NCBI GenBank assembly: GCA_040879175.1
Contig: JBBDKW010000001.1
Span: 1-51,440, forward strand
Direction of reading: 5' to 3'
DNA from: Candidatus Saccharimonadales bacterium
Lineage (GTDB): Bacteria > Patescibacteriota > Saccharimonadia > Saccharimonadales > UBA10212
Length of the DNA stretch: 51,440 bases
Below are positions 1 to 51,440 of this stretch, in pieces; positions within the stretch are counted from its first letter, which is position 1; the number at the start of each line of letters is the position of its first letter. The translations under genes and the position numbers were made by a program. Below the pieces are notes generated by a model. It saw only the letters and a program-made list of their open reading frames with translations. It ran no database searches and had not been told where the DNA came from.

Positions 1-6
1 GAGCGA

Positions 7-2502
7 TTATTCGTTCTTGGATGAATAAGCTAACTCTGGTTCTTTTCTCTTCTGCGTCTTTTTAACTACCACCGAAACAACATCGCCCTTATGGAATGAT
101 TCTTCCAGCAGGCCGGCAGCAATCGCGTCCTCAAGGGTTTCTTGTAGCAAACGGCGCATCGGACGGGCACCGTTATGGGCGTCGTAGCCTTTTTCTAACA
201 GATAGTCCTTAGCCGATTTGTTCACCTGCAGACCTATGCCTTTCTTGACCAGGCGGGTGCGTAAATCATCAAGCTGCAAGTCCAGAATCTTCAATGCATC
301 TTTTTTGGTCAGCGCCCGGAAGACGATTGTCTTATCAATTCGGTTTAGCAGTTCCGGCCGCATCATTTTCTTTATCTCGTCAAGCACTTTGGTTTTGTTG
401 GCATCGTGCAGCTCATCCAGGTTATCCAAGTCGGCGGCGCTGATTGCCGAAAAGCCAAAACTGGCTTCTTTTTGCAACTTTTCGGCGCCAATGTTGCTGG
501 TCATTATGATAATTGTGTTGGTAAAGTCGATTTTTCGGCCTTTGGCATCACTTAGCACGCCGTCTTCTAAAATCTGCAGCAATATATTGAAGACTTCCGG
601 ATGGGCTTTTTCAATTTCGTCGAATAGCACGACGCTGTATGGCTGGCGGCGGATTTTGTCCGTCAGCTGTCCGCTATCGTCATAACCGATGTATCCAGCC
701 GGCGCGCCAACCAGCCTGGCGACCGTGTGATGCTCGGAAAATTCGCTCATATCGATTTTTACCAACGTTTCATCAGAGCCAAAGAATTCGCGGGCCAGTA
801 CTCGAGCCAGTTCGGTCTTACCGACACCGGTCGGGCCGAGGAAAATAAATGAGCCAATCGGTCTTTTTTCGGATGAGATACCGCTGCGAGAACGCCGCAC
901 GGCGCGGGCCACGGTTGCCACGGCTTCGTCTTGGCCAATGATGTATTTGCTCAAGTTTTTCTCAAGATTAACCAGATACTTGGCCTCAGCTCTTATCACT
1001 TTGGTTACCGGTACACCGGTCATACGTGAAACAGTTTCGGCCACATCATCGGATGTTAAAATAATCGGCTTGCCGGTTTTGTGGTTTTCTTCCAACTCCT
1101 TCATTTTTTCGCTGAGCTGGCTGGCGGTCTGCTTTTCACGGGCCGCCTTTTCGTAATCTTCGGCATCGACCGCGTCTTCAATCCGGCCATTGACCAGTTT
1201 GAGTTCTTTTTGCAGTTGCCTGAGCTCGGGCGGTGTCTTGCCTTTGTTAACCCGCAGGTAGGCCGCCGTCTCATCTAGTAAATCGATGGCCTTATCTGGC
1301 ATATAGCGGTCGTTGATGTAACGGCGGGCGAATTGGACCGTGTCATTTAGTACTTCATCGTCAACTTTAACTCCGTGGAATTCCTCGTAGTATTTGCGCA
1401 GGCCTTTAAGAATTGCCAGTGTCTCGGCCGGTGTGGCTTCCGGCACCTGCACCGGCTGAAACCGGCGTTCCAATGCCGCGTCTTTTTCCACATGGCGGGT
1501 ATATTCATCAGTCGTAGTGGCACCGATTAGGCGAATCTTGCCGCGCGCCAGGCTCGGCTTAAGTATATTGCCGGCGTCCATTGAACCTTCGGCGGCACCG
1601 GCGCCAACAATCAAGTGCAGCTCATCAACAAAGACAATGGTGTCTTTATCGTCTTCCAACTCGGCAATAACTTTCTTAAGCCGGTCTTCAAACTCACCGC
1701 GGTACTTGGTTCCGGCAATCATACCGGCCAAATCTAAAGTAATAATCCGCTTATTTAATAGGCTGTCCGGCACTTCTTCGCTAACGATGCGCTGGGCGAT
1801 GCCCTCAACAATGGCGGTCTTACCGACGCCGGGCTCGCCGATTAACACCGGGTTGTTCTTGGTGCGGCGGTTCAAAATGGTAATCACCCGGCGGATTTGT
1901 GCCTCGCGGCCGACCACCGGGTCCAACTTGTCCTTGCGTGCCAAATCGGTCATATCGGTACCGAAAAATTCCAGCGTAGTTTTGCGGCCGCTTTTACCCC
2001 TTCGTCGGGCGCCGGTAGATGTTCTGCCATCTTCGTATTGCTGCCGGTTAAGAAACTGTTCAACTTCGCCTGATAGCCTGTCGATATCAACCCCCATATC
2101 GCGCAACAGCGTGGTGGCTCGGGCATTCTTTTGGCTCAAGATGCTGTATAAGACGTGCTCGGTGCCGCAGTAATCCTGGTTGAATTCCTGGGCGATTTCC
2201 CAGGCCATCTTCAGCGTCAGTTTGGCGGTTTCGGACAGTCCCTTACCACCCATGTTTATAACTAAGGTTTTTGGCGTCAGGTTCAACGCCAGTCGGGCTC
2301 TGTCAAGATTGACGCCGACGCCCTCCAAAACCTTGGAGCCCATTGAACCTTCTTGGGCCAACACGCCGAGCAAAAGATGCTCGGTGCCTATGTAGGCACT
2401 ACCCGATGCCCGAGCAATGGCATCCGCATGCTTCAAGCTATGCAGCGCGTTGTTGGTAAGATGTGACAAAAATTCTTGGAAGTCAGGTGAATTAGGTATC
2501 AT
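7..2502 (-). CDS. clpC: ATP-dependent Clp protease ATP-binding subunit ClpC
   Basis: 831 aa; two Clp-N repeats ([13 protein letters not shown]), two AAA+ modules ([16 protein letters not shown]), pore loops KYRG and GYIG, UVR-like linker. Confidence 0.95.
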
Positions 2503-2571
2503 CGGTTGTAATTTAACCCCCTAATCTTAAGCTTTACTGTAACGGCTTTCACAAAAAAACCGTTATATAAA

Positions 2572-2580
2572 ATTATATCA
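2572..2580 (-). promoter_or_regulatory. Extended -10 promoter element (TGaTATAAT) for clpC
   Basis: Minus strand reads TGATATAAT about 70 bp upstream of the clpC ATG, next to the CIRCE element. Confidence 0.6.
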
Positions 2581-2584
2581 CAAA

Positions 2585-2611
2585 TTGGCACTCGTCAACC
2601 CAGAGTGCCAA
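2585..2611. promoter_or_regulatory. CIRCE element (HrcA operator)
   Basis: TTGGCACTC-N9-GAGTGCCAA, a perfect inverted repeat matching the TTAGCACTC-N9-GAGTGCTAA consensus, upstream of a chaperone gene. Confidence 0.9.
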
Positions 2612-2621
2612 TGATGATTTG

Positions 2622-3869
2622 CTACTTCTCCTTTTTTGTTTCAGGTTTCTCTTTAAATTCGCTGGGTAAGCCGTGCTCTTCGATGGCTTCAAGCAATGAA
2701 TTCTCGAGGTCTGATTTCTTTTTAAGTTTTTGGACAACTTGTTTGGATTCAACGCCTGGCTGAGCTTCTCCCTCCTTCGCTGAAGCTTCGGAGGGCAAGT
2801 CTGCCTCGGCAGGCTTTTCGGCGCCTTTTGCTTTCTCGGCCTCGACATCCAGCTCATAACCAGTAAGTTTGCCGGCCAAGCGGACATTTTGCCCGGCCTT
2901 TCCGATGGCCACGCTTAACTGGTCCTCGGGCACAATCACCGTAGCTTTTTTGCTTTTCTCATCAATTTCCACACGCGTAACGTTGGCCGGCTTCATGGCA
3001 TTGGCTACAAACGTCGGCGTATCTTCATTCCATACCACGATGTCTATCATTTCCTGGCTGCCAATTTCATCACGTACGGCGTTGATGCGCGTGCCGTGTC
3101 CGCCAACGAATGTACCAACCGGGTCAATCCCCTGCACGTTACTGGAGACGGCTATCTTTGAACGGATGCCGGCTTCGCGGGCAATGGCTTTGATTTCTAC
3201 GGCGTTACCCCCCATCTCCGGCACCTCAGCGCGGAAAAGTTGCTCGATAAACCCTTTAGCCCCACGACTAACAATCAGCTGCGGGCCGCGCGTGCTTTTC
3301 TCAACTTCTTTTAGATAAAACTTCAGTCGCTGGCTGGGGTGGTAATGCTCGCCCTGGATCTGCTCACTCACCGGCATAATTCCCTGCCCGCGGCCGAGCT
3401 CAATTCGCACCAGGCGGCCTTCCACACGACTGACTATGCCGTTGACTACAGTGCCCACCTTATCTTCGAACTCGCTCAAAACGATTTCGCGCTCGGCCTC
3501 ACGCAAACGCTGCAGGATGACCTGCTTGGCTGTTTGGGCGGCGACGCGACCAAATTCTTTAACGTTTTGAATGATCTCAACACTCTCGCCGACCTTGGCA
3601 TTTTTACGAATAGCTTGGGCCTCCGGCAAACTAATCTGCATATTGGGGTCCTCGACAGTCTCTACAACCTCTTTACTAAGGTAGACCGTCACTTCGCCGG
3701 TGTTTAAGTTCATAGTCGCTCGGACTTCCTGCTCGCGGTCGCCATAATCACGCCGCCAAGCCGCAGCCAGTGCTTGCTGCACAATATCCTGCACTTGTTC
3801 TTCCGGCAAATTCTTCTCTTCAGCTATAACTTTGATAGCTTGTCCTAATTGTTTAAAATCCATCTCCAT
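2622..3869 (-). CDS. nusA: Transcription termination factor NusA
   Basis: FGRVAAQTAKQVILQRLREAER, S1 and KH domains, AIGKAGQNVRLA; start moved to ATG 3869, which has an AAGGAG SD; charged C-terminal tail. Confidence 0.95.
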   Translation of the reverse strand: MEMDFKQLGQAIKVIAEEKNLPEEQVQDIVQQALAAAWRRDYGDREQEVRATMNLNTGEVTVYLSKEVVETVEDPNMQISLPEAQAIRKNAKVGESVEIIQNVKEFGRVAAQTAKQVILQRLREAEREIVLSEFEDKVGTVVNGIVSRVEGRLVRIELGRGQGIMPVSEQIQGEHYHPSQRLKFYLKEVEKSTRGPQLIVSRGAKGFIEQLFRAEVPEMGGNAVEIKAIAREAGIRSKIAVSSNVQGIDPVGTFVGGHGTRINAVRDEIGSQEMIDIVVWNEDTPTFVANAMKPANVTRVEIDEKSKKATVIVPEDQLSVAIGKAGQNVRLAGKLTGYELDVEAEKAKGAEKPAEADLPSEASAKEGEAQPGVESKQVVQKLKKKSDLENSLLEAIEEHGLPSEFKEKPETKKEK

Positions 3870-3893
3870 AAGTTTTCTCCTTTCAGTCGAAAA

Positions 3894-3960
3894 CAATGTT
3901 TAATGCTCAATGATCAATATTCAGTGAATGATCAATGGGTAATGCTGCAATGTTTTAATG
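3894..3960. repeat. Heptamer-periodic array (CAATNNN), single arm
   Basis: caatgtt taatgct caatgat caatatt cagtgaa tgat caatggg taatgct. Confidence 0.8.
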
Positions 3961-3966
3961 GTCGTT

Positions 3967-3996
3967 AAAAGCGAAAATCCGACCTGTCGGCCGGAT
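3967..3996 (-). terminator. Terminator-like hairpin in the nusA leader
   Basis: Minus strand ATCCGGCC-GACA-GGTCGGAT followed by TTTCGCTTTT, just downstream of TATAAT at 4007-4012. Confidence 0.5.
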
Positions 3997-4035
3997 AACT
4001 ACTCTGATTATACGCCTTAAGGCTGATAAATCAAG

Positions 4036-5247
4036 CTATATGGTGAATTGGCCTTTGTTGTAAATAACTAGCTGTTTACCGTTTTCCAAAGTTGCAGTGA
4101 CGGCGCGGTCGGTGGTGGAAATCATATCAACGTGGATACTTGAGCTGTTATAGCCTAGTTTGGCAAACAGGTTTTTATCTAGCTTTGTAACATCACCGCT
4201 GTATGTATCGTGATACGCCTCGCCGAGTGCGATATGAGTGTTGCCGAAAGGCCCGCCTATATTCTCGTCGAATAACGTTTCTGCCATTATTTTTGTAATT
4301 CTGGACAGTCGTTTATCTGTAAGAGAGAATTCCCCAACCTGCGCTGCTGATCCATCAGCTTCTAGCATGGCCCTTAGCAGTTCTTTGTTTTTTGTAGCAG
4401 AATACTTAACAACTCGCCCTCCTTCAAAATGCAGCTCAATTCCTTCGACTTTGGGACCATAGTAATAAAGCGGCTGGTTAAAACGTATCCAACCTTCTGT
4501 TCCGCGCCAGTCCGGTGATGTAAATACCTCAAAGCTTGGGATATTACGGCCTCCGCCACCCAGCCAACGACGTTTTTCACCAACAGTTATTTTAAGATCG
4601 ACATCCTTACCTTTAATGCGCAGATTCTTAATTTTCAAATCAGATAGTTTTTCAGCGACTCTTTCAACCTCGCTTGAGATTTTCCGCCATCTGGTTATTG
4701 GGTCTTTATAATCCAAGTAAGTTGCTTTAATTATCTGCTGCCAGTATTCTTCCAGAGATAACTCGGCTTTTTTAGCCATACTCGAGGTACCGTACAGGCC
4801 TAATGTCCAGCTATATTTACCCTGATTCTCTTTTGCGCGGAACCAATCCATCAAGGGTTTGGTAGTCTTTTGAACAAGCATTATTTTTTTGGGATCGACT
4901 TTATCTAGTTCATGAACGTCGTGGTCGGCAATCACCGCTATACGATGATCAACCTGTGCTACTAGGCCCCGATAATATTTATCAAGAAAGGCTGTCAACT
5001 GTTCATGGCTCGCGTTATCGTAAAAATACTTGGCTGCACCGCTCATATCGTCGCTTAGATTACTAATGATCAATCCACCGCTGTCGAGAATAACTTTTCT
5101 TAAACTCCTATAAAACGGCAAGGCTGAAAGCGGTGATTGCAAAAAAACGACATCTCCTTTTTTGAGACCTTTACCCCCGCCCAAGGCATAGTTGACTAAA
5201 ACTTTAGCATACTTCTCAAGGATTTTGGCGCTCGGCTGATAACTCAT
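4036..5247 (-). CDS. Aminopeptidase, M29 (AmpS/PepS) family
   Basis: NIPSFEVFTSP, LFDEN, HIALG and SSIHVDMI motifs. Confidence 0.9.
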   Translation of the reverse strand: MSYQPSAKILEKYAKVLVNYALGGGKGLKKGDVVFLQSPLSALPFYRSLRKVILDSGGLIISNLSDDMSGAAKYFYDNASHEQLTAFLDKYYRGLVAQVDHRIAVIADHDVHELDKVDPKKIMLVQKTTKPLMDWFRAKENQGKYSWTLGLYGTSSMAKKAELSLEEYWQQIIKATYLDYKDPITRWRKISSEVERVAEKLSDLKIKNLRIKGKDVDLKITVGEKRRWLGGGGRNIPSFEVFTSPDWRGTEGWIRFNQPLYYYGPKVEGIELHFEGGRVVKYSATKNKELLRAMLEADGSAAQVGEFSLTDKRLSRITKIMAETLFDENIGGPFGNTHIALGEAYHDTYSGDVTKLDKNLFAKLGYNSSSIHVDMISTTDRAVTATLENGKQLVIYNKGQFTI

Positions 5248-5262
5248 TAGATAGATTATACT

Positions 5263-5604
5263 CTAGTCGATCTCAACCAATTCGATAATCGCGTAATCCA
5301 GTCCCGAGACTTCGGCGGCAATAATGCGATAGTCACCGTCCCAATTATTTTGGGCATTCCAAAAGCGAGCGGCAAACTTTATTTGATTCAGTTTGTGCGA
5401 AGTAATGTACTCAAAACCCGAGCCGTGCAATTCACTAAGCCGGTATTTTACCTCAATAAAATAGATTATTTTATTGTTATTCGCGATAATGTCGATCTCA
5501 CACCAGCGTGTCCGCCAGTTCCTTCCTAAAATTTTGAATCCATTACTCGCTAAATAGCTCGCCACCGCAGCCTCGGCATTGTGGCCGGTGGCGGTCGTTC
5601 TCAT
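5263..5604 (-). CDS. yraN: YraN family (UPF0102) endonuclease-like protein
   Basis: G..AE, RNWR...EIDII, FIEVKYR; typical position after rplS-rnhB. Confidence 0.9.
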   Translation of the reverse strand: MRTTATGHNAEAAVASYLASNGFKILGRNWRTRWCEIDIIANNNKIIYFIEVKYRLSELHGSGFEYITSHKLNQIKFAARFWNAQNNWDGDYRIIAAEVSGLDYAIIELVEID

Positions 5605-6170
5605 CCGAATTGGTTAATTAACTTAGAGATTGGTGCGTAGGACGTTCTGTGTACAAACCTAATTACACCGAAAGAATTGATCGCTTCCCTATGCTCTACC
5701 GTTCCGTAGCCAACGTGCTTCTCGAATTTATAGGATGGATGCCTTTTAGCCAGCTCAGTCATAAAGCTATCTCGTGTAACTTTGGCGTAAATACTGGCCG
5801 CCGAAACGATTGGCACTAGATTGTCGGCATTAACCAAACAACTGGCGTTTCTAAACTTTTTAGGTATGTAGTTTACATTGCCGTCCATAATAATTTCTTC
5901 ATCTATCTGCGCCTTAATGCCGCGAAGGGCCCTTTTTATCCCGAGGCGCAGAGCTTTAGCTAACCCGAACCGGTCTATCTCGACCGCTTTCACCCAGCCT
6001 TCGCCAAATTGGCAGTTGGTAGTTAGTAGTTGGTAGATAGTCTCTCGCTTCGTCCTAGTTAAAAGCTTTGAGTCCTTGAGCCCATCAGGCAATTGCGATT
6101 TAGCACGGGCTGCGACTACCAAGATTGGTCCGGCCAAACACCCTCTCCCAACCTCATCTACCCCAACCAT
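5601..6170 (-). CDS. rnhB: Ribonuclease HII
   Basis: GVDEVGRG, DSKLL, AASIYAKVTRD, GYGT, HRTSY. Confidence 0.95.
   Translation of the reverse strand: MVGVDEVGRGCLAGPILVVAARAKSQLPDGLKDSKLLTRTKRETIYQLLTTNCQFGEGWVKAVEIDRFGLAKALRLGIKRALRGIKAQIDEEIIMDGNVNYIPKKFRNASCLVNADNLVPIVSAASIYAKVTRDSFMTELAKRHPSYKFEKHVGYGTVEHREAINSFGVIRFVHRTSYAPISKLINQFG
6010..6037. repeat. Intragenic heptamer array in rnhB
   Basis: tggcagt tggtagt tagtagt tggtaga; encodes YQLLTTNCQ. Confidence 0.6.
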
Positions 6171-6173
6171 AAG

Positions 6174-6206
6174 ATTTAGAATATAGAATTTTGAATCAAG
6201 AATCTA
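6174..6206. repeat. Heptamer-periodic array upstream of rnhB
   Basis: atttaga atataga attttga atcaaga atcta. Confidence 0.7.
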
Positions 6207-6362
6207 GGCTGTCGCAAATTCAAGCGAGCCACAAAAATCTGAAGGACTTGAGAAAACAGATGAATTTGGTAGATGGATGTCGAATTAAGCCGCAACTTTG
6301 CCGAAGCTCCTCCTTAAGATACAAAGGGTGAGGCCGCTTGTCGTTGTTGCGGCGCGGCAGCC
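6207..6362. mobile_element. Candidate MITE-like or structured palindromic element
   Basis: Ends ggctgtcgc / gcggcagcc; internal inverted pairs caaattca/tgaatttg and gccgcaac/gttgcggc. Confidence 0.4.
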
Positions 6363-6380
6363 GTCGTTTGCAGATTCAAT

Positions 6381-6935
6381 CTAGCTTTTCGATTCGTCCT
6401 GAGGATTTTCGGTGGCGAGCTTCTTTTCGTGTTCGGCCAGCGCCTCTTCGGCTTTTACTTCCTCTTTGGCCCGTTTTTCGGCCTGTTTCTTTTCTTTCTC
6501 CTCGTGGGCCTTTTCGGCCTCTTCCTTCAGCTTTTCAGCCTCTGCTTCGGCTTCTTCATCGTGAATAATGTTGACCTTCTCTTTATCAAAATCTACACCC
6601 ATCAGGCGGGCGCTCTTGCCTGTCAGCTGACGCATATAAGTCAAATAGTTGCGGCGGACCTTTGAGCGCTTGGTAACCTCGACCTTTAAAACATTCGGCG
6701 AGTGGATAAAAAAGGTCTTTTCCACGCCAATGCCGCTGGCAATCCGCCGAACGGTAAAGTTTGAGGTGTGGCTGTTTTTGCGCGAAGTTCTAATAACTAG
6801 CCCTTCAAAGACCTGGATACGTTCTTTGCCGCGCTCGCGGATTTTTTGCGAGACTTTAACCGTATCACCGCTGCGCACATCGACAACGGCTTTTTTCTTG
6901 TACTGAGCCTCGATTTTGGCAATAACACTATCCAT
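6381..6935 (-). CDS. rplS: 50S ribosomal protein L19 with a charged C-terminal extension
   Basis: GDTVKV, ERIQVFEGLVI, FTVRRIASGIGVEKTF, KVRRNYLTYMR; E/K/A-rich tail of about 60 aa. Confidence 0.95.
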   Translation of the reverse strand: MDSVIAKIEAQYKKKAVVDVRSGDTVKVSQKIRERGKERIQVFEGLVIRTSRKNSHTSNFTVRRIASGIGVEKTFFIHSPNVLKVEVTKRSKVRRNYLTYMRQLTGKSARLMGVDFDKEKVNIIHDEEAEAEAEKLKEEAEKAHEEKEKKQAEKRAKEEVKAEEALAEHEKKLATENPQDESKS

Positions 6936-6964
6936 AAGACCAATGAATTTTACACTATAACCCT

Positions 6965-8563
6965 TTAACCGACAACCCTATAGACTTCTTCGATAGTCGT
7001 CAAGCCGGCAAGTGCTTTCAACACACCGTCTTGTTCCATTGTCTGCATACCGTCTCTGATGGCTTGGGCTTCGAGTATTTCAGTCGTTACCTCGTTCGGC
7101 GGCCGGCGCAACAGTTCTTGAACTCTGGGTGTCATTAATAGCTGTTCGCGGATGGGCAGCTGACCGCTGTAGCCAAACGGATTAGAAGCCGAGCTACCGG
7201 CCTTGTAGAGTGTTAGTCCCTCGAGATTGGGCTTTTGTACTTGAGGCGGTAGTTTGTCTATGACAATTTGTAGCTGCTTTTTTAGAGCCTCGTCGGGTTG
7301 GTAAGGCTGCTTAGTGGAATCATCGAGTCGTCTCACCAGTCTCTGGGCCATAACCAGGCGCATAGCGCTGGCAAATAGCGGATTGATGCCAACCATATCA
7401 AGCATTCTGCTTAAGGCTGCGGCCGCGCTGCTGGCGTGGAAGGTGGTTAATACCAAATGGCCGGTCAAAGCGCCTTGAAGCGCCGTTTTAGCGGTGTCTT
7501 TATCGCGGATTTCGCCCACCATCACTACATCGGGGTCGAGCCTAAGCACAGCCCGCAGTTTCTCGGCAAAACTCTCGGTCGCCAGCGAGCCGCGTACAGG
7601 TATTTGTACGACGCCAGGCATATTGTACTCAACCGGATCCTCAAGTGTAATTATCTTGCGTTCCGGCGTGTTAAGCGTGTTGAGAATCGAGTAAAGCGTA
7701 GTAGTTTTACCCGAGCCTGTCGGTCCGACAACGATTACCATTCCCGTCGGCCGCTTGATGATATCTTGTACGGCAGCCATTTCCGGCGGGCTCAAAGAGA
7801 GGTTTTCGAGTTTGAATAGTTCGAGTTTGAGGTTGAAGAGGCGCATCACTATGTCCATACCGTAAACGGTTGGCACGGTCTCGACACGCAAGTTAAGTGT
7901 CACTTCTTCGCCGGTGGCCATCTTATATTGCCGGCTGATGTGCCCCTGCTGGGCGTCTTCGGCGCTGGTCGAGACATTGGCAGCGCTGGCGATGGCGGCG
8001 GTTAAGTGGCCGTATTTTTCGTGGCTAACGTAGGCGATAGGGTGAAGCACGCCGTCAATCCTAAAGCGCACGCGGACATTTTCCCGTTGAGTCTCGAGGT
8101 GGATGTCGCTGGCTTTGAGTTTGTATGCCTGTTGGACGAGGTATGCCAGCATATCGTCCGGGCGAACCTCTTCGAGGGTCTTACTAACTGTACCGATAAT
8201 ATTCTGTTTTTCGGTTTCGGAAAGGGTTATGTCGTGATACTCCACCTGTTTCGGTGGGTCATAAAGCTGCATATATTCGCGGAAGCCGGCGTCCGAAATA
8301 AGCGAGAATTTGGTGATATGGTCGGTGAACCGGGCTTTGAGACGGTTTATCGTCTGTTGCGGCGTAGTAGTGGTTATGCCGAAGTGGATGTTGTGTTCAT
8401 CAGCGGTTAAAGGCACTCCCCGCAAAGCGTAGAGTTCTGGTGCCGTCAGGATGGTTTTATAAAGTTGTTTTTGCAGTTGCGAAGTGTCGATGTAGTTTAA
8501 GCCGAGGACCTGCGCCCGGCGCTGGGTCATTGTTTCTTCGTCTCGGCGCCCACCCTGATTCAT
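6965..8563 (-). CDS. Type IV pilus / T2SS assembly ATPase (PilB/GspE family)
   Basis: ASDIHLE, RFRIDGVL, GPTGSGKTTT, TLEDPVE, LRLDPDVVMVGEIRD, TGHLVLTTFH. Confidence 0.92.
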   Translation of the reverse strand: MNQGGRRDEETMTQRRAQVLGLNYIDTSQLQKQLYKTILTAPELYALRGVPLTADEHNIHFGITTTTPQQTINRLKARFTDHITKFSLISDAGFREYMQLYDPPKQVEYHDITLSETEKQNIIGTVSKTLEEVRPDDMLAYLVQQAYKLKASDIHLETQRENVRVRFRIDGVLHPIAYVSHEKYGHLTAAIASAANVSTSAEDAQQGHISRQYKMATGEEVTLNLRVETVPTVYGMDIVMRLFNLKLELFKLENLSLSPPEMAAVQDIIKRPTGMVIVVGPTGSGKTTTLYSILNTLNTPERKIITLEDPVEYNMPGVVQIPVRGSLATESFAEKLRAVLRLDPDVVMVGEIRDKDTAKTALQGALTGHLVLTTFHASSAAAALSRMLDMVGINPLFASAMRLVMAQRLVRRLDDSTKQPYQPDEALKKQLQIVIDKLPPQVQKPNLEGLTLYKAGSSASNPFGYSGQLPIREQLLMTPRVQELLRRPPNEVTTEILEAQAIRDGMQTMEQDGVLKALAGLTTIEEVYRVVG

Positions 8564-8725
8564 GCCCGGTAGTAGACTTTCGAGTCAGCTCGTCCTTGGC
8601 GAGCAATTATTATTCAACATCGATGCCATCATATCCTTGAAAGGGTTACACTTACAGGCAGTTAACAAGACGAGCTGTATTTTCAAGCTAAAGTTGAATA
8701 ATCTCGAAAGCTCACTACCGGGCAT
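8562..8725. other. Inverted-repeat-bounded structured element (MITE or cis-acting RNA) at the pilB start
   Basis: 23-bp terminal inverted repeat (20/23 matches, outer 12 perfect) plus internal 10-, 9- and 7-bp inverted pairs; lies between TATACT (8736-8741) and the pilB ATG. Confidence 0.75.
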
Positions 8726-8789
8726 ACTTAGAATCAGTATAAAGCATGAACGCTATCTGTGCGAGCGGTGATTGCGCTATAGTGACACC

Positions 8790-9296
8790 GTGAACAAAAG
8801 GCGACTAGTTCTGGTAGTGCATGATGTACGTTCGGCCCATAATGTCGGCTCGATTTTGCGTAGCGCCGACGGCTTTGGTGTGAATTGCGTTTACCTATCC
8901 GGGTACACGCCTTACCCGGCAATGGTTAACGACAAACGCCTGCCGCACATTGCCAAACGGGCGACAGAACAGATTGCCAAGACCGCCTTAGGAGCAGAAA
9001 AGACCTTTAGATGGCGACACCAAGCTGATATTTTTGAGCTCATACCCAAGCTTAAGAAAGAAGGCTACTTATTGGCGGCGCTGGAGCAGACCGGCCGGGC
9101 GTTAAGATTGCCGGAGTTTAAGACCAAGGACGATATTGCATTGATTGTCGGCAGTGAGATTGGAGGTATCAAGCCCGATTTATTAAAAGCAGTAGACATC
9201 CATCTGGCAATCCCGATGCTGGGTGGAAAAGAATCATTTAATGTGTCAATAGCGTCAGCCGTAGCGCTTTACCATTTACGATGGTATAAGTTATAA
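8790..9296 (+). CDS. SpoU/TrmH family RNA methyltransferase
   Basis: VRSAHNVGSILRSAD, GSEIGGI, IPMLGGKESFNVS; GTG start 6 nt after TATAGT. Confidence 0.9.
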   Translation: MNKRRLVLVVHDVRSAHNVGSILRSADGFGVNCVYLSGYTPYPAMVNDKRLPHIAKRATEQIAKTALGAEKTFRWRHQADIFELIPKLKKEGYLLAALEQTGRALRLPEFKTKDDIALIVGSEIGGIKPDLLKAVDIHLAIPMLGGKESFNVSIASAVALYHLRWYKL

Positions 9297-9307
9297 TCAT
9301 AAGCTGG

Positions 9308-10357
9308 ATGACCGCCAAAATAAAAACGGCTTCTAGAAAAACTGGTCACAGACACCCGCAAAAACCAAGAGGGATAAGCGATAGAGCTTTCAAAAAAGTC
9401 TACTGGCCATATATACCGGTGATATTGATAATCGGTGTTCTGCTGTCTATGAGTTCCCAGGCCGGGGCTTTTTCGGCCCTTATCCACCAGCAAGGTGGCC
9501 GGGTCCTGGCATACGCCACCAGTATGAGCAGTAGTGGGCTGCTTAGTAGCACCAACAGCTCCAGGTCACAAAACGGCGTGGCGGCACTTAAGACTAACAG
9601 CAAGTTGGCGGCTGCCGCCCAGGCTAAAGCCAATGATATGGCCACGCGTAATTATTGGAGCCACAATACACCTGAGGGTAACCCGCCCTGGACGTTCGTT
9701 ACGGCTCAGGGCTACGGCTATCAAAAGCTGGGTGAGAACTTAGCCGCCGGTTTTAGCAGCGAGCAATCGACCGTTAACGGCTGGATGGGGTCGGCGCCTC
9801 ACCGCGACAACCTGCTTGATAGCGCATTTTCTGAAGTCGGTTTCGGCTGGGCTAATAACCCTGACTACACTTCGGCCGGCGGCGGTCCAATGACAATCGT
9901 GGTGGCTTTTTATGGCAAACCGCAAGTATTGTCGGCGCAGACTTCCACCAAGACTACTCCTGCGCCGGCGCCAGCACCGACCAAAACTGCCACTCCAGCC
10001 CCGACGGCGAAGCCGGTAGAAGAAACTGAACCAACCCCGGCGCCAGCCGAAACTAAGGCTCCGGTGTCGCCGCCCAATACGGAATCTACCATCAGCACGG
10101 ACGAATTGGCCGGTACTTCATCCAGAGCCCAGCTGGTGCTGGCTAATTTCCCAATAGCTAAATTCGCCACAACTTTCGCGCTGTTAGGCGCGGCAGCGGC
10201 GATTGTCATTTGGCTAAGCCGCCACGTCTTGGCTGTCCGGCGGGCTCTAATTAAAAGTGAAAGGTTTGCCATCAGGCACCCGCTTTTGGATTTGGGCCTG
10301 TTGATTATCGCGGCGTTGTCCTATCTCCTAACGCAGACAGCCGGATTTATTCAATAG
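9308..10357 (+). CDS. CAP (SCP-like) domain membrane protein
   Basis: N-terminal TM segment, KANDM..NYWSH, GENLA, WMGSAPHRDNLL, Pro/Thr-rich linker, two C-terminal TM segments. Confidence 0.85.
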   Translation: MTAKIKTASRKTGHRHPQKPRGISDRAFKKVYWPYIPVILIIGVLLSMSSQAGAFSALIHQQGGRVLAYATSMSSSGLLSSTNSSRSQNGVAALKTNSKLAAAAQAKANDMATRNYWSHNTPEGNPPWTFVTAQGYGYQKLGENLAAGFSSEQSTVNGWMGSAPHRDNLLDSAFSEVGFGWANNPDYTSAGGGPMTIVVAFYGKPQVLSAQTSTKTTPAPAPAPTKTATPAPTAKPVEETEPTPAPAETKAPVSPPNTESTISTDELAGTSSRAQLVLANFPIAKFATTFALLGAAAAIVIWLSRHVLAVRRALIKSERFAIRHPLLDLGLLIIAALSYLLTQTAGFIQ

Positions 10358-10359
10358 GG

Positions 10360-13300
10360 TTATTTTACTACTATGTTTGTGGAGCCGAAGATGGCCGCCA
10401 AAGCCCTTAAGCTTTCCTCGTTGACACTGATTGTCTGAGGCAGTTTAATAACCTGTTTCGTTTCAAGATTACCGGTTACGATTACAACCTCGGTATCACC
10501 GCGAAAACTATCAAGCTTGTCTTTTAGGCTCATAAGTAACGGTTGGTCAGAGCTGTTTTCCAGCCTAATAAACAGCCGTTGCTTTAAGCTGCCACTGTTA
10601 CCAAACTCGCCGGTTTTATGGTTGAAGGCCTGCTGTGTTTTACCAATATCTTCTGGGGTCAAAAGCCTAGCTTGATCTACAATGACCTTCCAGTCATCGG
10701 TTTCTGAATCGTTCCGATCTCGCGTAGTCAGACGACCTTTGGCCAAAACGACGTTATCCCGGATCCATAATTCAGGCTGAGTCTCGTATAGTTTTGGAAA
10801 GATTATCAGCTCGATTTCACCGCTTAAATCAACCACCTTGGCGAAGGCCATCTTTGAACCGTTCTTGGTGGTAATTTCGCGAGCAGCGGTTACCGAACCG
10901 CCGACCACTACCTCGCGTCCGTCCATCTCAGCGCTCAGACTGCCGATTTGTTTAGCCTGTTCACTCAGTAATTTTTCATAATCTTCCAGCGGATGGCGGC
11001 TTAAATACAACCCCAGTAGCTCACGCTCCCAAGATAGCTGGATACTCTGTGAATAAGGCACCACTTCTTCGTCCCAGCGCATTTTGAGCGAGGTTGCCGA
11101 GTCATCGCCGCCGCCGCCAAACAAATCGACCTGCCCGCTAATGGTCTCTTTTTGCAACCGCTGGGCCAAACTCAGGATATTTTCGACGTTATTAAGCAGC
11201 CGGCTGCGGTCTCCAAGCGAGTCAAAGGCACCCGATTTAATAAGGCTTTCCAGCGCTTTACGGTTGACAATATGGACGTTAACGCTCTTGCAGAAGTCTT
11301 CGATAGATTTAAACTGTCCGCCCAGTTTCTCGCGTGCTTGGAGGATTTCTTCGACCGCACCTTGGCCGACGTTTTTAATGGCATCAAGCCCAAAACGTAT
11401 TTCATTTTTACTGGGGACGACGGCGAACTCGTGGAAGGACTGGTTGATATCCGGCGGTAGAACCTCAATCCCCATATGCTTGCATTCGGTAATTTCAATT
11501 GCCAAGCGGTCGATATTGTCATAATCACTGGTCATCAGCGCTGCCATAAAGGCCGCCGGATAATGAGCCTTGAGGTAGGCCGTTTGGTAGGCAATCAAGC
11601 CGTAGCAAGCTGAGTGCACTTTGTTAAAGCAATAGGCCGCAAACTCTTCCAGCTGGCGCCAAAAGCGCTCCATCAATTTGCGATCGGCACCGACAGTTTT
11701 AACCGCGCCCTCTATGAAGTCCTTTTTGAGTTTGGCCATAACGATCGGGTTTTTCTTACCAATGGCTTTACGCAACGTGTCGGCCTGGCCGCCGCTAAAA
11801 CCGCACATCTCTTTGGAAATCTGCATCACTTGCTCTTGGTAGACAATCACGCCGTAAGTGTTTTCTAGTGCCGATTTCATCACCGGGTGCAGGTATTCGA
11901 TATTGCGCAGACCGTGTTTGCGGGCAATGAAATCTTCTATCCACTGCATTGGCCCGGGACGGTACAGCGCCACCATGGCAATGATGTCGTCGAAAACCGT
12001 TGGCTTAAGCTGTTTTAAGTAGCGCTTCATACCAGCTGATTCAAGCTGAAAAACGCCGGTCGTCTCGCCCTTCTGCAGCAGTTCAAACGTCTTCTTATCA
12101 TCGAGCGGGATATCAGCTATATCGATGTTTTTGCCATAGACTTTTCTGACAATCCGCAAGGCGTTCTTGATGATAGTCAGGTTCGATAAACCGAGAAAAT
12201 CAATCTTTAAGATGCCGATGTCATTTTCTATTGTCGTGCCTTGGTATTGGGTGGCAACCGCGCCGCTCTGGGCCACTTCAAGCGGCACGAATTTGACAAT
12301 TTCATCCGGCGCAATTACCACGCCGGCGGCATGCACGCCGTGGCTGCGGATGGTACCTTCTAGTCTCATAGCCAAGTCAAAAACCTGGCGCGACTTCTCG
12401 TTCTCGTTGTATTCCCTCTTTAAGTCCGGCACTTGTTGAAGATGTGTTGCCAGCTGGGTGTGCCTGCCCTGCACCGGCTGTGGAATCATTTTAGCTAGCC
12501 TATCAGCCTCGGCATATGGCACCCTCAGCACGCGCGCGACATCACGTACAGAGTTGCGGGCAGCCATCTGGCCAAAAGTCACGATATTGGCTACGCGGTC
12601 ACGGCCGTATTTTTCAATGCAATAGTTTATGACTTCATCGCGCCGATTATCTTGGATGTCGATATCCATATCCGGCATACTGATGCGGTCCGGGTTCAGG
12701 AACCGTTCAAAGAGTAAATCATACCTTAAGGGCTCGATTTCCGTAATACGCAGGCCGTAGGCCATTATCGAGCTGGCGGCACTGCCCCGGCCCGGTCCGA
12801 AAACAATGCCCTGATCTTTACCCCAGTTGATGAAATCAGCCACTATCAAGAAGTAGCCGTTAAAGCCCATATTGTTCACCACTTCCAGCTCGTATTTCGC
12901 CCTCTCGATTACCTCAGCCGTCAGTTGTTTTTTTGCTTCGGTTATAGATAGCTGAGCGGCCTTTGTTCTTGAGATATCGCCGTAGCGCCAGGCTAAGCCC
13001 TGCCAAACTTCTTTTTCCAACAAGCTGTGCTCAGTTTCACCTTTAGGTGTCGGGAACTTAGGAATCAGGATTTTATCAAGCTCGAGCATGATGTTACATC
13101 GTTCGGCGATGTCTTTGGTATTTAATATCAGCTCGGGGTGCTGTTTAGCCCATCTTTTAATAATGTCTTTAGGGTCAGCCACATGCAGCTCGAAATCTTT
13201 AAGGCTCATCCGATCTGAGTCATCCAAGAATGCGCCGGTTTGGATACAAAGCAGGACCTCGTGTGCTTCCTGATCTTCGCGGAGCAAATAGTGTGAATCG

Positions 13301-13959
13301 CAAGTCACGACCGCTGGTATATCGAGCTCGTGGCTGAGTCGTAGAAGCTGCTCGTTCACCTTACCTTGTTCGTCCCAAACGCTGGGGTGCTCGGCGTGGC
13401 CGTGATCCTGAAGCTCAAGGTAATAGCGGTCGCCAAAGACATCCTTATACCAAGCGGCCGCCTTTTTGGCTTGCTCATATTGGCCGGATCGTAAAGCATC
13501 ACCGACCTCGCCCTGCATACAGCCGGAAAGCACGATTATTCCTTGGTTATACTTTTTGATTTTTTCGCGGTCTATTCTTGGGCGGTAGTAAAAACCTTGC
13601 AGGTTGGCGATTGATGAGAGGCGCATTAGATTCTGATACCCGGTGTTGTTAATCACCAACATAGTCAGGTGGTAAGCGGCACGGTCGTAAGCCGGATCTT
13701 TATCTTTGTGTGAGCGCGGAGCCACGTAGGCCTCCATGCCGATTATCGGTTTAACGCCTTTTTCTTTGGCGGCCTTATAAAACTCTACGGCACCACTCAT
13801 TAGTCCATGGTCGGTCATGGCTATTGAGCCCATCCCGAGTTCGGTAACCCTTTCCATAAGCGCCGGAACTTTGGTCAGACCATCCAGCAGTGAGTACTGC
13901 GTATGATTATGTAAGTGAACAAAATCACTCGGTTTAAGTCTTACCCCCGCGTTGGCCAT
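10360..13959 (-). CDS. dnaE: DNA polymerase III alpha subunit
   Basis: PHP domain HLHNHTQYSLLDG, GPGRGSAA, PDMDID, KIDFLGL, FNKVHS, OB fold; start could be 13959 or 13965. Confidence 0.97.
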   Translation of the reverse strand: MANAGVRLKPSDFVHLHNHTQYSLLDGLTKVPALMERVTELGMGSIAMTDHGLMSGAVEFYKAAKEKGVKPIIGMEAYVAPRSHKDKDPAYDRAAYHLTMLVINNTGYQNLMRLSSIANLQGFYYRPRIDREKIKKYNQGIIVLSGCMQGEVGDALRSGQYEQAKKAAAWYKDVFGDRYYLELQDHGHAEHPSVWDEQGKVNEQLLRLSHELDIPAVVTCDSHYLLREDQEAHEVLLCIQTGAFLDDSDRMSLKDFELHVADPKDIIKRWAKQHPELILNTKDIAERCNIMLELDKILIPKFPTPKGETEHSLLEKEVWQGLAWRYGDISRTKAAQLSITEAKKQLTAEVIERAKYELEVVNNMGFNGYFLIVADFINWGKDQGIVFGPGRGSAASSIMAYGLRITEIEPLRYDLLFERFLNPDRISMPDMDIDIQDNRRDEVINYCIEKYGRDRVANIVTFGQMAARNSVRDVARVLRVPYAEADRLAKMIPQPVQGRHTQLATHLQQVPDLKREYNENEKSRQVFDLAMRLEGTIRSHGVHAAGVVIAPDEIVKFVPLEVAQSGAVATQYQGTTIENDIGILKIDFLGLSNLTIIKNALRIVRKVYGKNIDIADIPLDDKKTFELLQKGETTGVFQLESAGMKRYLKQLKPTVFDDIIAMVALYRPGPMQWIEDFIARKHGLRNIEYLHPVMKSALENTYGVIVYQEQVMQISKEMCGFSGGQADTLRKAIGKKNPIVMAKLKKDFIEGAVKTVGADRKLMERFWRQLEEFAAYCFNKVHSACYGLIAYQTAYLKAHYPAAFMAALMTSDYDNIDRLAIEITECKHMGIEVLPPDINQSFHEFAVVPSKNEIRFGLDAIKNVGQGAVEEILQAREKLGGQFKSIEDFCKSVNVHIVNRKALESLIKSGAFDSLGDRSRLLNNVENILSLAQRLQKETISGQVDLFGGGGDDSATSLKMRWDEEVVPYSQSIQLSWERELLGLYLSRHPLEDYEKLLSEQAKQIGSLSAEMDGREVVVGGSVTAAREITTKNGSKMAFAKVVDLSGEIELIIFPKLYETQPELWIRDNVVLAKGRLTTRDRNDSETDDWKVIVDQARLLTPEDIGKTQQAFNHKTGEFGNSGSLKQRLFIRLENSSDQPLLMSLKDKLDSFRGDTEVVIVTGNLETKQVIKLPQTISVNEESLRALAAIFGSTNIVVK

Positions 13960-13975
13960 TACCATAATTATACGA

Positions 13976-14045
13976 AACTAGGAATTAGGAACTAGAAATT
14001 AGTTTTTAATACTACAGCTAATTCCTACTTGCTAGTTGCTAGCTT
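13976..14045. repeat. Inverted heptamer array (AA(C/T)TAGN ... CTANTTN)
   Basis: aactagg aattagg aactaga aattagt ... ctaattc ctacttg ctagttg ctagctt; the last unit contains the YtxH stop codon. Confidence 0.85.
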
Positions 14046-14449
14046 TTAAAATACTTGCTTAGATTATTTTTAGCTTGTTTGGCCTGCTTGATGGCCTTAT
14101 TCAAACCCGGGTCCTCAGCTTCACCGGCTTTAAAAGCTTTCAGAACGATTCCAGCCTTGTTTTTAGCGTCTTTGGCTGATACCACAGCCTCGTTAAACTC
14201 CTCACGCGCCTTGGCGCTTAGAGCGACGGTCTTGTCCTTGGCGTCTTTGATAAGTTCGTCGAGCTCGTCACGTAAATCCTGCAATTGGTCCACGCCCTCT
14301 TCTTTTAATTCCGAGGCTTTCTCAACAATATCTTCGCGTGTTTTTTTGCCACTTTTGGGTGCAGTTAAAATCCCCGCTAAGTAACCGAAGGCCCCGGCGA
14401 GCAAAGCGCCGACGGCGATCTTTCTCCCCGTGTGTTGATCCTTAACCAT
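14039..14449 (-). CDS. YtxH domain-containing protein
   Basis: GALLAGAFGYLAGILTAPKSGKKTR followed by a helical charged region. Confidence 0.85.
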   Translation of the reverse strand: MVKDQHTGRKIAVGALLAGAFGYLAGILTAPKSGKKTREDIVEKASELKEEGVDQLQDLRDELDELIKDAKDKTVALSAKAREEFNEAVVSAKDAKNKAGIVLKAFKAGEAEDPGLNKAIKQAKQAKNNLSKYFKS

Positions 14450-14472
14450 AATACGCTCCTTTCAGTCGCTTA

Positions 14473-14539
14473 AAATTCAAAATACAATTACCAAAATTCA
14501 AATGTTTTGAAGTTTGAACGTTGATGTTAGAGTTTTGCA
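14473..14539. repeat. Inverted heptamer array (CAAA / TTTG type)
   Basis: aaattca aaataca attacca aaattca ... ttttgaa gtttgaa cgttgat gttagag ttttgca. Confidence 0.8.
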
Positions 14540-14543
14540 TATA

Positions 14544-14774
14544 TTAACCCTTTCTACCGCGCGTACGCGCTATTATATTGGTTATTAACCTTATCCATGG
14601 CATGGCGGCTGCGCTTCTACGAAAAGCGGCCGCTGCCGACTCTACACTGTTGGCCACATCATCGGCCTTACGCAAAAATTTGATGAAAAATATCAGCGTA
14701 ATACTTAATAATAATAGAAATACAGCCAATATTGCACTAACAATGATTAATAAAACTTGGGCCGCTGCTTCCAT
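14544..14774 (-). CDS. Small single-TM hypothetical protein upstream of YtxH
   Basis: 76 aa; hydrophobic N-terminal helix; TATACT 7 nt before the ATG. Confidence 0.7.
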   Translation of the reverse strand: MEAAAQVLLIIVSAILAVFLLLLSITLIFFIKFLRKADDVANSVESAAAAFRRSAAAMPWIRLITNIIARTRGRKG

Positions 14775-14820
14775 TATTGGCAGTATACGCGTTACTTAAC
14801 TGGCGTTGCAACCAAAACTA

Positions 14821-16260
14821 TTATTTCGCAGCCAAGCGCTTCTTAATAATTTCCTGGGCCAGCGCCGGGTTGATCTGGCCTTGGGTCTTAACCATAGCCT
14901 GTCCGACCAAGAAGGCGATGGCCTTGGTTTGGCCGGCTTTGATATCTTCAATGACCTTCGGGTTTTCGGCGATTACCTCTGAAACTATCTCTTCTAGCTT
15001 GGCGGTGTCTGAAACTTGTAGCAAATTAAGTTTTTCTGCGATCGTCCGGGGGTCATCAGTTGTGATCACGAGTTGCTCAAAAACGCTTTTGGCCGCCGTT
15101 GAGCTGAGCTCGCCGGCGTCCACCATCTCGGAAAGCGCTATCAATCGCTCTGAGTCAATTTCGGGCTCAACGGCGCCAGCCATTTGTTCATCGGGCGGTT
15201 CGGTTTGAATCAGCCAAAAAGCTGCCCGCCGGGCGTCTGTTGGGCCGGCAGCCTTCAATACATCCAAAACCGGCTTAATAATCGGTGCACGGTCCAGGAT
15301 ATCCTCTATAACCTGCGGACTGATATCGAGCTTGCGGAGCTTTGTACGAATCTCTCCCGGTAGCTCGGGCAAACTTTTCTTTATACTTTCCAGATAAGTT
15401 TCGCCTAACTCCACCGGAGGCACATCGGGCTCTGGCATATAACGGTAATCTTCGGCCTCCTCTTTAGTGCGCTGGGCAAAGGTTTTCTGTTTGGCCTCAT
15501 CCCAACCTCGTGTTTCTTGTACGACCTTGCCGCCTTTTTTCAACAGCTCGGTCTGCCGCTTGATTTCGTATGCAACCGCTGCTTCGACACTGCGAAAGCT
15601 GTTTAGGTTTTTGACTTCACTCCTAGTACCTAGCTGGTTCGGGTCGGGGCTGAGGCTAATGTTCAAATCAAACCGCATATGCCCGTGATACAAATCGCCG
15701 TCAGTCACATCGGCATATTTCATCAGTAAATAGAGCTCCCGCGCATAGGCTTTGGCTTCGGCCGGCGAGTAAATGTCGGGTTTACTGACAATCTCCAACA
15801 ATGGTGTTCCGGCGCGGTTGAGGTCAACTAGCGAATAATCGGCGCCGGGAGGGTGCGTATTTTTACCGGCATCTTCTTCCAAATTGGCGCGCTCGATTCC
15901 GATGCTCCTCCTTTGACCGTCAATGTTTATTTCAACTTGCCCGCCGACGATTATTGGATCTTCGTACTGCGTTATCTGGTAGCCTTTAGGTAAATCCGGA
16001 TAGAAGTAGTGCTTACGCTCAAACTTAGAGAATTTTTCCGGTTCGGCGCCGAGCGCAAAGGCCGCACGAACAGAAATATTTACTGCCTCCCGATTCAGAA
16101 CCGGCAGTGCGCCGGGCATACCGACACAGATATGGCTTATTAAGCTATTGGGAGGGGCGTTTCTGGCATCGTTGCCGACCGCTGCAAACAGCTTAGTCTT
16201 GGTTTTGAGCTGTACATGGGTTTCAATCCCTATTGTCGGAATATATTCGTTTCTACTCAT
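14821..16260 (-). CDS. gatB: Asp-tRNA(Asn)/Glu-tRNA(Gln) amidotransferase subunit B
   Basis: IGIETHVQL, YFYPDLPKGYQITQ, LEEDAGK, DLNRAGTPLLEIVS, EVKNLNSF; ATG 16260 has a GGAGG SD. Confidence 0.97.
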   Translation of the reverse strand: MSRNEYIPTIGIETHVQLKTKTKLFAAVGNDARNAPPNSLISHICVGMPGALPVLNREAVNISVRAAFALGAEPEKFSKFERKHYFYPDLPKGYQITQYEDPIIVGGQVEINIDGQRRSIGIERANLEEDAGKNTHPPGADYSLVDLNRAGTPLLEIVSKPDIYSPAEAKAYARELYLLMKYADVTDGDLYHGHMRFDLNISLSPDPNQLGTRSEVKNLNSFRSVEAAVAYEIKRQTELLKKGGKVVQETRGWDEAKQKTFAQRTKEEAEDYRYMPEPDVPPVELGETYLESIKKSLPELPGEIRTKLRKLDISPQVIEDILDRAPIIKPVLDVLKAAGPTDARRAAFWLIQTEPPDEQMAGAVEPEIDSERLIALSEMVDAGELSSTAAKSVFEQLVITTDDPRTIAEKLNLLQVSDTAKLEEIVSEVIAENPKVIEDIKAGQTKAIAFLVGQAMVKTQGQINPALAQEIIKKRLAAK

Positions 16261-16269
16261 ATATTCCTC

Positions 16270-16363
16270 CAAAACTCAAAAACCAAAAACCAAAATTCAA
16301 AGCATTATAATTTGATATTTGCAGTTTATTTGAACTTATAAGTTTGAAGTTTGAAGTTTGCAT
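16270..16363. repeat. Inverted heptamer array with an 11-mer interruption
   Basis: caaaact caaaaac caaaaac caaaatt caaagca ... tttgata tttgcag ttta tttgaac ttataag tttgaag tttgaag tttgcat. Confidence 0.85.
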
Positions 16364-16770
16364 TATAGGGCTCCCAAATCTTGCAAACCTTGTTTGATGC
16401 CAGCCAAGGCGTTCTTGGCATCGTTCTTACGTAGCCGGACACTAGGTTCGTGTACCAAACGATTACGCAGTTTGTGGGCGTACCAAATTCCGTCATTGTT
16501 GCTTAGAGCCCGTTGGGCAGCCACCAGGCGTTCGCCCATTGTCTTACCTTTGTAGCCTTTTCTCTTCAGAGCCTCGTCGAGCAATTTATCGGCATCAATA
16601 ACTGCTAGCGCCATGCCCTCTGAAGTTTTAACTCGAGTCAGCAGCTCGGCCCATCTTTTTTCAAAATATCGGCGGTTGACCGGCTGAACGAGGCGTCGGC
16701 CAAAACGGCTAAGTAAAATCAGCACCGCTATTCCAAAAACGATGGCGCCGATAAGGAAAGCGGTTGTCAT
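16363..16770 (-). CDS. Membrane-anchored hypothetical protein with a HEPN-like RxxxxH motif
   Basis: N-terminal TM segment; AVIDADKLLD, TMGERL, KLRNRLVHE; ATGA-style overlap with the gatA stop. Confidence 0.8.
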   Translation of the reverse strand: MTTAFLIGAIVFGIAVLILLSRFGRRLVQPVNRRYFEKRWAELLTRVKTSEGMALAVIDADKLLDEALKRKGYKGKTMGERLVAAQRALSNNDGIWYAHKLRNRLVHEPSVRLRKNDAKNALAGIKQGLQDLGAL

Positions 16771-18194
16771 TTTAGCTCCTCAATTGCCTTCGAGATTGAC
16801 AGCAGTGTCCGGTCGGCCTTTTGCGGCGCGATTATCTGCAGGCCGATTGGCAACCCATCGGCTTCGCCGACGGGCAGGCTGATTGCCGGGTTGCCGGAAA
16901 TATTGGCGGCCACGGTCATTACGTCGCTAAGGTACATCTTGAGGGGGTCGTCTGTTCGCTCGCCGATTTTAAAGGCTGTATTTGGAGCAGTCGGTCCAAC
17001 CAAGAAATCAAACCGCTCAAATGCCTCTTTAAACTCGTTAATAATTTTGGTGCGTACTGTTTGAGCCTTTTTGTAATAAGCCTCGTAGTAGCCGCTTGAT
17101 AGGACGTAGGCGCCAATCATAATCCGCCGCTTGGCTTCGGCACCAAAACCCTCTTCGCGGCTAAGGAAGTAGCTGTCTTCAAGGGTCTTGGCTTCGGCAC
17201 TGCTGTGGCCATAGCGCTGGCCGTCATAACGAGCCAAATTACTACTGACCTCCGCCGGGCAGACGATGTAATAAACCGCCAGTGCCAATGGCAGGCTTGG
17301 CAGGCTGACCTCGTTAACTTGTGCTCCAGCTTGTCTGAATTTTTCAATGGCAGCTTCAATGGATTGTTTCACACCAGTGTCCAGACCCTCACTCATATAT
17401 TCACGAATAACCCCAATCTTGGTAGTTGGTAGGTGGTAGGTGGTAGTTGGTTGGTAGCCTTTTTCGTCTCGGTCGATGGTCGTGCTATCGAGTTCATCTT
17501 TTCCGGCCATTGCGTCGAGCACAAGAGCGGCGTCATCAACTGTTCGTGCCAGCGGGCCAATCACGTCGGTACTACTGGCCATAGCTACTACACCTGATCG
17601 CGAAACCAGCCCATACGTCGGTTTATAGCCGACAACACCGCAAAAACTGGCCGGCAGGCGGATTGAACCGCCAGTGTCGGTGCCGATGGCAAAAGGCACT
17701 GACTTCAGAGCTACAACTGCCGCCGAACCGCCAGAGCTACCGCCTGGCACGCGTGTCTTATCGTGTGGGTTTTTAGTCACAAAGAAGTCGCTGTTTTCGG
17801 TACTGCTGCCGTGCGCCCAGGCATCGAGGTTGGCTTTAGCTACACAAATGGCTCCGGCGGCTTCTAACCGTTCGATGGCTGTTGCCTGATATGGAGCCTC
17901 GAAATCTTTTAACATATTGGAGGCGGCCGTGGTTTTGCCACCCAGCGTCAGGAAATTATCCTTGGCCACGAACGGTACACCGGCCAGTGAGCCGATTTTT
18001 TCACCTGCGGCAACTTTAGAATCAATTTTGGCCGCCCCCTCTAGCGCTCGCCCTTTTGTATAGGAAATGATGGCATCGTATTCGGCGGCGGCTTCGAGGT
18101 TACTTATAGCTTCTTTAACCAGCTCTTTGGCGCTAAGCTCGCCACTTTGCACTTTGGCGGCAATATCGCTAATCGGTAGCTCAAGCGCGCCCAT
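16767..18194 (-). CDS. gatA: Glutamyl-tRNA(Gln) amidotransferase subunit A
   Basis: Amidase signature GGSSGGSAA, GTDTGGSIR, SNLARYDG, KRRIMIG. Confidence 0.97.
   Translation of the reverse strand: MGALELPISDIAAKVQSGELSAKELVKEAISNLEAAAEYDAIISYTKGRALEGAAKIDSKVAAGEKIGSLAGVPFVAKDNFLTLGGKTTAASNMLKDFEAPYQATAIERLEAAGAICVAKANLDAWAHGSSTENSDFFVTKNPHDKTRVPGGSSGGSAAVVALKSVPFAIGTDTGGSIRLPASFCGVVGYKPTYGLVSRSGVVAMASSTDVIGPLARTVDDAALVLDAMAGKDELDSTTIDRDEKGYQPTTTYHLPTTKIGVIREYMSEGLDTGVKQSIEAAIEKFRQAGAQVNEVSLPSLPLALAVYYIVCPAEVSSNLARYDGQRYGHSSAEAKTLEDSYFLSREEGFGAEAKRRIMIGAYVLSSGYYEAYYKKAQTVRTKIINEFKEAFERFDFLVGPTAPNTAFKIGERTDDPLKMYLSDVMTVAANISGNPAISLPVGEADGLPIGLQIIAPQKADRTLLSISKAIEELK
17420..17458. repeat. Intragenic heptamer array in gatA (39 bp, in frame)
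   Basis: tggtagt tggtagg tggtagg tggtagt tggt tggtagc; encodes YQPTTTYHLPTT. Confidence 0.85.
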
Positions 18195-18196
18195 AG

Positions 18197-18490
18197 CTAT
18201 TCAATAACCCGTTTTACTTTGAACTGGTTTTTTTCGATCGCTGGTGCACCAGCGAGTAAACTATGAGGGCTTGTGTGATATTCAATAATCTTATCTTCAC
18301 GCATAACATTTTTAAGCCCGGTAACCTGATAAGTGGGTTTCAGTCCGCCAGTGTCGGCTTTATCGAGTATTTCGACGTAGGATAGTATTTCACTCAACTC
18401 TTGGCTAAAGCGCTCGATTTCTTCGTCGGCCAGTTTTAGCCGGCTTAAATGAGCCAATTTTAAGACTTGGTCCCTCGTCAATTTAGACAT
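18197..18490 (-). CDS. gatC: Amidotransferase subunit C
   Basis: VLKLAHLSRL, ILSYVEIL, NVMRED, FKVKRV; upstream of gatA. Confidence 0.92.
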   Translation of the reverse strand: MSKLTRDQVLKLAHLSRLKLADEEIERFSQELSEILSYVEILDKADTGGLKPTYQVTGLKNVMREDKIIEYHTSPHSLLAGAPAIEKNQFKVKRVIE

Positions 18491-18521
18491 ATCTAATGGA
18501 TTAGTATACCAGAATTACACC

Positions 18522-20474
18522 TTACAGTTTTGATTTAACCTCAGCGATGAGGTCTCTGAGCTCAGCGGCTTTTTCGAATTCCAAGTTAGCGGCAGCTAAG
18601 TTCATCTGTGATGTCAGATCGCGAATCATATAGTTGTATTCCTCCTTGGGAATTTTACGCAGGTCAAGCTTCATCCGCTTGCTGGCCGATTCTTCTTTGG
18701 CGGTCCTGGGCAACATCGCACTGACCTCGCGAGTAATGCTTTTTGGAGTAATTTTGTGCCTTTTGTTGTGGCGCTCTTGAATCTGACGGCGGCGGTTAGT
18801 CTCATCAATCGCCCGGCGCATACTGCCGGTTTTGTTATCGGCATACATCAGGACTCTCCCGTCAACATGCCGGGCGGCACGGCCGATCGTCTGTATCAAA
18901 GATTGCTCGGAGCGGAGAAATCCCTCTTTGTCAGCGTCAAGAATAGCCACCAGGCTGACTTCCGGTAAGTCTAGGCCTTCACGGAGCAGATTGATACCTA
19001 CTAGAACGTCGTAAACCCCAAGCCGTAGGTCGCGTAGGATGTCTGTCCGCTCCAGCGTGTCGATCTCGGAGTGCAGATACATAACTTTCATGTTTAAGTC
19101 AGCCAAATACTCGGCTAAATCTTCGGACATCCGTTTTGTGAGAGTTGTTACCAATACCCTTTGTTTTTTACTGACAGTATCTTTAATCTCAGCTATCAAA
19201 TCATCGATTTGGCCTTCGGTCGGGCGCACATCGATTTGCGGATCAAGCAGCCCTGTCGGGCGGATAATTTGCTGTACGGGCTCAGGGCTGCGAGTCAACT
19301 CGTATTCCGCAGGAGTGGCACTGACGTAAACGACTTGGTTCATATGACGCTCGAATTCGCTGAATGTCAGCGGTCGGTTATCGAGTGCGCTCGGCAGGCG
19401 GAAGCCATGCTCAACCAGTACTTCTTTGCGTGAACGGTCGCCATGATACATACCGCGTACCTGAGGAATACTCATATGCGATTCGTCGATAAATATCAAA
19501 TAGTCGTCAGGGAAATAATCGAGCAAGGTTGCCGGCTGTTCGCCTTCTTCACGATCGGTCAGATAGCGGCTGTAGTTTTCTATGCCTTTCACAAAACCGG
19601 TCTGTTCCATCATCTCGATATCAAACTTGACGCGCTGCTTCAGGCGTTGGGCTTCCAGTAACTTGTCTTGGGCTTTAAACCACTTAAGTCTTTCGGTTGT
19701 TTCCTCTTGGATTTTGACAATCGCTCTTTTGAGCTTTTCCTCCGGGGTTACAAAGTGGCTCCCAGGAAAAATACTTAACAAGTCAAGTGTTTTCTCGATT
19801 TCACCGGTCAACGGGTTGATGCGTGTCATACGTTCAACTTCTTCGCCGAAGAATTCAATCCTGTATGCCGCCTCGTCGCCGGCCGGGAAAATATCGACTA
19901 CATCGCCCCGCACCCTGAAGTTGCCGCGTTCAAAGGCCATATCATTGCGGCGGTATTGGATATCTGTCAGCTGACGGATCAATTTATCGCGCCGGCGGCG
20001 CTCGCCTCTTTTGATTTTGATAGTCATATTGGTGTAATCCTCGACCGAACCGATACCGTAAATGCAAGACACACTGGCAACGATAATCAGGAGAGCCTCC
20101 GTCGCGGCGTGACGCAGCCGGTCGATTTCTTCATTGATGTCACTGTCTTTTTCGATATAGGTGTCAGTGCGCGGCATGTAGGCTTCCGGCTGGTAATAAT
20201 CAAAGTAACTTACGAAATAGTGGACGGCGTTATCGGGAAAAAAAATACGGAATTCGTTATATAGCTGGGCTGCCAGCGTCTTGTTATGCGAAAGTACCAA
20301 AGTCGGTCTTTGCGTATTGGCGATAACGTTCGCCATAGTAAAGGTCTTGCCACTGCCTGTCACACCCAGAAGCACTTGGTGTTTTTCGTCATCTAAACCA
20401 GCGGTCAATTTAGCAATCGCCGTCGGCTGATCTCCCGTCGGCTTATACTCACTCCTAAGCCTAAACTTACCCAC
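18522..20474 (-). CDS. uvrB: Excinuclease ABC subunit B
   Basis: [23 protein letters not shown]-terminal UVR domain; about 5 residues appear to be missing. Confidence 0.97.
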
Positions 20475-20495
20475 TTATAAATTGTAACAAGCTTT

Positions 20496-21071
20496 CTAAT
20501 CGTGCTCGTAGATGGAGCGGTAGTGGTGGTTTTGTTTGTCGAGCATTTGGGTAAGTTTGGCAATGAGTTTTTCAGGATCTTCCTCAAAAATCACCAAATC
20601 GGGGTCGGCATTCGGCAGGAGTTTTAATAAGCTCTCGATCTGGGCACTTATACCGCCAGCGCTTTCCAGAACACCTATTGGAGTGTGTGTTTCGGCAGCA
20701 ATAGTAAACTCGTGTAACGTTCCCAGCCTGCCGCCAATTGTCACAACCGCATCGCAAGAGTTAATCAGCAGTGCGTCGCGGCCGCCATAATGGAGGCCGG
20801 TGTATAAAATGGCATCGTAGTGTTTTGTCGGCAGGCGGTATTTCATAACATGTTCGATTTTTGAGTGAGCGGGGCTCAGCCCCAGACTCATTTTGCCGCC
20901 GGTGGCCTTGTAGCCGGCGGCGGCGAAGTCCGGCAAACCAGCCGTGGCGCCGGTCATTAGGCTGTGGCCGGCTTTGGCTATGGCGATACCGATTGCCTTG
21001 GCCAGCTCGGCTCCGCGCTCAACGCTTTCGCCTTTAGCTGCCCCAGAGACGCAAATCTGATATTTCCCCAT
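20496..21071 (-). CDS. LOG/SMF-like Rossmann-fold protein (TIGR00725-like)
   Basis: ICVSG, TGATAGLP, TGLHYGGRD, GGRLGTLHE. Confidence 0.8.
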   Translation of the reverse strand: MGKYQICVSGAAKGESVERGAELAKAIGIAIAKAGHSLMTGATAGLPDFAAAGYKATGGKMSLGLSPAHSKIEHVMKYRLPTKHYDAILYTGLHYGGRDALLINSCDAVVTIGGRLGTLHEFTIAAETHTPIGVLESAGGISAQIESLLKLLPNADPDLVIFEEDPEKLIAKLTQMLDKQNHHYRSIYEHD

Positions 21072-21073
21072 TA

Positions 21074-22126
21074 CTACTCCGATGTCGCGTACTCTTCAGC
21101 CAGCTCGGTACTGGTTGGCAGCTTTACTTGTTCATCTTGGTCGAAGCTAACTTGTATATCAGGAACTTTGTCCGATAAGGCGACAGAGATTTTTTGATAA
21201 CGGTTAGCCAGTTCATCCCACAAAGACCGTGCCCCGTGATGCCTAACGGCATGAGTTAAGTTATGGCCCTTAAGATGATTGAGGGCAACGTCTTTAAGGT
21301 TAAGCGATACCGGCTGCTCACCATCAGAGATTAGGTGGCCCGTATCCACCCACCAGCGTAGCGCCGGACTCAGCTCATCCAAGGCCTCGGTGTAGCCTTC
21401 AGGGTTAAGGGATCGCATGCCTTCAAGTAAAAGCAAAGTCAAACACAACACTGAAGCGCTGCTAAGCTCCTTCGATGGCCAGGCAGCCACCGCACCTATC
21501 TGTCTATTAACCACAGTATGGGAAGACGGGCCATCTAAGCCTGCCCGACGATTTGGCCTTAGATTGACAATTTTTATTGGGCGTAGCTCGTACTGCGAGG
21601 CGTTGAGCTTTGCCAGGTGCTTGGAGATGTTTTTTTGCCAAGTGGCTGATTCGATGACCGAGCCGGCAAGATAGATTTCGGCGGTGTCCTGACGTTTGAT
21701 CATTGAAGCCACTGAACGGTAGTGAAGCAGTTTAGCAATATGCTTTGGCGGATTTTTAATCAGCGCCGATTTGGCGAACGAATTCTTGACCACCCAGACC
21801 TCATCCGTAGCTGCCGCGTGGTTTACCAGTTGAATGGCTTTGTTAAGGCGATCATCAAGCTTGGTTCCATCGTCGACACCCAGTGCTTTATCTAGCATTT
21901 GCGAATCTCTCTCGAACCGTGCCCGAAGCGAATGGTAGAGTTCTTCGTCGGTTGTATCGTCAGAATCTAGACCAAGCTGCTCGATTTTAGTGCGCAGCTT
22001 ACGTTTTTCTTCGGCCATCAGCCGGACATCTTCGCTCGGAAAACCGCACAAAGCCTCCAGCTTAGATACGGAGGCTGCTATTTCCTTCTCCGATTTATCT
22101 AGCATCCGGGATAGAGTCTTGCTCAT
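21074..22126 (-). CDS. Hypothetical protein
   Basis: 350-aa ORF in operon orientation with a GGGAGG SD; no motif recognised. Confidence 0.75.
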   Translation of the reverse strand: MSKTLSRMLDKSEKEIAASVSKLEALCGFPSEDVRLMAEEKRKLRTKIEQLGLDSDDTTDEELYHSLRARFERDSQMLDKALGVDDGTKLDDRLNKAIQLVNHAAATDEVWVVKNSFAKSALIKNPPKHIAKLLHYRSVASMIKRQDTAEIYLAGSVIESATWQKNISKHLAKLNASQYELRPIKIVNLRPNRRAGLDGPSSHTVVNRQIGAVAAWPSKELSSASVLCLTLLLLEGMRSLNPEGYTEALDELSPALRWWVDTGHLISDGEQPVSLNLKDVALNHLKGHNLTHAVRHHGARSLWDELANRYQKISVALSDKVPDIQVSFDQDEQVKLPTSTELAEEYATSE

Positions 22127-22145
22127 CTAGGCCCTCCCGTGGAGG

Positions 22146-22240
22146 CAATGCTCAATTTACAATTATCAATTTTCAATAAATTAACAATTAACAATGATGC
22201 AAGGATTATTGGTAAATGGAAAATAAATGGTAAATGAAAT
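22146..22240. repeat. Heptamer array (CAATTNN) with a degenerate inverted arm
   Basis: caatgct caattta caattat caatttt caataaa ttaa caattaa caatgat; right arm attggta aatggaa ... aatggta aatg. Confidence 0.85.
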
Positions 22241-22251
22241 GACGCAGTCAT

Positions 22252-23262
22252 TTATCGTAGCCTCACTGGGTGATATTCTTCCGGTGCAATGCGCAGATAG
22301 TGCTCAATTTCGCGCTCGGTTAGCAAGCCGGCTTGGGCGCCGACCTTCTGGACAACACTCATAGCATTAATCGGCGCCCATAGCAGCGCGCCGGCTATGT
22401 CGGCACCTTTCATAACAGCCGCGACAAAGGTTGATGTAAAAGCATCACCCGCCCCGGTGCGGTCGTATGGCGGTTTGGGGTCGGGGTAAATCGGCATTTT
22501 GTAACGGTTCGTGCCGTCGCTGGCGTAGGCGCCTTTAGGCCCATCACTGATGAGTACGATCTTTGGGCCTAGCTCATGCAGCTTACCCAGTAATTCGTGG
22601 ATATCATCATCGTAGCGTTTGCCGGCCACCTCAGCCGCTTCTTGACGGTTAACCGCTAGTATCTCGCTGCGGGCATATATTTGCCTCAGGCGCTGTACTC
22701 CTGCTTCCAGTTGGAACGTACCCGGTTGAAAGGCCAGTTTAATTTCTGGGTGCTTGTTGAGCCACTTGGCTATATCATCGTGGTATTCAAGGGCGTTTTG
22801 GCTGACCGAGCTAAAGTAAATCCATTGCGGGACGTCAATCTGTCTAAAGCGCGGCCAGTGGTAGTCATATTCTTCGTGTTTGATCAGTATGGTCCGATCG
22901 TCTTTGTACCAAAGAACGTAGTGGTAATTGCTTTTATGCCGTGGATTTATATGTACAAAGCGCCTATCTACTTTGGCTTTATGGAGGGCGTGCAAGATAT
23001 CCCTACCCCAATCATCGTCGCCGATATTCGATACCAAACCCGATTTTAGCCGCAGCTTGGCAAAAGTCACCGCCGCGTTGGATGCATTGCCAACCGCCGG
23101 CACAACGATGGATTGGTCGAAAGGTATTTTTGTAGCGTAAGCCATTGAGATCCTTGGTCCATCGTCAGTCCTTTCAACTTTTGCTTCGTCGTCCAACAGT
23201 TTGATAAATGCATCGGTTACTACATCACCTACACTCAAGACGTCAAGACGTGACTCAGCCAT
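22252..23262 (-). CDS. PfkB family carbohydrate kinase
   Basis: GNASNAAV and DRTGAGDAF signatures. Confidence 0.9.
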   Translation of the reverse strand: MAESRLDVLSVGDVVTDAFIKLLDDEAKVERTDDGPRISMAYATKIPFDQSIVVPAVGNASNAAVTFAKLRLKSGLVSNIGDDDWGRDILHALHKAKVDRRFVHINPRHKSNYHYVLWYKDDRTILIKHEEYDYHWPRFRQIDVPQWIYFSSVSQNALEYHDDIAKWLNKHPEIKLAFQPGTFQLEAGVQRLRQIYARSEILAVNRQEAAEVAGKRYDDDIHELLGKLHELGPKIVLISDGPKGAYASDGTNRYKMPIYPDPKPPYDRTGAGDAFTSTFVAAVMKGADIAGALLWAPINAMSVVQKVGAQAGLLTEREIEHYLRIAPEEYHPVRLR

Positions 23263-23291
23263 AATTCTTGAGCTAATTTTACCATAAGCGG

Positions 23292-24203
23292 CTAAGCCGG
23301 ACGCGCCTTGCGTGAAGAATTGAACATATCAATTTTGGACTCGACCACCTCTTGGACCTCGTCTATAACCTTAGCCATAAGCTTGATGACGGCGTACTCG
23401 TCTTGGTTTTTCTTAAGCACGTTCTCGAGGGTGTCACGATAGGCAATGCGCATATCGGAGTTGATGTTAATTTTGGCGACGCCTATTTTAACCGCTTCGA
23501 CAAAGTAATGCTTGGCCGTACCGCTACCACCATGTAAGGATATGTTGCAATTTATAGCTGCTTGAATTTCCCTTAGCAAATCGAGGTCAAGTATTTTCGG
23601 CATCGGGTATTTACCATGCAGGTTACCAACTTGGGCGGCAAAGGTATCAATTCCCGTCCGCTTGACAAAATCTGCCGCTTCCGCGGGTTTGGTGAGGTAT
23701 TTTTTGACTTCTTCGTAATCGATTTTTTCCTTATGCAGATTAGACGAACCCAAAAAATAGCGCTCTTCAGCCTCCACAAGCGCGCCTGTCAGTTTGGCGG
23801 CATTAACCACTTTTTTAGTCTCAGAAATTATTTCATCCCGGCTGGCGCTGTGCTTTGCCTGCGATATATCGATATGGATGCATTCAAACCCGGCCGTGAT
23901 ACTGGCAATGGCGTCTTCGACAGTCGGACTGTGATCCAGATTGATGTATATCTCCACACCGTATTGGCTTTTGTAGTTATCTACCAAGTCACGGACATTC
24001 TCTAGACCCATAGCATCGGCTTCAGTTTTGCTGACCTCAACTAAAACCGGTGCTTTTTTGGCGATCGCCGCCCGAACCACTGCTACCAGCGTTTCCTGAT
24101 TGTCTAGGTTAAATGCACCGAGTGCAAAATGCTCTTTATTAGCCCGCTCAAACGCCCCTCTCGCCAGCTCACAGTTTTTCCGTATTTGTGTTAATGATGG
24201 CAT
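23292..24203 (-). CDS. fba: Class II fructose-bisphosphate aldolase
   Basis: GAFN, NLDH, GNLHG, LHGGSG, KININSD. Confidence 0.9.
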   Translation of the reverse strand: MPSLTQIRKNCELARGAFERANKEHFALGAFNLDNQETLVAVVRAAIAKKAPVLVEVSKTEADAMGLENVRDLVDNYKSQYGVEIYINLDHSPTVEDAIASITAGFECIHIDISQAKHSASRDEIISETKKVVNAAKLTGALVEAEERYFLGSSNLHKEKIDYEEVKKYLTKPAEAADFVKRTGIDTFAAQVGNLHGKYPMPKILDLDLLREIQAAINCNISLHGGSGTAKHYFVEAVKIGVAKININSDMRIAYRDTLENVLKKNQDEYAVIKLMAKVIDEVQEVVESKIDMFNSSRKARPA

Positions 24204-24253
24204 ACCTTCTTTAGATTCTAGCCCCTTGTGCTTAACAATGCTAGGTTATGCGA

Positions 24254-24425
24254 GCAACCCTTCTTGAGCAACACTTGAGCAAACAGAGGGAACGAAGGAC
24301 GAGGAGCAGGCAGAATCGAGGACTGTTTGAGTCCGTCTAGATGTCGGACGAGTTCCGCAGATTCACCTGCTTTGAGGAGTGAGTGACCATCTTGATTTCG
24401 AACCGTGTTGTGAGAGAAGGGTTGC
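24254..24425. other. 172-bp rod-like palindromic element (MITE/REP-like or ncRNA)
   Basis: Perfect 11-bp terminal inverted repeat gcaacccttct/agaagggttgc, then caacac/gtgttg; nested agcagg/cctgct, gaatc/gattc, gtccg/cggac. Confidence 0.7.
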
Positions 24426-24428
24426 GAG

Positions 24429-25409
24429 TCAGTGTTTGTGGTTAGTGTGATCGAGCAGTAGGTGATGGGCGGCCATAGCAACGTGGTCGGCGTCTAGGCC
24501 AAAGTGGCGTAATAGCTCTTCTGGTTGGCCGCTCTCGCCGAAACGGTCTTTCATACCGACTCTTATCATTGGCGTCGGTAATTTTTCCGATAGCAGCTCA
24601 GCGATGGCACCGCCCAAGCCGCCATTAATCTGCCCTTCTTCGGCTGTTACGGCGTGTCGCGTTTTTCTAGCACTGTGAAGAATGGTTGTTTCATCAAGCG
24701 GCTTGATAGTTGGCACGTGTATAACTTCGGCATCAACGCCGTCCTTAGCTAGAGTCTTAGCAGCTTCCAGAGCTTGATAGGTCATTGTGCCAGTCGTAAT
24801 AAGGCTGACGTCGATTCCTTCTTTAAAAACATACGCTTTACCGATCTCGAACGGTGTGTTTTCGGTAGTAAAAACAGGTGTGGCTTCGCGCGCCAGGCGC
24901 ATATAGTTAGGTTGCTTATCGGCGGCCATGGCTATCGTTGCTTTGGCAGCTTCGATACTATCAGCCGGCGCAATGACAACCATATTTGGTAGCGCCCGCA
25001 TCAGCGCTAAGTCTTCGAGCATCTGGTGGGTGGCACCGTCCGGACCAACGCTAACTCCGGCGTGCGAGCCGACTATCTTAACCGGACGGTCGTTCAGGGC
25101 GATGGTGGTCCGGATTTGTTCCCAGTTGCGGCCCGGACTAAAGGCGGCGTAGGAGCTGACAAACGGGATCTTGCCCATGGCCGCCATCCCAGCTCCGACA
25201 GTTACCAAATTCTGCTCGGCTACACCAACTTCCACGTATCTTTCAGGAAAAGCTTCGGCAAAAAAGTGCATATTGGTCGATTCAGTCAAATCGGCACAGA
25301 TTGCCACAATATTTTCCCAGCGCTTACCGGCTTCCAAAAGCCCCTTGCCAAAACCTTTGCGAATCGGCTCCATGGTATCCCAGCTGTGCGCCAAATGCAC
25401 CTCAGGCAT
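24429..25409 (-). CDS. Transketolase, C-terminal (pyrimidine-binding) subunit
   Basis: GVAEQN, GPDGATHQ, FGESG. Confidence 0.92.
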   Translation of the reverse strand: MPEVHLAHSWDTMEPIRKGFGKGLLEAGKRWENIVAICADLTESTNMHFFAEAFPERYVEVGVAEQNLVTVGAGMAAMGKIPFVSSYAAFSPGRNWEQIRTTIALNDRPVKIVGSHAGVSVGPDGATHQMLEDLALMRALPNMVVIAPADSIEAAKATIAMAADKQPNYMRLAREATPVFTTENTPFEIGKAYVFKEGIDVSLITTGTMTYQALEAAKTLAKDGVDAEVIHVPTIKPLDETTILHSARKTRHAVTAEEGQINGGLGGAIAELLSEKLPTPMIRVGMKDRFGESGQPEELLRHFGLDADHVAMAAHHLLLDHTNHKH

Positions 25410-25427
25410 CGAAGACTCCCTTCGATG

Positions 25428-25540
25428 CAGTTTTCAATTTACAATTTACAATTTTCAATAAATTAGCAATTAACAATTTACAGCTGATGGCTGATGGCTG
25501 TGAATTTGTTGTGAATTGAGAGCTGTAAGCTGTGAATTTG
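25428..25540. repeat. Complete two-armed heptamer array
   Basis: cagtttt caattta caattta caatttt caataaa ttag caattaa caattta / tgatggc tgatggc tgtgaat ttgt tgtgaat tgagagc tgtaagc tgtgaat. Confidence 0.9.
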
Positions 25541-25547
25541 CCAATCA

Positions 25548-26414
25548 TTACTCGTGCTCCGATCGGATTTTGCCGCCCAAAGTACGAAGTTCTTTAATGG
25601 CCTTGACTGCCTGTTCGTGGTTGGGCGGCGAGCCGTGCCAGTGGAAATCATACTCCATAAAATCAACACCTTTGCCGGGAACAGTGTGGGCAATAATCAT
25701 TACTGGTTTCTCAACTATGGCCTTAGCCATATTGCAGGCGTCAATAATCGCTTCGATGTCGTTGCCGTCAATTTCCAGCACATGCCAGCCAAACGCTTCC
25801 CACTTATCACGGAGGTTTTCCAGCGGCATTACAGTCTCGGTCGGACCATCAATTTGGATATTGTTGCGGTCGGTAATGGCGATGATGTTATTGAGCTTGT
25901 ACTTGGCGGCAAACATAGCGCCTTCCCAGGTGTTGCCTTCGTCTTGTTCACCATCGCTCATTACGCAGTAAACCCAGCGGTGCTGGGTTTTGTCCATACG
26001 TAGAGCCATAGCCATTCCGGCCGCTTGGCTCAGACCTGAGCCGAGAGGCCCGCTAGTGGTTTCCAAACCAGGTAATCTTAGCCTTTCAGGATGCCCTTGA
26101 AGCCGCGAACCTAATTTACGTAGTGTCATCAGTTCTTTTTTGTCAAAGTAGCCGGCGTGGGCCATCACTACGTAACGCACCGGCGTACAATGGCCGTTTG
26201 AAAGAATCAAAATGTCTCTCTCGGCCCAATCTGGGTTTTTAGGGTCGTGCTTCAAAACGTTAAAGTATAGTGCCGTGAAAACATCGGTGAGGCCTAACGG
26301 CCCAGCCGAATGGCCGCTGCCGGCGTGCTCGAGCGTTTTAATAAGATCGATTCTGATTTCATTGGCTTTTTTCTCTAATGCCGGCAAAGAATAGTGTTTC
26401 TGTTGTACAGCCAT
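25548..26414 (-). CDS. Transketolase, N-terminal (TPP-binding) subunit
   Basis: GSGHSAG, LSNGH, LQGHP, SDGEQDEG TPP motif, GKGV. Confidence 0.92.
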   Translation of the reverse strand: MAVQQKHYSLPALEKKANEIRIDLIKTLEHAGSGHSAGPLGLTDVFTALYFNVLKHDPKNPDWAERDILILSNGHCTPVRYVVMAHAGYFDKKELMTLRKLGSRLQGHPERLRLPGLETTSGPLGSGLSQAAGMAMALRMDKTQHRWVYCVMSDGEQDEGNTWEGAMFAAKYKLNNIIAITDRNNIQIDGPTETVMPLENLRDKWEAFGWHVLEIDGNDIEAIIDACNMAKAIVEKPVMIIAHTVPGKGVDFMEYDFHWHGSPPNHEQAVKAIKELRTLGGKIRSEHE

Positions 26415-26454
26415 TTCGCTAATGATTATAGCGAAAAAACCTTCGATTTTCAGG

Positions 26455-26492
26455 AATTAGCAAATAGCAATTAGTAATTAGCTAGTTCCTAG
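26455..26492. repeat. Short heptamer array (AATTAGC)
   Basis: aattagc aaatagc aattagt aattagc tagttcc tag; abuts the rpe stop. Confidence 0.7.
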
Positions 26493-27151
26493 GTCGTACC
26501 GGTTTCTTCAGCGATACGTTCCAATGCCCTGTACGCTCTTTCCGGATCGTAGGAATTCTGGATAAAGCCGCCGACGTTCAGCACATCGACACCGCCGAAT
26601 ACCAGCTCAGCAACGTTCTGATCGCCAATCCCGCCATCCCAACCGATTTCCAGTTCCGGTTTTCTCTGCTTTAATATCTTAGCCTTTTCCAACAAACTGA
26701 GATCTGCTTGTCCGCCGAATTTACCTAAATCACCGCTGAAAATCAACACGTGGTCAATGTCGTCCAAGGCTGAAAAAATTTTCTCCGGGACTGTCAGGGA
26801 AAGGAGAGCCACTCCGAGCTTAACCGAATGATTGCGACAAAAATCGGCAACTTGGTCGAAGTCTCCCTCGGCTTCGGCGTGCACGATAATCAAATGCGGC
26901 TTGTGCTGTAAGATTTTTTGGACGGCCGTCAGCGGATTTTGGTACATCAAGTGAAAATCAGCCAAAAAACCGACAGGCCACCAGGCTTCTTCCGGAGTAA
27001 CCGTCTTGTGTGGTGCAAAGATCCCATCTGTTAGATCAATTTGGATACGGCGAGCAAAATGAGCCACATTCTGTATTTGCTTGTGATAATCATCCTTATC
27101 GGCGGCCAAAATCGCCGGGCAGATAATGGGTTTCTTAGCTGCCAAGTCCAT
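26489..27151 (-). CDS. rpe: Ribulose-phosphate 3-epimerase
   Basis: PAILA, IDLTDG, DFHLM, VHAE, WDGG; lies in a pentose-phosphate cluster. Confidence 0.85.
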   Translation of the reverse strand: MDLAAKKPIICPAILAADKDDYHKQIQNVAHFARRIQIDLTDGIFAPHKTVTPEEAWWPVGFLADFHLMYQNPLTAVQKILQHKPHLIIVHAEAEGDFDQVADFCRNHSVKLGVALLSLTVPEKIFSALDDIDHVLIFSGDLGKFGGQADLSLLEKAKILKQRKPELEIGWDGGIGDQNVAELVFGGVDVLNVGGFIQNSYDPERAYRALERIAEETGTT

Positions 27152-27632
27152 TTATTTTACCGATTCGCCGCTGGTGGCGGTCTTCCTGGCTGAATGGTGT
27201 TCCTAGCCACAGTTTTATAACCGATTTCATATCTTCTACTGTTATGAACCGAGCAGCCAGACTCAACATATTGGAATCATTGTGCTGGCGGCTAAGGCGA
27301 ACAATCTCATACGGATCGTGGCTTGTACGCCCGGCGGCATCTACCACCTTTCTTGGAACGGCCGGTCCGTAAAACACAACGCAGCGTATGCTTTTGATTT
27401 TGTTGGCCGCGATGGCCTCACCTTGTCCTGAACCACCAAGGACGATTCCCCGCTCGCACTCACCGACGGCCACGGCCTTAGCCGCAGGGATAATGAAATC
27501 TGGGTAGTCGTCATTGGGGTTGAGGTTTTTGGGTCCAAAATTCTTAACTTCGTATCCTAATGACTCAAGGTAGGATGACAGTTCCTTTAGCTGTTCAAGT
27601 CCTGCGTGGTCAGATGCCAAGGCGATATTCAT
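27135..27632 (-). CDS. rpiB: Ribose-5-phosphate isomerase B
   Basis: ASDHAG, DDYPD, GGSGQGEAIAANK, RQHNDSN, RHQRR. Confidence 0.92.
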   Translation of the reverse strand: MNIALASDHAGLEQLKELSSYLESLGYEVKNFGPKNLNPNDDYPDFIIPAAKAVAVGECERGIVLGGSGQGEAIAANKIKSIRCVVFYGPAVPRKVVDAAGRTSHDPYEIVRLSRQHNDSNMLSLAARFITVEDMKSVIKLWLGTPFSQEDRHQRRIGKINGLGS

Positions 27633-27634
27633 AG

Positions 27635-29011
27635 TCAAAAACGATGGACGCCGTCGATATTGGTGGCATCAGGCGGGAGTGGATGTTTGGATTGGTCGCC
27701 ATCAATAATATAGCCAGCCCCGCTTGTATCTTCGCCGACGGCTGATTTGTCGCCGTCTTCGGCTGGCAGTGGTTCTTTTTCTTTTGCTTCAAGGCTGGGG
27801 ACGGATGTTTCTAATAAGTCCTTGTGCTCATTACCGGTCGCTTCAGGAGGTGGTAAAAGAGGTTCATCGGGCGGCTCGGTGATATCGATTTTTTCTTCTT
27901 TAGACTCTGCAGCTTTCTCATCTCTGTGATGCTGGTCAGCGTGTTTGGCTTCAACGTCTTTAAGTTCTTCCTTTTTATCTTCTTTCTCGGGTTCGGAGCC
28001 GCTGTGTAAGAGGTGTGCGACATCAGCCGTCAGCTCGACCAGGCGGTTGCTGTAGCCCCACTCGTTATCGTACCAAGCCACTACTCGCACTAAATTACTG
28101 CCGACAACTGCTGTTAGCTTCAAGTCAACGATTGCCGAGTGGCTGTTGCCAATAAAATCGCTGCTCACCAGCTCTTCCTCCGTAACATCCAAAATGCCTT
28201 GGAAATATGGGTCGGCGGCAGCTTTTTTCAGAGCTTCGTTAACTTCTTCAATCGACACGCCGCGCTTGGTAACAACTGCAAAATCGGCCAAAGAAACCAC
28301 CGGTATCGGCACCCTTACGGATAAGCCACCAAAAATATCTTCCAGAGCCGGTAGAGCTTTGGCTGCGGCTTTAGTAGCGCCGGTAGATGTTGGAATTAAA
28401 TTGGTGGCGGCATTACGAGCCCGGCGCAGGTCTTTATGTGGCGCGTCCTGCAGGCGCTGGTCCTGTGTATAACCATGCATTGTAGTCATTAGAGCTTTTT
28501 CAATGCCGAAGTTAGCTTCCAAAACAGCCATCACGGGCGTGATGCACACAGTTGTGCAGCTGGCACCGCTGAGGATATCTCCAGCCTCAGATAAATTATC
28601 ATCATTTACACCAATTACTATGGTCTTGGCGCCATCACCGTCCGCCGGCGCAGAAATCACAACCTTCTTGGCGCCAGCGTCAATATGGGCCCTGGCCTTG
28701 GCCGGATCGGTAAAAAGCCCGGTAGACTCGATTACTACATCGACTCCTAAGTCTTTCCACGGCAGCTTGGCTGGATCTTTTTCAGAGAGTACTTTTATCT
28801 TTTGGCCTTGAACGACGATACTTTGCTCGTTAGATGAAACATCGTGCTGATAGGCACCGAAGTTGCTGTCGTGCTCTAGAAGATGCGCCAATGTTTTAGT
28901 GTCGGTAAGGTCATTAATGGCAACGATTTCCAGATCCGGCCGCTCAAAGGCAATTTTAAAAGCATTGCGGCCAATTCGTCCAAAGCCGTTTATCGCCACT
29001 TTTGTTTTCAT
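27635..29011 (-). CDS. gap: Type I glyceraldehyde-3-phosphate dehydrogenase with a C-terminal extension of about 120 aa
   Basis: INGFGRIGR, ASCTTVC, WYDNEWGYS, then an acidic/Pro-rich tail. Confidence 0.95.
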   Translation of the reverse strand: MKTKVAINGFGRIGRNAFKIAFERPDLEIVAINDLTDTKTLAHLLEHDSNFGAYQHDVSSNEQSIVVQGQKIKVLSEKDPAKLPWKDLGVDVVIESTGLFTDPAKARAHIDAGAKKVVISAPADGDGAKTIVIGVNDDNLSEAGDILSGASCTTVCITPVMAVLEANFGIEKALMTTMHGYTQDQRLQDAPHKDLRRARNAATNLIPTSTGATKAAAKALPALEDIFGGLSVRVPIPVVSLADFAVVTKRGVSIEEVNEALKKAAADPYFQGILDVTEEELVSSDFIGNSHSAIVDLKLTAVVGSNLVRVVAWYDNEWGYSNRLVELTADVAHLLHSGSEPEKEDKKEELKDVEAKHADQHHRDEKAAESKEEKIDITEPPDEPLLPPPEATGNEHKDLLETSVPSLEAKEKEPLPAEDGDKSAVGEDTSGAGYIIDGDQSKHPLPPDATNIDGVHRF

Positions 29012-29056
29012 CTATATCCCACCATATAATCTGAGCTTAATTGTATGGCTTTATGG

Positions 29057-29599
29057 TTAGGCTTTCAACCCAGCACTTTGTGCACGTTCTATTGATTCGG
29101 CTATGACTCTCTTGGCTTCTTCAATACCGCTCCAGCCTAGAACCTTAGTGCTCCCAGGTTTGGATAGGTCCTTGTAGTGAGCAAAGTGGTGCTCAACTTT
29201 CTCCTTCCAGCGTTCGCCCAAATCTTCTAAGGATTTGATTGAGTCACCGCTGTCACGGTCGTCGGCCGGCACAACGATGATTTTGTGGTCCATCTCACCG
29301 TCGTCTTCGAAATTGAGAATGCCAATAATTCTGCCCTTCAGCCACACACCGGTGCCGACCGGCTGTGAGGTTACTATCAACGTGTCGAGCTCGTCACCAT
29401 CATCATCAAGCGTCTGCGGAATGAATCCGTAATTCACCGGCTTGGCAAAAATCGCCGGTTCCACCCTGTCCAACGTAAATGCTGCCCGCTGGCGGTCCCA
29501 TTCGATTTTCATTATCGAGCCTTCCGGAATCTCGACAACGGTGTTAACCTCGCCGTTCTGGTAGTCGCCGGGTTCTAGAACTTTATTAAAATCAGGCAT
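29057..29599 (-). CDS. ppa: Inorganic pyrophosphatase (family I)
   Basis: VEIP, LDR, NYGFIPQTL, DGDELD, HFAHYK; likely start ATG 29599. Confidence 0.93.
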   Translation of the reverse strand: MPDFNKVLEPGDYQNGEVNTVVEIPEGSIMKIEWDRQRAAFTLDRVEPAIFAKPVNYGFIPQTLDDDGDELDTLIVTSQPVGTGVWLKGRIIGILNFEDDGEMDHKIIVVPADDRDSGDSIKSLEDLGERWKEKVEHHFAHYKDLSKPGSTKVLGWSGIEEAKRVIAESIERAQSAGLKA

Positions 29600-29620
29600 C
29601 AAACGCTCCCTTTGGTCGCT

Positions 29621-29714
29621 CAAAAAACAAAAAACAAAAATTAAAGAACAAATATTTGATGTTTGAACTTTTCAGTTTATTTGAATTTTGAATTTTGAGG
29701 TTTGAAGTTTTCAT
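29621..29714. repeat. Inverted heptamer array with an 11-mer interruption
   Basis: caaaaaa caaaaaa caaaaat taaagaa caaata ... tttgatg tttgaac ttttcag ttta tttgaat tttgaat tttgagg tttgaag ttttcat. Confidence 0.85.
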
Positions 29715-29746
29715 CGCTCTTTATTTTTGCATATTTTTTCAAAATT

Positions 29747-30175
29747 TCAGAGCGATTGCTCAGTCACTGTCACCGTGCCGTGCATAGAAGGATGGATGCC
29801 GCAGATATAATTGAACGCACCCTCGTCGTTAAACGTAAAGCTGAAGGTGTCACCGTTACCCAATGTTTCGCTCTTTGGGATATTGTCCGTATCAAACTCG
29901 ACAGTGTGGGCAACGCTGTCGTTGTTAGTCCAGGTGACTGTAGTACCTTTTTTTACTGTTATATCTGTCGGAGAGAAAGTAAAGTTACTGATGCTAACTT
30001 TATTGGTCGTAGCCGCCGCTCGATTGTTAGTGGCCGTGTTATTAGTACTTTGAGTGGTTGACTCTGTTTGCTGATTAGGGTTGGTATTATTTTGGTCGTC
30101 ACCTCGGCCGGCTATTATAAAAGCCGCTGCCGCCACCAATGCGACCACAACCAATCCCGCTAGATATTTCATCAC
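29747..30175 (-). CDS. Membrane-anchored cupredoxin (plastocyanin/amicyanin-like)
   Basis: N-terminal TM segment, N/T/Q-rich linker, WTNNDSVAHTV and YICGIHPSMHG type-1 copper ligands. Confidence 0.9.
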   Translation of the reverse strand: MMKYLAGLVVVALVAAAAFIIAGRGDDQNNTNPNQQTESTTQSTNNTATNNRAAATTNKVSISNFTFSPTDITVKKGTTVTWTNNDSVAHTVEFDTDNIPKSETLGNGDTFSFTFNDEGAFNYICGIHPSMHGTVTVTEQSL

Positions 30176-30219
30176 CGAAACCTCCTATTTATTAGCCAAG
30201 ACCTATGATAACACGCTAT

Positions 30220-31224
30220 CTAGGCAGCAGAGTAACTACGCGCATCTGTCTGTATCGAACGATGGGGATGGTCGCCGTGTTTTCTGGCTGGCACCTGGTC
30301 CAGGTACTCGCGGATAGTCAAGGCAGCTGTAGCGCCTTCGCCGACAGCGCTGGCTATTTGTTCCGTAGCCCCGCTACGGACATCTCCGGCGCAAAAAATC
30401 CCCAGAACGTTCGTGCCGAGGTGCTCGTTAGTCTTAACAAAACCTCTTTCGTCAAGCTCTATTCCGCTACCGGCCAAAAATTGGGTGTTTGGTACCAGAC
30501 CGATGAATACAAAGACGCCGTCGGTCGCAAATTCGATATTTTCATTTGTTTGACCATTCTTGGCTACGACCTTCTTTACAAAATTCCCCTCTCCCAAAAT
30601 CTGGCTAATCTCGGTGTTGAAATGGACAGTTATGTTCGGCGTTTTAGCGATTCGCTCAACCAGAATGTCGCTGGCGCGCCACTGATCTTTTCTAATCAAT
30701 ATGTCGACGTGCTCCACTAGTCGCGCTAAAAACAAGGTCTCCTGGGCGGCCGAATTGCCGCCGCCGACCACAACCAGTCGTCTGCCTTTATAAAGCGGGC
30801 CGTCGCAAGTAGCACAGTAGTGGACACCTTTGCCATAGTATTCTTTTTCTCCCTCGGCTTCCAAGCGCTTGTAGTTGTTGCCGGTAGCAATCAGCACCGT
30901 GTGGGCCTGATATTCCTTATTATCGGCCGTGTAGACCTTTTTCACCTCAGAACCGTTTTCAATTTTAGTCGCATCGCCGTACTCGATTTTAGCGCCGAAC
31001 CGTTCGGCCTGCGCCCGCAGGCGGTCTGCCAACACCAACCCGCTAATCCCGTCCGGGAAGCCAGGGTAATTTTCCACACTGTCGGTGATGGCTGCCAAGC
31101 CGCCAATCACACCCTTTTCCAAAACCAGCGTTTCAATATCTTCGCGCGTCGTATAAACAGCGGCGCTCAGGGCCGCTGGCCCAGCGCCAATAATTATCAA
31201 GTCGTGGACTTGCTTATTTTCCAT
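30220..31224 (-). CDS. trxB: Thioredoxin reductase
   Basis: GAGPA, ENYPGF, CATCDG, GGGNSA, AGDV. Confidence 0.93.
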   Translation of the reverse strand: MENKQVHDLIIIGAGPAALSAAVYTTREDIETLVLEKGVIGGLAAITDSVENYPGFPDGISGLVLADRLRAQAERFGAKIEYGDATKIENGSEVKKVYTADNKEYQAHTVLIATGNNYKRLEAEGEKEYYGKGVHYCATCDGPLYKGRRLVVVGGGNSAAQETLFLARLVEHVDILIRKDQWRASDILVERIAKTPNITVHFNTEISQILGEGNFVKKVVAKNGQTNENIEFATDGVFVFIGLVPNTQFLAGSGIELDERGFVKTNEHLGTNVLGIFCAGDVRSGATEQIASAVGEGATAALTIREYLDQVPARKHGDHPHRSIQTDARSYSAA

Positions 31225-31473
31225 TTAGCCAAGAGCCGGTGCCAATTTAGGGATGTTGTAGCCAATGACGACTTCTTTAGTGTCGTCCTGTTTGGTAACG
31301 ACCGTCACCGGCACAGTCAAGGCGCCGCTCATTTCTAGGACTTCTTGTTGGAGTTCAGGCCTTTCGTCTAGATTCACTACTTCGTACTTGAGGCCTTTCA
31401 TATCCAGAAAACGCTCTACCATTACGCAGTAAGCGCAGGTGTTGGTAGTAAATATAGTAATACTTTTTGGCAC
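31225..31473 (-). CDS. Glutaredoxin / NrdH-like redoxin
   Basis: 82 aa; CAYC active site and TVPV cis-Pro motif; GGAGG SD. Confidence 0.85.
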   Translation of the reverse strand: MPKSITIFTTNTCAYCVMVERFLDMKGLKYEVVNLDERPELQQEVLEMSGALTVPVTVVTKQDDTKEVVIGYNIPKLAPALG

Positions 31474-31526
31474 GTGATCCCTCCTCTTTTATCGTTTGGG
31501 TTTTTAAATTAAGCTCTCGCTTAGAT

Positions 31527-31555
31527 AATATAGCTGGTGTAGGAGTCGACGTCAA
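31527..31555 (-). promoter_or_regulatory. Sigma70 promoter for the redoxin-trxB operon
   Basis: TTGACG-17 nt-TATATT on the minus strand. Confidence 0.65.
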
Positions 31556-31557
31556 TA

Positions 31558-31573
31558 ACGCTATATATTGTGG
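31558..31573. promoter_or_regulatory. NrdR box
   Basis: acgCTATATATTGTGg matches the acaCwAtATaTwGtg consensus; abuts the -35 of an NrdH-like gene. Confidence 0.65.
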
Positions 31574-31594
31574 TTTTGTCAGCAAATATGCACA

Positions 31595-32143
31595 CTACTG
31601 GACGGTCAGAAGGGTAATGTCAAAAACCAAGTCAGCGTTGGCCGGAATGCCGGATGTCGGTGGTGGGTTGGCGCCGTAAGCCAGATTTGCCGGAATGAGT
31701 AAACGCCTTTGTCCGCCGACCTTCATACCAGGCAATCCATCAACCCAGCCCTGAATCAGACCTTCGGGCCCGCCTCTAAGAACAAGTTGGGCGGGCTGGC
31801 CGGTGTCAGAAGAACTATCAAAAACCAGGCCGGTCGCAGCCACGGCAGCGGTATAGAGTACAGTAACGGTCGAGCCGATTTTAGCTTCGGCGCCAGTGCC
31901 AACTTTTTGGTCAATTTTCTGCAAGCTTTCAACTTTGGCGACGGGGGTGAAATCAGGCATCGGCTTGCCCCTAAGCGAGTTTTCTGGCTGGGTCTGGCTT
32001 TGACTATCCTGTTTTGTGGCCTGCCAAAAATAATAGATACCGATACCTACGGCACTCAGGACAAACAACAACGCTATAGATAGCCACATCGCCCGACGCA
32101 GTCCGCTCTTTAGTTTTTCGGTATTTATACTCATATCTATCAA
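31595..32143 (-). CDS. FKBP-type peptidyl-prolyl isomerase, membrane anchored
   Basis: TM segment, VFDSS, LIQGWVDGLPGMKVGGQRRLLIPANLAYG, IPANADLVF; start could be 32134. Confidence 0.9.
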   Translation of the reverse strand: MIDMSINTEKLKSGLRRAMWLSIALLFVLSAVGIGIYYFWQATKQDSQSQTQPENSLRGKPMPDFTPVAKVESLQKIDQKVGTGAEAKIGSTVTVLYTAAVAATGLVFDSSSDTGQPAQLVLRGGPEGLIQGWVDGLPGMKVGGQRRLLIPANLAYGANPPPTSGIPANADLVFDITLLTVQ

Positions 32144-34678
32144 CTAAATCCGTTCAGCTGCGAGTTCTTTTCTAGCTGCAACTGCTATTTTATTAAACAA
32201 CTGGTTAACCTCAGTGGTCGTCAGCGTCCGCTGCGGGTGCCAGAGACTAATCCGCCAGGTAGTCTGCTTGTGCGATTTATCTTTTGGCCGTTGGAAGATG
32301 TCGAGAGGCTCAATGGCAAAACTGTATCCGTGTTCTTTGGCGGCCTTGTCCAGATGATTTTTCAAAAACTCAGATAGGTCGGCGTATGTTATTTCTATTG
32401 ATGAGCTCAGGCAAAGGTCCTGATCCAAACTGGGGAAACGGTTAAGCGGCCGGTAATCAACTCGGGCGGCCGACAGTAGCTGCATGGCGCTAATACTAAG
32501 TTCAGCTGCAGCCGAATCTAGCGGCAGCTTGAGCGTCGCCCTTAATTTGGCCGACGGTTCACCTACTACACCTAAGAAGTCTTTGCCGGCATAAAGGGCT
32601 GCACTGCGTTTAGGCTCAAAGGCTTTTGAAGCCACTCGCCAATCTTTGGTCTGGTTTTTTGCCTGTTCCAGCGGCCAATACTCGACATCTGAAATACTTA
32701 ACTTGTTAAGTAATTTGTCTACGTAGTACTTTGCCTTATAAAACGGCGCTTTCGCCTCCTTGGGTTTGCTTGTCGAAACTATAGCTATTCCCAGTCTTAG
32801 GAGTTCAGCCGGTAATTTTTCGCTGTCCTCCACCCCTCTTACGTGAGCTGCGCCAATCTCAAAAAGCGCGAACCTATCGAAGCGGGCTTTAACATTGGGG
32901 TGAGCTTTTTCTAGCAGGCTCGGCGTCAAGCTCAGACGGTAGTATTGCAAATCAGGGCTAAGGGCATTGCGGATATGGTAGGCGTCTTTGGGGTCTTGCC
33001 CGACGGCCCGCAAAAGAGGTTCATCAACGAAACTGTACGTTAGTACTTCGTTGGCACCGGCCGAAGACATTATGTTACGCAGTTGTGATTTGAAGCTGAG
33101 CATCGGATCAGGTTTAGCCGGTGACAGGTCACGCGATGGTAACTCGATCGGCAGATGCTGATATCCGTAAAGGCGCCCGACCTCTTCAACAATATCTTCG
33201 GCTATTTTGATGTCAGTCCGCCAAAAAGGCACCCCGATTATTAAATTTTCTCCGCTTGCTTGAACTTTGAACTCGACATTCTCCAACAATTTGGACATTG
33301 CTTTAGAAGATAAACTCAGGCCCAAACGTTTGTTAACAAAACCAGCCGTAGTCTTTACCGGCGATGGGGTATTAAGCGTACCCTTAAGGTCGTAGATGCT
33401 GCGAGCAGGCAATCCGCCTGACTGGTGAAGAATAAAGTCAACCGCCCGGGCCAAAACCCTATCAGTTTGCCAGGGAGACTGATTCTTGGTAAAGCGGGTT
33501 GCAGCGTCAGTGAATAAACCGTAGTTCATAGCAGTTCTGCGGGTAATCCGCATATCGAAATTACCAACTTCCAGGATGATATTTTTAGTTTTCTCATCAA
33601 CTTCGGTGTCTGCCCCACCCATTACGCCGGCAAGTCCTATTGGTTGTTTATCCGTGGCTATGACTAGCTCGCCGCCAGCCAAGGTCACGGTCTTACCGGC
33701 TAGTAAAGCTAGTTTTTCACCTTTTTTAGCTTCTCGGACTATGATTTTTGCGCCGCCTTGGCCGCTCAGGCTTTTGACTTTGTCGTAATCATAAGCGTGT
33801 ATCGGCTGGGCTGTTTCATACATCAAATAGTTGGTGGTGTCCACGATGTTGTTGATAGGCCGCATACCAACACGAGCCAAATAGCTTCTTATGTCAAGCG
33901 AGGCATCGTTGACTTTGACATTTTTTACAACTTGCATCATAAATCGCGGCACTAAACTCGGAGTCTGGTTTTTGACATCAAGTAATTTATCGTCCGTTTT
34001 ATGGCGGCCGGCAGTTTTATTGCCCAAGTACCATTTCGGTGAGCTGAAGACCATATGTTGAATGCCAGCCAGCTCGCGGGCAATACCTAGCATACCAAAA
34101 CAGTCCGGCCGGTGTGTGAACATCTTGTTTTCAATGTCAATGATAAAGTCATCCAACTCGTATGTTTTGGCAAAGTCATCGCCCGGCTGGGCATTTTTAT
34201 CAATTTCAATAATCCCGGTGTGGTCATCGCCCAGCTCCAACTCTTTGGCGCTGGCCAACATGCCGTTGCTAACCACACTGCGGATTTCTCGAACTTCCAA
34301 GATAAGCGGCTCTTTATCGATTGTGCTCGGAACAGCTACTCCTGGCGGAATCCAGGCGGCTAACATACCGGCTTTGACGTTCGGCGCGCCGCAGACAATT
34401 TCAATCAGCCCGTTATTGTCACGTTTTACTTTCTTGACAACTTCGCCATCGTCAACCAGACAAACGGTTAACTTATCCGCCTTGGGATGTTTTTGGCTCG
34501 AAACGACTTTGACCACCACAATTCCATTGTATTTTTTTCCAGGGTCGATTACTTCTTCGACCGCTCCAAGCTGGGCGCCGATTCTTTCAACTAAAACATC
34601 AACACCGTCAGGAACAAGATTGGCCGAGCACTGGTCTGCTTCGACAATCGACTTGATCCAGTTAAGGCTAACTTTCAT
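32144..34678 (-). CDS. pheT: Phenylalanine-tRNA ligase beta subunit
   Basis: HPKADKL, IVCGAPNV, RPDC, INNIVD, EEVGRLYGY. Confidence 0.95.
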   Translation of the reverse strand: MKVSLNWIKSIVEADQCSANLVPDGVDVLVERIGAQLGAVEEVIDPGKKYNGIVVVKVVSSQKHPKADKLTVCLVDDGEVVKKVKRDNNGLIEIVCGAPNVKAGMLAAWIPPGVAVPSTIDKEPLILEVREIRSVVSNGMLASAKELELGDDHTGIIEIDKNAQPGDDFAKTYELDDFIIDIENKMFTHRPDCFGMLGIARELAGIQHMVFSSPKWYLGNKTAGRHKTDDKLLDVKNQTPSLVPRFMMQVVKNVKVNDASLDIRSYLARVGMRPINNIVDTTNYLMYETAQPIHAYDYDKVKSLSGQGGAKIIVREAKKGEKLALLAGKTVTLAGGELVIATDKQPIGLAGVMGGADTEVDEKTKNIILEVGNFDMRITRRTAMNYGLFTDAATRFTKNQSPWQTDRVLARAVDFILHQSGGLPARSIYDLKGTLNTPSPVKTTAGFVNKRLGLSLSSKAMSKLLENVEFKVQASGENLIIGVPFWRTDIKIAEDIVEEVGRLYGYQHLPIELPSRDLSPAKPDPMLSFKSQLRNIMSSAGANEVLTYSFVDEPLLRAVGQDPKDAYHIRNALSPDLQYYRLSLTPSLLEKAHPNVKARFDRFALFEIGAAHVRGVEDSEKLPAELLRLGIAIVSTSKPKEAKAPFYKAKYYVDKLLNKLSISDVEYWPLEQAKNQTKDWRVASKAFEPKRSAALYAGKDFLGVVGEPSAKLRATLKLPLDSAAAELSISAMQLLSAARVDYRPLNRFPSLDQDLCLSSSIEITYADLSEFLKNHLDKAAKEHGYSFAIEPLDIFQRPKDKSHKQTTWRISLWHPQRTLTTTEVNQLFNKIAVAARKELAAERI

Positions 34679-34841
34679 TCTTTGCCTTTGGCATCGCTTC
34701 TTCGTACTCTATCGATTTCATCGATATCTCCAGATTGCAAGCATTGTTGGCCTTGCAAAAAGCTTCGCATTCCTTGGATAGATTCTCGTCGCGATAATGA
34801 TGTCCACACTCCGGACATTGAAAAATATTCTCCTGACTCAT
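34668..34841 (-). CDS. Small Cys-rich (zinc-finger-like) protein, not in the ORF track
   Basis: MSQENIFQCPECGHHYRDENLSKECEAFCKANNACNLEISMKSIEYEEAMPKAKNES (57 aa); ATGA overlap with the pheS stop and 11-nt overlap with the pheT start. Confidence 0.8.
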   Translation of the reverse strand: MSQENIFQCPECGHHYRDENLSKECEAFCKANNACNLEISMKSIEYEEAMPKAKNES

Positions 34842-35908
34842 ACGAACTGCCTCAGGAATGCTAAGTTGCCGGACTCAAAATGACGGATATCTTCGATGTT
34901 GTATTTGAGCATCACCAGTCGCTCGATACCGAATCCCCAAGCGAAACCAGTGTATTTATTAGGGTCAACGTCGCCTTCGCGAAGTACATTCGGATGAATC
35001 ATTCCGCAACCGCCAAGCTCTATCCAGCCGGTGTAACCGCAGACGTTACAGCCGTCTCCGTCACAAAATGGGCAAGAAGCTGCAAATTCAAAACTCGGCT
35101 CGGTAAACGGAAAGTAGAAGGGCTGAATTTTAATATCAATATCTCTCCGGTAATAGTTGCTCAACCAGGCCTTGATGGTGGCAACCAAGTGGCCGGCGTG
35201 GATGCCTTTATCGACATAAACGCCTTCCAGTTGGTAAAAAGTGTGCTCGTGGCGGGCATCCAAATCTTCATTACGGAAGACCCTCCCGGGTATTACAACC
35301 GCAATCGGCCTGCCATCTTTGAGGTTGCCTCCGTATTGCCTTAGCACGCGGTTTTGCATTGTACTGGTATGCGCTGGTGCTATCAGTCCCTCATCGGTTA
35401 CGAATGTGTCGTAGTCGTCGCGCGCCGGGTGCCCCGGAGGAAAGTTTAGCGAGCCAAACATATGATAGTCGTCGTCAAGCTCGCGAGACTCCACGGCCAC
35501 GAAGCCCATACGTGCGAAGATATCGAGAGTGTCTTCGAGTTCGGTCATAAGCGGATGTTTACCGCCGTATTCGGTCGGTAGAAGCTTGGGTCGATTCTCG
35601 GGCTCTACGTTGATGTCGAATGGTGCCGTGACGTCGATAGGAGCTACGGCTACTTGTCCAGTTACTGTGGATTCGCGCACAAGTTTTTCGAGTTCGGCTT
35701 TTAAGCTGTTAGCCTCTTTGCCAAACTCGGCTCGAGCCTTACCGGCAGGTAATGTTTTTATTCGGTCAAATAGGGCTATAAGTTCAGGCGCACGTAAAAT
35801 CGCCCGTTTTTCATCGAGCTTCTCGAGCTTAGCTTTCAGCAGCTTAGCAGCTTCTCGAATCTCCGGATTCTTATGCTCCATCTTGGTTTTTAGTATATCA
35901 ATTGCCAC
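34838..35908 (-). CDS. pheS: Phenylalanine-tRNA ligase alpha subunit
   Basis: HPAR, HTS, GRVFRNE, FYQLEG, FPFTEPS, GCGMIHP, GFGIERL. Confidence 0.95.
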   Translation of the reverse strand: MAIDILKTKMEHKNPEIREAAKLLKAKLEKLDEKRAILRAPELIALFDRIKTLPAGKARAEFGKEANSLKAELEKLVRESTVTGQVAVAPIDVTAPFDINVEPENRPKLLPTEYGGKHPLMTELEDTLDIFARMGFVAVESRELDDDYHMFGSLNFPPGHPARDDYDTFVTDEGLIAPAHTSTMQNRVLRQYGGNLKDGRPIAVVIPGRVFRNEDLDARHEHTFYQLEGVYVDKGIHAGHLVATIKAWLSNYYRRDIDIKIQPFYFPFTEPSFEFAASCPFCDGDGCNVCGYTGWIELGGCGMIHPNVLREGDVDPNKYTGFAWGFGIERLVMLKYNIEDIRHFESGNLAFLRQFV

Positions 35909-35955
35909 CTCTCCGCCCTAGCCCCTCTACTCTATTATGTTTATACTTGAACCAT

Positions 35956-37272
35956 ATGGATGAGAATGAGCTTCTCAAGAAGGCTCAAGAGGTTCTGAAA
36001 CAAAACGATAGGAAAAAATGGACGGTGCCGGCGGGTGATCTGTATCCTCATCAATGGTTATGGGACAGCTGCTTCATTGCCATTGGCCTAAGGCATCTGG
36101 ATATTGAGAGGGCTCAAAAGGAGCTTAAAAGCCTGCTTCGTGGCCAGTGGAGTAACGGTATGATTCCCAACATTATTTTCTCCGGAGCCGAAGAGCACCG
36201 CCGTCACCGCGAGCTTTGGCGCAGTTATGTTAGCCCGTATGCGCCGTACAAGGTGGCCACCTCCGGTATAACCCAGCCGCCGATGCTGGCTGAGGCTGTT
36301 GCGCAAATCGGCCAAAAACTTAAACAGCCGGAAAGACGCAGCTGGTACCGTCAGATGTACCCTTACTTGCTTAATTACCACCAGTGGCTTTACGCCGACC
36401 GCGACCCGCACGGCGAAGGCCTAATAATCTTATTGCACCCATACGAGTGCGGTATGGACAACTCGCCGCCTTGGATTAGCGAGCTGCGCAAACACAATAT
36501 GCCTTGGTGGATTGGCTTGATTGAGCGACTTCATCTGGATGGAGTGGTCAATTTAGTTAGACGCGATACACGGCACGTGCCGCCCGGCCAGCGAATGAGC
36601 AATATTGAAGCTATGACTTATTGGGCAGCCATACACCGCCTTAGGCGCAAGGCCTATAACTCTGAGGCTTTACTCTCGCGCTCACTTTTTGCCGTTGAAG
36701 ACCTAGGTTTTAACTGTATCCTTATCCGCGCCAATTCCCGCCTAAAGACAATTGCCAAGGACATCGACCATAAACTACCGAAGAACTTATTGCAAAAAAT
36801 GCAAAAGACTGAGGCCGCACTGGAGCAGTTGTGGGACGAGGATAGCGGCCGCTACTACAGCCGGAGCTTTGTTAGCCACAAACTGATCGAAGAACCGACA
36901 ATCGCCACGCTTCTGCCGCTTTATGCCGGCTGCATTACAAATGAACGAGCGGCGCACTTATTGAAGTTGCTGAAATCAAAAAAGCATTTTGCTTTGAGAT
37001 GGCCGGTGCCGAGCGTCCCGCAGAGTTCAGGCTATTTTCATCCTTTCAAATATTGGCAAGGGCCGACGTGGATAAACGCCAATTGGTTGATAATAGATGG
37101 TCTTAAGCGTTATGGTTTTGAGACTGATGCCAAAAAGCTACAGAATCAGACCCTGGAGCTGGTAGCCAAAGGCGGTATGAATGAATACTTCAGCCCATTA
37201 GATGGTCGGCCGGCCGGCGCCACCAACTTCTCCTGGACAGCCGCTTTGACAATCGATTTACTTAAAAACTAG
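35956..37272 (+). CDS. GH63-like (alpha/alpha)6 glycoside hydrolase (mannosyl/glucosylglycerate hydrolase-like)
   Basis: YPHQWLWDS, ECGMDNSP, YWQGPTW, EYF, FSWTAA; start moved to ATG 35956. Confidence 0.85.
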   Translation: MDENELLKKAQEVLKQNDRKKWTVPAGDLYPHQWLWDSCFIAIGLRHLDIERAQKELKSLLRGQWSNGMIPNIIFSGAEEHRRHRELWRSYVSPYAPYKVATSGITQPPMLAEAVAQIGQKLKQPERRSWYRQMYPYLLNYHQWLYADRDPHGEGLIILLHPYECGMDNSPPWISELRKHNMPWWIGLIERLHLDGVVNLVRRDTRHVPPGQRMSNIEAMTYWAAIHRLRRKAYNSEALLSRSLFAVEDLGFNCILIRANSRLKTIAKDIDHKLPKNLLQKMQKTEAALEQLWDEDSGRYYSRSFVSHKLIEEPTIATLLPLYAGCITNERAAHLLKLLKSKKHFALRWPVPSVPQSSGYFHPFKYWQGPTWINANWLIIDGLKRYGFETDAKKLQNQTLELVAKGGMNEYFSPLDGRPAGATNFSWTAALTIDLLKN

Positions 37273-37288
37273 TTTACCAGGGCTCTAT

Positions 37289-38353
37289 TTATTCGTCATC
37301 CATATTGGGACGCTCAAGCAACATCGGGTCCACACCGGGGCTGGTTTCAGCGATTTTTATGACGTCTTTATCTATTTTGCCCAGTTCTCTATAAGTGGCG
37401 TTAAAATGCCCAACGGTCGTACCCAGACTACCGCCAAGTTTTTGCATATAAACGTTGTGAGCGACAAGATGCCTACTCAATTGCTCGATATTTTTGCGGA
37501 TTCTTTCAGTATCATGATGGATTTCCAGCGACCGAAGACCTTGGACTATGATCTGCAACATCGCCGCTAATGTGCTGGGCCCGACGATGGTGACTTTCTT
37601 CTCAGAGGCAGCGTAGTGCATCAGGTTGCGGCCGCTTACGCCTCCAAGGCCCACCTTATTGGCCAGTAAATCATAATAAATTGCTTCGCTCGGAATAAAC
37701 ATTAAAGCCTGGTCCAAAGTATTTTTGTTTTGCTTGATATATTTGGACGTTTCGTCTATGCGCTTTTTTAAGTCTTCTTTAAAAGCTTTTTCAAGAACCG
37801 GACGGTCCTCAGCCTTAGCTTCAACTAAGCGATTGTAGTTTTCCAGGGAGAATTTACTGTCGATCGGCAACAATTTGTCGTCCAGTTTGATAACGGCGTC
37901 GACTATCAAACCTTCCGCAAGTTTGTATTGAAGCTGAAATGTTCCGGGGGGTAGCATATCTTTTAAGATCTGCTCCAGATAATATTCACCCAGGACTCCG
38001 CGCTGTTTGGGGTTTTGTAGGACGTTCTGAAGAGTCTTAAGCTCGGCCGCTACGTCGCCAACGCTCTTGTTGGTTCTGTCCAGTTCCGTAAGTTTTTGAG
38101 TTACCTCGGTAATTATTTTGGCGCTAGCCTGGAATTGAGCGGCCATCTGTTTATTACTGGTGCCGAGCTGTTCTGTTAGTTGTTTCTGTAAGCCTTGTTG
38201 GAGCGCGCCCATAGACTTAGTCAGCTCGACCATATCGGCCTTTAGGAGTAGGGCTGAATCGGACTCCGAATTTTTCGGACGACTTAGCTGCCAAAAAATA
38301 AAGCCAGCTAACGCCACGCACAAAACTGCCAAAATACTAATAGCCACGACCAT
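37289..38353 (-). CDS. rmuC: DNA recombination protein RmuC
   Basis: N-terminal TM segment, coiled coil, NPKQRGVLGE, IDSKF, MFIPSEA. Confidence 0.9.
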   Translation of the reverse strand: MVVAISILAVLCVALAGFIFWQLSRPKNSESDSALLLKADMVELTKSMGALQQGLQKQLTEQLGTSNKQMAAQFQASAKIITEVTQKLTELDRTNKSVGDVAAELKTLQNVLQNPKQRGVLGEYYLEQILKDMLPPGTFQLQYKLAEGLIVDAVIKLDDKLLPIDSKFSLENYNRLVEAKAEDRPVLEKAFKEDLKKRIDETSKYIKQNKNTLDQALMFIPSEAIYYDLLANKVGLGGVSGRNLMHYAASEKKVTIVGPSTLAAMLQIIVQGLRSLEIHHDTERIRKNIEQLSRHLVAHNVYMQKLGGSLGTTVGHFNATYRELGKIDKDVIKIAETSPGVDPMLLERPNMDDE

Positions 38354-38378
38354 AACGCCATCCCCTCTTTAAATTTAT

Positions 38379-38536
38379 GGACAAAGAAACGGCGATCAAC
38401 CGCTTCTTTGTTTTTGGAGGGCTTGTCCGTTTCGATAACCTTGGCGGGAGTGCACTCCCCTAAGACAACTGGGTGTTCCTCAGCAACATCTAATTTGTAA
38501 CAATTTTTCCAAGTACCCAGACTCCGCGGAGTCTGG
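38379..38536 (-). ncRNA. Candidate structured small RNA or rmuC 5' leader
   Basis: TATAAT at 38541-38546, a 20-bp and a 14-bp perfect palindrome, and a 12-bp terminator-like hairpin at 38381-38411. Confidence 0.4.
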
Positions 38537-38586
38537 CTATATTATACAATCGAGCAGCGATGATCGCTGTTGTTTTAATAACAAAT

Positions 38587-39312
38587 TTAAACTAAGCGGG
38601 TGACAATAAACATAAAAAGCGCGCCGAGAATCGTCAAGCCGATGGTTTTTCGTGAAGAATTTTCGGAATGGGCTTGAGGCAAGATGTCGCTGGCGCCGAT
38701 ATAAAGCAAAAAACCGGCAAAAAACCCAAGATATAGCGCCAGTACCGCTTCTGAAAGCGCAAATAATAAGCTGCCTAGGCCACCAAGAATCGGCATAACC
38801 GCAGCCACTGCTAACATTTTTTTGGCGTTAGACGGCTTGTTTTGATGATGAAGCATCACATTGGTAGTATTGAAGCCGTCGGCAAAACGGTGGCCGACAA
38901 CGGCGATTGCTACAGCTACACCGACAGCGGTGCTGACTTGAAAACCGATGCCGATACTCAGACCATCCAGAAAGCTATGCCCTGATAAGGCCACTGCCCC
39001 GGCAACGCCGACAAAGGGATGCCTATGCGGACCATATTTTTCTTCACTGCCATAGTGAATCAGAATGAATTTTTCAATAACGTGAAATAGCAAAAAGCCA
39101 CTGACTAAGGTTATCATCGGCCAGATGGGGTCGAGGCTTTCTGATTCGCTTATCTCAAAAATCTCAGGGAGTAAATCAAAAGCTACTAACCCCAGGATCA
39201 AGCCGGCGGTAAAACCGAGCGCCAGATGTAGCCTGCGCCTACCGCGAATGGCGATAAAGCCTCCTACTAAAGCGGCTAGAGCGGCTGCCATGGTTAAAAG
39301 AAATAACAGCAT
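38587..39312 (-). CDS. ZIP family metal transporter
   Basis: Multi-TM; DLLPE, HSFLDG, HRFADG, DILPQAH. Confidence 0.9.
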   Translation of the reverse strand: MLLFLLTMAAALAALVGGFIAIRGRRRLHLALGFTAGLILGLVAFDLLPEIFEISESESLDPIWPMITLVSGFLLFHVIEKFILIHYGSEEKYGPHRHPFVGVAGAVALSGHSFLDGLSIGIGFQVSTAVGVAVAIAVVGHRFADGFNTTNVMLHHQNKPSNAKKMLAVAAVMPILGGLGSLLFALSEAVLALYLGFFAGFLLYIGASDILPQAHSENSSRKTIGLTILGALFMFIVTRLV

Positions 39313-39337
39313 AGGTCGATTCTATGTTTCACTATAT

Positions 39338-39360
39338 AAATTTGCAAATTTGTCGCAATT
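39338..39360. promoter_or_regulatory. Candidate Fur/Zur-family operator
   Basis: TTGCAA-N5-TCGCAA overlapping the perfect palindrome AAATTTGCAAATTT, between divergent ZIP and Fur-family genes. Confidence 0.55.
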
Positions 39361-39380
39361 TAGGCTATTATTGAGACAAG

Positions 39381-39803
39381 GTGCATTACAAAACACTCCG
39401 CGCGCTGCTGAAGAAAAACGGCTCCAGCCTTACCAAGCCACGCAAAATCGTCTTTGATTTACTCCTTAACCAAAAGCCACAGACTATGCAAGTCATAATA
39501 GGGCGAGCTAAAGATAGAGTCGATCGCGCCAGTGTTTATCGCACAATGGAGCTCTTTGAAAAGCTAGGAATTGTTAACCGGCTTAACATTGGCTGGAAAT
39601 ATAAGTTTGAACTATCTGATGTTTTCCAAGAGCACCACCATCATTTTCACTGCACCAACTGCGGCACGACCTTTAGCCTTGAGCCTAATTCAATGCTAGA
39701 AACAATGATTGGTACTGTTGCCGCAAAATCCGGGCATTCGCCGCGCGGCCACCAATTGGAAGTCTATGGACTGTGCGCCGACTGCCAAAGGCGCACCGTC
39801 TAG
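39381..39803 (+). CDS. Fur family transcriptional regulator (probably Zur)
   Basis: LTKPR, ASVYR, HHHHFHCTNCG, GLCADC; divergent from the ZIP gene. Confidence 0.9.
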   Translation: MHYKTLRALLKKNGSSLTKPRKIVFDLLLNQKPQTMQVIIGRAKDRVDRASVYRTMELFEKLGIVNRLNIGWKYKFELSDVFQEHHHHFHCTNCGTTFSLEPNSMLETMIGTVAAKSGHSPRGHQLEVYGLCADCQRRTV

Positions 39804-41245
39804 CCGGCCATCATCGCTTCTTTAGCGTCGACTTTTTGATTCTTGACCACAAAGAAGACTACGATAGCGGCTGCCAATGCTAGTCCAATTCCTACCCGAA
39901 TACCGTCCTTATAGCCTAGTATCTGAGCCGCTGCCTGTTGGGTGCCAGCGGCCGCTTCGCTGCTAATTGTCGAGAAAGCCACCGCTGACAAAATAGCTAA
40001 GCCTATCGCGCCGCCAACCTGCTGTGAGGTATTCAGAACACCCGAGGCCAAACCGGCAAAATGTTTAGGCACGCCGGAAGTGGCCGCCAGCGTACCTGAA
40101 ACAAACGTCAATCCCATGCCGGCTGCAAAGATTGCCAACCCAGGAAAGACGTTGCGCCAGTAATCTCCGCCAACTTCCATTGTCCAACTAATTACAAATA
40201 GACCGATGGCTATCATTATCGGTCCGAGGTTCAATGGTGGCTTATAACCTATTTTAGCCACCAAGTTAGCCACTATACCCGATACAATTGCGACTATGAA
40301 GGTTACCGGCAAGAAGCTGAATCCGGTTTTGACTGGTGAATAATTCAGAACTGTCTGAATGTAGAGTGTTAGAAAGAAAAACATTGAGAACAGCGTGCAG
40401 GCAATCACCACAAAAGCCAAGTTGCCTCCTAGGACATTCCTAATTTTGAAAATCTCCAGCGGCATCAGCGGCTGTTTAACCACTTTTTCATTTATGATAA
40501 ATCCGGCAAGCAGTGCTATTCCAGCGGCAATGAAGCCCCACACCATTATCGAATCCCAGCCCTGAGATGGCGCCCTCGATAAACCGTAGACCAAAGACAT
40601 CAGACCAGCGGTAGCCAAAGCAGCACCCGGCAAGTCTAGCTTCAGTTTCTTATGCTCCTCGCCAATATGTTTTGGCAGTAAGTAAAATGCCGTAAAGACT
40701 ACGAGTACCCCGACTGGAACGTTTACGAAGAAGTTCCAGCGCCAATCCAAGTACTGCGTAAGTACACCGCCTAGTAACACGCCGGCGGCCGCGCCGCCAG
40801 AAGCCACCGCCGCCCAGACACCCATGGCGGTATTGCGCTCCTTACCTTCTTTGAATTCGGCCAGAACGATTGATAGAGCCGCCGGAGACATGATTGCTCC
40901 GGCCAGACCTTGAGCCGCCCGGGCCATAATGAGTTGGGTATCGGTCTGGGCTAAACCGCAGAGTAGCGAGAATATGGTAAATAAGACCACGCCGCTGGTA
41001 AAAATCAGTTTACGGCCGTACAAATCGGCGGCTCGCCCTCCGAGCAACAAGAAGCCCCCGAACGTTAAAGTATAGGCTGTTATAACCCACTGTAGGTCGT
41101 TGCCGGCAAATTGCAGGTCGCGTGAAATCGAAGGTAGTGCCACGTTAACGATTGCGATATCCAAAACCACCATAAACTGCGCCACGGCCAAGAGCGCTAA
41201 TATGACCCATTTATTTTCGGAGTGTTTTGCAATACGTCGAACCAC
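39800..41245 (-). CDS. MFS drug:H+ antiporter (DHA2, 14 TM)
   Basis: LDIAIVNVALP, GGRAADLYGRK, WRWNFFVNVP; GTG start with AAGGAGG SD. Confidence 0.92.
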   Translation of the reverse strand: MVRRIAKHSENKWVILALLAVAQFMVVLDIAIVNVALPSISRDLQFAGNDLQWVITAYTLTFGGFLLLGGRAADLYGRKLIFTSGVVLFTIFSLLCGLAQTDTQLIMARAAQGLAGAIMSPAALSIVLAEFKEGKERNTAMGVWAAVASGGAAAGVLLGGVLTQYLDWRWNFFVNVPVGVLVVFTAFYLLPKHIGEEHKKLKLDLPGAALATAGLMSLVYGLSRAPSQGWDSIMVWGFIAAGIALLAGFIINEKVVKQPLMPLEIFKIRNVLGGNLAFVVIACTLFSMFFFLTLYIQTVLNYSPVKTGFSFLPVTFIVAIVSGIVANLVAKIGYKPPLNLGPIMIAIGLFVISWTMEVGGDYWRNVFPGLAIFAAGMGLTFVSGTLAATSGVPKHFAGLASGVLNTSQQVGGAIGLAILSAVAFSTISSEAAAGTQQAAAQILGYKDGIRVGIGLALAAAIVVFFVVKNQKVDAKEAMMAG

Positions 41246-41304
41246 ACTGCCTCCTTAAGTTTATAACGATAATAGCCTCCACCCAATTTTTGAGCTTGGG
41301 ATTC

Positions 41305-41332
41305 ATTATAGGGCAGTTGCGCTCCCAGTCAA
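41305..41332 (-). promoter_or_regulatory. Sigma70 promoter for the MFS gene
   Basis: TTGACT-16 nt-TATAAT. Confidence 0.6.
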
Positions 41333-41354
41333 AAGCAAATTATACTAACGCTAA

Positions 41355-42542
41355 ATGAACGACGAAAAAACAAAGCTCCTAATTCTTGGCGGCGGCTTCG
41401 GCGGAGTCAAGACCGCTTTGGAGCTGGCTGATAATCCTAACTTTTCGGTCACCCTCATCTCGGACCAGATGAACTTCCGCTATTACCCCGCCCTTTACCA
41501 TGCCGCCACCGGCGGCAACCCATTGGCATCTTCTATCCCACTATCTGAAATTTTTGCCGATAAGCACGTAAAGGTAATTAATGACCGCGCTAAAAAACTG
41601 GACCGCGAAGCCCGAAAGCTAGAATGCGCATCTGGCAAAAGTTATCCCTACGATATTCTAGTTGTGGCTTTGGGGGTAGTGACGAACTATTTTGGCATCA
41701 AAGGCCTCAAAAAATATTCATATGGTATTAAGACTCTCGAGGATGCCCAGGAGCTTCGTAACCACTTACACCAGCTGGTTGCCGATGAGCGCAAACCTGA
41801 CCTTAACTATGTGGTAATCGGTGGCGGGGCAACCGGTGTCGAGCTTGCCGGAGTCTTGCCATCTTATTTACGACATATTATGAAAAAACACGGAGTGCCT
41901 CAAAAAGCCGTCCACGTTGACTTGGTCGAAGCCGAATCACGCCTGATGCCTCATATGCCTAGGAGCTATTCTCTGGTAGTCCAAAGAAGGCTGCGCCGAC
42001 TTGGGGTAGATCTTCATTTAAACCAAAGGGTTGAAGCTGAAACGGCTGACAAATTGATGCTCAGCGGTCACCCCATCCAAAGCCAAACAGTTATCTGGAC
42101 AGCCGGAGTTACCAACCACCCATTTCTGGTGGTTAACAAATTCAGGATGAGCGAACACGGCAAAGTTATGGTTAACGAGTTGCTTCAGGCCGAAGAGGAC
42201 ATCTATGTGATTGGTGATAACGCCGATACGCCGTATTCGGGCATGGCTCAAACCGCCCTGCATGATGCAATTTTCATCACCGGCAATCTCCGAAGGTTGG
42301 CAAGCGGCGAGCGACCGCTACCTTACAAACCGCACAGACCGATTTATGTTACACCAGCCGGCCCGCGCTGGGCCGCAGTACAGTGGAGCAACCTACATAT
42401 TTATGGCCGGCTAGGCTGGCTATTGCGGGAAACAGCCGATTTGATTGCTTATCACGATCTTCAACCTTGGTGGCCGGCATATAAGCATTGGGTGGCCGGT
42501 AATTCAAGTGTAGAAACCTGTCCGGTATGCGCACGTCCGTAA
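41355..42542 (+). CDS. Type II NADH dehydrogenase-like FAD oxidoreductase
   Basis: ILGGGFGG, IGGGATGVELAG, WTAGV, IGD; C-terminal CPVC. Confidence 0.88.
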   Translation: MNDEKTKLLILGGGFGGVKTALELADNPNFSVTLISDQMNFRYYPALYHAATGGNPLASSIPLSEIFADKHVKVINDRAKKLDREARKLECASGKSYPYDILVVALGVVTNYFGIKGLKKYSYGIKTLEDAQELRNHLHQLVADERKPDLNYVVIGGGATGVELAGVLPSYLRHIMKKHGVPQKAVHVDLVEAESRLMPHMPRSYSLVVQRRLRRLGVDLHLNQRVEAETADKLMLSGHPIQSQTVIWTAGVTNHPFLVVNKFRMSEHGKVMVNELLQAEEDIYVIGDNADTPYSGMAQTALHDAIFITGNLRRLASGERPLPYKPHRPIYVTPAGPRWAAVQWSNLHIYGRLGWLLRETADLIAYHDLQPWWPAYKHWVAGNSSVETCPVCARP

Positions 42543-44074
42543 ACAATATAAGCCTCCAAGGCCAATTGGCTCTTGATTTTGTTGACAGATTTTTAGACCG
42601 CCTAACGTCATATCGACTGGTTCTGTATTCGCTGCTGGCTTTTGTAAGCTGGGCGGTCTTTGCCGGCTTTATCGGTGAAGTGGCTTTTGAGTGGTACGAA
42701 ATTTTAGGCTCAACAACCTGGCTGATGGTTGTTTGTATCTCTGTTAACTTCGCCGTCTCAAAGTGGCGCAATGTACCGCGCAATAAAGAATCCGATTATA
42801 TTTCGGCTCTGATATTGGCTCTAATTCTATTGCCTGCTCAAGATTTCAATGACTATCTGATTTTGGCGACCGCTGGTAGTGTGGCGATGCTATCTAAATA
42901 CTTTTTGGTACACGGTAAACGGCACATATTTAATCCGGCGGCATTTGGCGCTTTCACGGTTGGAATATTTTTTGACTACTTTCCGGCCTGGTGGGTCGGC
43001 ACAACCATACTGGTGCCATTAGTTTTTATTGCTGGCCAGTTGATTTTAAAGAAAATGAAACGCTACTGGATGGTTAGCCTATTTATGACAATCTACCTCA
43101 GTTATTTGGTAATTAACATCTTTACCAAAGACCAGCCCGGCGATTTGCTTAACATTATCTGGATTGGCTTAACCGCCACGCCAGTATTATTCTTTGCTTA
43201 CATAATGCTCACCGAGCCATCAACTTCACCGCACAGGCTGCCGCAAATGTTAGCTTATGCGGCTGTTGTCGGTGTTCTATATTCAGTTACAGATCTGGGC
43301 TTTGCACCGGAAGAAGCTTTACTGGTTGGCAATGCATTAGCTTTCATAATGGCGCCTAACCGCCGCTTGGAGTTGTCTTTAAAACAAAAGAAAAAAGAAG
43401 CTAAAGACATCTATAGCTATGTCTTTAGCGGCAAGAGAAATTTGCGATTTAATGCCGGACAATATATGGAATGGACGCTGCCGATGGTAAAGGCCGATAC
43501 CCGCGGTAACCGCCGTTACTTTACCGTTTCGTCATCACCGACTGAAGACAAGTTGATGTTTACTATCAAAGAGCCTACGCCGCGCAGCAGTTTTAAAGCC
43601 GGGCTAGATGAGCTAAAAGAGGGCGATAAAATGCTAGCTTATCAGCTTGAAGGCTCTTTTGGGCTACCAAAAGATAGCGGACAAAGGCTGGCTTTTATAG
43701 CCGGGGGTATTGGCGTAACGCCTTTTCGTAGCATTATTAAATACCTCGTTGATACCAAACAGAAGCGCGATATTGTGCTGTTGTACTCAGCTAACAACGC
43801 TGAGGAATTTGCTTTTAGCGATTTATTCAAACAGTCGCTGCAGGCAGGAGTAACGACCCATTACGCCGTCAGCGGCGAAACACCGAAAGATTGGCTCGGA
43901 TTTAAAGGCCAAATAGATTCCAAAATGATTAAGGCCTCGTTTCCGGATTACAGGCAGCGAGTCTTCTATATTTCCGGCCCGTATGGCTTTGTCACTACTA
44001 TGCGGCAGAAGCTCCTCAGAATGGGCTTACCGCGCCGAAATATTATTACTGACTACTTCCCGGGATACGGTTAG
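42527..44074 (+). CDS. NqrB/RnfD-like membrane domain fused to FNR-type FAD/NAD-binding domains
   Basis: Multi-TM N-terminal half with HIFNPAA and MLTEPSTSP; C-terminal half with RRYFTVSSSP, FIAGGIGVTP, YISGP. Confidence 0.85.
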   Translation: MRTSVNNISLQGQLALDFVDRFLDRLTSYRLVLYSLLAFVSWAVFAGFIGEVAFEWYEILGSTTWLMVVCISVNFAVSKWRNVPRNKESDYISALILALILLPAQDFNDYLILATAGSVAMLSKYFLVHGKRHIFNPAAFGAFTVGIFFDYFPAWWVGTTILVPLVFIAGQLILKKMKRYWMVSLFMTIYLSYLVINIFTKDQPGDLLNIIWIGLTATPVLFFAYIMLTEPSTSPHRLPQMLAYAAVVGVLYSVTDLGFAPEEALLVGNALAFIMAPNRRLELSLKQKKKEAKDIYSYVFSGKRNLRFNAGQYMEWTLPMVKADTRGNRRYFTVSSSPTEDKLMFTIKEPTPRSSFKAGLDELKEGDKMLAYQLEGSFGLPKDSGQRLAFIAGGIGVTPFRSIIKYLVDTKQKRDIVLLYSANNAEEFAFSDLFKQSLQAGVTTHYAVSGETPKDWLGFKGQIDSKMIKASFPDYRQRVFYISGPYGFVTTMRQKLLRMGLPRRNIITDYFPGYG

Positions 44075-44740
44075 AGCTGTGTATCCTTCTTGCCGGTTGA
44101 TAAAGCTTATCCCCTTTTCGCCCATAGCAAACCCGGCGGTGGACAAAATGTCAGCTTTTATAATGTCTGGCCCAATTACAGTCAGGCTGAGCAATTCCTT
44201 AGCCGGCTCGCCGGTTTTAGGATTAGTGATATGAGTACCTCGTTCGTAAGTTCCGCTGGTAGCTACGGCAAAATTGTCGCCGTTAATTTTACCCAAAATC
44301 TTTGATTTATTTTTGGGGTTTTGTATTCCGATCTTCCAAATCTTCTTTCCAGCGCTTCGGGCCAGAATGTCGCCGCCGGCATAGATGCAGTATGTTTTGT
44401 GTCCATATTCTTCGATAACCTTCCCTGCTTCGGCTATTGCCCAGCCTTTAACGTAGCCGTTTGGATCAAAATCACCGCCGTACCAGGCCGAAAAATAGCC
44501 GTCGGTCTTTTCTTCGGCTCTCCGGCAAGCGTGAAGTATAAATTTCATCTCTGGGCTCAAGGTCAGTTCAGTCAGTTCACCGCGGTTATATTTAGAAAGC
44601 TCACTGTTTTTCTTGTAAGGACTGAATTGCTTATCAATTGCACGTAGCCTGGCAAATGCCGTTTTTATAACAGGTTCTTTTTTGAGCCCAGGCACTTCTA
44701 TGGTCACGGCCATGCCCATAATTTGGACCGTTCTTCTCAT
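44027..44740 (-). CDS. apbE: FAD:protein FMN transferase (short ApbE)
   Basis: IMGM, DPNGYVKGW, AGGD, VATSGTYERGTHI, ADILST. Confidence 0.9.
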   Translation of the reverse strand: MRRTVQIMGMAVTIEVPGLKKEPVIKTAFARLRAIDKQFSPYKKNSELSKYNRGELTELTLSPEMKFILHACRRAEEKTDGYFSAWYGGDFDPNGYVKGWAIAEAGKVIEEYGHKTYCIYAGGDILARSAGKKIWKIGIQNPKNKSKILGKINGDNFAVATSGTYERGTHITNPKTGEPAKELLSLTVIGPDIIKADILSTAGFAMGEKGISFINRQEGYTALTVSREVVSNNISAR

Positions 44741-44743
44741 AAG

Positions 44744-45187
44744 CTAGGATCTAATTGCTTCAAAAGCCTTGTCGAGTGCTGACTGCAAGGACTCTTGATA
44801 GCCATAGCTGGTACTAGTGGCACCGGTTACAAAATCGATTTGGTCGCTCTGTTTATCCAAGGTTGTGGCTTTAAGGAGTGGTTTGGACATTGCGGTCAAT
44901 TGGCGGCTGCGGCCGTCGTCTTTATCCGGCATCTTTAGATATTGCACGTCACTGATTTTACCGCTCGTTATCGCAATAGATATTTGAACATCGCCATATA
45001 GGGTTTCAGCAACATCGCTCGTGTATATCCCGTCGGGATAGTCACTTGCCAGGGTGGATCGATCCCGTGTCTGATTTTGGCTTTCGGTTTGGGCAGCTGA
45101 TTCATTGGAATCGTTCTGTATCAACATATATCCACCTAACCCGCCCAGTACCGCCACCACCATAACAATCAGTAACGTCTTCTTCAT
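44744..45187 (-). CDS. Extracytoplasmic FMN-binding protein
   Basis: N-terminal TM/signal segment, DGIY, YGDVQI, flavinylation motif DFVTGATSTS. Confidence 0.88.
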   Translation of the reverse strand: MKKTLLIVMVVAVLGGLGGYMLIQNDSNESAAQTESQNQTRDRSTLASDYPDGIYTSDVAETLYGDVQISIAITSGKISDVQYLKMPDKDDGRSRQLTAMSKPLLKATTLDKQSDQIDFVTGATSTSYGYQESLQSALDKAFEAIRS

Positions 45188-45190
45188 CTT

Positions 45191-45937
45191 TTATACCTGA
45201 ATTTTGTTGAAGCGGTTGACGGCAAAAGTTGTGGCAAGTACTAGCGTTATAAGCAGTATTGTCATGTCCAACGCTATTGAAAAGTGGCTTTCTCCGAGCA
45301 AAATATATCGCAGGCCGTCAACAGCGTAAGACAGCGGATTAACTGAGGCGATTATTCGAAGTACATCGGGTGCATTGGTCAACGGGTAAAGAGCGTTGGA
45401 CAGGAAGAATAGCGGGAACATCACGAAGCTATTAATGGCCTGAAAGCCCTGAAAGTCTTCGACCGCCGAGGCCAAGCCAGCACCAAAATGAGCCAGTGCC
45501 AGCGACATAGTAGCCATTATTCCGATTGCTATAGGAACGGCTACCCAGTTCTCCGGCCGAAACCCAAGGGCAATGGCGATAACGAATACCAGACAAGCTT
45601 GGATGAGCGTAATTGTGGCACCACCCAATGCGCTACCAAGTAAAATTCTCAGCCGGGAAACAGGCGCTACCAAAAGCTCAGATAAAAAGCCGAACCGCCG
45701 GTCAAAAATAATAATCGCTCCCCAGAAAATCGAAGAAAACAGAATTGTCTGCATAATGATTCCGGGTACCAGAAACTGTAGATAATCACCTTGCCCCGCC
45801 CGTTCAAAGACAGCACCCAACCCGTAACCTAGTGCCAGTAGGAAAAGCAAAGGCTGGCCGATGGAGCCGATGATGCGTGAGCGGCTGCGGAAATAACGCC
45901 GCATTTGCCGAAGCCATAAAACCGTTAATACATGCAT
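45191..45937 (-). CDS. ABC-2 type exporter permease (DrrB-like)
   Basis: FLVPG, DRRFGFL..LLVAP, NPLSYAVDGLR. Confidence 0.9.
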   Translation of the reverse strand: MHVLTVLWLRQMRRYFRSRSRIIGSIGQPLLFLLALGYGLGAVFERAGQGDYLQFLVPGIIMQTILFSSIFWGAIIIFDRRFGFLSELLVAPVSRLRILLGSALGGATITLIQACLVFVIAIALGFRPENWVAVPIAIGIMATMSLALAHFGAGLASAVEDFQGFQAINSFVMFPLFFLSNALYPLTNAPDVLRIIASVNPLSYAVDGLRYILLGESHFSIALDMTILLITLVLATTFAVNRFNKIQV

Positions 45938-45938
45938 A

Positions 45939-46748
45939 TTAGCCTCTTAGACTCCTGATTCGCATGGCGCTTTTCATATTCAGCCCGTCGTATGCATCGC
46001 TAGTTTCGTCGCGGATAGTCTCGCCGGTTAACTTCAGATAAGCCTGCTCCAGGTTTTTAGTCTTGGTCAGCTTAGCCAGCCCTTTCGCCGTACCGGTAGC
46101 GACAATTTTGCCGTGGTCAATTATGGCTATACGTTCAGCGACTTCTTCGGCTTCATCGAGGTAATGGGTGGTGAAAAAAATCGTCATTCCCTCATGCTTG
46201 GACAGCTTTTTAACATAGTCCCATAAGACATTTCTGGTTTGGGTATCAAGCCCCAAAGTCGGCTCGTCTAAAAACAGCACTTTGGGATGATGAAGCAGGC
46301 CGCGGGCGATTTCCAGCCGGCGACGCATGCCGCCTGAGAAGGTTTTGATGTAACTGTCGCGCCGTTCGTACAAGCCGACCAGTTTGAGAAGTTCTGTAAT
46401 TCGTTTATCCTGCTCGGATCTGGGCACGTGGTACAGAGCTGCGTGCAGCTCCATATTCTCTTTAGCGGTCAGCTCCTCATCTAGGCTCGGGTCTTGAAAA
46501 ACAATGCCAAGAGATTGACGCACTTTTGCTTGCTCTTTGGTTACATCGTATCCGGCCAGTAATAACTTGCCGCTTGTTGGTCGCAGCATGGTGGTCAGCA
46601 TTTTAATGGTCGTACTTTTGCCGGCACCGTTCGGGCCCAAAAAAGCAAAAATTTCTCCGGGATAGATCTCGAAGTTGATGTGATCGACAGCTTTAATCTT
46701 ACCGAAGCTCTTATAGACGTCTTCGGCCTGTATGATGGGCCTCGCCAT
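45939..46748 (-). CDS. ABC exporter ATP-binding protein (DrrA-like)
   Basis: GPNGAGKST, FSGGMRRRLE, LDEPT, TTH. Confidence 0.93.
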   Translation of the reverse strand: MARPIIQAEDVYKSFGKIKAVDHINFEIYPGEIFAFLGPNGAGKSTTIKMLTTMLRPTSGKLLLAGYDVTKEQAKVRQSLGIVFQDPSLDEELTAKENMELHAALYHVPRSEQDKRITELLKLVGLYERRDSYIKTFSGGMRRRLEIARGLLHHPKVLFLDEPTLGLDTQTRNVLWDYVKKLSKHEGMTIFFTTHYLDEAEEVAERIAIIDHGKIVATGTAKGLAKLTKTKNLEQAYLKLTGETIRDETSDAYDGLNMKSAMRIRSLRG

Positions 46749-46757
46749 GGGGTTACA

Positions 46758-48083
46758 TTATACCAGTTTAAGAACTTCTTCTATGGTCCTGCCCGGTTGA
46801 TAAAATTGTAAGTCGCGGTTATCCATGCTCCACTTTTGTTGAATTGGCTCCAGGATTCTCCAGCTCTCTAGTACTTCGCCGCTGCTGGCAAACAGGCTCT
46901 GGCTGCCGCGTATGGCGTCGAGTAATACCCTCTCGTAAGCATCCGGTAGGCGCTCGTAGTGTTGCTCGTAGTTAAAAGCTAAATGTTTCTGTTGCAAGCG
47001 CCGCTCGTAACCCGGCTCTTTAACCCATAGATCAAGCTCAATGCCTTCTTTGGGTTGGATGCGCAGCGCCAAACGGTTGGCTTCCGAATTTTCTTTCTTT
47101 TTAAAGTAAACTCTTATCTCGGTAAGTTTGTCGTTGAGGTTTTTGCCGGAAGCCAGAAGAATGGGTACTCCCTGCCAACGCGGGTCTTCCGATTCTAGCG
47201 TCAGACCGACGAATGTTTCGGTGGCGGAATCCGGATTTTTAACTTCCCGTCGGTAGTCTTCGTACTGCGCCCTGATTACAGGTTCTTCCATATCGACTTT
47301 CAAGGCATTAAGGGCAATTAGCCGCCGGCCGGGCAGTTCTGCGTAATCGAACACGCCCGTGCAGGGCTCCATGAGCGTCAGGGCCGCCAGCTGCAGCAAA
47401 TGGCTCTGGATTATGTCGCGCAGCGCGCCGGTTGATTCATAGAACAACGCGCGACCTTCGATATCGATCTTTTCGGCCACTATGATATCGATTTTCTCAA
47501 TGAATCGGCTGCTCCAGACATCGCGGAACAAAGCGTTACTACCCAAAAAAGTTACGATATTCTGTACCATTTCTTTGGCCAGATAATGGTCTATCCGATA
47601 TATCTGGTTTTCAGGGAAATACTTGGCTGTCTGAGCGATAAGCTCACGGGCCGATTCCAAATCAAAACCGAAAGGCTTTTCCAAAAGAAGTTTGTGCCTG
47701 GCGTGGTTCAAACCAGCCTGGCCAAGATGGCGGACAATCGGCAGAACGGCGGCCGGTGGCACCGATAAATAAAAAATTACTTGCGGCCGACCGTCCATTT
47801 GGCGGCTAATGATCGATAATTTTTTCTTTAAGACGCTGTAACCGCCTGCATCGTCCAGACTCATCTGAAAGAGCTCTGTGAACTTACCGAGCGTTTTTTT
47901 GTTGCCACCCAAAACATCGGCCACAGACACATCACGCCTAGATACGCCCAAAACTTTGAAGTCTTTAGGAAGATTTGCGCTCTTACAAACTTCCGCCAGA
48001 GCCGGTAATAGATAGCGCTGCGACAAATCGCCGGTTATACCAAACACCACAAGAATAGTTGGTGGCAATTCTTCCCTATCCAT
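46758..48083 (-). CDS. zwf: Glucose-6-phosphate dehydrogenase
   Basis: GITGDL, EKPFG, RIDHYLAKE, RDIIQSHL, RWQGVP. Confidence 0.93.
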   Translation of the reverse strand: MDREELPPTILVVFGITGDLSQRYLLPALAEVCKSANLPKDFKVLGVSRRDVSVADVLGGNKKTLGKFTELFQMSLDDAGGYSVLKKKLSIISRQMDGRPQVIFYLSVPPAAVLPIVRHLGQAGLNHARHKLLLEKPFGFDLESARELIAQTAKYFPENQIYRIDHYLAKEMVQNIVTFLGSNALFRDVWSSRFIEKIDIIVAEKIDIEGRALFYESTGALRDIIQSHLLQLAALTLMEPCTGVFDYAELPGRRLIALNALKVDMEEPVIRAQYEDYRREVKNPDSATETFVGLTLESEDPRWQGVPILLASGKNLNDKLTEIRVYFKKKENSEANRLALRIQPKEGIELDLWVKEPGYERRLQQKHLAFNYEQHYERLPDAYERVLLDAIRGSQSLFASSGEVLESWRILEPIQQKWSMDNRDLQFYQPGRTIEEVLKLV

Positions 48084-48119
48084 ACCAGTAGTATAGAGAC
48101 TATTTCTTAAAAAATTAAT

Positions 48120-50501
48120 TTAGTGTGAGCGCTGGCTCTCAATGGGATCCAAGTCATTAACATCGAGACTGATAGTGCTTCCAGGTTGGGCCTCGCCACG
48201 CAGGATTTTACTTGCCACAGCGTCTTCTACGGCATCGGCTATCGCACGGCGCATCGGCCGGGCGCCGAACTCCGGGTCATAACCGGCTTGTGTTAATTTG
48301 ATCAGAGCCGCATCTGTCAGTCGGACCGATACATTTTGTTTGGCCAAAGTTTGATTGACGTTGGCCAGCATGAGCTTGGCAACTTGTGATAATTCGGCTT
48401 GATTAAGTGGTCTGAACAAAACGATGCTATCGAAGCGATTTATTAGTTCGGCGCGGAATACCCCGATGGCTATCAATTTATCAATCAGCGGCCGCTCAAA
48501 TGATTCAAGTGTGTCACCGCCAGCTACCTTTTGGGCAATTTCGGCCGAGCCAGCGTTCGACGTAGAGATGATAATAGCATTGCGGAACGATGCCGGCCGG
48601 CCGGTTCTATCGGTCAGCTGCCCCTCATCCAATAGTTGGAGCAGCAGGTTAAGCACGCCGTGGCTGGCTTTTTCGACTTCATCCAGAAGCACGACCGAAA
48701 ATGGTTGCTCACGAATCTGTAAAATTAAGCTTTTGTTGGTTGGACCGCCGGTCTCCAATAGTCGCTCGGCATCTTCAGCCTGGTGGTACTCGGTCATATC
48801 CAGACGAATCATTCGACGTTCATCACCGAAATAGACGGCCGCCAGCGAGCGTGCCAACTCGGTTTTACCGACACCGGTCGGACCCATAAACAGAAAGCTA
48901 CCAACTGGTCGTTTAGGGTCAGCCACGCCGGCCCGGCCGCGGCGCAGCGCGGCTGATACTACCTGAACCGCTCTTTCTTGATTAATCATCCGGCTGTGAA
49001 TGCGTTCTTCCAGATGAAGCAGGACGTCGGCTTCGGGCGCTTGAGCCTTGGAAACTTTTACGCCGCGGGTAATTTCAACCGCCGTCTGCACGGATTCGGC
49101 CATTATAATTTTATTCTGTGCATAGGGGATGGCTTGCTGAAGCAGATTGATAGCCTTCCCCGGATAAGCCTGGTCCTGTATATACTGGTCGCTCAAACGG
49201 TAGGCCTCACGCACCGCCTGATATGTAACAGTAATATGGTTTTGGACCTCAATCGTTAAAGCCGTGTCTTCAAGGATTTGCATTGTGATGGCCTGGTCAG
49301 GCTCTTTGATGATCACCGGCGCCATATGAGCTGCCAGCGATTCGTGAGACGATTTAAGCTTTTGCCAATATTCGGGAGTAAAGGCGGCCACCACTCTGAC
49401 TGACTGGTTTTGCAAAAGAGGCAGCAGGATCTGGCTGATGTCAAAGGCGCCGGCGCCCTTGCCAAAGAACAGCTCAGCCTCGTCCAAGAAAATGATGATA
49501 TTACGAGCATGGACAGCCTCGTTGAACAAGCTGAGCATAATTTTTTCAAGTTTGTCGCCGGTCGCCGACAAAACAGCCGAAGCATCAAGGCTGACTATCT
49601 GGTAGTACTGTAGTTCTTTGTCCCGGCCAGATAGCAATCGCTCGGCCAGCGCGTACACTAACGAGGTCTTACCGGTACCTGCCGGCCCTACCAGTGCGGC
49701 ATTACCCTGTGGTTGGCTCAAAGAATGAACTATGCTGTCAAGAACATCGCCGTGCGCCAAGCTGTGGAAATGGCCCCGCCCAGCTTCGACGGCGGCACTG
49801 ATATTATGGCCGAATCGGTCGAGCATAGGAGTAAAACCTGATGCCCAGTCGCGGCCGATACCACCATAGTAAGGTCTCGGTTCATCTAGTGAACGGCTAA
49901 GGCGTCCTAGCCACTTTGAAGCTTCCAGAACGTCTTCGGTTTTGAGGTTCGACTTTGCCAACAAGTCTTTTGCAGACTGGGAGTTGGTTAAGAGAGATGT
50001 AGCCAATATCCCGGCGTGCAGCTCGGAGCTGTTTTGTTGATCCATTAACTCCTGGGCGCGGCGCCAGATAGCCCCCATTTCGGCCGCTACATCACTTAAA
50101 GACTGAGAAACCTGTTCCGGCGACAGCAATAAGTGATTAATAATGAACTTGCCCTGCCACTCCGAACTGGCTGTTAGCCAGGCCTTGCGGGGTGTCACCG
50201 ACGCACCTTTGTGGAAACGGGCCAGCAACCTTGGCTCAAGGATGTCATCAAGCGAACGTGCCGGTGTGTTCGGCGGGAGTTTCGATAAATCGCGCCGGTA
50301 CCACAATCCGATTACGGCGGCGAATGATGAAGCAGACAAGCTGCCGAAGGCTAAATTCTTGGAGTCTGAGGCGATCAGAAGTGCAATTCCGGCTACCGCC
50401 AAAGCAGCGGCGGCAACCAGCAGCCAAAGGCCACCGGTACGTCCAATCAAAGAGGCTAATCTTGCTTGGCGCACCCGCAAACTGTTAAGCTCAAGTTCCA
50501 T
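48120..50501 (-). CDS. Membrane-anchored Clp/Hsp100-like double AAA+ ATPase
   Basis: Two N-terminal TM segments; GPAGTGKT/FLDE and [16 protein letters not shown]; GARPMRR. Confidence 0.85.
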   Translation of the reverse strand: MELELNSLRVRQARLASLIGRTGGLWLLVAAAALAVAGIALLIASDSKNLAFGSLSASSFAAVIGLWYRRDLSKLPPNTPARSLDDILEPRLLARFHKGASVTPRKAWLTASSEWQGKFIINHLLLSPEQVSQSLSDVAAEMGAIWRRAQELMDQQNSSELHAGILATSLLTNSQSAKDLLAKSNLKTEDVLEASKWLGRLSRSLDEPRPYYGGIGRDWASGFTPMLDRFGHNISAAVEAGRGHFHSLAHGDVLDSIVHSLSQPQGNAALVGPAGTGKTSLVYALAERLLSGRDKELQYYQIVSLDASAVLSATGDKLEKIMLSLFNEAVHARNIIIFLDEAELFFGKGAGAFDISQILLPLLQNQSVRVVAAFTPEYWQKLKSSHESLAAHMAPVIIKEPDQAITMQILEDTALTIEVQNHITVTYQAVREAYRLSDQYIQDQAYPGKAINLLQQAIPYAQNKIIMAESVQTAVEITRGVKVSKAQAPEADVLLHLEERIHSRMINQERAVQVVSAALRRGRAGVADPKRPVGSFLFMGPTGVGKTELARSLAAVYFGDERRMIRLDMTEYHQAEDAERLLETGGPTNKSLILQIREQPFSVVLLDEVEKASHGVLNLLLQLLDEGQLTDRTGRPASFRNAIIISTSNAGSAEIAQKVAGGDTLESFERPLIDKLIAIGVFRAELINRFDSIVLFRPLNQAELSQVAKLMLANVNQTLAKQNVSVRLTDAALIKLTQAGYDPEFGARPMRRAIADAVEDAVASKILRGEAQPGSTISLDVNDLDPIESQRSH

Positions 50502-50503
50502 AA

Positions 50504-50863
50504 TCAGCCCGTGAAAACCCTGATTAGAAAGTAGATTGCTGCGATTGGCAGCAGCGGCCAGGCTAAGGCGGCGATTAGGCCAAAAACAGCACTTGCACTT
50601 ATAGCCACTACAGCGGTAATTAGAGTTAGAAAACGTACAAAGAAGCCGATGGTCCGTGAAATAAGATTGTCGAGCGCCGCTCTAAACCTCTCGTCAATCG
50701 ACCTACCGGGGATTGAGATGATTTGTTTCCAAGGCGAAAATAAGTTCCTGAGCAGGACCGGAATCGAAAATTCTAGACTGACTTTTTTGACTGATCGGGG
50801 GACGCCGTTCCAAGCTTCAAGCCAACCGTAACCATACCACCACTTGAAGAACTCAAAAAACAT
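50504..50863 (-). CDS. Small membrane protein co-transcribed with the Clp-like ATPase
   Basis: WWY, FSIPVLLRNLFSPWK, NLISRTIGFFVR, C-terminal TM segments; ATG 50863 lies 6 nt after TACAAT. Confidence 0.8.
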   Translation of the reverse strand: MFFEFFKWWYGYGWLEAWNGVPRSVKKVSLEFSIPVLLRNLFSPWKQIISIPGRSIDERFRAALDNLISRTIGFFVRFLTLITAVVAISASAVFGLIAALAWPLLPIAAIYFLIRVFTG

Positions 50864-50975
50864 AAGCTCATTGTACCTCAAATACCTTGATGTATCAGCC
50901 GGTTGAAGGTAAAGAGGTAAAGCTGCTACAATAACTGCGAATGCGTTTGGGGAAAAATTTTAGTTGGGGTGCACT

Positions 50976-51440
50976 ATGCTAAGTATGCCTTTCGCAACCG
51001 AGGCTCTGGCAGCCGAGAAATTATTTGACTTTGGACCTTTGCCTTTTACCAATAGTATGCTCTTCGGCATCCTAATGGCCGTTCTTGTATTAGGATTATT
51101 TGGTATTGTGGCTCGGATCAGCCAACTCTGGCCGAAAAATCGAATAGCTTACTGGTTCGAAAGTTTTACTGAGTTGGTGATGAGTATGATTATCGAGACA
51201 TTTGGCAGCGACCGTAAGCGTGCACTCCGGCATTTTCCTCTGTTAATTACTCTTTTTGTATTTATACTGGCCTGTAACCTCAGCGGCCTACTACCCGGTG
51301 TGGGTACTATTACGTACAACGGAACTCAGTTGTTTCGTGCCTGGACTACCGACTTAAATTCCACTTTGGCAATGGCGACTTTGGCTTTGGCGACCGTCCA
51401 TATTTACGCCGTCAAAGAAATTGGTGGTTTCGGTTATTTC
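50976..51440 (+). CDS. atpB: F0F1 ATP synthase subunit a (5' partial, runs off the window)
   Basis: Hand translation MLSMPFATEALAAEKLFDFGPLPFTNSM...FILACNLSGLLPG...FRAWTTDLNSTLAMA; open to the window end. Confidence 0.9.
   Translation, partial: MLSMPFATEALAAEKLFDFGPLPFTNSMLFGILMAVLVLGLFGIVARISQLWPKNRIAYWFESFTELVMSMIIETFGSDRKRALRHFPLLITLFVFILACNLSGLLPGVGTITYNGTQLFRAWTTDLNSTLAMATLALATVHIYAVKEIGGFGYF

Follow-up and report, generated by a model that had tools for sequence, protein, structure and literature searches.

Period-7 arrays of a Saccharimonadales genome as probable gene-less relatives of 23S rRNA intervening sequences

Short arrays of degenerate heptamers are scattered among the housekeeping genes of a 51,440-nt stretch of a Candidatus Saccharimonadales genome (the stretch is the window, the genome G000), and we asked what kind of sequence they represent. 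An earlier note on this DNA described nine intergenic and two intragenic arrays. All of them are present: a lag-7 scan of the window with a threshold of at least 15/21 matches gave starts at 3894, 6004, 6169, 13973, 14014, 16266, 16328, 17414, 22146, 25423, 26449, 29617 and 29676, and the array at 14473, which is under this threshold, is readable in the sequence and belongs to a 91-nt insertion missing in the related genome G005. Every window copy lies between or inside minus-strand genes, in agreement with the co-orientation noted before, and the heptamer unit does vary from copy to copy, both in the sequence and in the scan. Tandem Repeats Finder reported 33 rows for the window, including 13 of period 7 and 6 of period 14, all within 6009-29710; it gave no period-7 row after 29710, consistent with the note's remark that no copies occur beyond 30 kb.

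The genome-wide lag-7 scan that the note had proposed was run on the 549-kb assembly. At a threshold of at least 17/21, lag 7 gave 54 regions and lag 14 gave 26, versus 0-3 for each of the other lags from 4 to 15 and 0-1 regions in each of five local shuffles. At 15/21 or more, 101 arrays were found at lag 7, compared with 8, 4, 7, 4, 10 and 3 at lags 4, 5, 8, 10, 11 and 13, respectively. Chance is excluded as the source of the period-7 arrays. Their copies in the window are as follows (no strand is assigned to them).

3894..3963: single arm built of CAATGNN units, with 4 heptamers followed by the 11-mer CAGTGAATGAT, 2 more heptamers and then 8-mers; adjoins the nusA start region
6004..6043: intragenic array of the TTGGTAG type that covers about residues 43-56 of RNase HII, with the length of the gene unchanged versus relatives; it resembles C10:209-248, beside the four-helix-bundle gene of C10 (90.6% over 32 nt)
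6169..6207: single arm of TAGAATN units that runs up to the start codon of RNase HII
13973..14049: two-arm element of GGAATTA versus GCTAATT units, immediately 5' of a TATAAT box that lies 9 nt before the dnaE ATG; RNAfold z -3.0 and -3.6; junction different in every relative compared
14453..14543: degenerate two-arm element of CAAAATN versus TTTGAAN units plus a ribosome-binding-site module; the 91-nt insertion, missing in G005, G001, G006 and G004
16266..16369: two-arm element of CAAAAAC versus TTTGAAG units with TATAAT in its centre; right arm, from its outer end, 4 units, 11-mer, 2 units; inserted where relatives show an ATGA gene overlap
17414..17459: intragenic TTGGTAG array at residues 246-261 of gatA; the linker into which it falls is variable, with the same length in relatives
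22127..22251: two-arm element, CAATTNN x4, the 11-mer CAATAAATTAA and x2 versus GTAAATG units with an 11-mer of their own; small flanking hairpins, one pairing CCTCC with a GGAGG ribosome-binding site; site empty in G005, G001, G006 and G004, filled in G003
25410..25547: two-arm element in the gap that separates the two genes of the split transketolase; left arm 4 units, CAATAAATTAG, 2 units, right arm (minus strand) 3 units, TTCACAACAAA, 3 units; bears a ribosome-binding site and a start hairpin; the genes abut or overlap in relatives
26449..26492: single arm of AATTAGC units, 5' of a TATAAT box that precedes the tktN ATG by 14 nt; missing in 5/5 aligned relatives
29617..29714: two-arm element of CAAAAAN versus TTTGAAN units; right arm, from its outer end, 4 units, 11-mer, 2 units; site empty in G006 and G004

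Six arms had been said to share a register of 4-5 heptamers, one 11-mer and 2-3 heptamers, and all six do. The register was obtained from the sequence and the arm parse for arms 3894, 16311, 22146, 25428 and 29655; arm 25485, read by eye on the minus strand, has the same layout as the parsed arm C12:1097. Among the steps of the 109 arms parsed genome-wide, 452 are of 7 and 79 are irregular. The 11-mer break is real: 26 of the irregular steps are 11 and 19 are 4, both representing the same +4 break (45/79); the remainder consists of 16 steps of 8 and 2-4 each of 5, 6, 9, 10, 12, 13 and 14. In the two-arm elements of this parse, the long side of the register points outward.

The note had further argued that spacing is selected rather than sequence. 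This view calls for refinement, since the unit cores are complementary within an element: for the arms beside PF05635 ORFs of G000 and its relatives, the up-arm unit agrees with the reverse complement of the down-arm unit at 5.21 of 7, versus 3.71 +/- 0.17 for permuted partners and 3.39 in direct orientation. The 2-3 variable positions are barely complementary between arms (0.469 versus 0.426 permuted; 0.531 in register versus 0.46 after a one-unit shift). Complementarity is poor, as the note stated, between the arms at 25428-25540, where the left arm region gave RNAfold z values of +0.4 and -2.1. Values of z for G000 elements range from -5.5 to +1.4, with several window elements near 0. For 56 short-loop elements from many phyla, 95% fold with z < -2, which largely restates the inverted layout because the mononucleotide shuffles used as reference destroy the cores.

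The arrays form dispersed families with 70-90% identity over 60-140 nt, and one arm is near-identical between genera. The family of the 16266..16369 element, for example, includes C16:11798 (80% over 85 nt) and 29620 (76% over 96 nt). At stop/start junctions the arrays are clean insertions of 75-135 nt, and the orthologous-junction comparison recommended by the note found the sites at 14450, 16273, 22127, 25410, 26415 and 29624 empty in close relatives, where the genes abut or overlap by ATGA. The arrays are not microsatellites. At the 26449..26492 arm, a single contig of run X2 skips 26433-26482, a weak observation at a depth of 3.9.

The note also mentioned similar arrays beside four-helix-bundle (Avd/23S-IVP-like) genes of other genomes. 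Such flanking was indeed found: G000 has four PF05635 genes, all four flanked by inverted heptamer arrays, and a survey of 44 PF05635 ORFs (43 unique) from G000 and its relatives found an array on at least one side of 40 and on both sides of 28, with no flanking array found at the other 4. One of the G000 proteins matches TIGR02436 (E 3e-34), and among solved structures XCC0516 (entry 2gsc, E 8e-21) comes nearest. Window elements 3897, 22127 and 25410 match arms of ORF-bearing copies in congeners. By blastn, the element at 3894..3963 matches both arms of L245/L191, L246 and a G000 copy at C5:31254 (E 4e-7 to 9e-6); that at 25410..25547 matches both arms of L239 and one arm each of L236 and L235 (E 6e-11 to 2e-7); and that at 22127..22251 matches one arm of L236. 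Together with the six empty sites, these matches support the idea of empty elements. Of the two options that the note preferred over slippage or terminators, a protein-recognised lattice and a non-autonomous mobile module, the second is supported by the dispersed families, the filled and empty sites and the PF05635 flanking.

Intervening sequences (IVS) of rRNA are substrates of RNase III; those encoding S23p (23S_rRNA_IVP) are known from Leptospira, Coxiella, Brucella and relatives of Xanthomonas, as well as from rRNA insertions of the Candidate Phyla Radiation (CPR). In Coxiella, the IVS carries tandem heptamers 5' of its S23p ORF, and RNase III is reported to cut at the first of them (PMC4990558); 23S_rRNA_IVP ORFs are reported from insertions of CPR rRNA genes (PMC11270868). 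The 23S rRNA gene of G000 (C6:3079-7511) itself contains two gene-less two-arm elements in hairpin loops, one at model position 583/584 and the other at about 1761-1766. These rRNA copies share blast families with intergenic ones: C6_3874 matches C9_9495 (E 1e-19) and window position 3895 (E 2.5e-7). An RNase III gene is present in G000. The elements described here resemble 23S rRNA IVS in the protein family (PF05635/TIGR02436), the inverted terminal arms and the hairpin-loop location of some copies, and the Coxiella IVS in the tandem heptamers before the ORF. They differ from 23S rRNA IVS in that the window copies lie in protein-coding operons and lack the ORF, and in that their arms are wholly heptameric and keep to one register (4 + 11-mer + 2-3); the accessible portions of PMC4990558 and PMC11270868 describe neither element-specific units nor dispersal on the scale seen here, about 100 arrays in 549 kb.

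We therefore regard the arrays as likely arms of small selfish insertions of the 23S rRNA IVS kind, and the best reading of the window, which we consider probable, is that it contains ORF-less copies of such elements. A complete element would have three parts: an arm, a four-helix-bundle gene (Pfam PF05635, NCBIfam TIGR02436) some 120 codons long, and a further arm in inverted orientation, with a unit core that is reverse-complementary to that of the first arm; an arm would have about 6-7 heptamers, typically 4 units, the 11-mer and 2-3 units from the outer end inward. The window copies would be gene-less derivatives, consisting of two arms and a short loop or of one arm. They sit where one gene of a housekeeping operon stops and the next starts, inserted in the direction of the genes, and often supply the ribosome-binding site of the downstream gene. 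The element RNA probably folds into the predicted periodic stems: transcribed arms would form a long stem of 4-5-bp core helices with 2-3-nt internal loops between them, and the two 11-mers of an element could pair as one continuous helix. Such a stem may be an RNase III substrate, like rRNA intervening sequences; in operons, it would therefore separate adjacent cistrons by cleavage or insulate them. It might also cover the start codon of the four-helix-bundle gene when a copy is complete, and the protein is proposed to act on the 7-nt lattice. The insertion model leaves unaccounted for the arrays inside ORFs (18/101 in the genome), two of which, in the window, involve no change of gene length.

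Among the alternatives, it is unlikely that the arrays are a lattice on double-stranded DNA, such as an upstream promoter element or operator with phased 4-5-bp cores that is read by a host protein with neither RNA folding nor mobility. The near-lack of covariation between the variable positions of two arms fits such a lattice, as do the G000 elements that fold no better than shuffles, the location of arrays just 5' of start codons, and the TATAAT boxes found 9-14 nt before an ATG or in an element centre in three cases (13966, 26415, 16273). However, the same families occupy hairpin loops of 23S rRNA, where a promoter makes no sense, close relatives have the same housekeeping junctions without any spacer, and the arms of each element retain complementary cores. 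Moreover, one DNA-binding protein cannot read all the arrays, because the units differ between sites.

It is equally improbable that these are miniature transposable elements moved in trans by a transposase of the HUH/RAYT or another type, with the four-helix-bundle gene as a passenger. The elements share with REP/REPIN sequences (and their RAYTs) and MITEs a short, palindromic, extragenic, dispersed and non-autonomous form; their arms are inverted, ORF-less copies far outnumber ORF-bearing ones, their distribution is patchy between close relatives, and Y1_Tnp is present in 11/41 related genomes, including the array-rich G016. Yet Y1_Tnp was not found in G000 (81% complete assembly) or in any of the six other genomes of the genus, the array-rich G003 and G005 among them. 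Six filled/empty junctions show no target-site duplication; periodic arrays, and not unique sequence, make up the arms; and the gene between the arms, not a known transposase, is solely PF05635 (5/5 cross-phylum cases and 4/4 in G000). RVT_1 was likewise not found in the G000 assembly. As neither a target-site duplication nor a transposase or reverse transcriptase turned up, mobility is deduced from distribution only. Avd of diversity-generating retroelements, a pentameric nucleic-acid-binding barrel, belongs to a related fold family, but the G000 protein matches NF033474 (DivGenRetAVD) at E 9.5e-8 with 32 bits, under the cut-off of 80, and the template and variable repeats of such retroelements are missing here.

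Neutral microsatellites made in place by polymerase slippage that favours 7-nt units are very unlikely. Slippage has been offered to explain why heptameric repeats are in general overrepresented in bacteria (cited in PMC4692102), and units are more alike within than between arrays. The array at 6169..6207 is orthologous in G005 and G001, and all its units (from 6171) changed in concert between G000 and G001 (ATTCT versus ACCCT); unit number also differs among Coxiella strains (PMC4990558). These observations are opposed by the fixed register, in which the +4 break dominates the irregular steps and which recurs across phyla, by the 70-90% identity of whole two-arm elements at distant loci and the near-identity of an arm between genera, by the inverted pairing of arms, and by the low density in close relatives, which share the polymerase genes but have 0-2.5 arrays per 100 kb. 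Contigs of three samples showed no indels within the arrays, which is weak evidence because contigs hide rare variants. Intrinsic terminators or generic mRNA-stabilising hairpins evolved in place are scarcely credible: the arrays are intergenic between co-directional genes, and family A copies finish with a small AAAAATGC...GCATTTTT hairpin, but their AT-rich stems contain mismatches and lack a consistent T tract, arrays also occur inside rRNA, and the same junctions lack them in close relatives.

The reading as IVS-type elements is in line with the distribution of arrays and PF05635 across genomes. Among relatives, 8/13 genomes with a strong PF05635 match have at least 8.8 arrays per 100 kb, versus 0/14 without such a match (maximum 5.0). 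The corresponding Mann-Whitney p values (5e-4; 7e-3 for a 10-versus-10 set fixed before counting) overstate the case because related genomes are not independent, as does that of the phylum-wide contrast (p 0.0018) between 10 multi-copy PF05635 genomes (136 arrays in 400 kb) and 10 genomes with no match (15 in 336 kb). The exceptions are G053, with 27.5 arrays per 100 kb and no PF05635 found, G021, with arrays and no PF05635 gene, and G252, G033 and G038, with the gene and 0 arrays in 40 kb.

The register CAAW x4, 11-mer, x2 recurs across many phyla, with at least 120 stretches found; 76/135 cross-phylum arms have an inverted partner in the same register, and all five between-arm ORFs tested are PF05635. 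Heptamer repeats of other bacteria include GGGAATC in Xanthomonas, GGGGAYT in Nostoc and TAACTGA in Beggiatoaceae; PMC4692102 and PMC4679880 describe such repeats, like the cyanobacterial STRR (short tandemly repeated repetitive) heptamers, as tandem, mostly intergenic and present in many copies per genome, often near start codons and sometimes in inverted pairs. The arrays reported here share these features. In contrast to STRR and other heptamer repeats, they reside in a small Patescibacteria-type genome and comprise many unit types, whereas each of these two accounts, as far as available, follows a single heptamer and mentions neither an 11-mer register nor a connection with four-helix-bundle genes. 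The STRR analogy drawn by the note gains support from an association that presupposes no function: inverted heptamer arrays flank 5/7 PF05635 genes of Calothrix brevissima, the other two being without them. As arms of IVS-type elements, the arrays would tie the long-puzzling heptamer repeats of bacteria to rRNA intervening sequences. Arrays also flank 2/2 PF05635 genes of a cyanobacterial MAG and occur on at least one side of 2/2 in Desulfosarcina widdelii, and the loci of these three genomes hold 20 arrays in 8.9 kb beside the genes versus 7 in 27.5 kb elsewhere.

The window is contig C1; the assembly as a whole comprises 18 contigs and 549 kb (G+C ~49%). The genes of the window have housekeeping functions and, with few exceptions, lie on the minus strand; among them are clpB-like, nusA, RNase HII, L19, dnaE, gatCAB, uvrB, a split transketolase, rpe, rpiB, gap and ppa. 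No Rfam family was detected in it at gathering thresholds, and ARAGORN found no tRNA. The 7-bp-periodic arrays described in an earlier note on this DNA are visible in the sequence where that note placed them. Tandem Repeats Finder assigned period 7 to 13 of the 33 rows reported for the window and period 14 to 6 of them, all within 6009-29710; genome-wide, these periods account for 110 and 30 of 279 rows, respectively. A scan of the whole source genome for lag-7 similarity, as the note had proposed, clearly separated real from shuffled sequence. A strict sliding test (at least 17 of 21 matches, lags 4-15) yielded 54 regions for lag 7, 26 for lag 14 and 0-3 for each other lag, while five local shuffles gave 0-1 apiece. 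With a looser threshold (at least 15 of 21 matches) we obtained 101 lag-7 arrays, compared with 8, 4, 7, 4, 10 and 3 for lags 4, 5, 8, 10, 11 and 13, and 22, 25 and 17 for the codon-related lags 6, 9 and 12. Although ORFs cover ~92% of the genome, 69 of the 101 arrays are intergenic on a crude ORF map. Refined placement assigned 7 arrays to the flanks of four-helix-bundle genes, 3 to 23S rRNA, 7 to gene edges, 18 to ORFs and 66 to other intergenic positions.

The unit grammar was derived from a PWM/profile-based parse of 109 arms of the source genome, which contain 452 steps of 7 nt and 79 others. Among the latter are 26 steps of 11 and 19 of 4, representing one +4 break parsed in two ways, and 16 steps of 8; steps of 5, 6, 9, 10, 12, 13 and 14 occur 2-4 times each. 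The earlier note had proposed a common register of heptamers interrupted by an 11-mer, a claim that random placement of the break would have undermined; the +4 break makes up 26 + 19 of the 79 non-7 steps, and all six arms named there fit the register (the 25485 arm as judged by eye). In two-arm elements the long side (~4 units) is outermost in both arms, as in the following examples:
Window: 16268/16308, 22146, 25431, 29655
Other contigs: C3:16650, C9:9495, C12:1097/1165, C13:7968/8028, C14:9083, C16:11798/11858, C17:28237, C18:22394

The link of such arrays to four-helix-bundle genes, which the earlier note had raised for other genomes as a point to check, holds for this genome. All four of its genes of the PF05635 family lie between inverted heptamer arrays, and none of the four is in the window, as the note had also observed:
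C10:633-950, PF05635 gene flanked by inverted heptamer arrays
C3:5855-6169, PF05635 gene flanked by inverted heptamer arrays
C13:6565-6864, PF05635 gene flanked by inverted heptamer arrays
C5:31254-31541, PF05635 gene flanked by inverted heptamer arrays
The C10 product matches TIGR02436 ('four helix bundle protein', E 3e-34), and among solved structures XCC0516 (entry 2gsc, which contains five chains) is the nearest to it. Arrays lie on both sides of 28, and on at least one side of 40, of the 44 PF05635 ORFs (43 unique) present in the source genome and its relatives. When the upstream consensus unit is compared with the reverse-complemented downstream one, 5.21 of 7 positions agree, compared with 3.71 +/- 0.17 for permuted partners (maximum 4.36 in 2000 permutations) and 3.39 in direct orientation. 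In the NIAEG-motif subfamily each element has units of its own; in the GANY subfamily, 13 of 14 unique cases (our own count) have CA(A/T)T-type units.

Scanning one genome per species with the register CAAW-N3 x4, 11-mer, x2 detected at least 120 stretches; the matches listed come from Bacteroidota, Desulfobacterota, Nitrospirota, Omnitrophota, Planctomycetota, Acidobacteriota, Cyanobacteria, many CPR lineages and others. Among these listed matches, 76 of 135 arms have an inverted partner in the same register within 900 nt (67 of these being unique). The loops of the listed pairs are mostly 3-100 nt long, with a second group of 256-486 nt. Nine listed elements have loops of at least 120 nt, and five of these nine contain an ORF of 118-125 codons, each belonging to PF05635 above the curated cut-off.

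Array density was compared with the presence of the gene in 27 relatives, for each of which 19-140 kb were sampled. Of the 13 with a strong PF05635 match, 8 reach 8.8 or more arrays per 100 kb; none of the 14 others does (maximum 5.0). Mann-Whitney p-values, which treat kin genomes as independent although they are not, are 5e-4 for all relatives, 2e-3 with two weak-match genomes moved to the group with the gene, and 7e-3 for a 10-versus-10 set fixed before counting. In the first 40 kb of contig 1 of twenty further genomes, the ten with multiple PF05635 copies contain 136 arrays in 400 kb and the ten with no match contain 15 in 336 kb, 11 of them in the single genome G053 (p 0.0018, again with kin treated as independent). 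The co-occurrence suggested earlier is seen as denser arrays in PF05635 genomes, with exceptions in both directions; G053 and G021 have arrays and no detected gene. In a sample of 301 genomes from the phylum, 172 contain PF05635 (one flagged as unpublished). Outside the phylum, inverted arrays flank five of seven PF05635 genes in Calothrix brevissima NIES-22 (e.g. GGGTGTA upstream and CTACACC downstream) and both genes in a cyanobacterial MAG, and an array lies on at least one side of both genes in Desulfosarcina widdelii. The gene-adjacent 8.9 kb of these loci contain 20 arrays versus 7 in the other 27.5 kb.

An all-versus-all blastn comparison of 84 elements revealed families that have whole two-arm elements in common (70-90% identity over 60-140 nt), and in the family alignments the likeness reaches the flanking small hairpins and the ribosome-binding-site module. 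By eye, a 34-nt stretch of the arm at window position 25431 recurs near-unchanged at an unrelated locus of another genus (G016). The arrays are most probably copies, not slippage products. Window elements 3897, 22127 and 25410 match arms of ORF-bearing copies, and families A, B and D have arms in common with the four-helix-bundle elements on C3, C5 and C10.

Five congeners are collinear with the window, and comparing the orthologous junctions, a test put forward in the earlier note, exposed filled and empty states at several sites. The congener alignments show empty sites at 16273, 22127, 25410, 26415 and 29624 and, in part, at 14450; there the genes abut or overlap as ATGA, and the insertions in the source genome measure ~75-135 nt. 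G003 also carries an insertion at site 22127, its downstream arm being ~90% identical (estimated from the alignment); in the closest relative, G005, this site is empty. The array at 6171 is orthologous in the source genome, G005 and G001, all its units having switched together (ATTCT vs ACCCT). No consistent target-site duplication was found at six filled/empty junctions; resemblance between the two sides is limited to motifs like a ribosome-binding site and an ATG (at site 14450, 9 of 16 positions are identical by our own count). The transketolase (24429-26414) is split into N- and C-terminal genes that overlap or abut in four congeners; in the source genome and G003 the halves are separated by different insertions with only the last ~20 nt, the ribosome-binding-site module, in common. 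Contigs from three sequencing runs (X1-X3) give weak indications: cover of the window; contig breaks at 25436-25479; a back-joint from 25535 to 22152, typical of repeats; no indels inside arrays; and one low-depth X2 contig joined across 26433-26482 with 48 nt skipped, including the AATTAGC array, possibly a presence/absence variant in the population.

The 23S rRNA gene of the source genome (C6:3079-7511, locus L194) is 4433 nt long against a 2925-position model, an excess of ~1500 nt, and contains two copies in hairpin loops:
C6:3874-3987, two-arm element in the loop at model position 583/584, which we take to be the classical helix-25 site of intervening sequences (IVS)
C6:5155-5223, heptamer element in the loop at about 1761-1766
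Both copies fall into blast families that also comprise intergenic ones, including that at window position 3895, and L110, among the listed matches of the register scan, also lies inside a 23S rRNA gene. The gene has further insertions of ~35 nt near model position 371 and of ~156 nt (vs 31) near 1960.

Folding was predicted for 56 cross-phylum short-loop elements among the listed matches; z is below -2 in 95% of them (median -4.2), a score that largely restates the inverted cores because the control was a mononucleotide shuffle. Elements of the source genome range from -5.5 to +1.4, several window elements being near 0. The cross-phylum elements are predicted to fold as long stems: pairing takes place between the 4-5-nt cores, which are separated by small internal loops at the 2-3 variable positions, and one 11-mer pairs with the other in a longer helix. 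Variable positions pair at 0.469 versus 0.426 +/- 0.010 by chance, and units in register at 0.531 versus 0.46 when shifted. Set against the complementary, stem-forming termini of IVS, the unit cores of the two arms are complementary (5.21/7 vs 3.71 permuted), the variable positions barely pair, and several window elements have z near 0.

Once transcribed, the arms would form a stem as in rRNA intervening sequences, which are cut out by RNase III, at the first heptamer in Coxiella (PMC4990558). By analogy, host RNase III (C7:18935-19324, locus L262) may be able to cleave the arm stem. The upstream arm of complete copies contains or adjoins the start codon, so the stem would occlude it. In 28 of 30 flanks the neighbouring gene runs in the same direction as the four-helix-bundle gene, which fits dependence on host transcription, although most genes of these genomes share one direction in any case. 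From geometry and association, it can be hypothesized that the pentameric four-helix-bundle protein reads the 7-nt lattice. The RNase III gene is itself preceded by a two-arm element (C7:18769-18861); if the arms are RNase III substrates, the enzyme would control its own mRNA, as it does through the rnc leader of E. coli.

Among known systems, IVS offer the closest likeness: the insertion in a 23S hairpin loop is seen in two copies of the source genome and in L110, whereas the window copies lie in operons, and the optional S23p/PF05635 ORF between the arms is present in the source genome (4/4 array-flanked) and in 5/5 cross-phylum ORFs among the listed matches, with none in the window. Like MITEs, elements 3897, 22127 and 25410 have the ends of longer gene-bearing elements, but the target-site duplication of MITEs is missing from the six filled/empty junctions. 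Cyanobacterial STRR repeats resemble the arrays as dispersed, mostly intergenic tandem heptamers at ~100 per genome (here 101 in 549 kb). However, STRR hosts are (heterocystous) cyanobacteria with STRR1-3 unit sequences, and here other units are carried by a small genome whose size, gene content and relatives (0.5-1 Mb) point to a Patescibacteria/CPR-type bacterium. Mobilisation of the REP/REPIN-RAYT kind requires a cognate HUH (Y1) transposase, which the earlier note had suggested looking for; PF01797 was not found in the source genome (81% complete) or in six other genomes of the genus, and we rejected this as the main reading. Copying by reverse transcriptase is not supported either, RVT_1 not being found in the 81%-complete assembly.

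A promoter role based on TATAAT boxes was set aside because AT-rich arrays easily yield such hexamers and the elements also occur in rRNA. TATAAT boxes are located 9-14 nt before the ATG of dnaE (13950-13975) and of tktN (26415-26440), with no ribosome-binding site; the former is kept in all five aligned relatives and the latter in the source genome, G001 and G006, which suggests that the transcripts have little or no leader. Two elements carry small hairpins at their downstream end (22127-22145 and 25410-25430) that involve the ribosome-binding site, which is itself paired in CCTCC-ACG-GGAGG and lies in the loop, with the ATG in the stem, in CATCGAAG-GGAGT-CTTCGATG.

Catalogues of heptamer repeats go back to 1990 for cyanobacteria and were later extended to Xanthomonas, Beggiatoaceae and Bacteroidetes, and a general excess of 7-nt simple repeats has been noted since 2007. 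To our knowledge, these repeats have no accepted origin or function, and the 23S-IVS four-helix-bundle protein represents a large family for which we know of no function. In our best reading the two puzzles are joined, the repeats being the arms and the protein gene the cargo. Gene-less copies would then colonise operon junctions and rRNA loops of reduced genomes, where intergenic space is scarce. It is predicted that the four-helix-bundle protein binds the 7-nt lattice, that the arms are RNase III sites cutting operon transcripts, and that array density tracks the gene across bacteria. It can be speculated further, although we consider this unlikely as a whole, that intergenic heptamer repeats, both STRR and the general 7-nt excess, are the footprint of one cross-phylum selfish class. 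Its sole gene would encode a pentameric four-helix-bundle protein binding the lattice of its own arms with one subunit per unit, four heptamers and the 11-mer making one ring turn, and this protein would promote copying, without a transposase, into transcribed, hairpin-tolerant sites such as rRNA loops and operon junctions. For annotation of Patescibacteria it matters that, at ~100 per 0.55 Mb, such arrays shape where genes start, their ribosome-binding sites and the places where assemblies break.

Parts of this picture are in print: S23p-encoding rRNA IVS and the Coxiella IVS heptamers (PMC4990558), IVP ORFs in CPR rRNA insertions, in a paper whose main text lacks the word 'repeat' (PMC11270868), and STRR and other heptamer repeats (PMC4692102, PMC4679880). 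In the literature searched, we found nothing that joins heptameric repeats with the four-helix-bundle family, and no description of the 4 + 11-mer + 2-3 register or of operon junctions occupied by ORF-less copies; supplementary tables of PMC4679880, PMC4692102 and PMC11270868 may contain repeat contexts or IVP-bearing insertions relevant to novelty.

The two intragenic arrays of the window, at 6004-6043 (rnhB) and 17414-17459 (gatA), occupy variable segments equal in length to those of the relatives; they replace sequence relative to congeners and add none. GatA of G005 has its own 7-residue repeat at the same segment (GYRLSAN GYRLNN). These look like replacements or ancient in-frame arrays, not recent insertions. 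As separate observations on window genes, the L19 gene has 184 codons against a 111-position Pfam domain and contains a 21-nt tandem repeat (6510-6558, 2.3 copies) in its 3' part, and the GAPDH ORF (27635-29011, 458 codons), whose two Pfam domains end at residue 314, has a C-terminal extension of ~140 residues with no assigned family.

Follow-up and report, generated by a model that had tools for sequence, protein, structure and literature searches.

How did a long inverted repeat come to lie between the start codon of a pilB-like type IV pilus ATPase gene and its presumed promoter, and what is it? We addressed this question in a 51,440-nucleotide window from a Candidatus Saccharimonadales bacterium, whose 549-kb genome (Saccharibacteria; G000 below) served as the source genome. 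The initial annotation, made from sequence alone, had described a 160-bp element that might be a miniature inverted-repeat transposable element (MITE), an excisable or invertible switch, a cis-regulatory RNA or a 6S-like RNA.

The inverted repeat at the pilB start codon

The element is real but its ends had to be corrected. Aligning family copies places the boundaries at CCCGG...CCGGG, yielding an element proper of 158 bp flanked by CATG and CATA (Table 1). Its 20-nt ends pair at 17/20 positions and contain a fixed 3-nt mismatch, while the two flanking tetranucleotides are identical at 3/4 bases. The outer ctgattc/gaatcag pair (8555-8561 and 8731-8737), initially counted as part of the element, is flank judging by the same alignment: extensions of this type are absent from other family copies, and the closest relative (G005) carries CTGATTC and lacks GAATCAG. 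The inner cttgaaa and tttcaag motifs were read directly at 8636-8642 and 8681-8687.

Table 1. Coordinates of the element, its arms and the neighbouring genes within the window.
Feature	Position	Strand	Evidence
Element, non-coding member of the long class	8565..8722	+ (written L end to R end)	nhmmer, 8-copy profile, E = 2.1e-39
Left target-duplication copy CATG; includes pilB ATG (minus strand, 8563-8561)	8561..8564	.	Sequence; relatives have CATA and no element
Right target-duplication copy CATA; minus strand TATG, opens 46-codon upstream ORF	8723..8726	.	Sequence, copy alignment, relatives
L end CCCGGTAGT-AGA-CTTTCGAG, helix A 5' arm; AGA (8574-8576) is the conserved mismatch	8565..8584	+	
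R end CTCGAAAG-CTC-ACTACCGGG, helix A 3' arm; CTC (8711-8713) opposite AGA	8703..8722	+	
Helix B 5' arm CAGCTCGTC; pairs with 8669-8677, crosses helix C	8586..8594	+	Both bases altered in some copy at 4/9 pairs
Helix B 3' arm GACGAGCTG	8669..8677	+	
Helix C 5' arm ATTATTCAAC; pairs with 8693-8702	8609..8618	+	Both bases altered at 3/10 pairs
Helix C 3' arm GTTGAATAAT	8693..8702	+	
Local hairpin (arm B and next bases), then T-rich run; terminator-like in L-to-R direction only	8588..8604	+	
pilB-like type II/IV secretion ATPase gene, 532 aa, intact	6965..8563	-	Pfam T2SSE, E = 3.1e-91, profile 12-370 of 370
46-codon upstream ORF running through the element from the duplicated ATG; TGA 21 nt before pilB ATG	8585..8725	-	
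TATACT, presumed pilB -10 box, now ca. 172 nt from pilB ATG	8736..8741	-	Sequence
Divergent SpoU-type methyltransferase gene, outside the element	8790..9296	+	Pfam SpoU_methylase, E = 2.9e-28

Over its first 662 nt, pilB shares 79% identity with G005. Four genomes of the same genus carry a -10-like box 6-9 nt ahead of the pilB ATG, and spacing of this kind between -10 box and start codon is enriched genome-wide. The pre-insertion layout reconstructed in the initial annotation (TATACT, 10 nt, ATG AAT CAG) proved right and, as read from the sequence, probably corresponds to a leaderless or near-leaderless mRNA. On the divergent side, TATAGT at 8778-8783 lies 6 nt ahead of the GTG of the SpoU gene, and the start of this gene in G001 reads TATAGT, 6 nt, ATG. 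These -10 boxes were named by eye and from spacing statistics; a strict sigma-70 scan of 8450-8850 returned no promoter. The 162 inserted bases leave a 46-codon upstream ORF in frame with pilB (8725..8585, minus strand), as had been noted.

All inverted repeats named initially are present, with matches at 20/23 positions in helix A (8562-8584 and 8703-8725), 9/9 in helix B and 10/10 in helix C. Since the arms follow each other in the order A-B-C-B'-C'-A', helix B crosses helix C and the topology is that of a pseudoknot or of an either-or fold, a proposal of the initial annotation that covariation bears out. The fold is far beyond chance: RNA folding of 8555-8741 gave -70.7 kcal/mol (z = -7.5) for the minus and -69.6 kcal/mol (z = -8.7) for the plus strand, with 0/200 shuffles as good in either case, and DNA folding of 8565-8722 gave z-scores of -6.4 and -6.1. 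Across copies, 95.3% of cells are paired compared with 22-40% in slid controls, and 13 pairs are altered on both sides compared with 4.2 in shuffles, none of 500 of which reached 13. In the aligned sequences, each of the three helices is backed by such paired changes, also the crossing helix B, which RNAalifold chose unaided. Helix C reads CAAC/GTTG in the pilB copy and CGAC/GTCG in the majority of copies. One-sided changes produced G.T in 11 cells and A.C in 15; there is thus no strand preference, and neither the folding strand nor an RNA or DNA form is indicated. The local hairpin at 8588-8604 competes with helix B and is found in some copies only.

A dispersed repeat family with insertion marks

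The element belongs to a repeat family. In the source genome, whose assembly is 81% complete, we found 14 copies with paired ends (eight of 155-162 nt, five of 72-84 nt and one of 313 nt), including 8 full-length matches at E <= 9.3e-35 in addition to shorter ones. Identity among these copies is only 67-76% and recent activity is therefore not demonstrated. BLAST matches were obtained in 10/41 related genomes (G000 counted), and the exact L-end 13-mer is present in 44/401 genomes of the order, the reversed-pattern control mostly giving 0-1 per genome. The G016 assembly (97% complete, 2 contigs) carries ca. 26 copies with 26 L-core and 22 R-core matches.

Every copy has the common 20-nt ends with the fixed mismatch of AGA opposite CTC, and the interior distinguishes three classes. 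Copies of the 158-nt class conserve a fold capable of forming a pseudoknot, those of the 72-89-nt class contain two small hairpins, and those of the 307-313-nt class hold an ORF. Two short copies (C14:16936 and C18:7192) have interiors that are the reverse complement of each other while the orientation of the end mismatch is unchanged, indicating that interiors can flip over evolutionary time. Seven of the eight long copies in G000 appeared by eye to be oriented the same way relative to the neighbouring gene, but such a rule did not hold over 50 elements, where the L end points at a gene start in 22 cases and the R end in 17. ORFs running through other copies are not conserved in length and have scattered stop positions, which speaks against a conserved peptide beyond the portion encoded by the shared end. 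In viral contigs, no paired-end match was found, and none of 9 exact 15-mer matches had a second end within 400 nt. An Rfam search of 8300-9000 with E up to 10 returned only ilvH (E = 2.1), far under its gathering score. At 14 further loci, searched with E up to 0.1, it returned five tRNAs and one sub-threshold match overlapping a tRNA, none of them on a copy.

Several marks of insertion accompany the family. A direct duplication of at least 3 nt abuts both ends in 38/50 elements, and is exactly 4 nt long in 25, compared with 7.9% for mismatched flank pairs. Duplications are 3-5 bp long, with 4 bp being the family norm, and the AT-rich target words roughly follow YWWR (CAAG, CTTA, TATG, CATA). 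Nesting was observed in G016, where a 74-nt copy lies within a 158-type copy. Further, four genomes of the same genus (G005, G004, G001 and G003) have an empty pilB site, consisting of CATA and no element, and the pilB flank of G001 runs exactly into the right flank of G000. The CATA empty sites together with the -10 box 6-9 nt before the ATG point to insertion into a CATA on the pilB start codon. When C3:10415 was compared with relatives in the same way, no clean result was obtained, the left flank not being conserved there. No RNA run carrying the sequence was among the sequencing runs listed. Three DNA sequencing runs were available, from one study and with two possibly representing the source samples. 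Their contigs break at the element and contained no excision joint skipping the whole element, nor was an inverted form of the pilB copy among the joints listed, although contigs cannot show rare forms. Depth at the element ends is 13-20x that of the flanks, owing to the pile-up of other copies.

The element at 8565-8722 is probably a mobile repeat inserted on the pilB start codon. It would be a non-autonomous repeat and is a MITE in the descriptive sense, being short, non-coding and bounded by terminal inverted repeats and a target duplication, with dispersed copies and empty sites elsewhere. The MITE proposed initially hence stands on its copies, duplications and empty sites, while the 2-bp AT duplication proposed with it gives way to a 4-bp CAT(G/A). 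With 14 copies in G000, more in relatives, 4 empty pilB sites and covariation among copies, in place of a single copy lacking empty sites and covariation, the mobile reading is favoured. The 6S-like RNA finds no support in the Rfam searches at the thresholds used, nor does a regulatory RNA specific to pilB, since the same element occurs at 13 other, unrelated places.

Coding members and the small GIY-YIG protein

The 307-313-bp members are filled by a GIY-YIG ORF of ca. 100 aa in 9/9 genomes. It is a single domain, recognized by the Pfam GIY-YIG profile in 4/4 ORFs tested (E = 1e-17 to 2.5e-14), and has family ends on both sides in 8/8 closest loci. In all nine coding elements, a host ORF reading in the same direction has its ATG 0-1 nt from the L end, and in 8/9 an ATG abutting the other end is in frame with the GIY-YIG ORF. 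The reading frame is open from this abutting ATG and stops at a TAG within the terminal CCTAG (9 genomes). With a median pN of 0.25 compared with a pS of 0.85, the protein is under purifying selection, while the ends are nearly invariant. Deletion derivatives also occur: in G276, a 214-nt unit has kept the C-terminal portion of the ORF, and in G016, a 124-nt unit has ends that by eye resemble those of the coding class. Where present (6/41 genomes of the family), the coding element is single-copy, and synonymous sites are saturated between genomes; it thus looks old and stable rather than actively jumping. G266 and G012 (both 97-99% complete) have 11 and 3 end-motif matches, respectively, and no close GIY-YIG element, so the nuclease is not always present alongside repeats. 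In other phyla, distant small GIY-YIG genes have flanking inverted repeats of their own in 23/80 cases compared with 0/432 displaced controls; two other small GIY-YIG genes of G000 (C3, C7) have no clear flanking inverted repeat. The best solved-structure matches are the UPF0213 proteins BH0048 (1zg2) and EF2693 (1ywl) and SLX1 (7wme), with E = 1e-4 to 3e-3. This similarity is weak; the UPF0213 proteins are likewise ca. 100 aa long and the SLX1 chain has 183 aa.

Among published systems, Ssn/NTS (Chenal et al. 2025, Nat Commun, PMC11893778) comes nearest; there, small GIY-YIG nucleases of CDD family cd10448 cut hairpin repeats site-specifically and in single-stranded DNA only. Common to both systems are a single-domain GIY-YIG protein of small size (94 aa in Neisseria, ca. 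100 aa here), a gene flanked on both sides by a structured, nearly always intergenic multi-copy repeat and a fixed asymmetry that gives the repeat a direction. P0001, a protein of the present family, matches a small Bacteroidales GIY-YIG ORF (40% identity, E = 4e-17) that is itself flanked by sequence with 25/28 positions of the NTS consensus (consensus from PMC11893778). However, the published SRM search pattern does not fit the Saccharibacteria repeats, with 1 match in G000 where 20 shuffles averaged 2.75, and none of the 14 copies having a match within 30 nt. The flanks described for Ssn are two self-contained 20-50-nt hairpins whereas here they are the two arms of one long stem, and 3-5-bp target duplications, empty sites, nesting and a coding unit on host start codons are features of the present family. 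The Ssn authors already pointed out an IS-like layout and an analogy to RAYT/REP, and left open how NTS/SRM repeats multiply; a word search of the main text of PMC11893778 found no mention of 'target site', 'MITE', Patescibacteria or Saccharibacteria. REPIN/RAYT systems (Bertels and Rainey 2011, PMC3116915; Nunvar et al. 2010, PMC2817692) resemble the present family in their single-copy enzyme gene flanked by the repeat, their numerous non-autonomous fold-back copies at other sites and their long-term persistence within a lineage, but employ a Y1 HUH transposase in place of a GIY-YIG nuclease.

The family also resembles classical bacterial MITEs such as the Correia elements of Neisseria, which measure 70-160 bp, have terminal inverted repeats and a short target duplication, and lie in intergenic regions near promoters where they affect expression of neighbouring genes. 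It differs from them in that we found no DDE-type parent among the families searched, in that the ends are shared with the ca. 310-bp GIY-YIG unit, whose protein is no known transposase, and in the pseudoknot-capable fold preserved inside copies of the 158-nt class. Among titles and abstract openings, our literature search found no bacterial GIY-YIG element with terminal repeats and target duplications, and nothing on miniature inverted-repeat elements of Saccharibacteria.

By analogy with RAYT and REPINs, the GIY-YIG nuclease may recognize the folded-back stem in single-stranded DNA and drive the spread of all classes; whether it is the mobilising enzyme we regard as a roughly even call. GIY-YIG enzymes are hydrolytic nucleases, and we know of no joining activity among them. 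The nuclease reading gives no account of how the 3-5-bp duplication arises.

Alternative explanations and implications

Terminal inverted repeats with 3-5-bp target duplications are the signature of DDE cut-and-paste transposition, and the family could consist of ordinary MITEs moved in trans by a DDE transposase whose copy is missing or has diverged in its ends, the GIY-YIG ORF being a trapped passenger. The AT-rich target words and the many repeats of G266, which has no GIY-YIG unit, fit this explanation, and insertion sequences often fail to assemble in metagenome-assembled genomes, of relevance for the incomplete G000. We nevertheless consider it unlikely. Our transposase search covered three DDE Pfam families (IS4/IS5, IS3 and IS1380 types) and Y1_Tnp; PF01609, PF00665 and PF13701 were found in 0/5 genomes, the nearly complete and copy-rich G016 included, although the same searches match 9, 6 and 4 of 14 control genomes. 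Further, no end pair more than 313 nt apart was found in the genomes scanned, the GIY-YIG ORF fits the ends exactly in nine genomes, and distant relatives of this gene have inverted repeats of their own. Service by a Y1 transposase of the RAYT or IS200 type, as for REP/REPIN-like repeats, would explain long fold-back repeats in high copy number, and Y1_Tnp ORFs of ca. 210 aa do occur in G016 (1), G266 (4) and G012 (2), the latter two being the genomes with repeats but no GIY-YIG unit. Y1_Tnp (PF01797) was, however, not found in G000 despite its 14 copies, or in G010, and the gene flanked by the family ends encodes a GIY-YIG protein. Moreover, Y1 single-strand transposition leaves no target duplication, as is the case for REPINs, whereas most copies here have one. 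This makes a Y1 origin highly improbable.

Another explanation is that the element is, originally or by co-option, a structured RNA controlling pilB translation in cis through its pseudoknot or alternative folds. Its position between the presumed promoter and the pilB ATG, with the ATG at the foot of a very stable stem, is suggestive, as are the helices B and C, which cannot both nest and both show paired changes, and the intactness of pilB despite the insertion. But the genes next to the 13 other sites are unrelated, copies take either orientation relative to the neighbouring gene, pilB operates without the element in four genomes of the same genus, no Rfam family matches and wobble pairs lack a strand preference. 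The element is likely to affect pilB expression as a side effect but unlikely to be a dedicated regulator, and we judge this reading very unlikely. Chances are extremely slim for a DNA switch that inverts or excises to control the pilus, or for an independent small RNA gene, 6S for example. The long inverted arms and the flipped interiors of the two short copies could be taken to suggest inversion, but there is no sign of a recombinase at the locus, whose two adjacent genes are pilB and the SpoU methylase, the contigs of the three runs gave neither skip joint nor inverted form, and Rfam matches and a strict sigma-70 promoter are absent from the regions searched.

For the preferred reading of a mobile repeat on the pilB start codon, we envisage insertion into a CATA tetranucleotide overlapping this codon, with duplication of the CATA. 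Transcription of pilB would now start at its original promoter and include the element as a leader, the duplicated ATG nearest the 5' end would open the 46-codon ORF that ends 21 nt ahead of the pilB ATG, and pilB translation may depend on re-initiation or on opening of the stem.

A more far-reaching and tentative proposal, which we hold to be possible but rather less than probable, is that the 307-313-bp units are minimal self-contained mobile elements sitting on the ATGs of leaderless genes, and that their nuclease spreads the 72-162-nt derivatives, forming a new class of transposable element. Such a unit would consist of two 20-nt ends and one Ssn-like nuclease of ca. 100 aa, with neither promoter nor start codon of its own. 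The duplicated ATG and the host promoter would express the nuclease, which ends at a stop codon within the final bases of the unit; reading of the host gene would then resume at the second ATG 1-2 nt further on. The derivatives would in turn reshape the 5' ends of genes such as pilB. If true, these units would rank with the smallest known mobile elements that are self-contained, and Ssn-type nucleases would be the engine of a non-DDE, non-HUH class of bacterial transposable elements. A promoter-less and ATG-less nuclease gene that fits leaderless host genes would, if confirmed, represent a new expression route for a mobile element.

Saccharibacteria have tiny genomes that are thought to be poor in mobile elements, and here 14 copies are found in 0.55 Mb; they occupy promoters as well as start codons, that of the type IV pilus ATPase among them. 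For annotation, this means that copies create false N-terminal extensions and false upstream ORFs. The family adds insertion marks that the published account does not report for Ssn repeats, namely target duplications, empty sites, nesting and deletion derivatives, and with these marks the question of how Ssn-type repeats multiply becomes testable.

Probable insertion of a repeat family member at the pilB start codon

The element between pilB and the divergent SpoU-type methyltransferase gene was examined together with related sequences in its own genome (G000) and in relatives. All inverted repeats named in the initial annotation were found in the positions assigned to them and its overall observation was confirmed. 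The fold of the region was well beyond shuffled sequences on both strands, both for 8555-8741 as RNA and for 8565-8722 as DNA (z = -6.1 to -8.7). At the methyltransferase gene, a TATAGT hexamer lies 6 nt ahead of the GTG (window 8778-8792).

Features at the pilB locus and the coding unit of the same genome
Feature	Position	Strand	Remarks
pilB-like type II/IV secretion ATPase, 532 aa	8563 down to 6965	minus	Pfam T2SSE, E = 3.1e-91
SpoU-type methyltransferase	start GTG 8790	plus	divergent from pilB
Element at pilB	8565-8722		between two divergent genes; ends set by aligning copies: CCCGG start, CCGGG end
Coding unit, 313 bp	G000 contig 15, 1317-1629 (L043:1317-1629), outside the window	minus (ORF)	family ends; 104-aa GIY-YIG ORF

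The search for further copies in the same genome, proposed in the initial annotation, yielded seven additional full-length copies with 67-76% identity in G000 (549 kb, 18 contigs, 81% complete). Once both ends were searched, the total rose to 14 copies: eight of 155-162 nt, five of 72-84 nt and one of 313 nt. Copies across the genome indicate a repeat family rather than a local feature. All copies share an L end (CCYRGTAGT, AGA, CTTTCNNG) and an R end (CNNGAAAG, CTC, ACTACYRGG), the sole part common to all size classes. These ends pair with each other save for a fixed AGA/CTC mismatch, modelled by RNAalifold as two pairs and two single-base bulges. In two short G000 copies (contig 14, 16936-17019; contig 18, 7192-7273), each interior is the reverse complement of the other, but the AGA/CTC mismatch of the ends points the same way in both, so that the interior is flipped relative to the ends. 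Carriers of the family are metagenome-assembled genomes of Saccharibacteria (Saccharimonadales), and its distribution is patchy: BLAST matches occurred in 10 of 41 relatives, G000 included; at the level of the order, 44 of 401 genomes had the exact L-end 13-mer, with a reversed-pattern control giving mostly 0-1 per genome. The related genome G016 holds about 26 copies. Separately, a stretch of about 75 nt on G000 contig 3 (around 10736-10812; L002:1824-1900), 80-91% identical to several places in G000 and relatives, probably represents a tRNA gene family.

Evidence of movement came from target duplications, nesting and empty sites. Among 50 elements (three composite rows were dropped), 38 had an exact direct duplication of at least 3 nt adjoining both ends, exactly 4 nt long in 25, compared with 7.9% when flanks of different elements were paired. 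The duplicated words are AT-rich (e.g. CAAG, CTTA, TATG, CATA and TTATA). A 74-nt copy is nested within a 158-type copy of G016 (236 = 158 + 74 + 4). The other genomes of the genus, six in number, all have the pilB region, and each of the four that could be aligned through the insertion site has a continuous, element-free sequence (...CAT-A). In one of these, G001, the bases after the empty site, AGGGTTAAGTATAAAGCATGAGCG, correspond in the alignment to CTTAGAATCAGTATAAAGCATGAACG, the right flank in G000. These empty sites indicate that the element and one copy of CATA were gained in the G000 lineage, where the left duplication copy now reads CATG. The best-supported reading is thus the insertion of a mobile repeat on the start codon of pilB, which we hold with good confidence.

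Removal of the insertion from G000 restores TATACT, 10 nt and ATG, the pre-insertion layout reconstructed in the initial annotation. In relatives, a -10-like box stands 6-9 nt ahead of the pilB ATG (TATAAT and 6 nt in G004, TATAAT and 7 nt in G003, TATACT and 9 nt in G001). Across 313 long G000 ORFs, TANNNT hexamers are likewise most frequent 6-9 nt ahead of the first ATG (32, 26, 27 and 21 versus roughly 5-15 elsewhere), a spacing which suggests that many G000 genes are leaderless or nearly so. SD-like words in G000 also peak, at 5-10 nt. Through the insertion, the pilB ATG lies 162 nt further from its promoter, and a second ATG left beside the promoter opens the previously noted 46-codon ORF, which crosses the element and ends at a TGA 21 nt ahead of the pilB ATG. 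As ORFs through the other copies show no such conservation, we regard this one as a by-product of insertion that may have a bearing on pilB translation; pilB would now be translated after it. On G000 contig 5, a 77-nt copy (22616-22692, duplication CATA) also sits on a gene's ATG; here the 81 nt of copy plus duplication keep the frame open, so that the promoter-side ATG would extend the host protein by 27 residues. Several copies (e.g. L027:2978-3064, L034:1534-1621, L016:1501-1582) duplicate TATA or TTATA and are flanked by TATAAT with an ATG 6-7 nt on, which places them at the upstream edge of an intact -10 box.

Paired changes in the fold

Twenty long copies from five genomes were aligned and four helices were scored: the end stem in its two parts (together helix A), helix B (columns 22-30/115-123) and helix C (columns 49-58/140-150), which crosses helix B. 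Overall, 95.3% of cells were paired, compared with only 22-40% when partners were slid by 1-3 columns. Changes on both sides occurred in some copy at 13 of 36 pairs versus 4.2 in shuffles (0 of 500 reached 13), with 2-4 such pairs in every helix, including the crossing B and C. On the basis of these paired changes and the slid controls, the earlier idea of a pseudoknot or alternative folds stands. Replication-time correction of imperfect palindromes could likewise keep the arms complementary; yet the arms are conserved in sequence as well, in contrast to the scrambled loops. Single-sided changes gave G.T 11 times and A.C 15 times, which favours neither strand; the fold may matter as RNA or as single-stranded DNA. 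In the short class, two small hairpins replace the interior of the long class.

GIY-YIG units as candidate movers

Units sized like the coding member of G000 occur in other genomes, and in all of them, G000 included, an ORF of about 100 aa runs on the strand that is read starting at the R end; all four ORFs tested matched Pfam GIY-YIG (E = 1e-17 to 2.5e-14). When one genome per species was scanned, 125 relatives came up; the 8 closest, all from Saccharibacteria, have family ends on either side of the ORF. In 9 of 9 genomes, the unit (307-313 bp) is placed so that no more than 0-1 nt separates its L end from the ATG of a host ORF pointing in the same direction. These host ORFs range from 138 to more than 438 aa and represent at least six different genes, judged by eye from their N-termini. 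On G000 contig 15, an ATG adjoins one end of the unit, and directly at the other stands the ATG of a long ORF running off the contig. An ATG in frame with the nuclease ORF adjoins the R end in 8 of 9 units, with a -10-like box (e.g. TACAAT, TATAAT or TAGAAT) 6-9 nt ahead. Equally in 8 of 9, the ORF is terminated by TAG within the terminal CCTAG, and codon 9 in the element sequences is GTG or ATG, a second candidate start. In comparisons between genomes, synonymous differences far exceed non-synonymous ones (median pN 0.25, pS 0.85), which indicates that the protein is kept by selection; the ends are nearly invariant at the DNA level.

Two loci, L029:4418-4574 (G016) and L134:1492-1705 (G276), have an L-type end on either side and a mismatch-free stem. 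The latter, a 214-nt unit, holds the C-terminal two-thirds of the nuclease ORF between its two L ends, with a perfect 35-bp inverted repeat around the truncated ORF. Together with a 124-nt unit of G016, whose ends are of the coding-class type by eye, this derivative ties the size classes together.

The GIY-YIG nuclease may be the enzyme that moves the repeats, a proposal for which we see roughly even chances. Scans of paired ends found no pair more than 313 nt apart, and Pfam searches for DDE_Tnp_1, rve and DDE_Tnp_1_4 gave no match in five genomes. Y1_Tnp was found in three of the five, but not in G000 or G010; the IS200/RAYT-like ORFs of about 210 aa number one in G016, four in G266 and two in G012. 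Against a simple partner model for the GIY-YIG nuclease, the close unit is single-copy and occurs in only 6 of the 41 genomes of the family, and both G266, with 11 end matches, and G012 are without it.

Relation to Ssn-type systems and to other small GIY-YIG loci

No paper retrieved by our literature searches describes a GIY-YIG element of bacteria that has both terminal repeats and target duplications. The closest parallel are the Ssn proteins, 94-aa single-domain GIY-YIG enzymes (CDD cd10448) which cut single-stranded DNA beside the hairpin repeat NTS/SRM; this repeat has hundreds of copies and also flanks the ssn gene, and the authors remarked on the IS-like layout and the parallel to RAYT/REP (Chenal et al. 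2025, PMC11893778). A Bacteroidales homologue shares 40% identity (E = 4e-17) with the GIY-YIG protein of the present family, and its upstream flank agrees with the NTS consensus at 25 of 28 positions. However, the published SRM pattern was not found in the family's copies, and the two flanks of a unit here are arms of one stem, whereas they are described as separate hairpins for Ssn. The terms 'target site', 'MITE', Patescibacteria and Saccharibacteria are absent from the main text of PMC11893778. We therefore place the family alongside the Ssn-type systems of nuclease plus repeat, as a variant with MITE-like behaviour that does not belong to the SRM repeat family.

Among 80 small GIY-YIG loci from many phyla (L044-L123), 23 were flanked by an inverted repeat with a score of at least 12, compared with 0 of 432 displaced controls. 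The 23 span about 280-325 bp, and their end sequences fall into several groups (e.g. ACCCCCACACC..., ATCCCRCACC... and CCCGGTAGTAGA...). Plausible 4-bp duplications (TTGA, TATG) accompany some of these loci, and others adjoin a host ATG, such as Kaiserbacteria and Paceibacteria loci with ends beginning CCCGGTAGTAGA or TCAGGTAGTAGA. The inverted repeats at these loci suggest that tiny nuclease units of this kind form a broad class.
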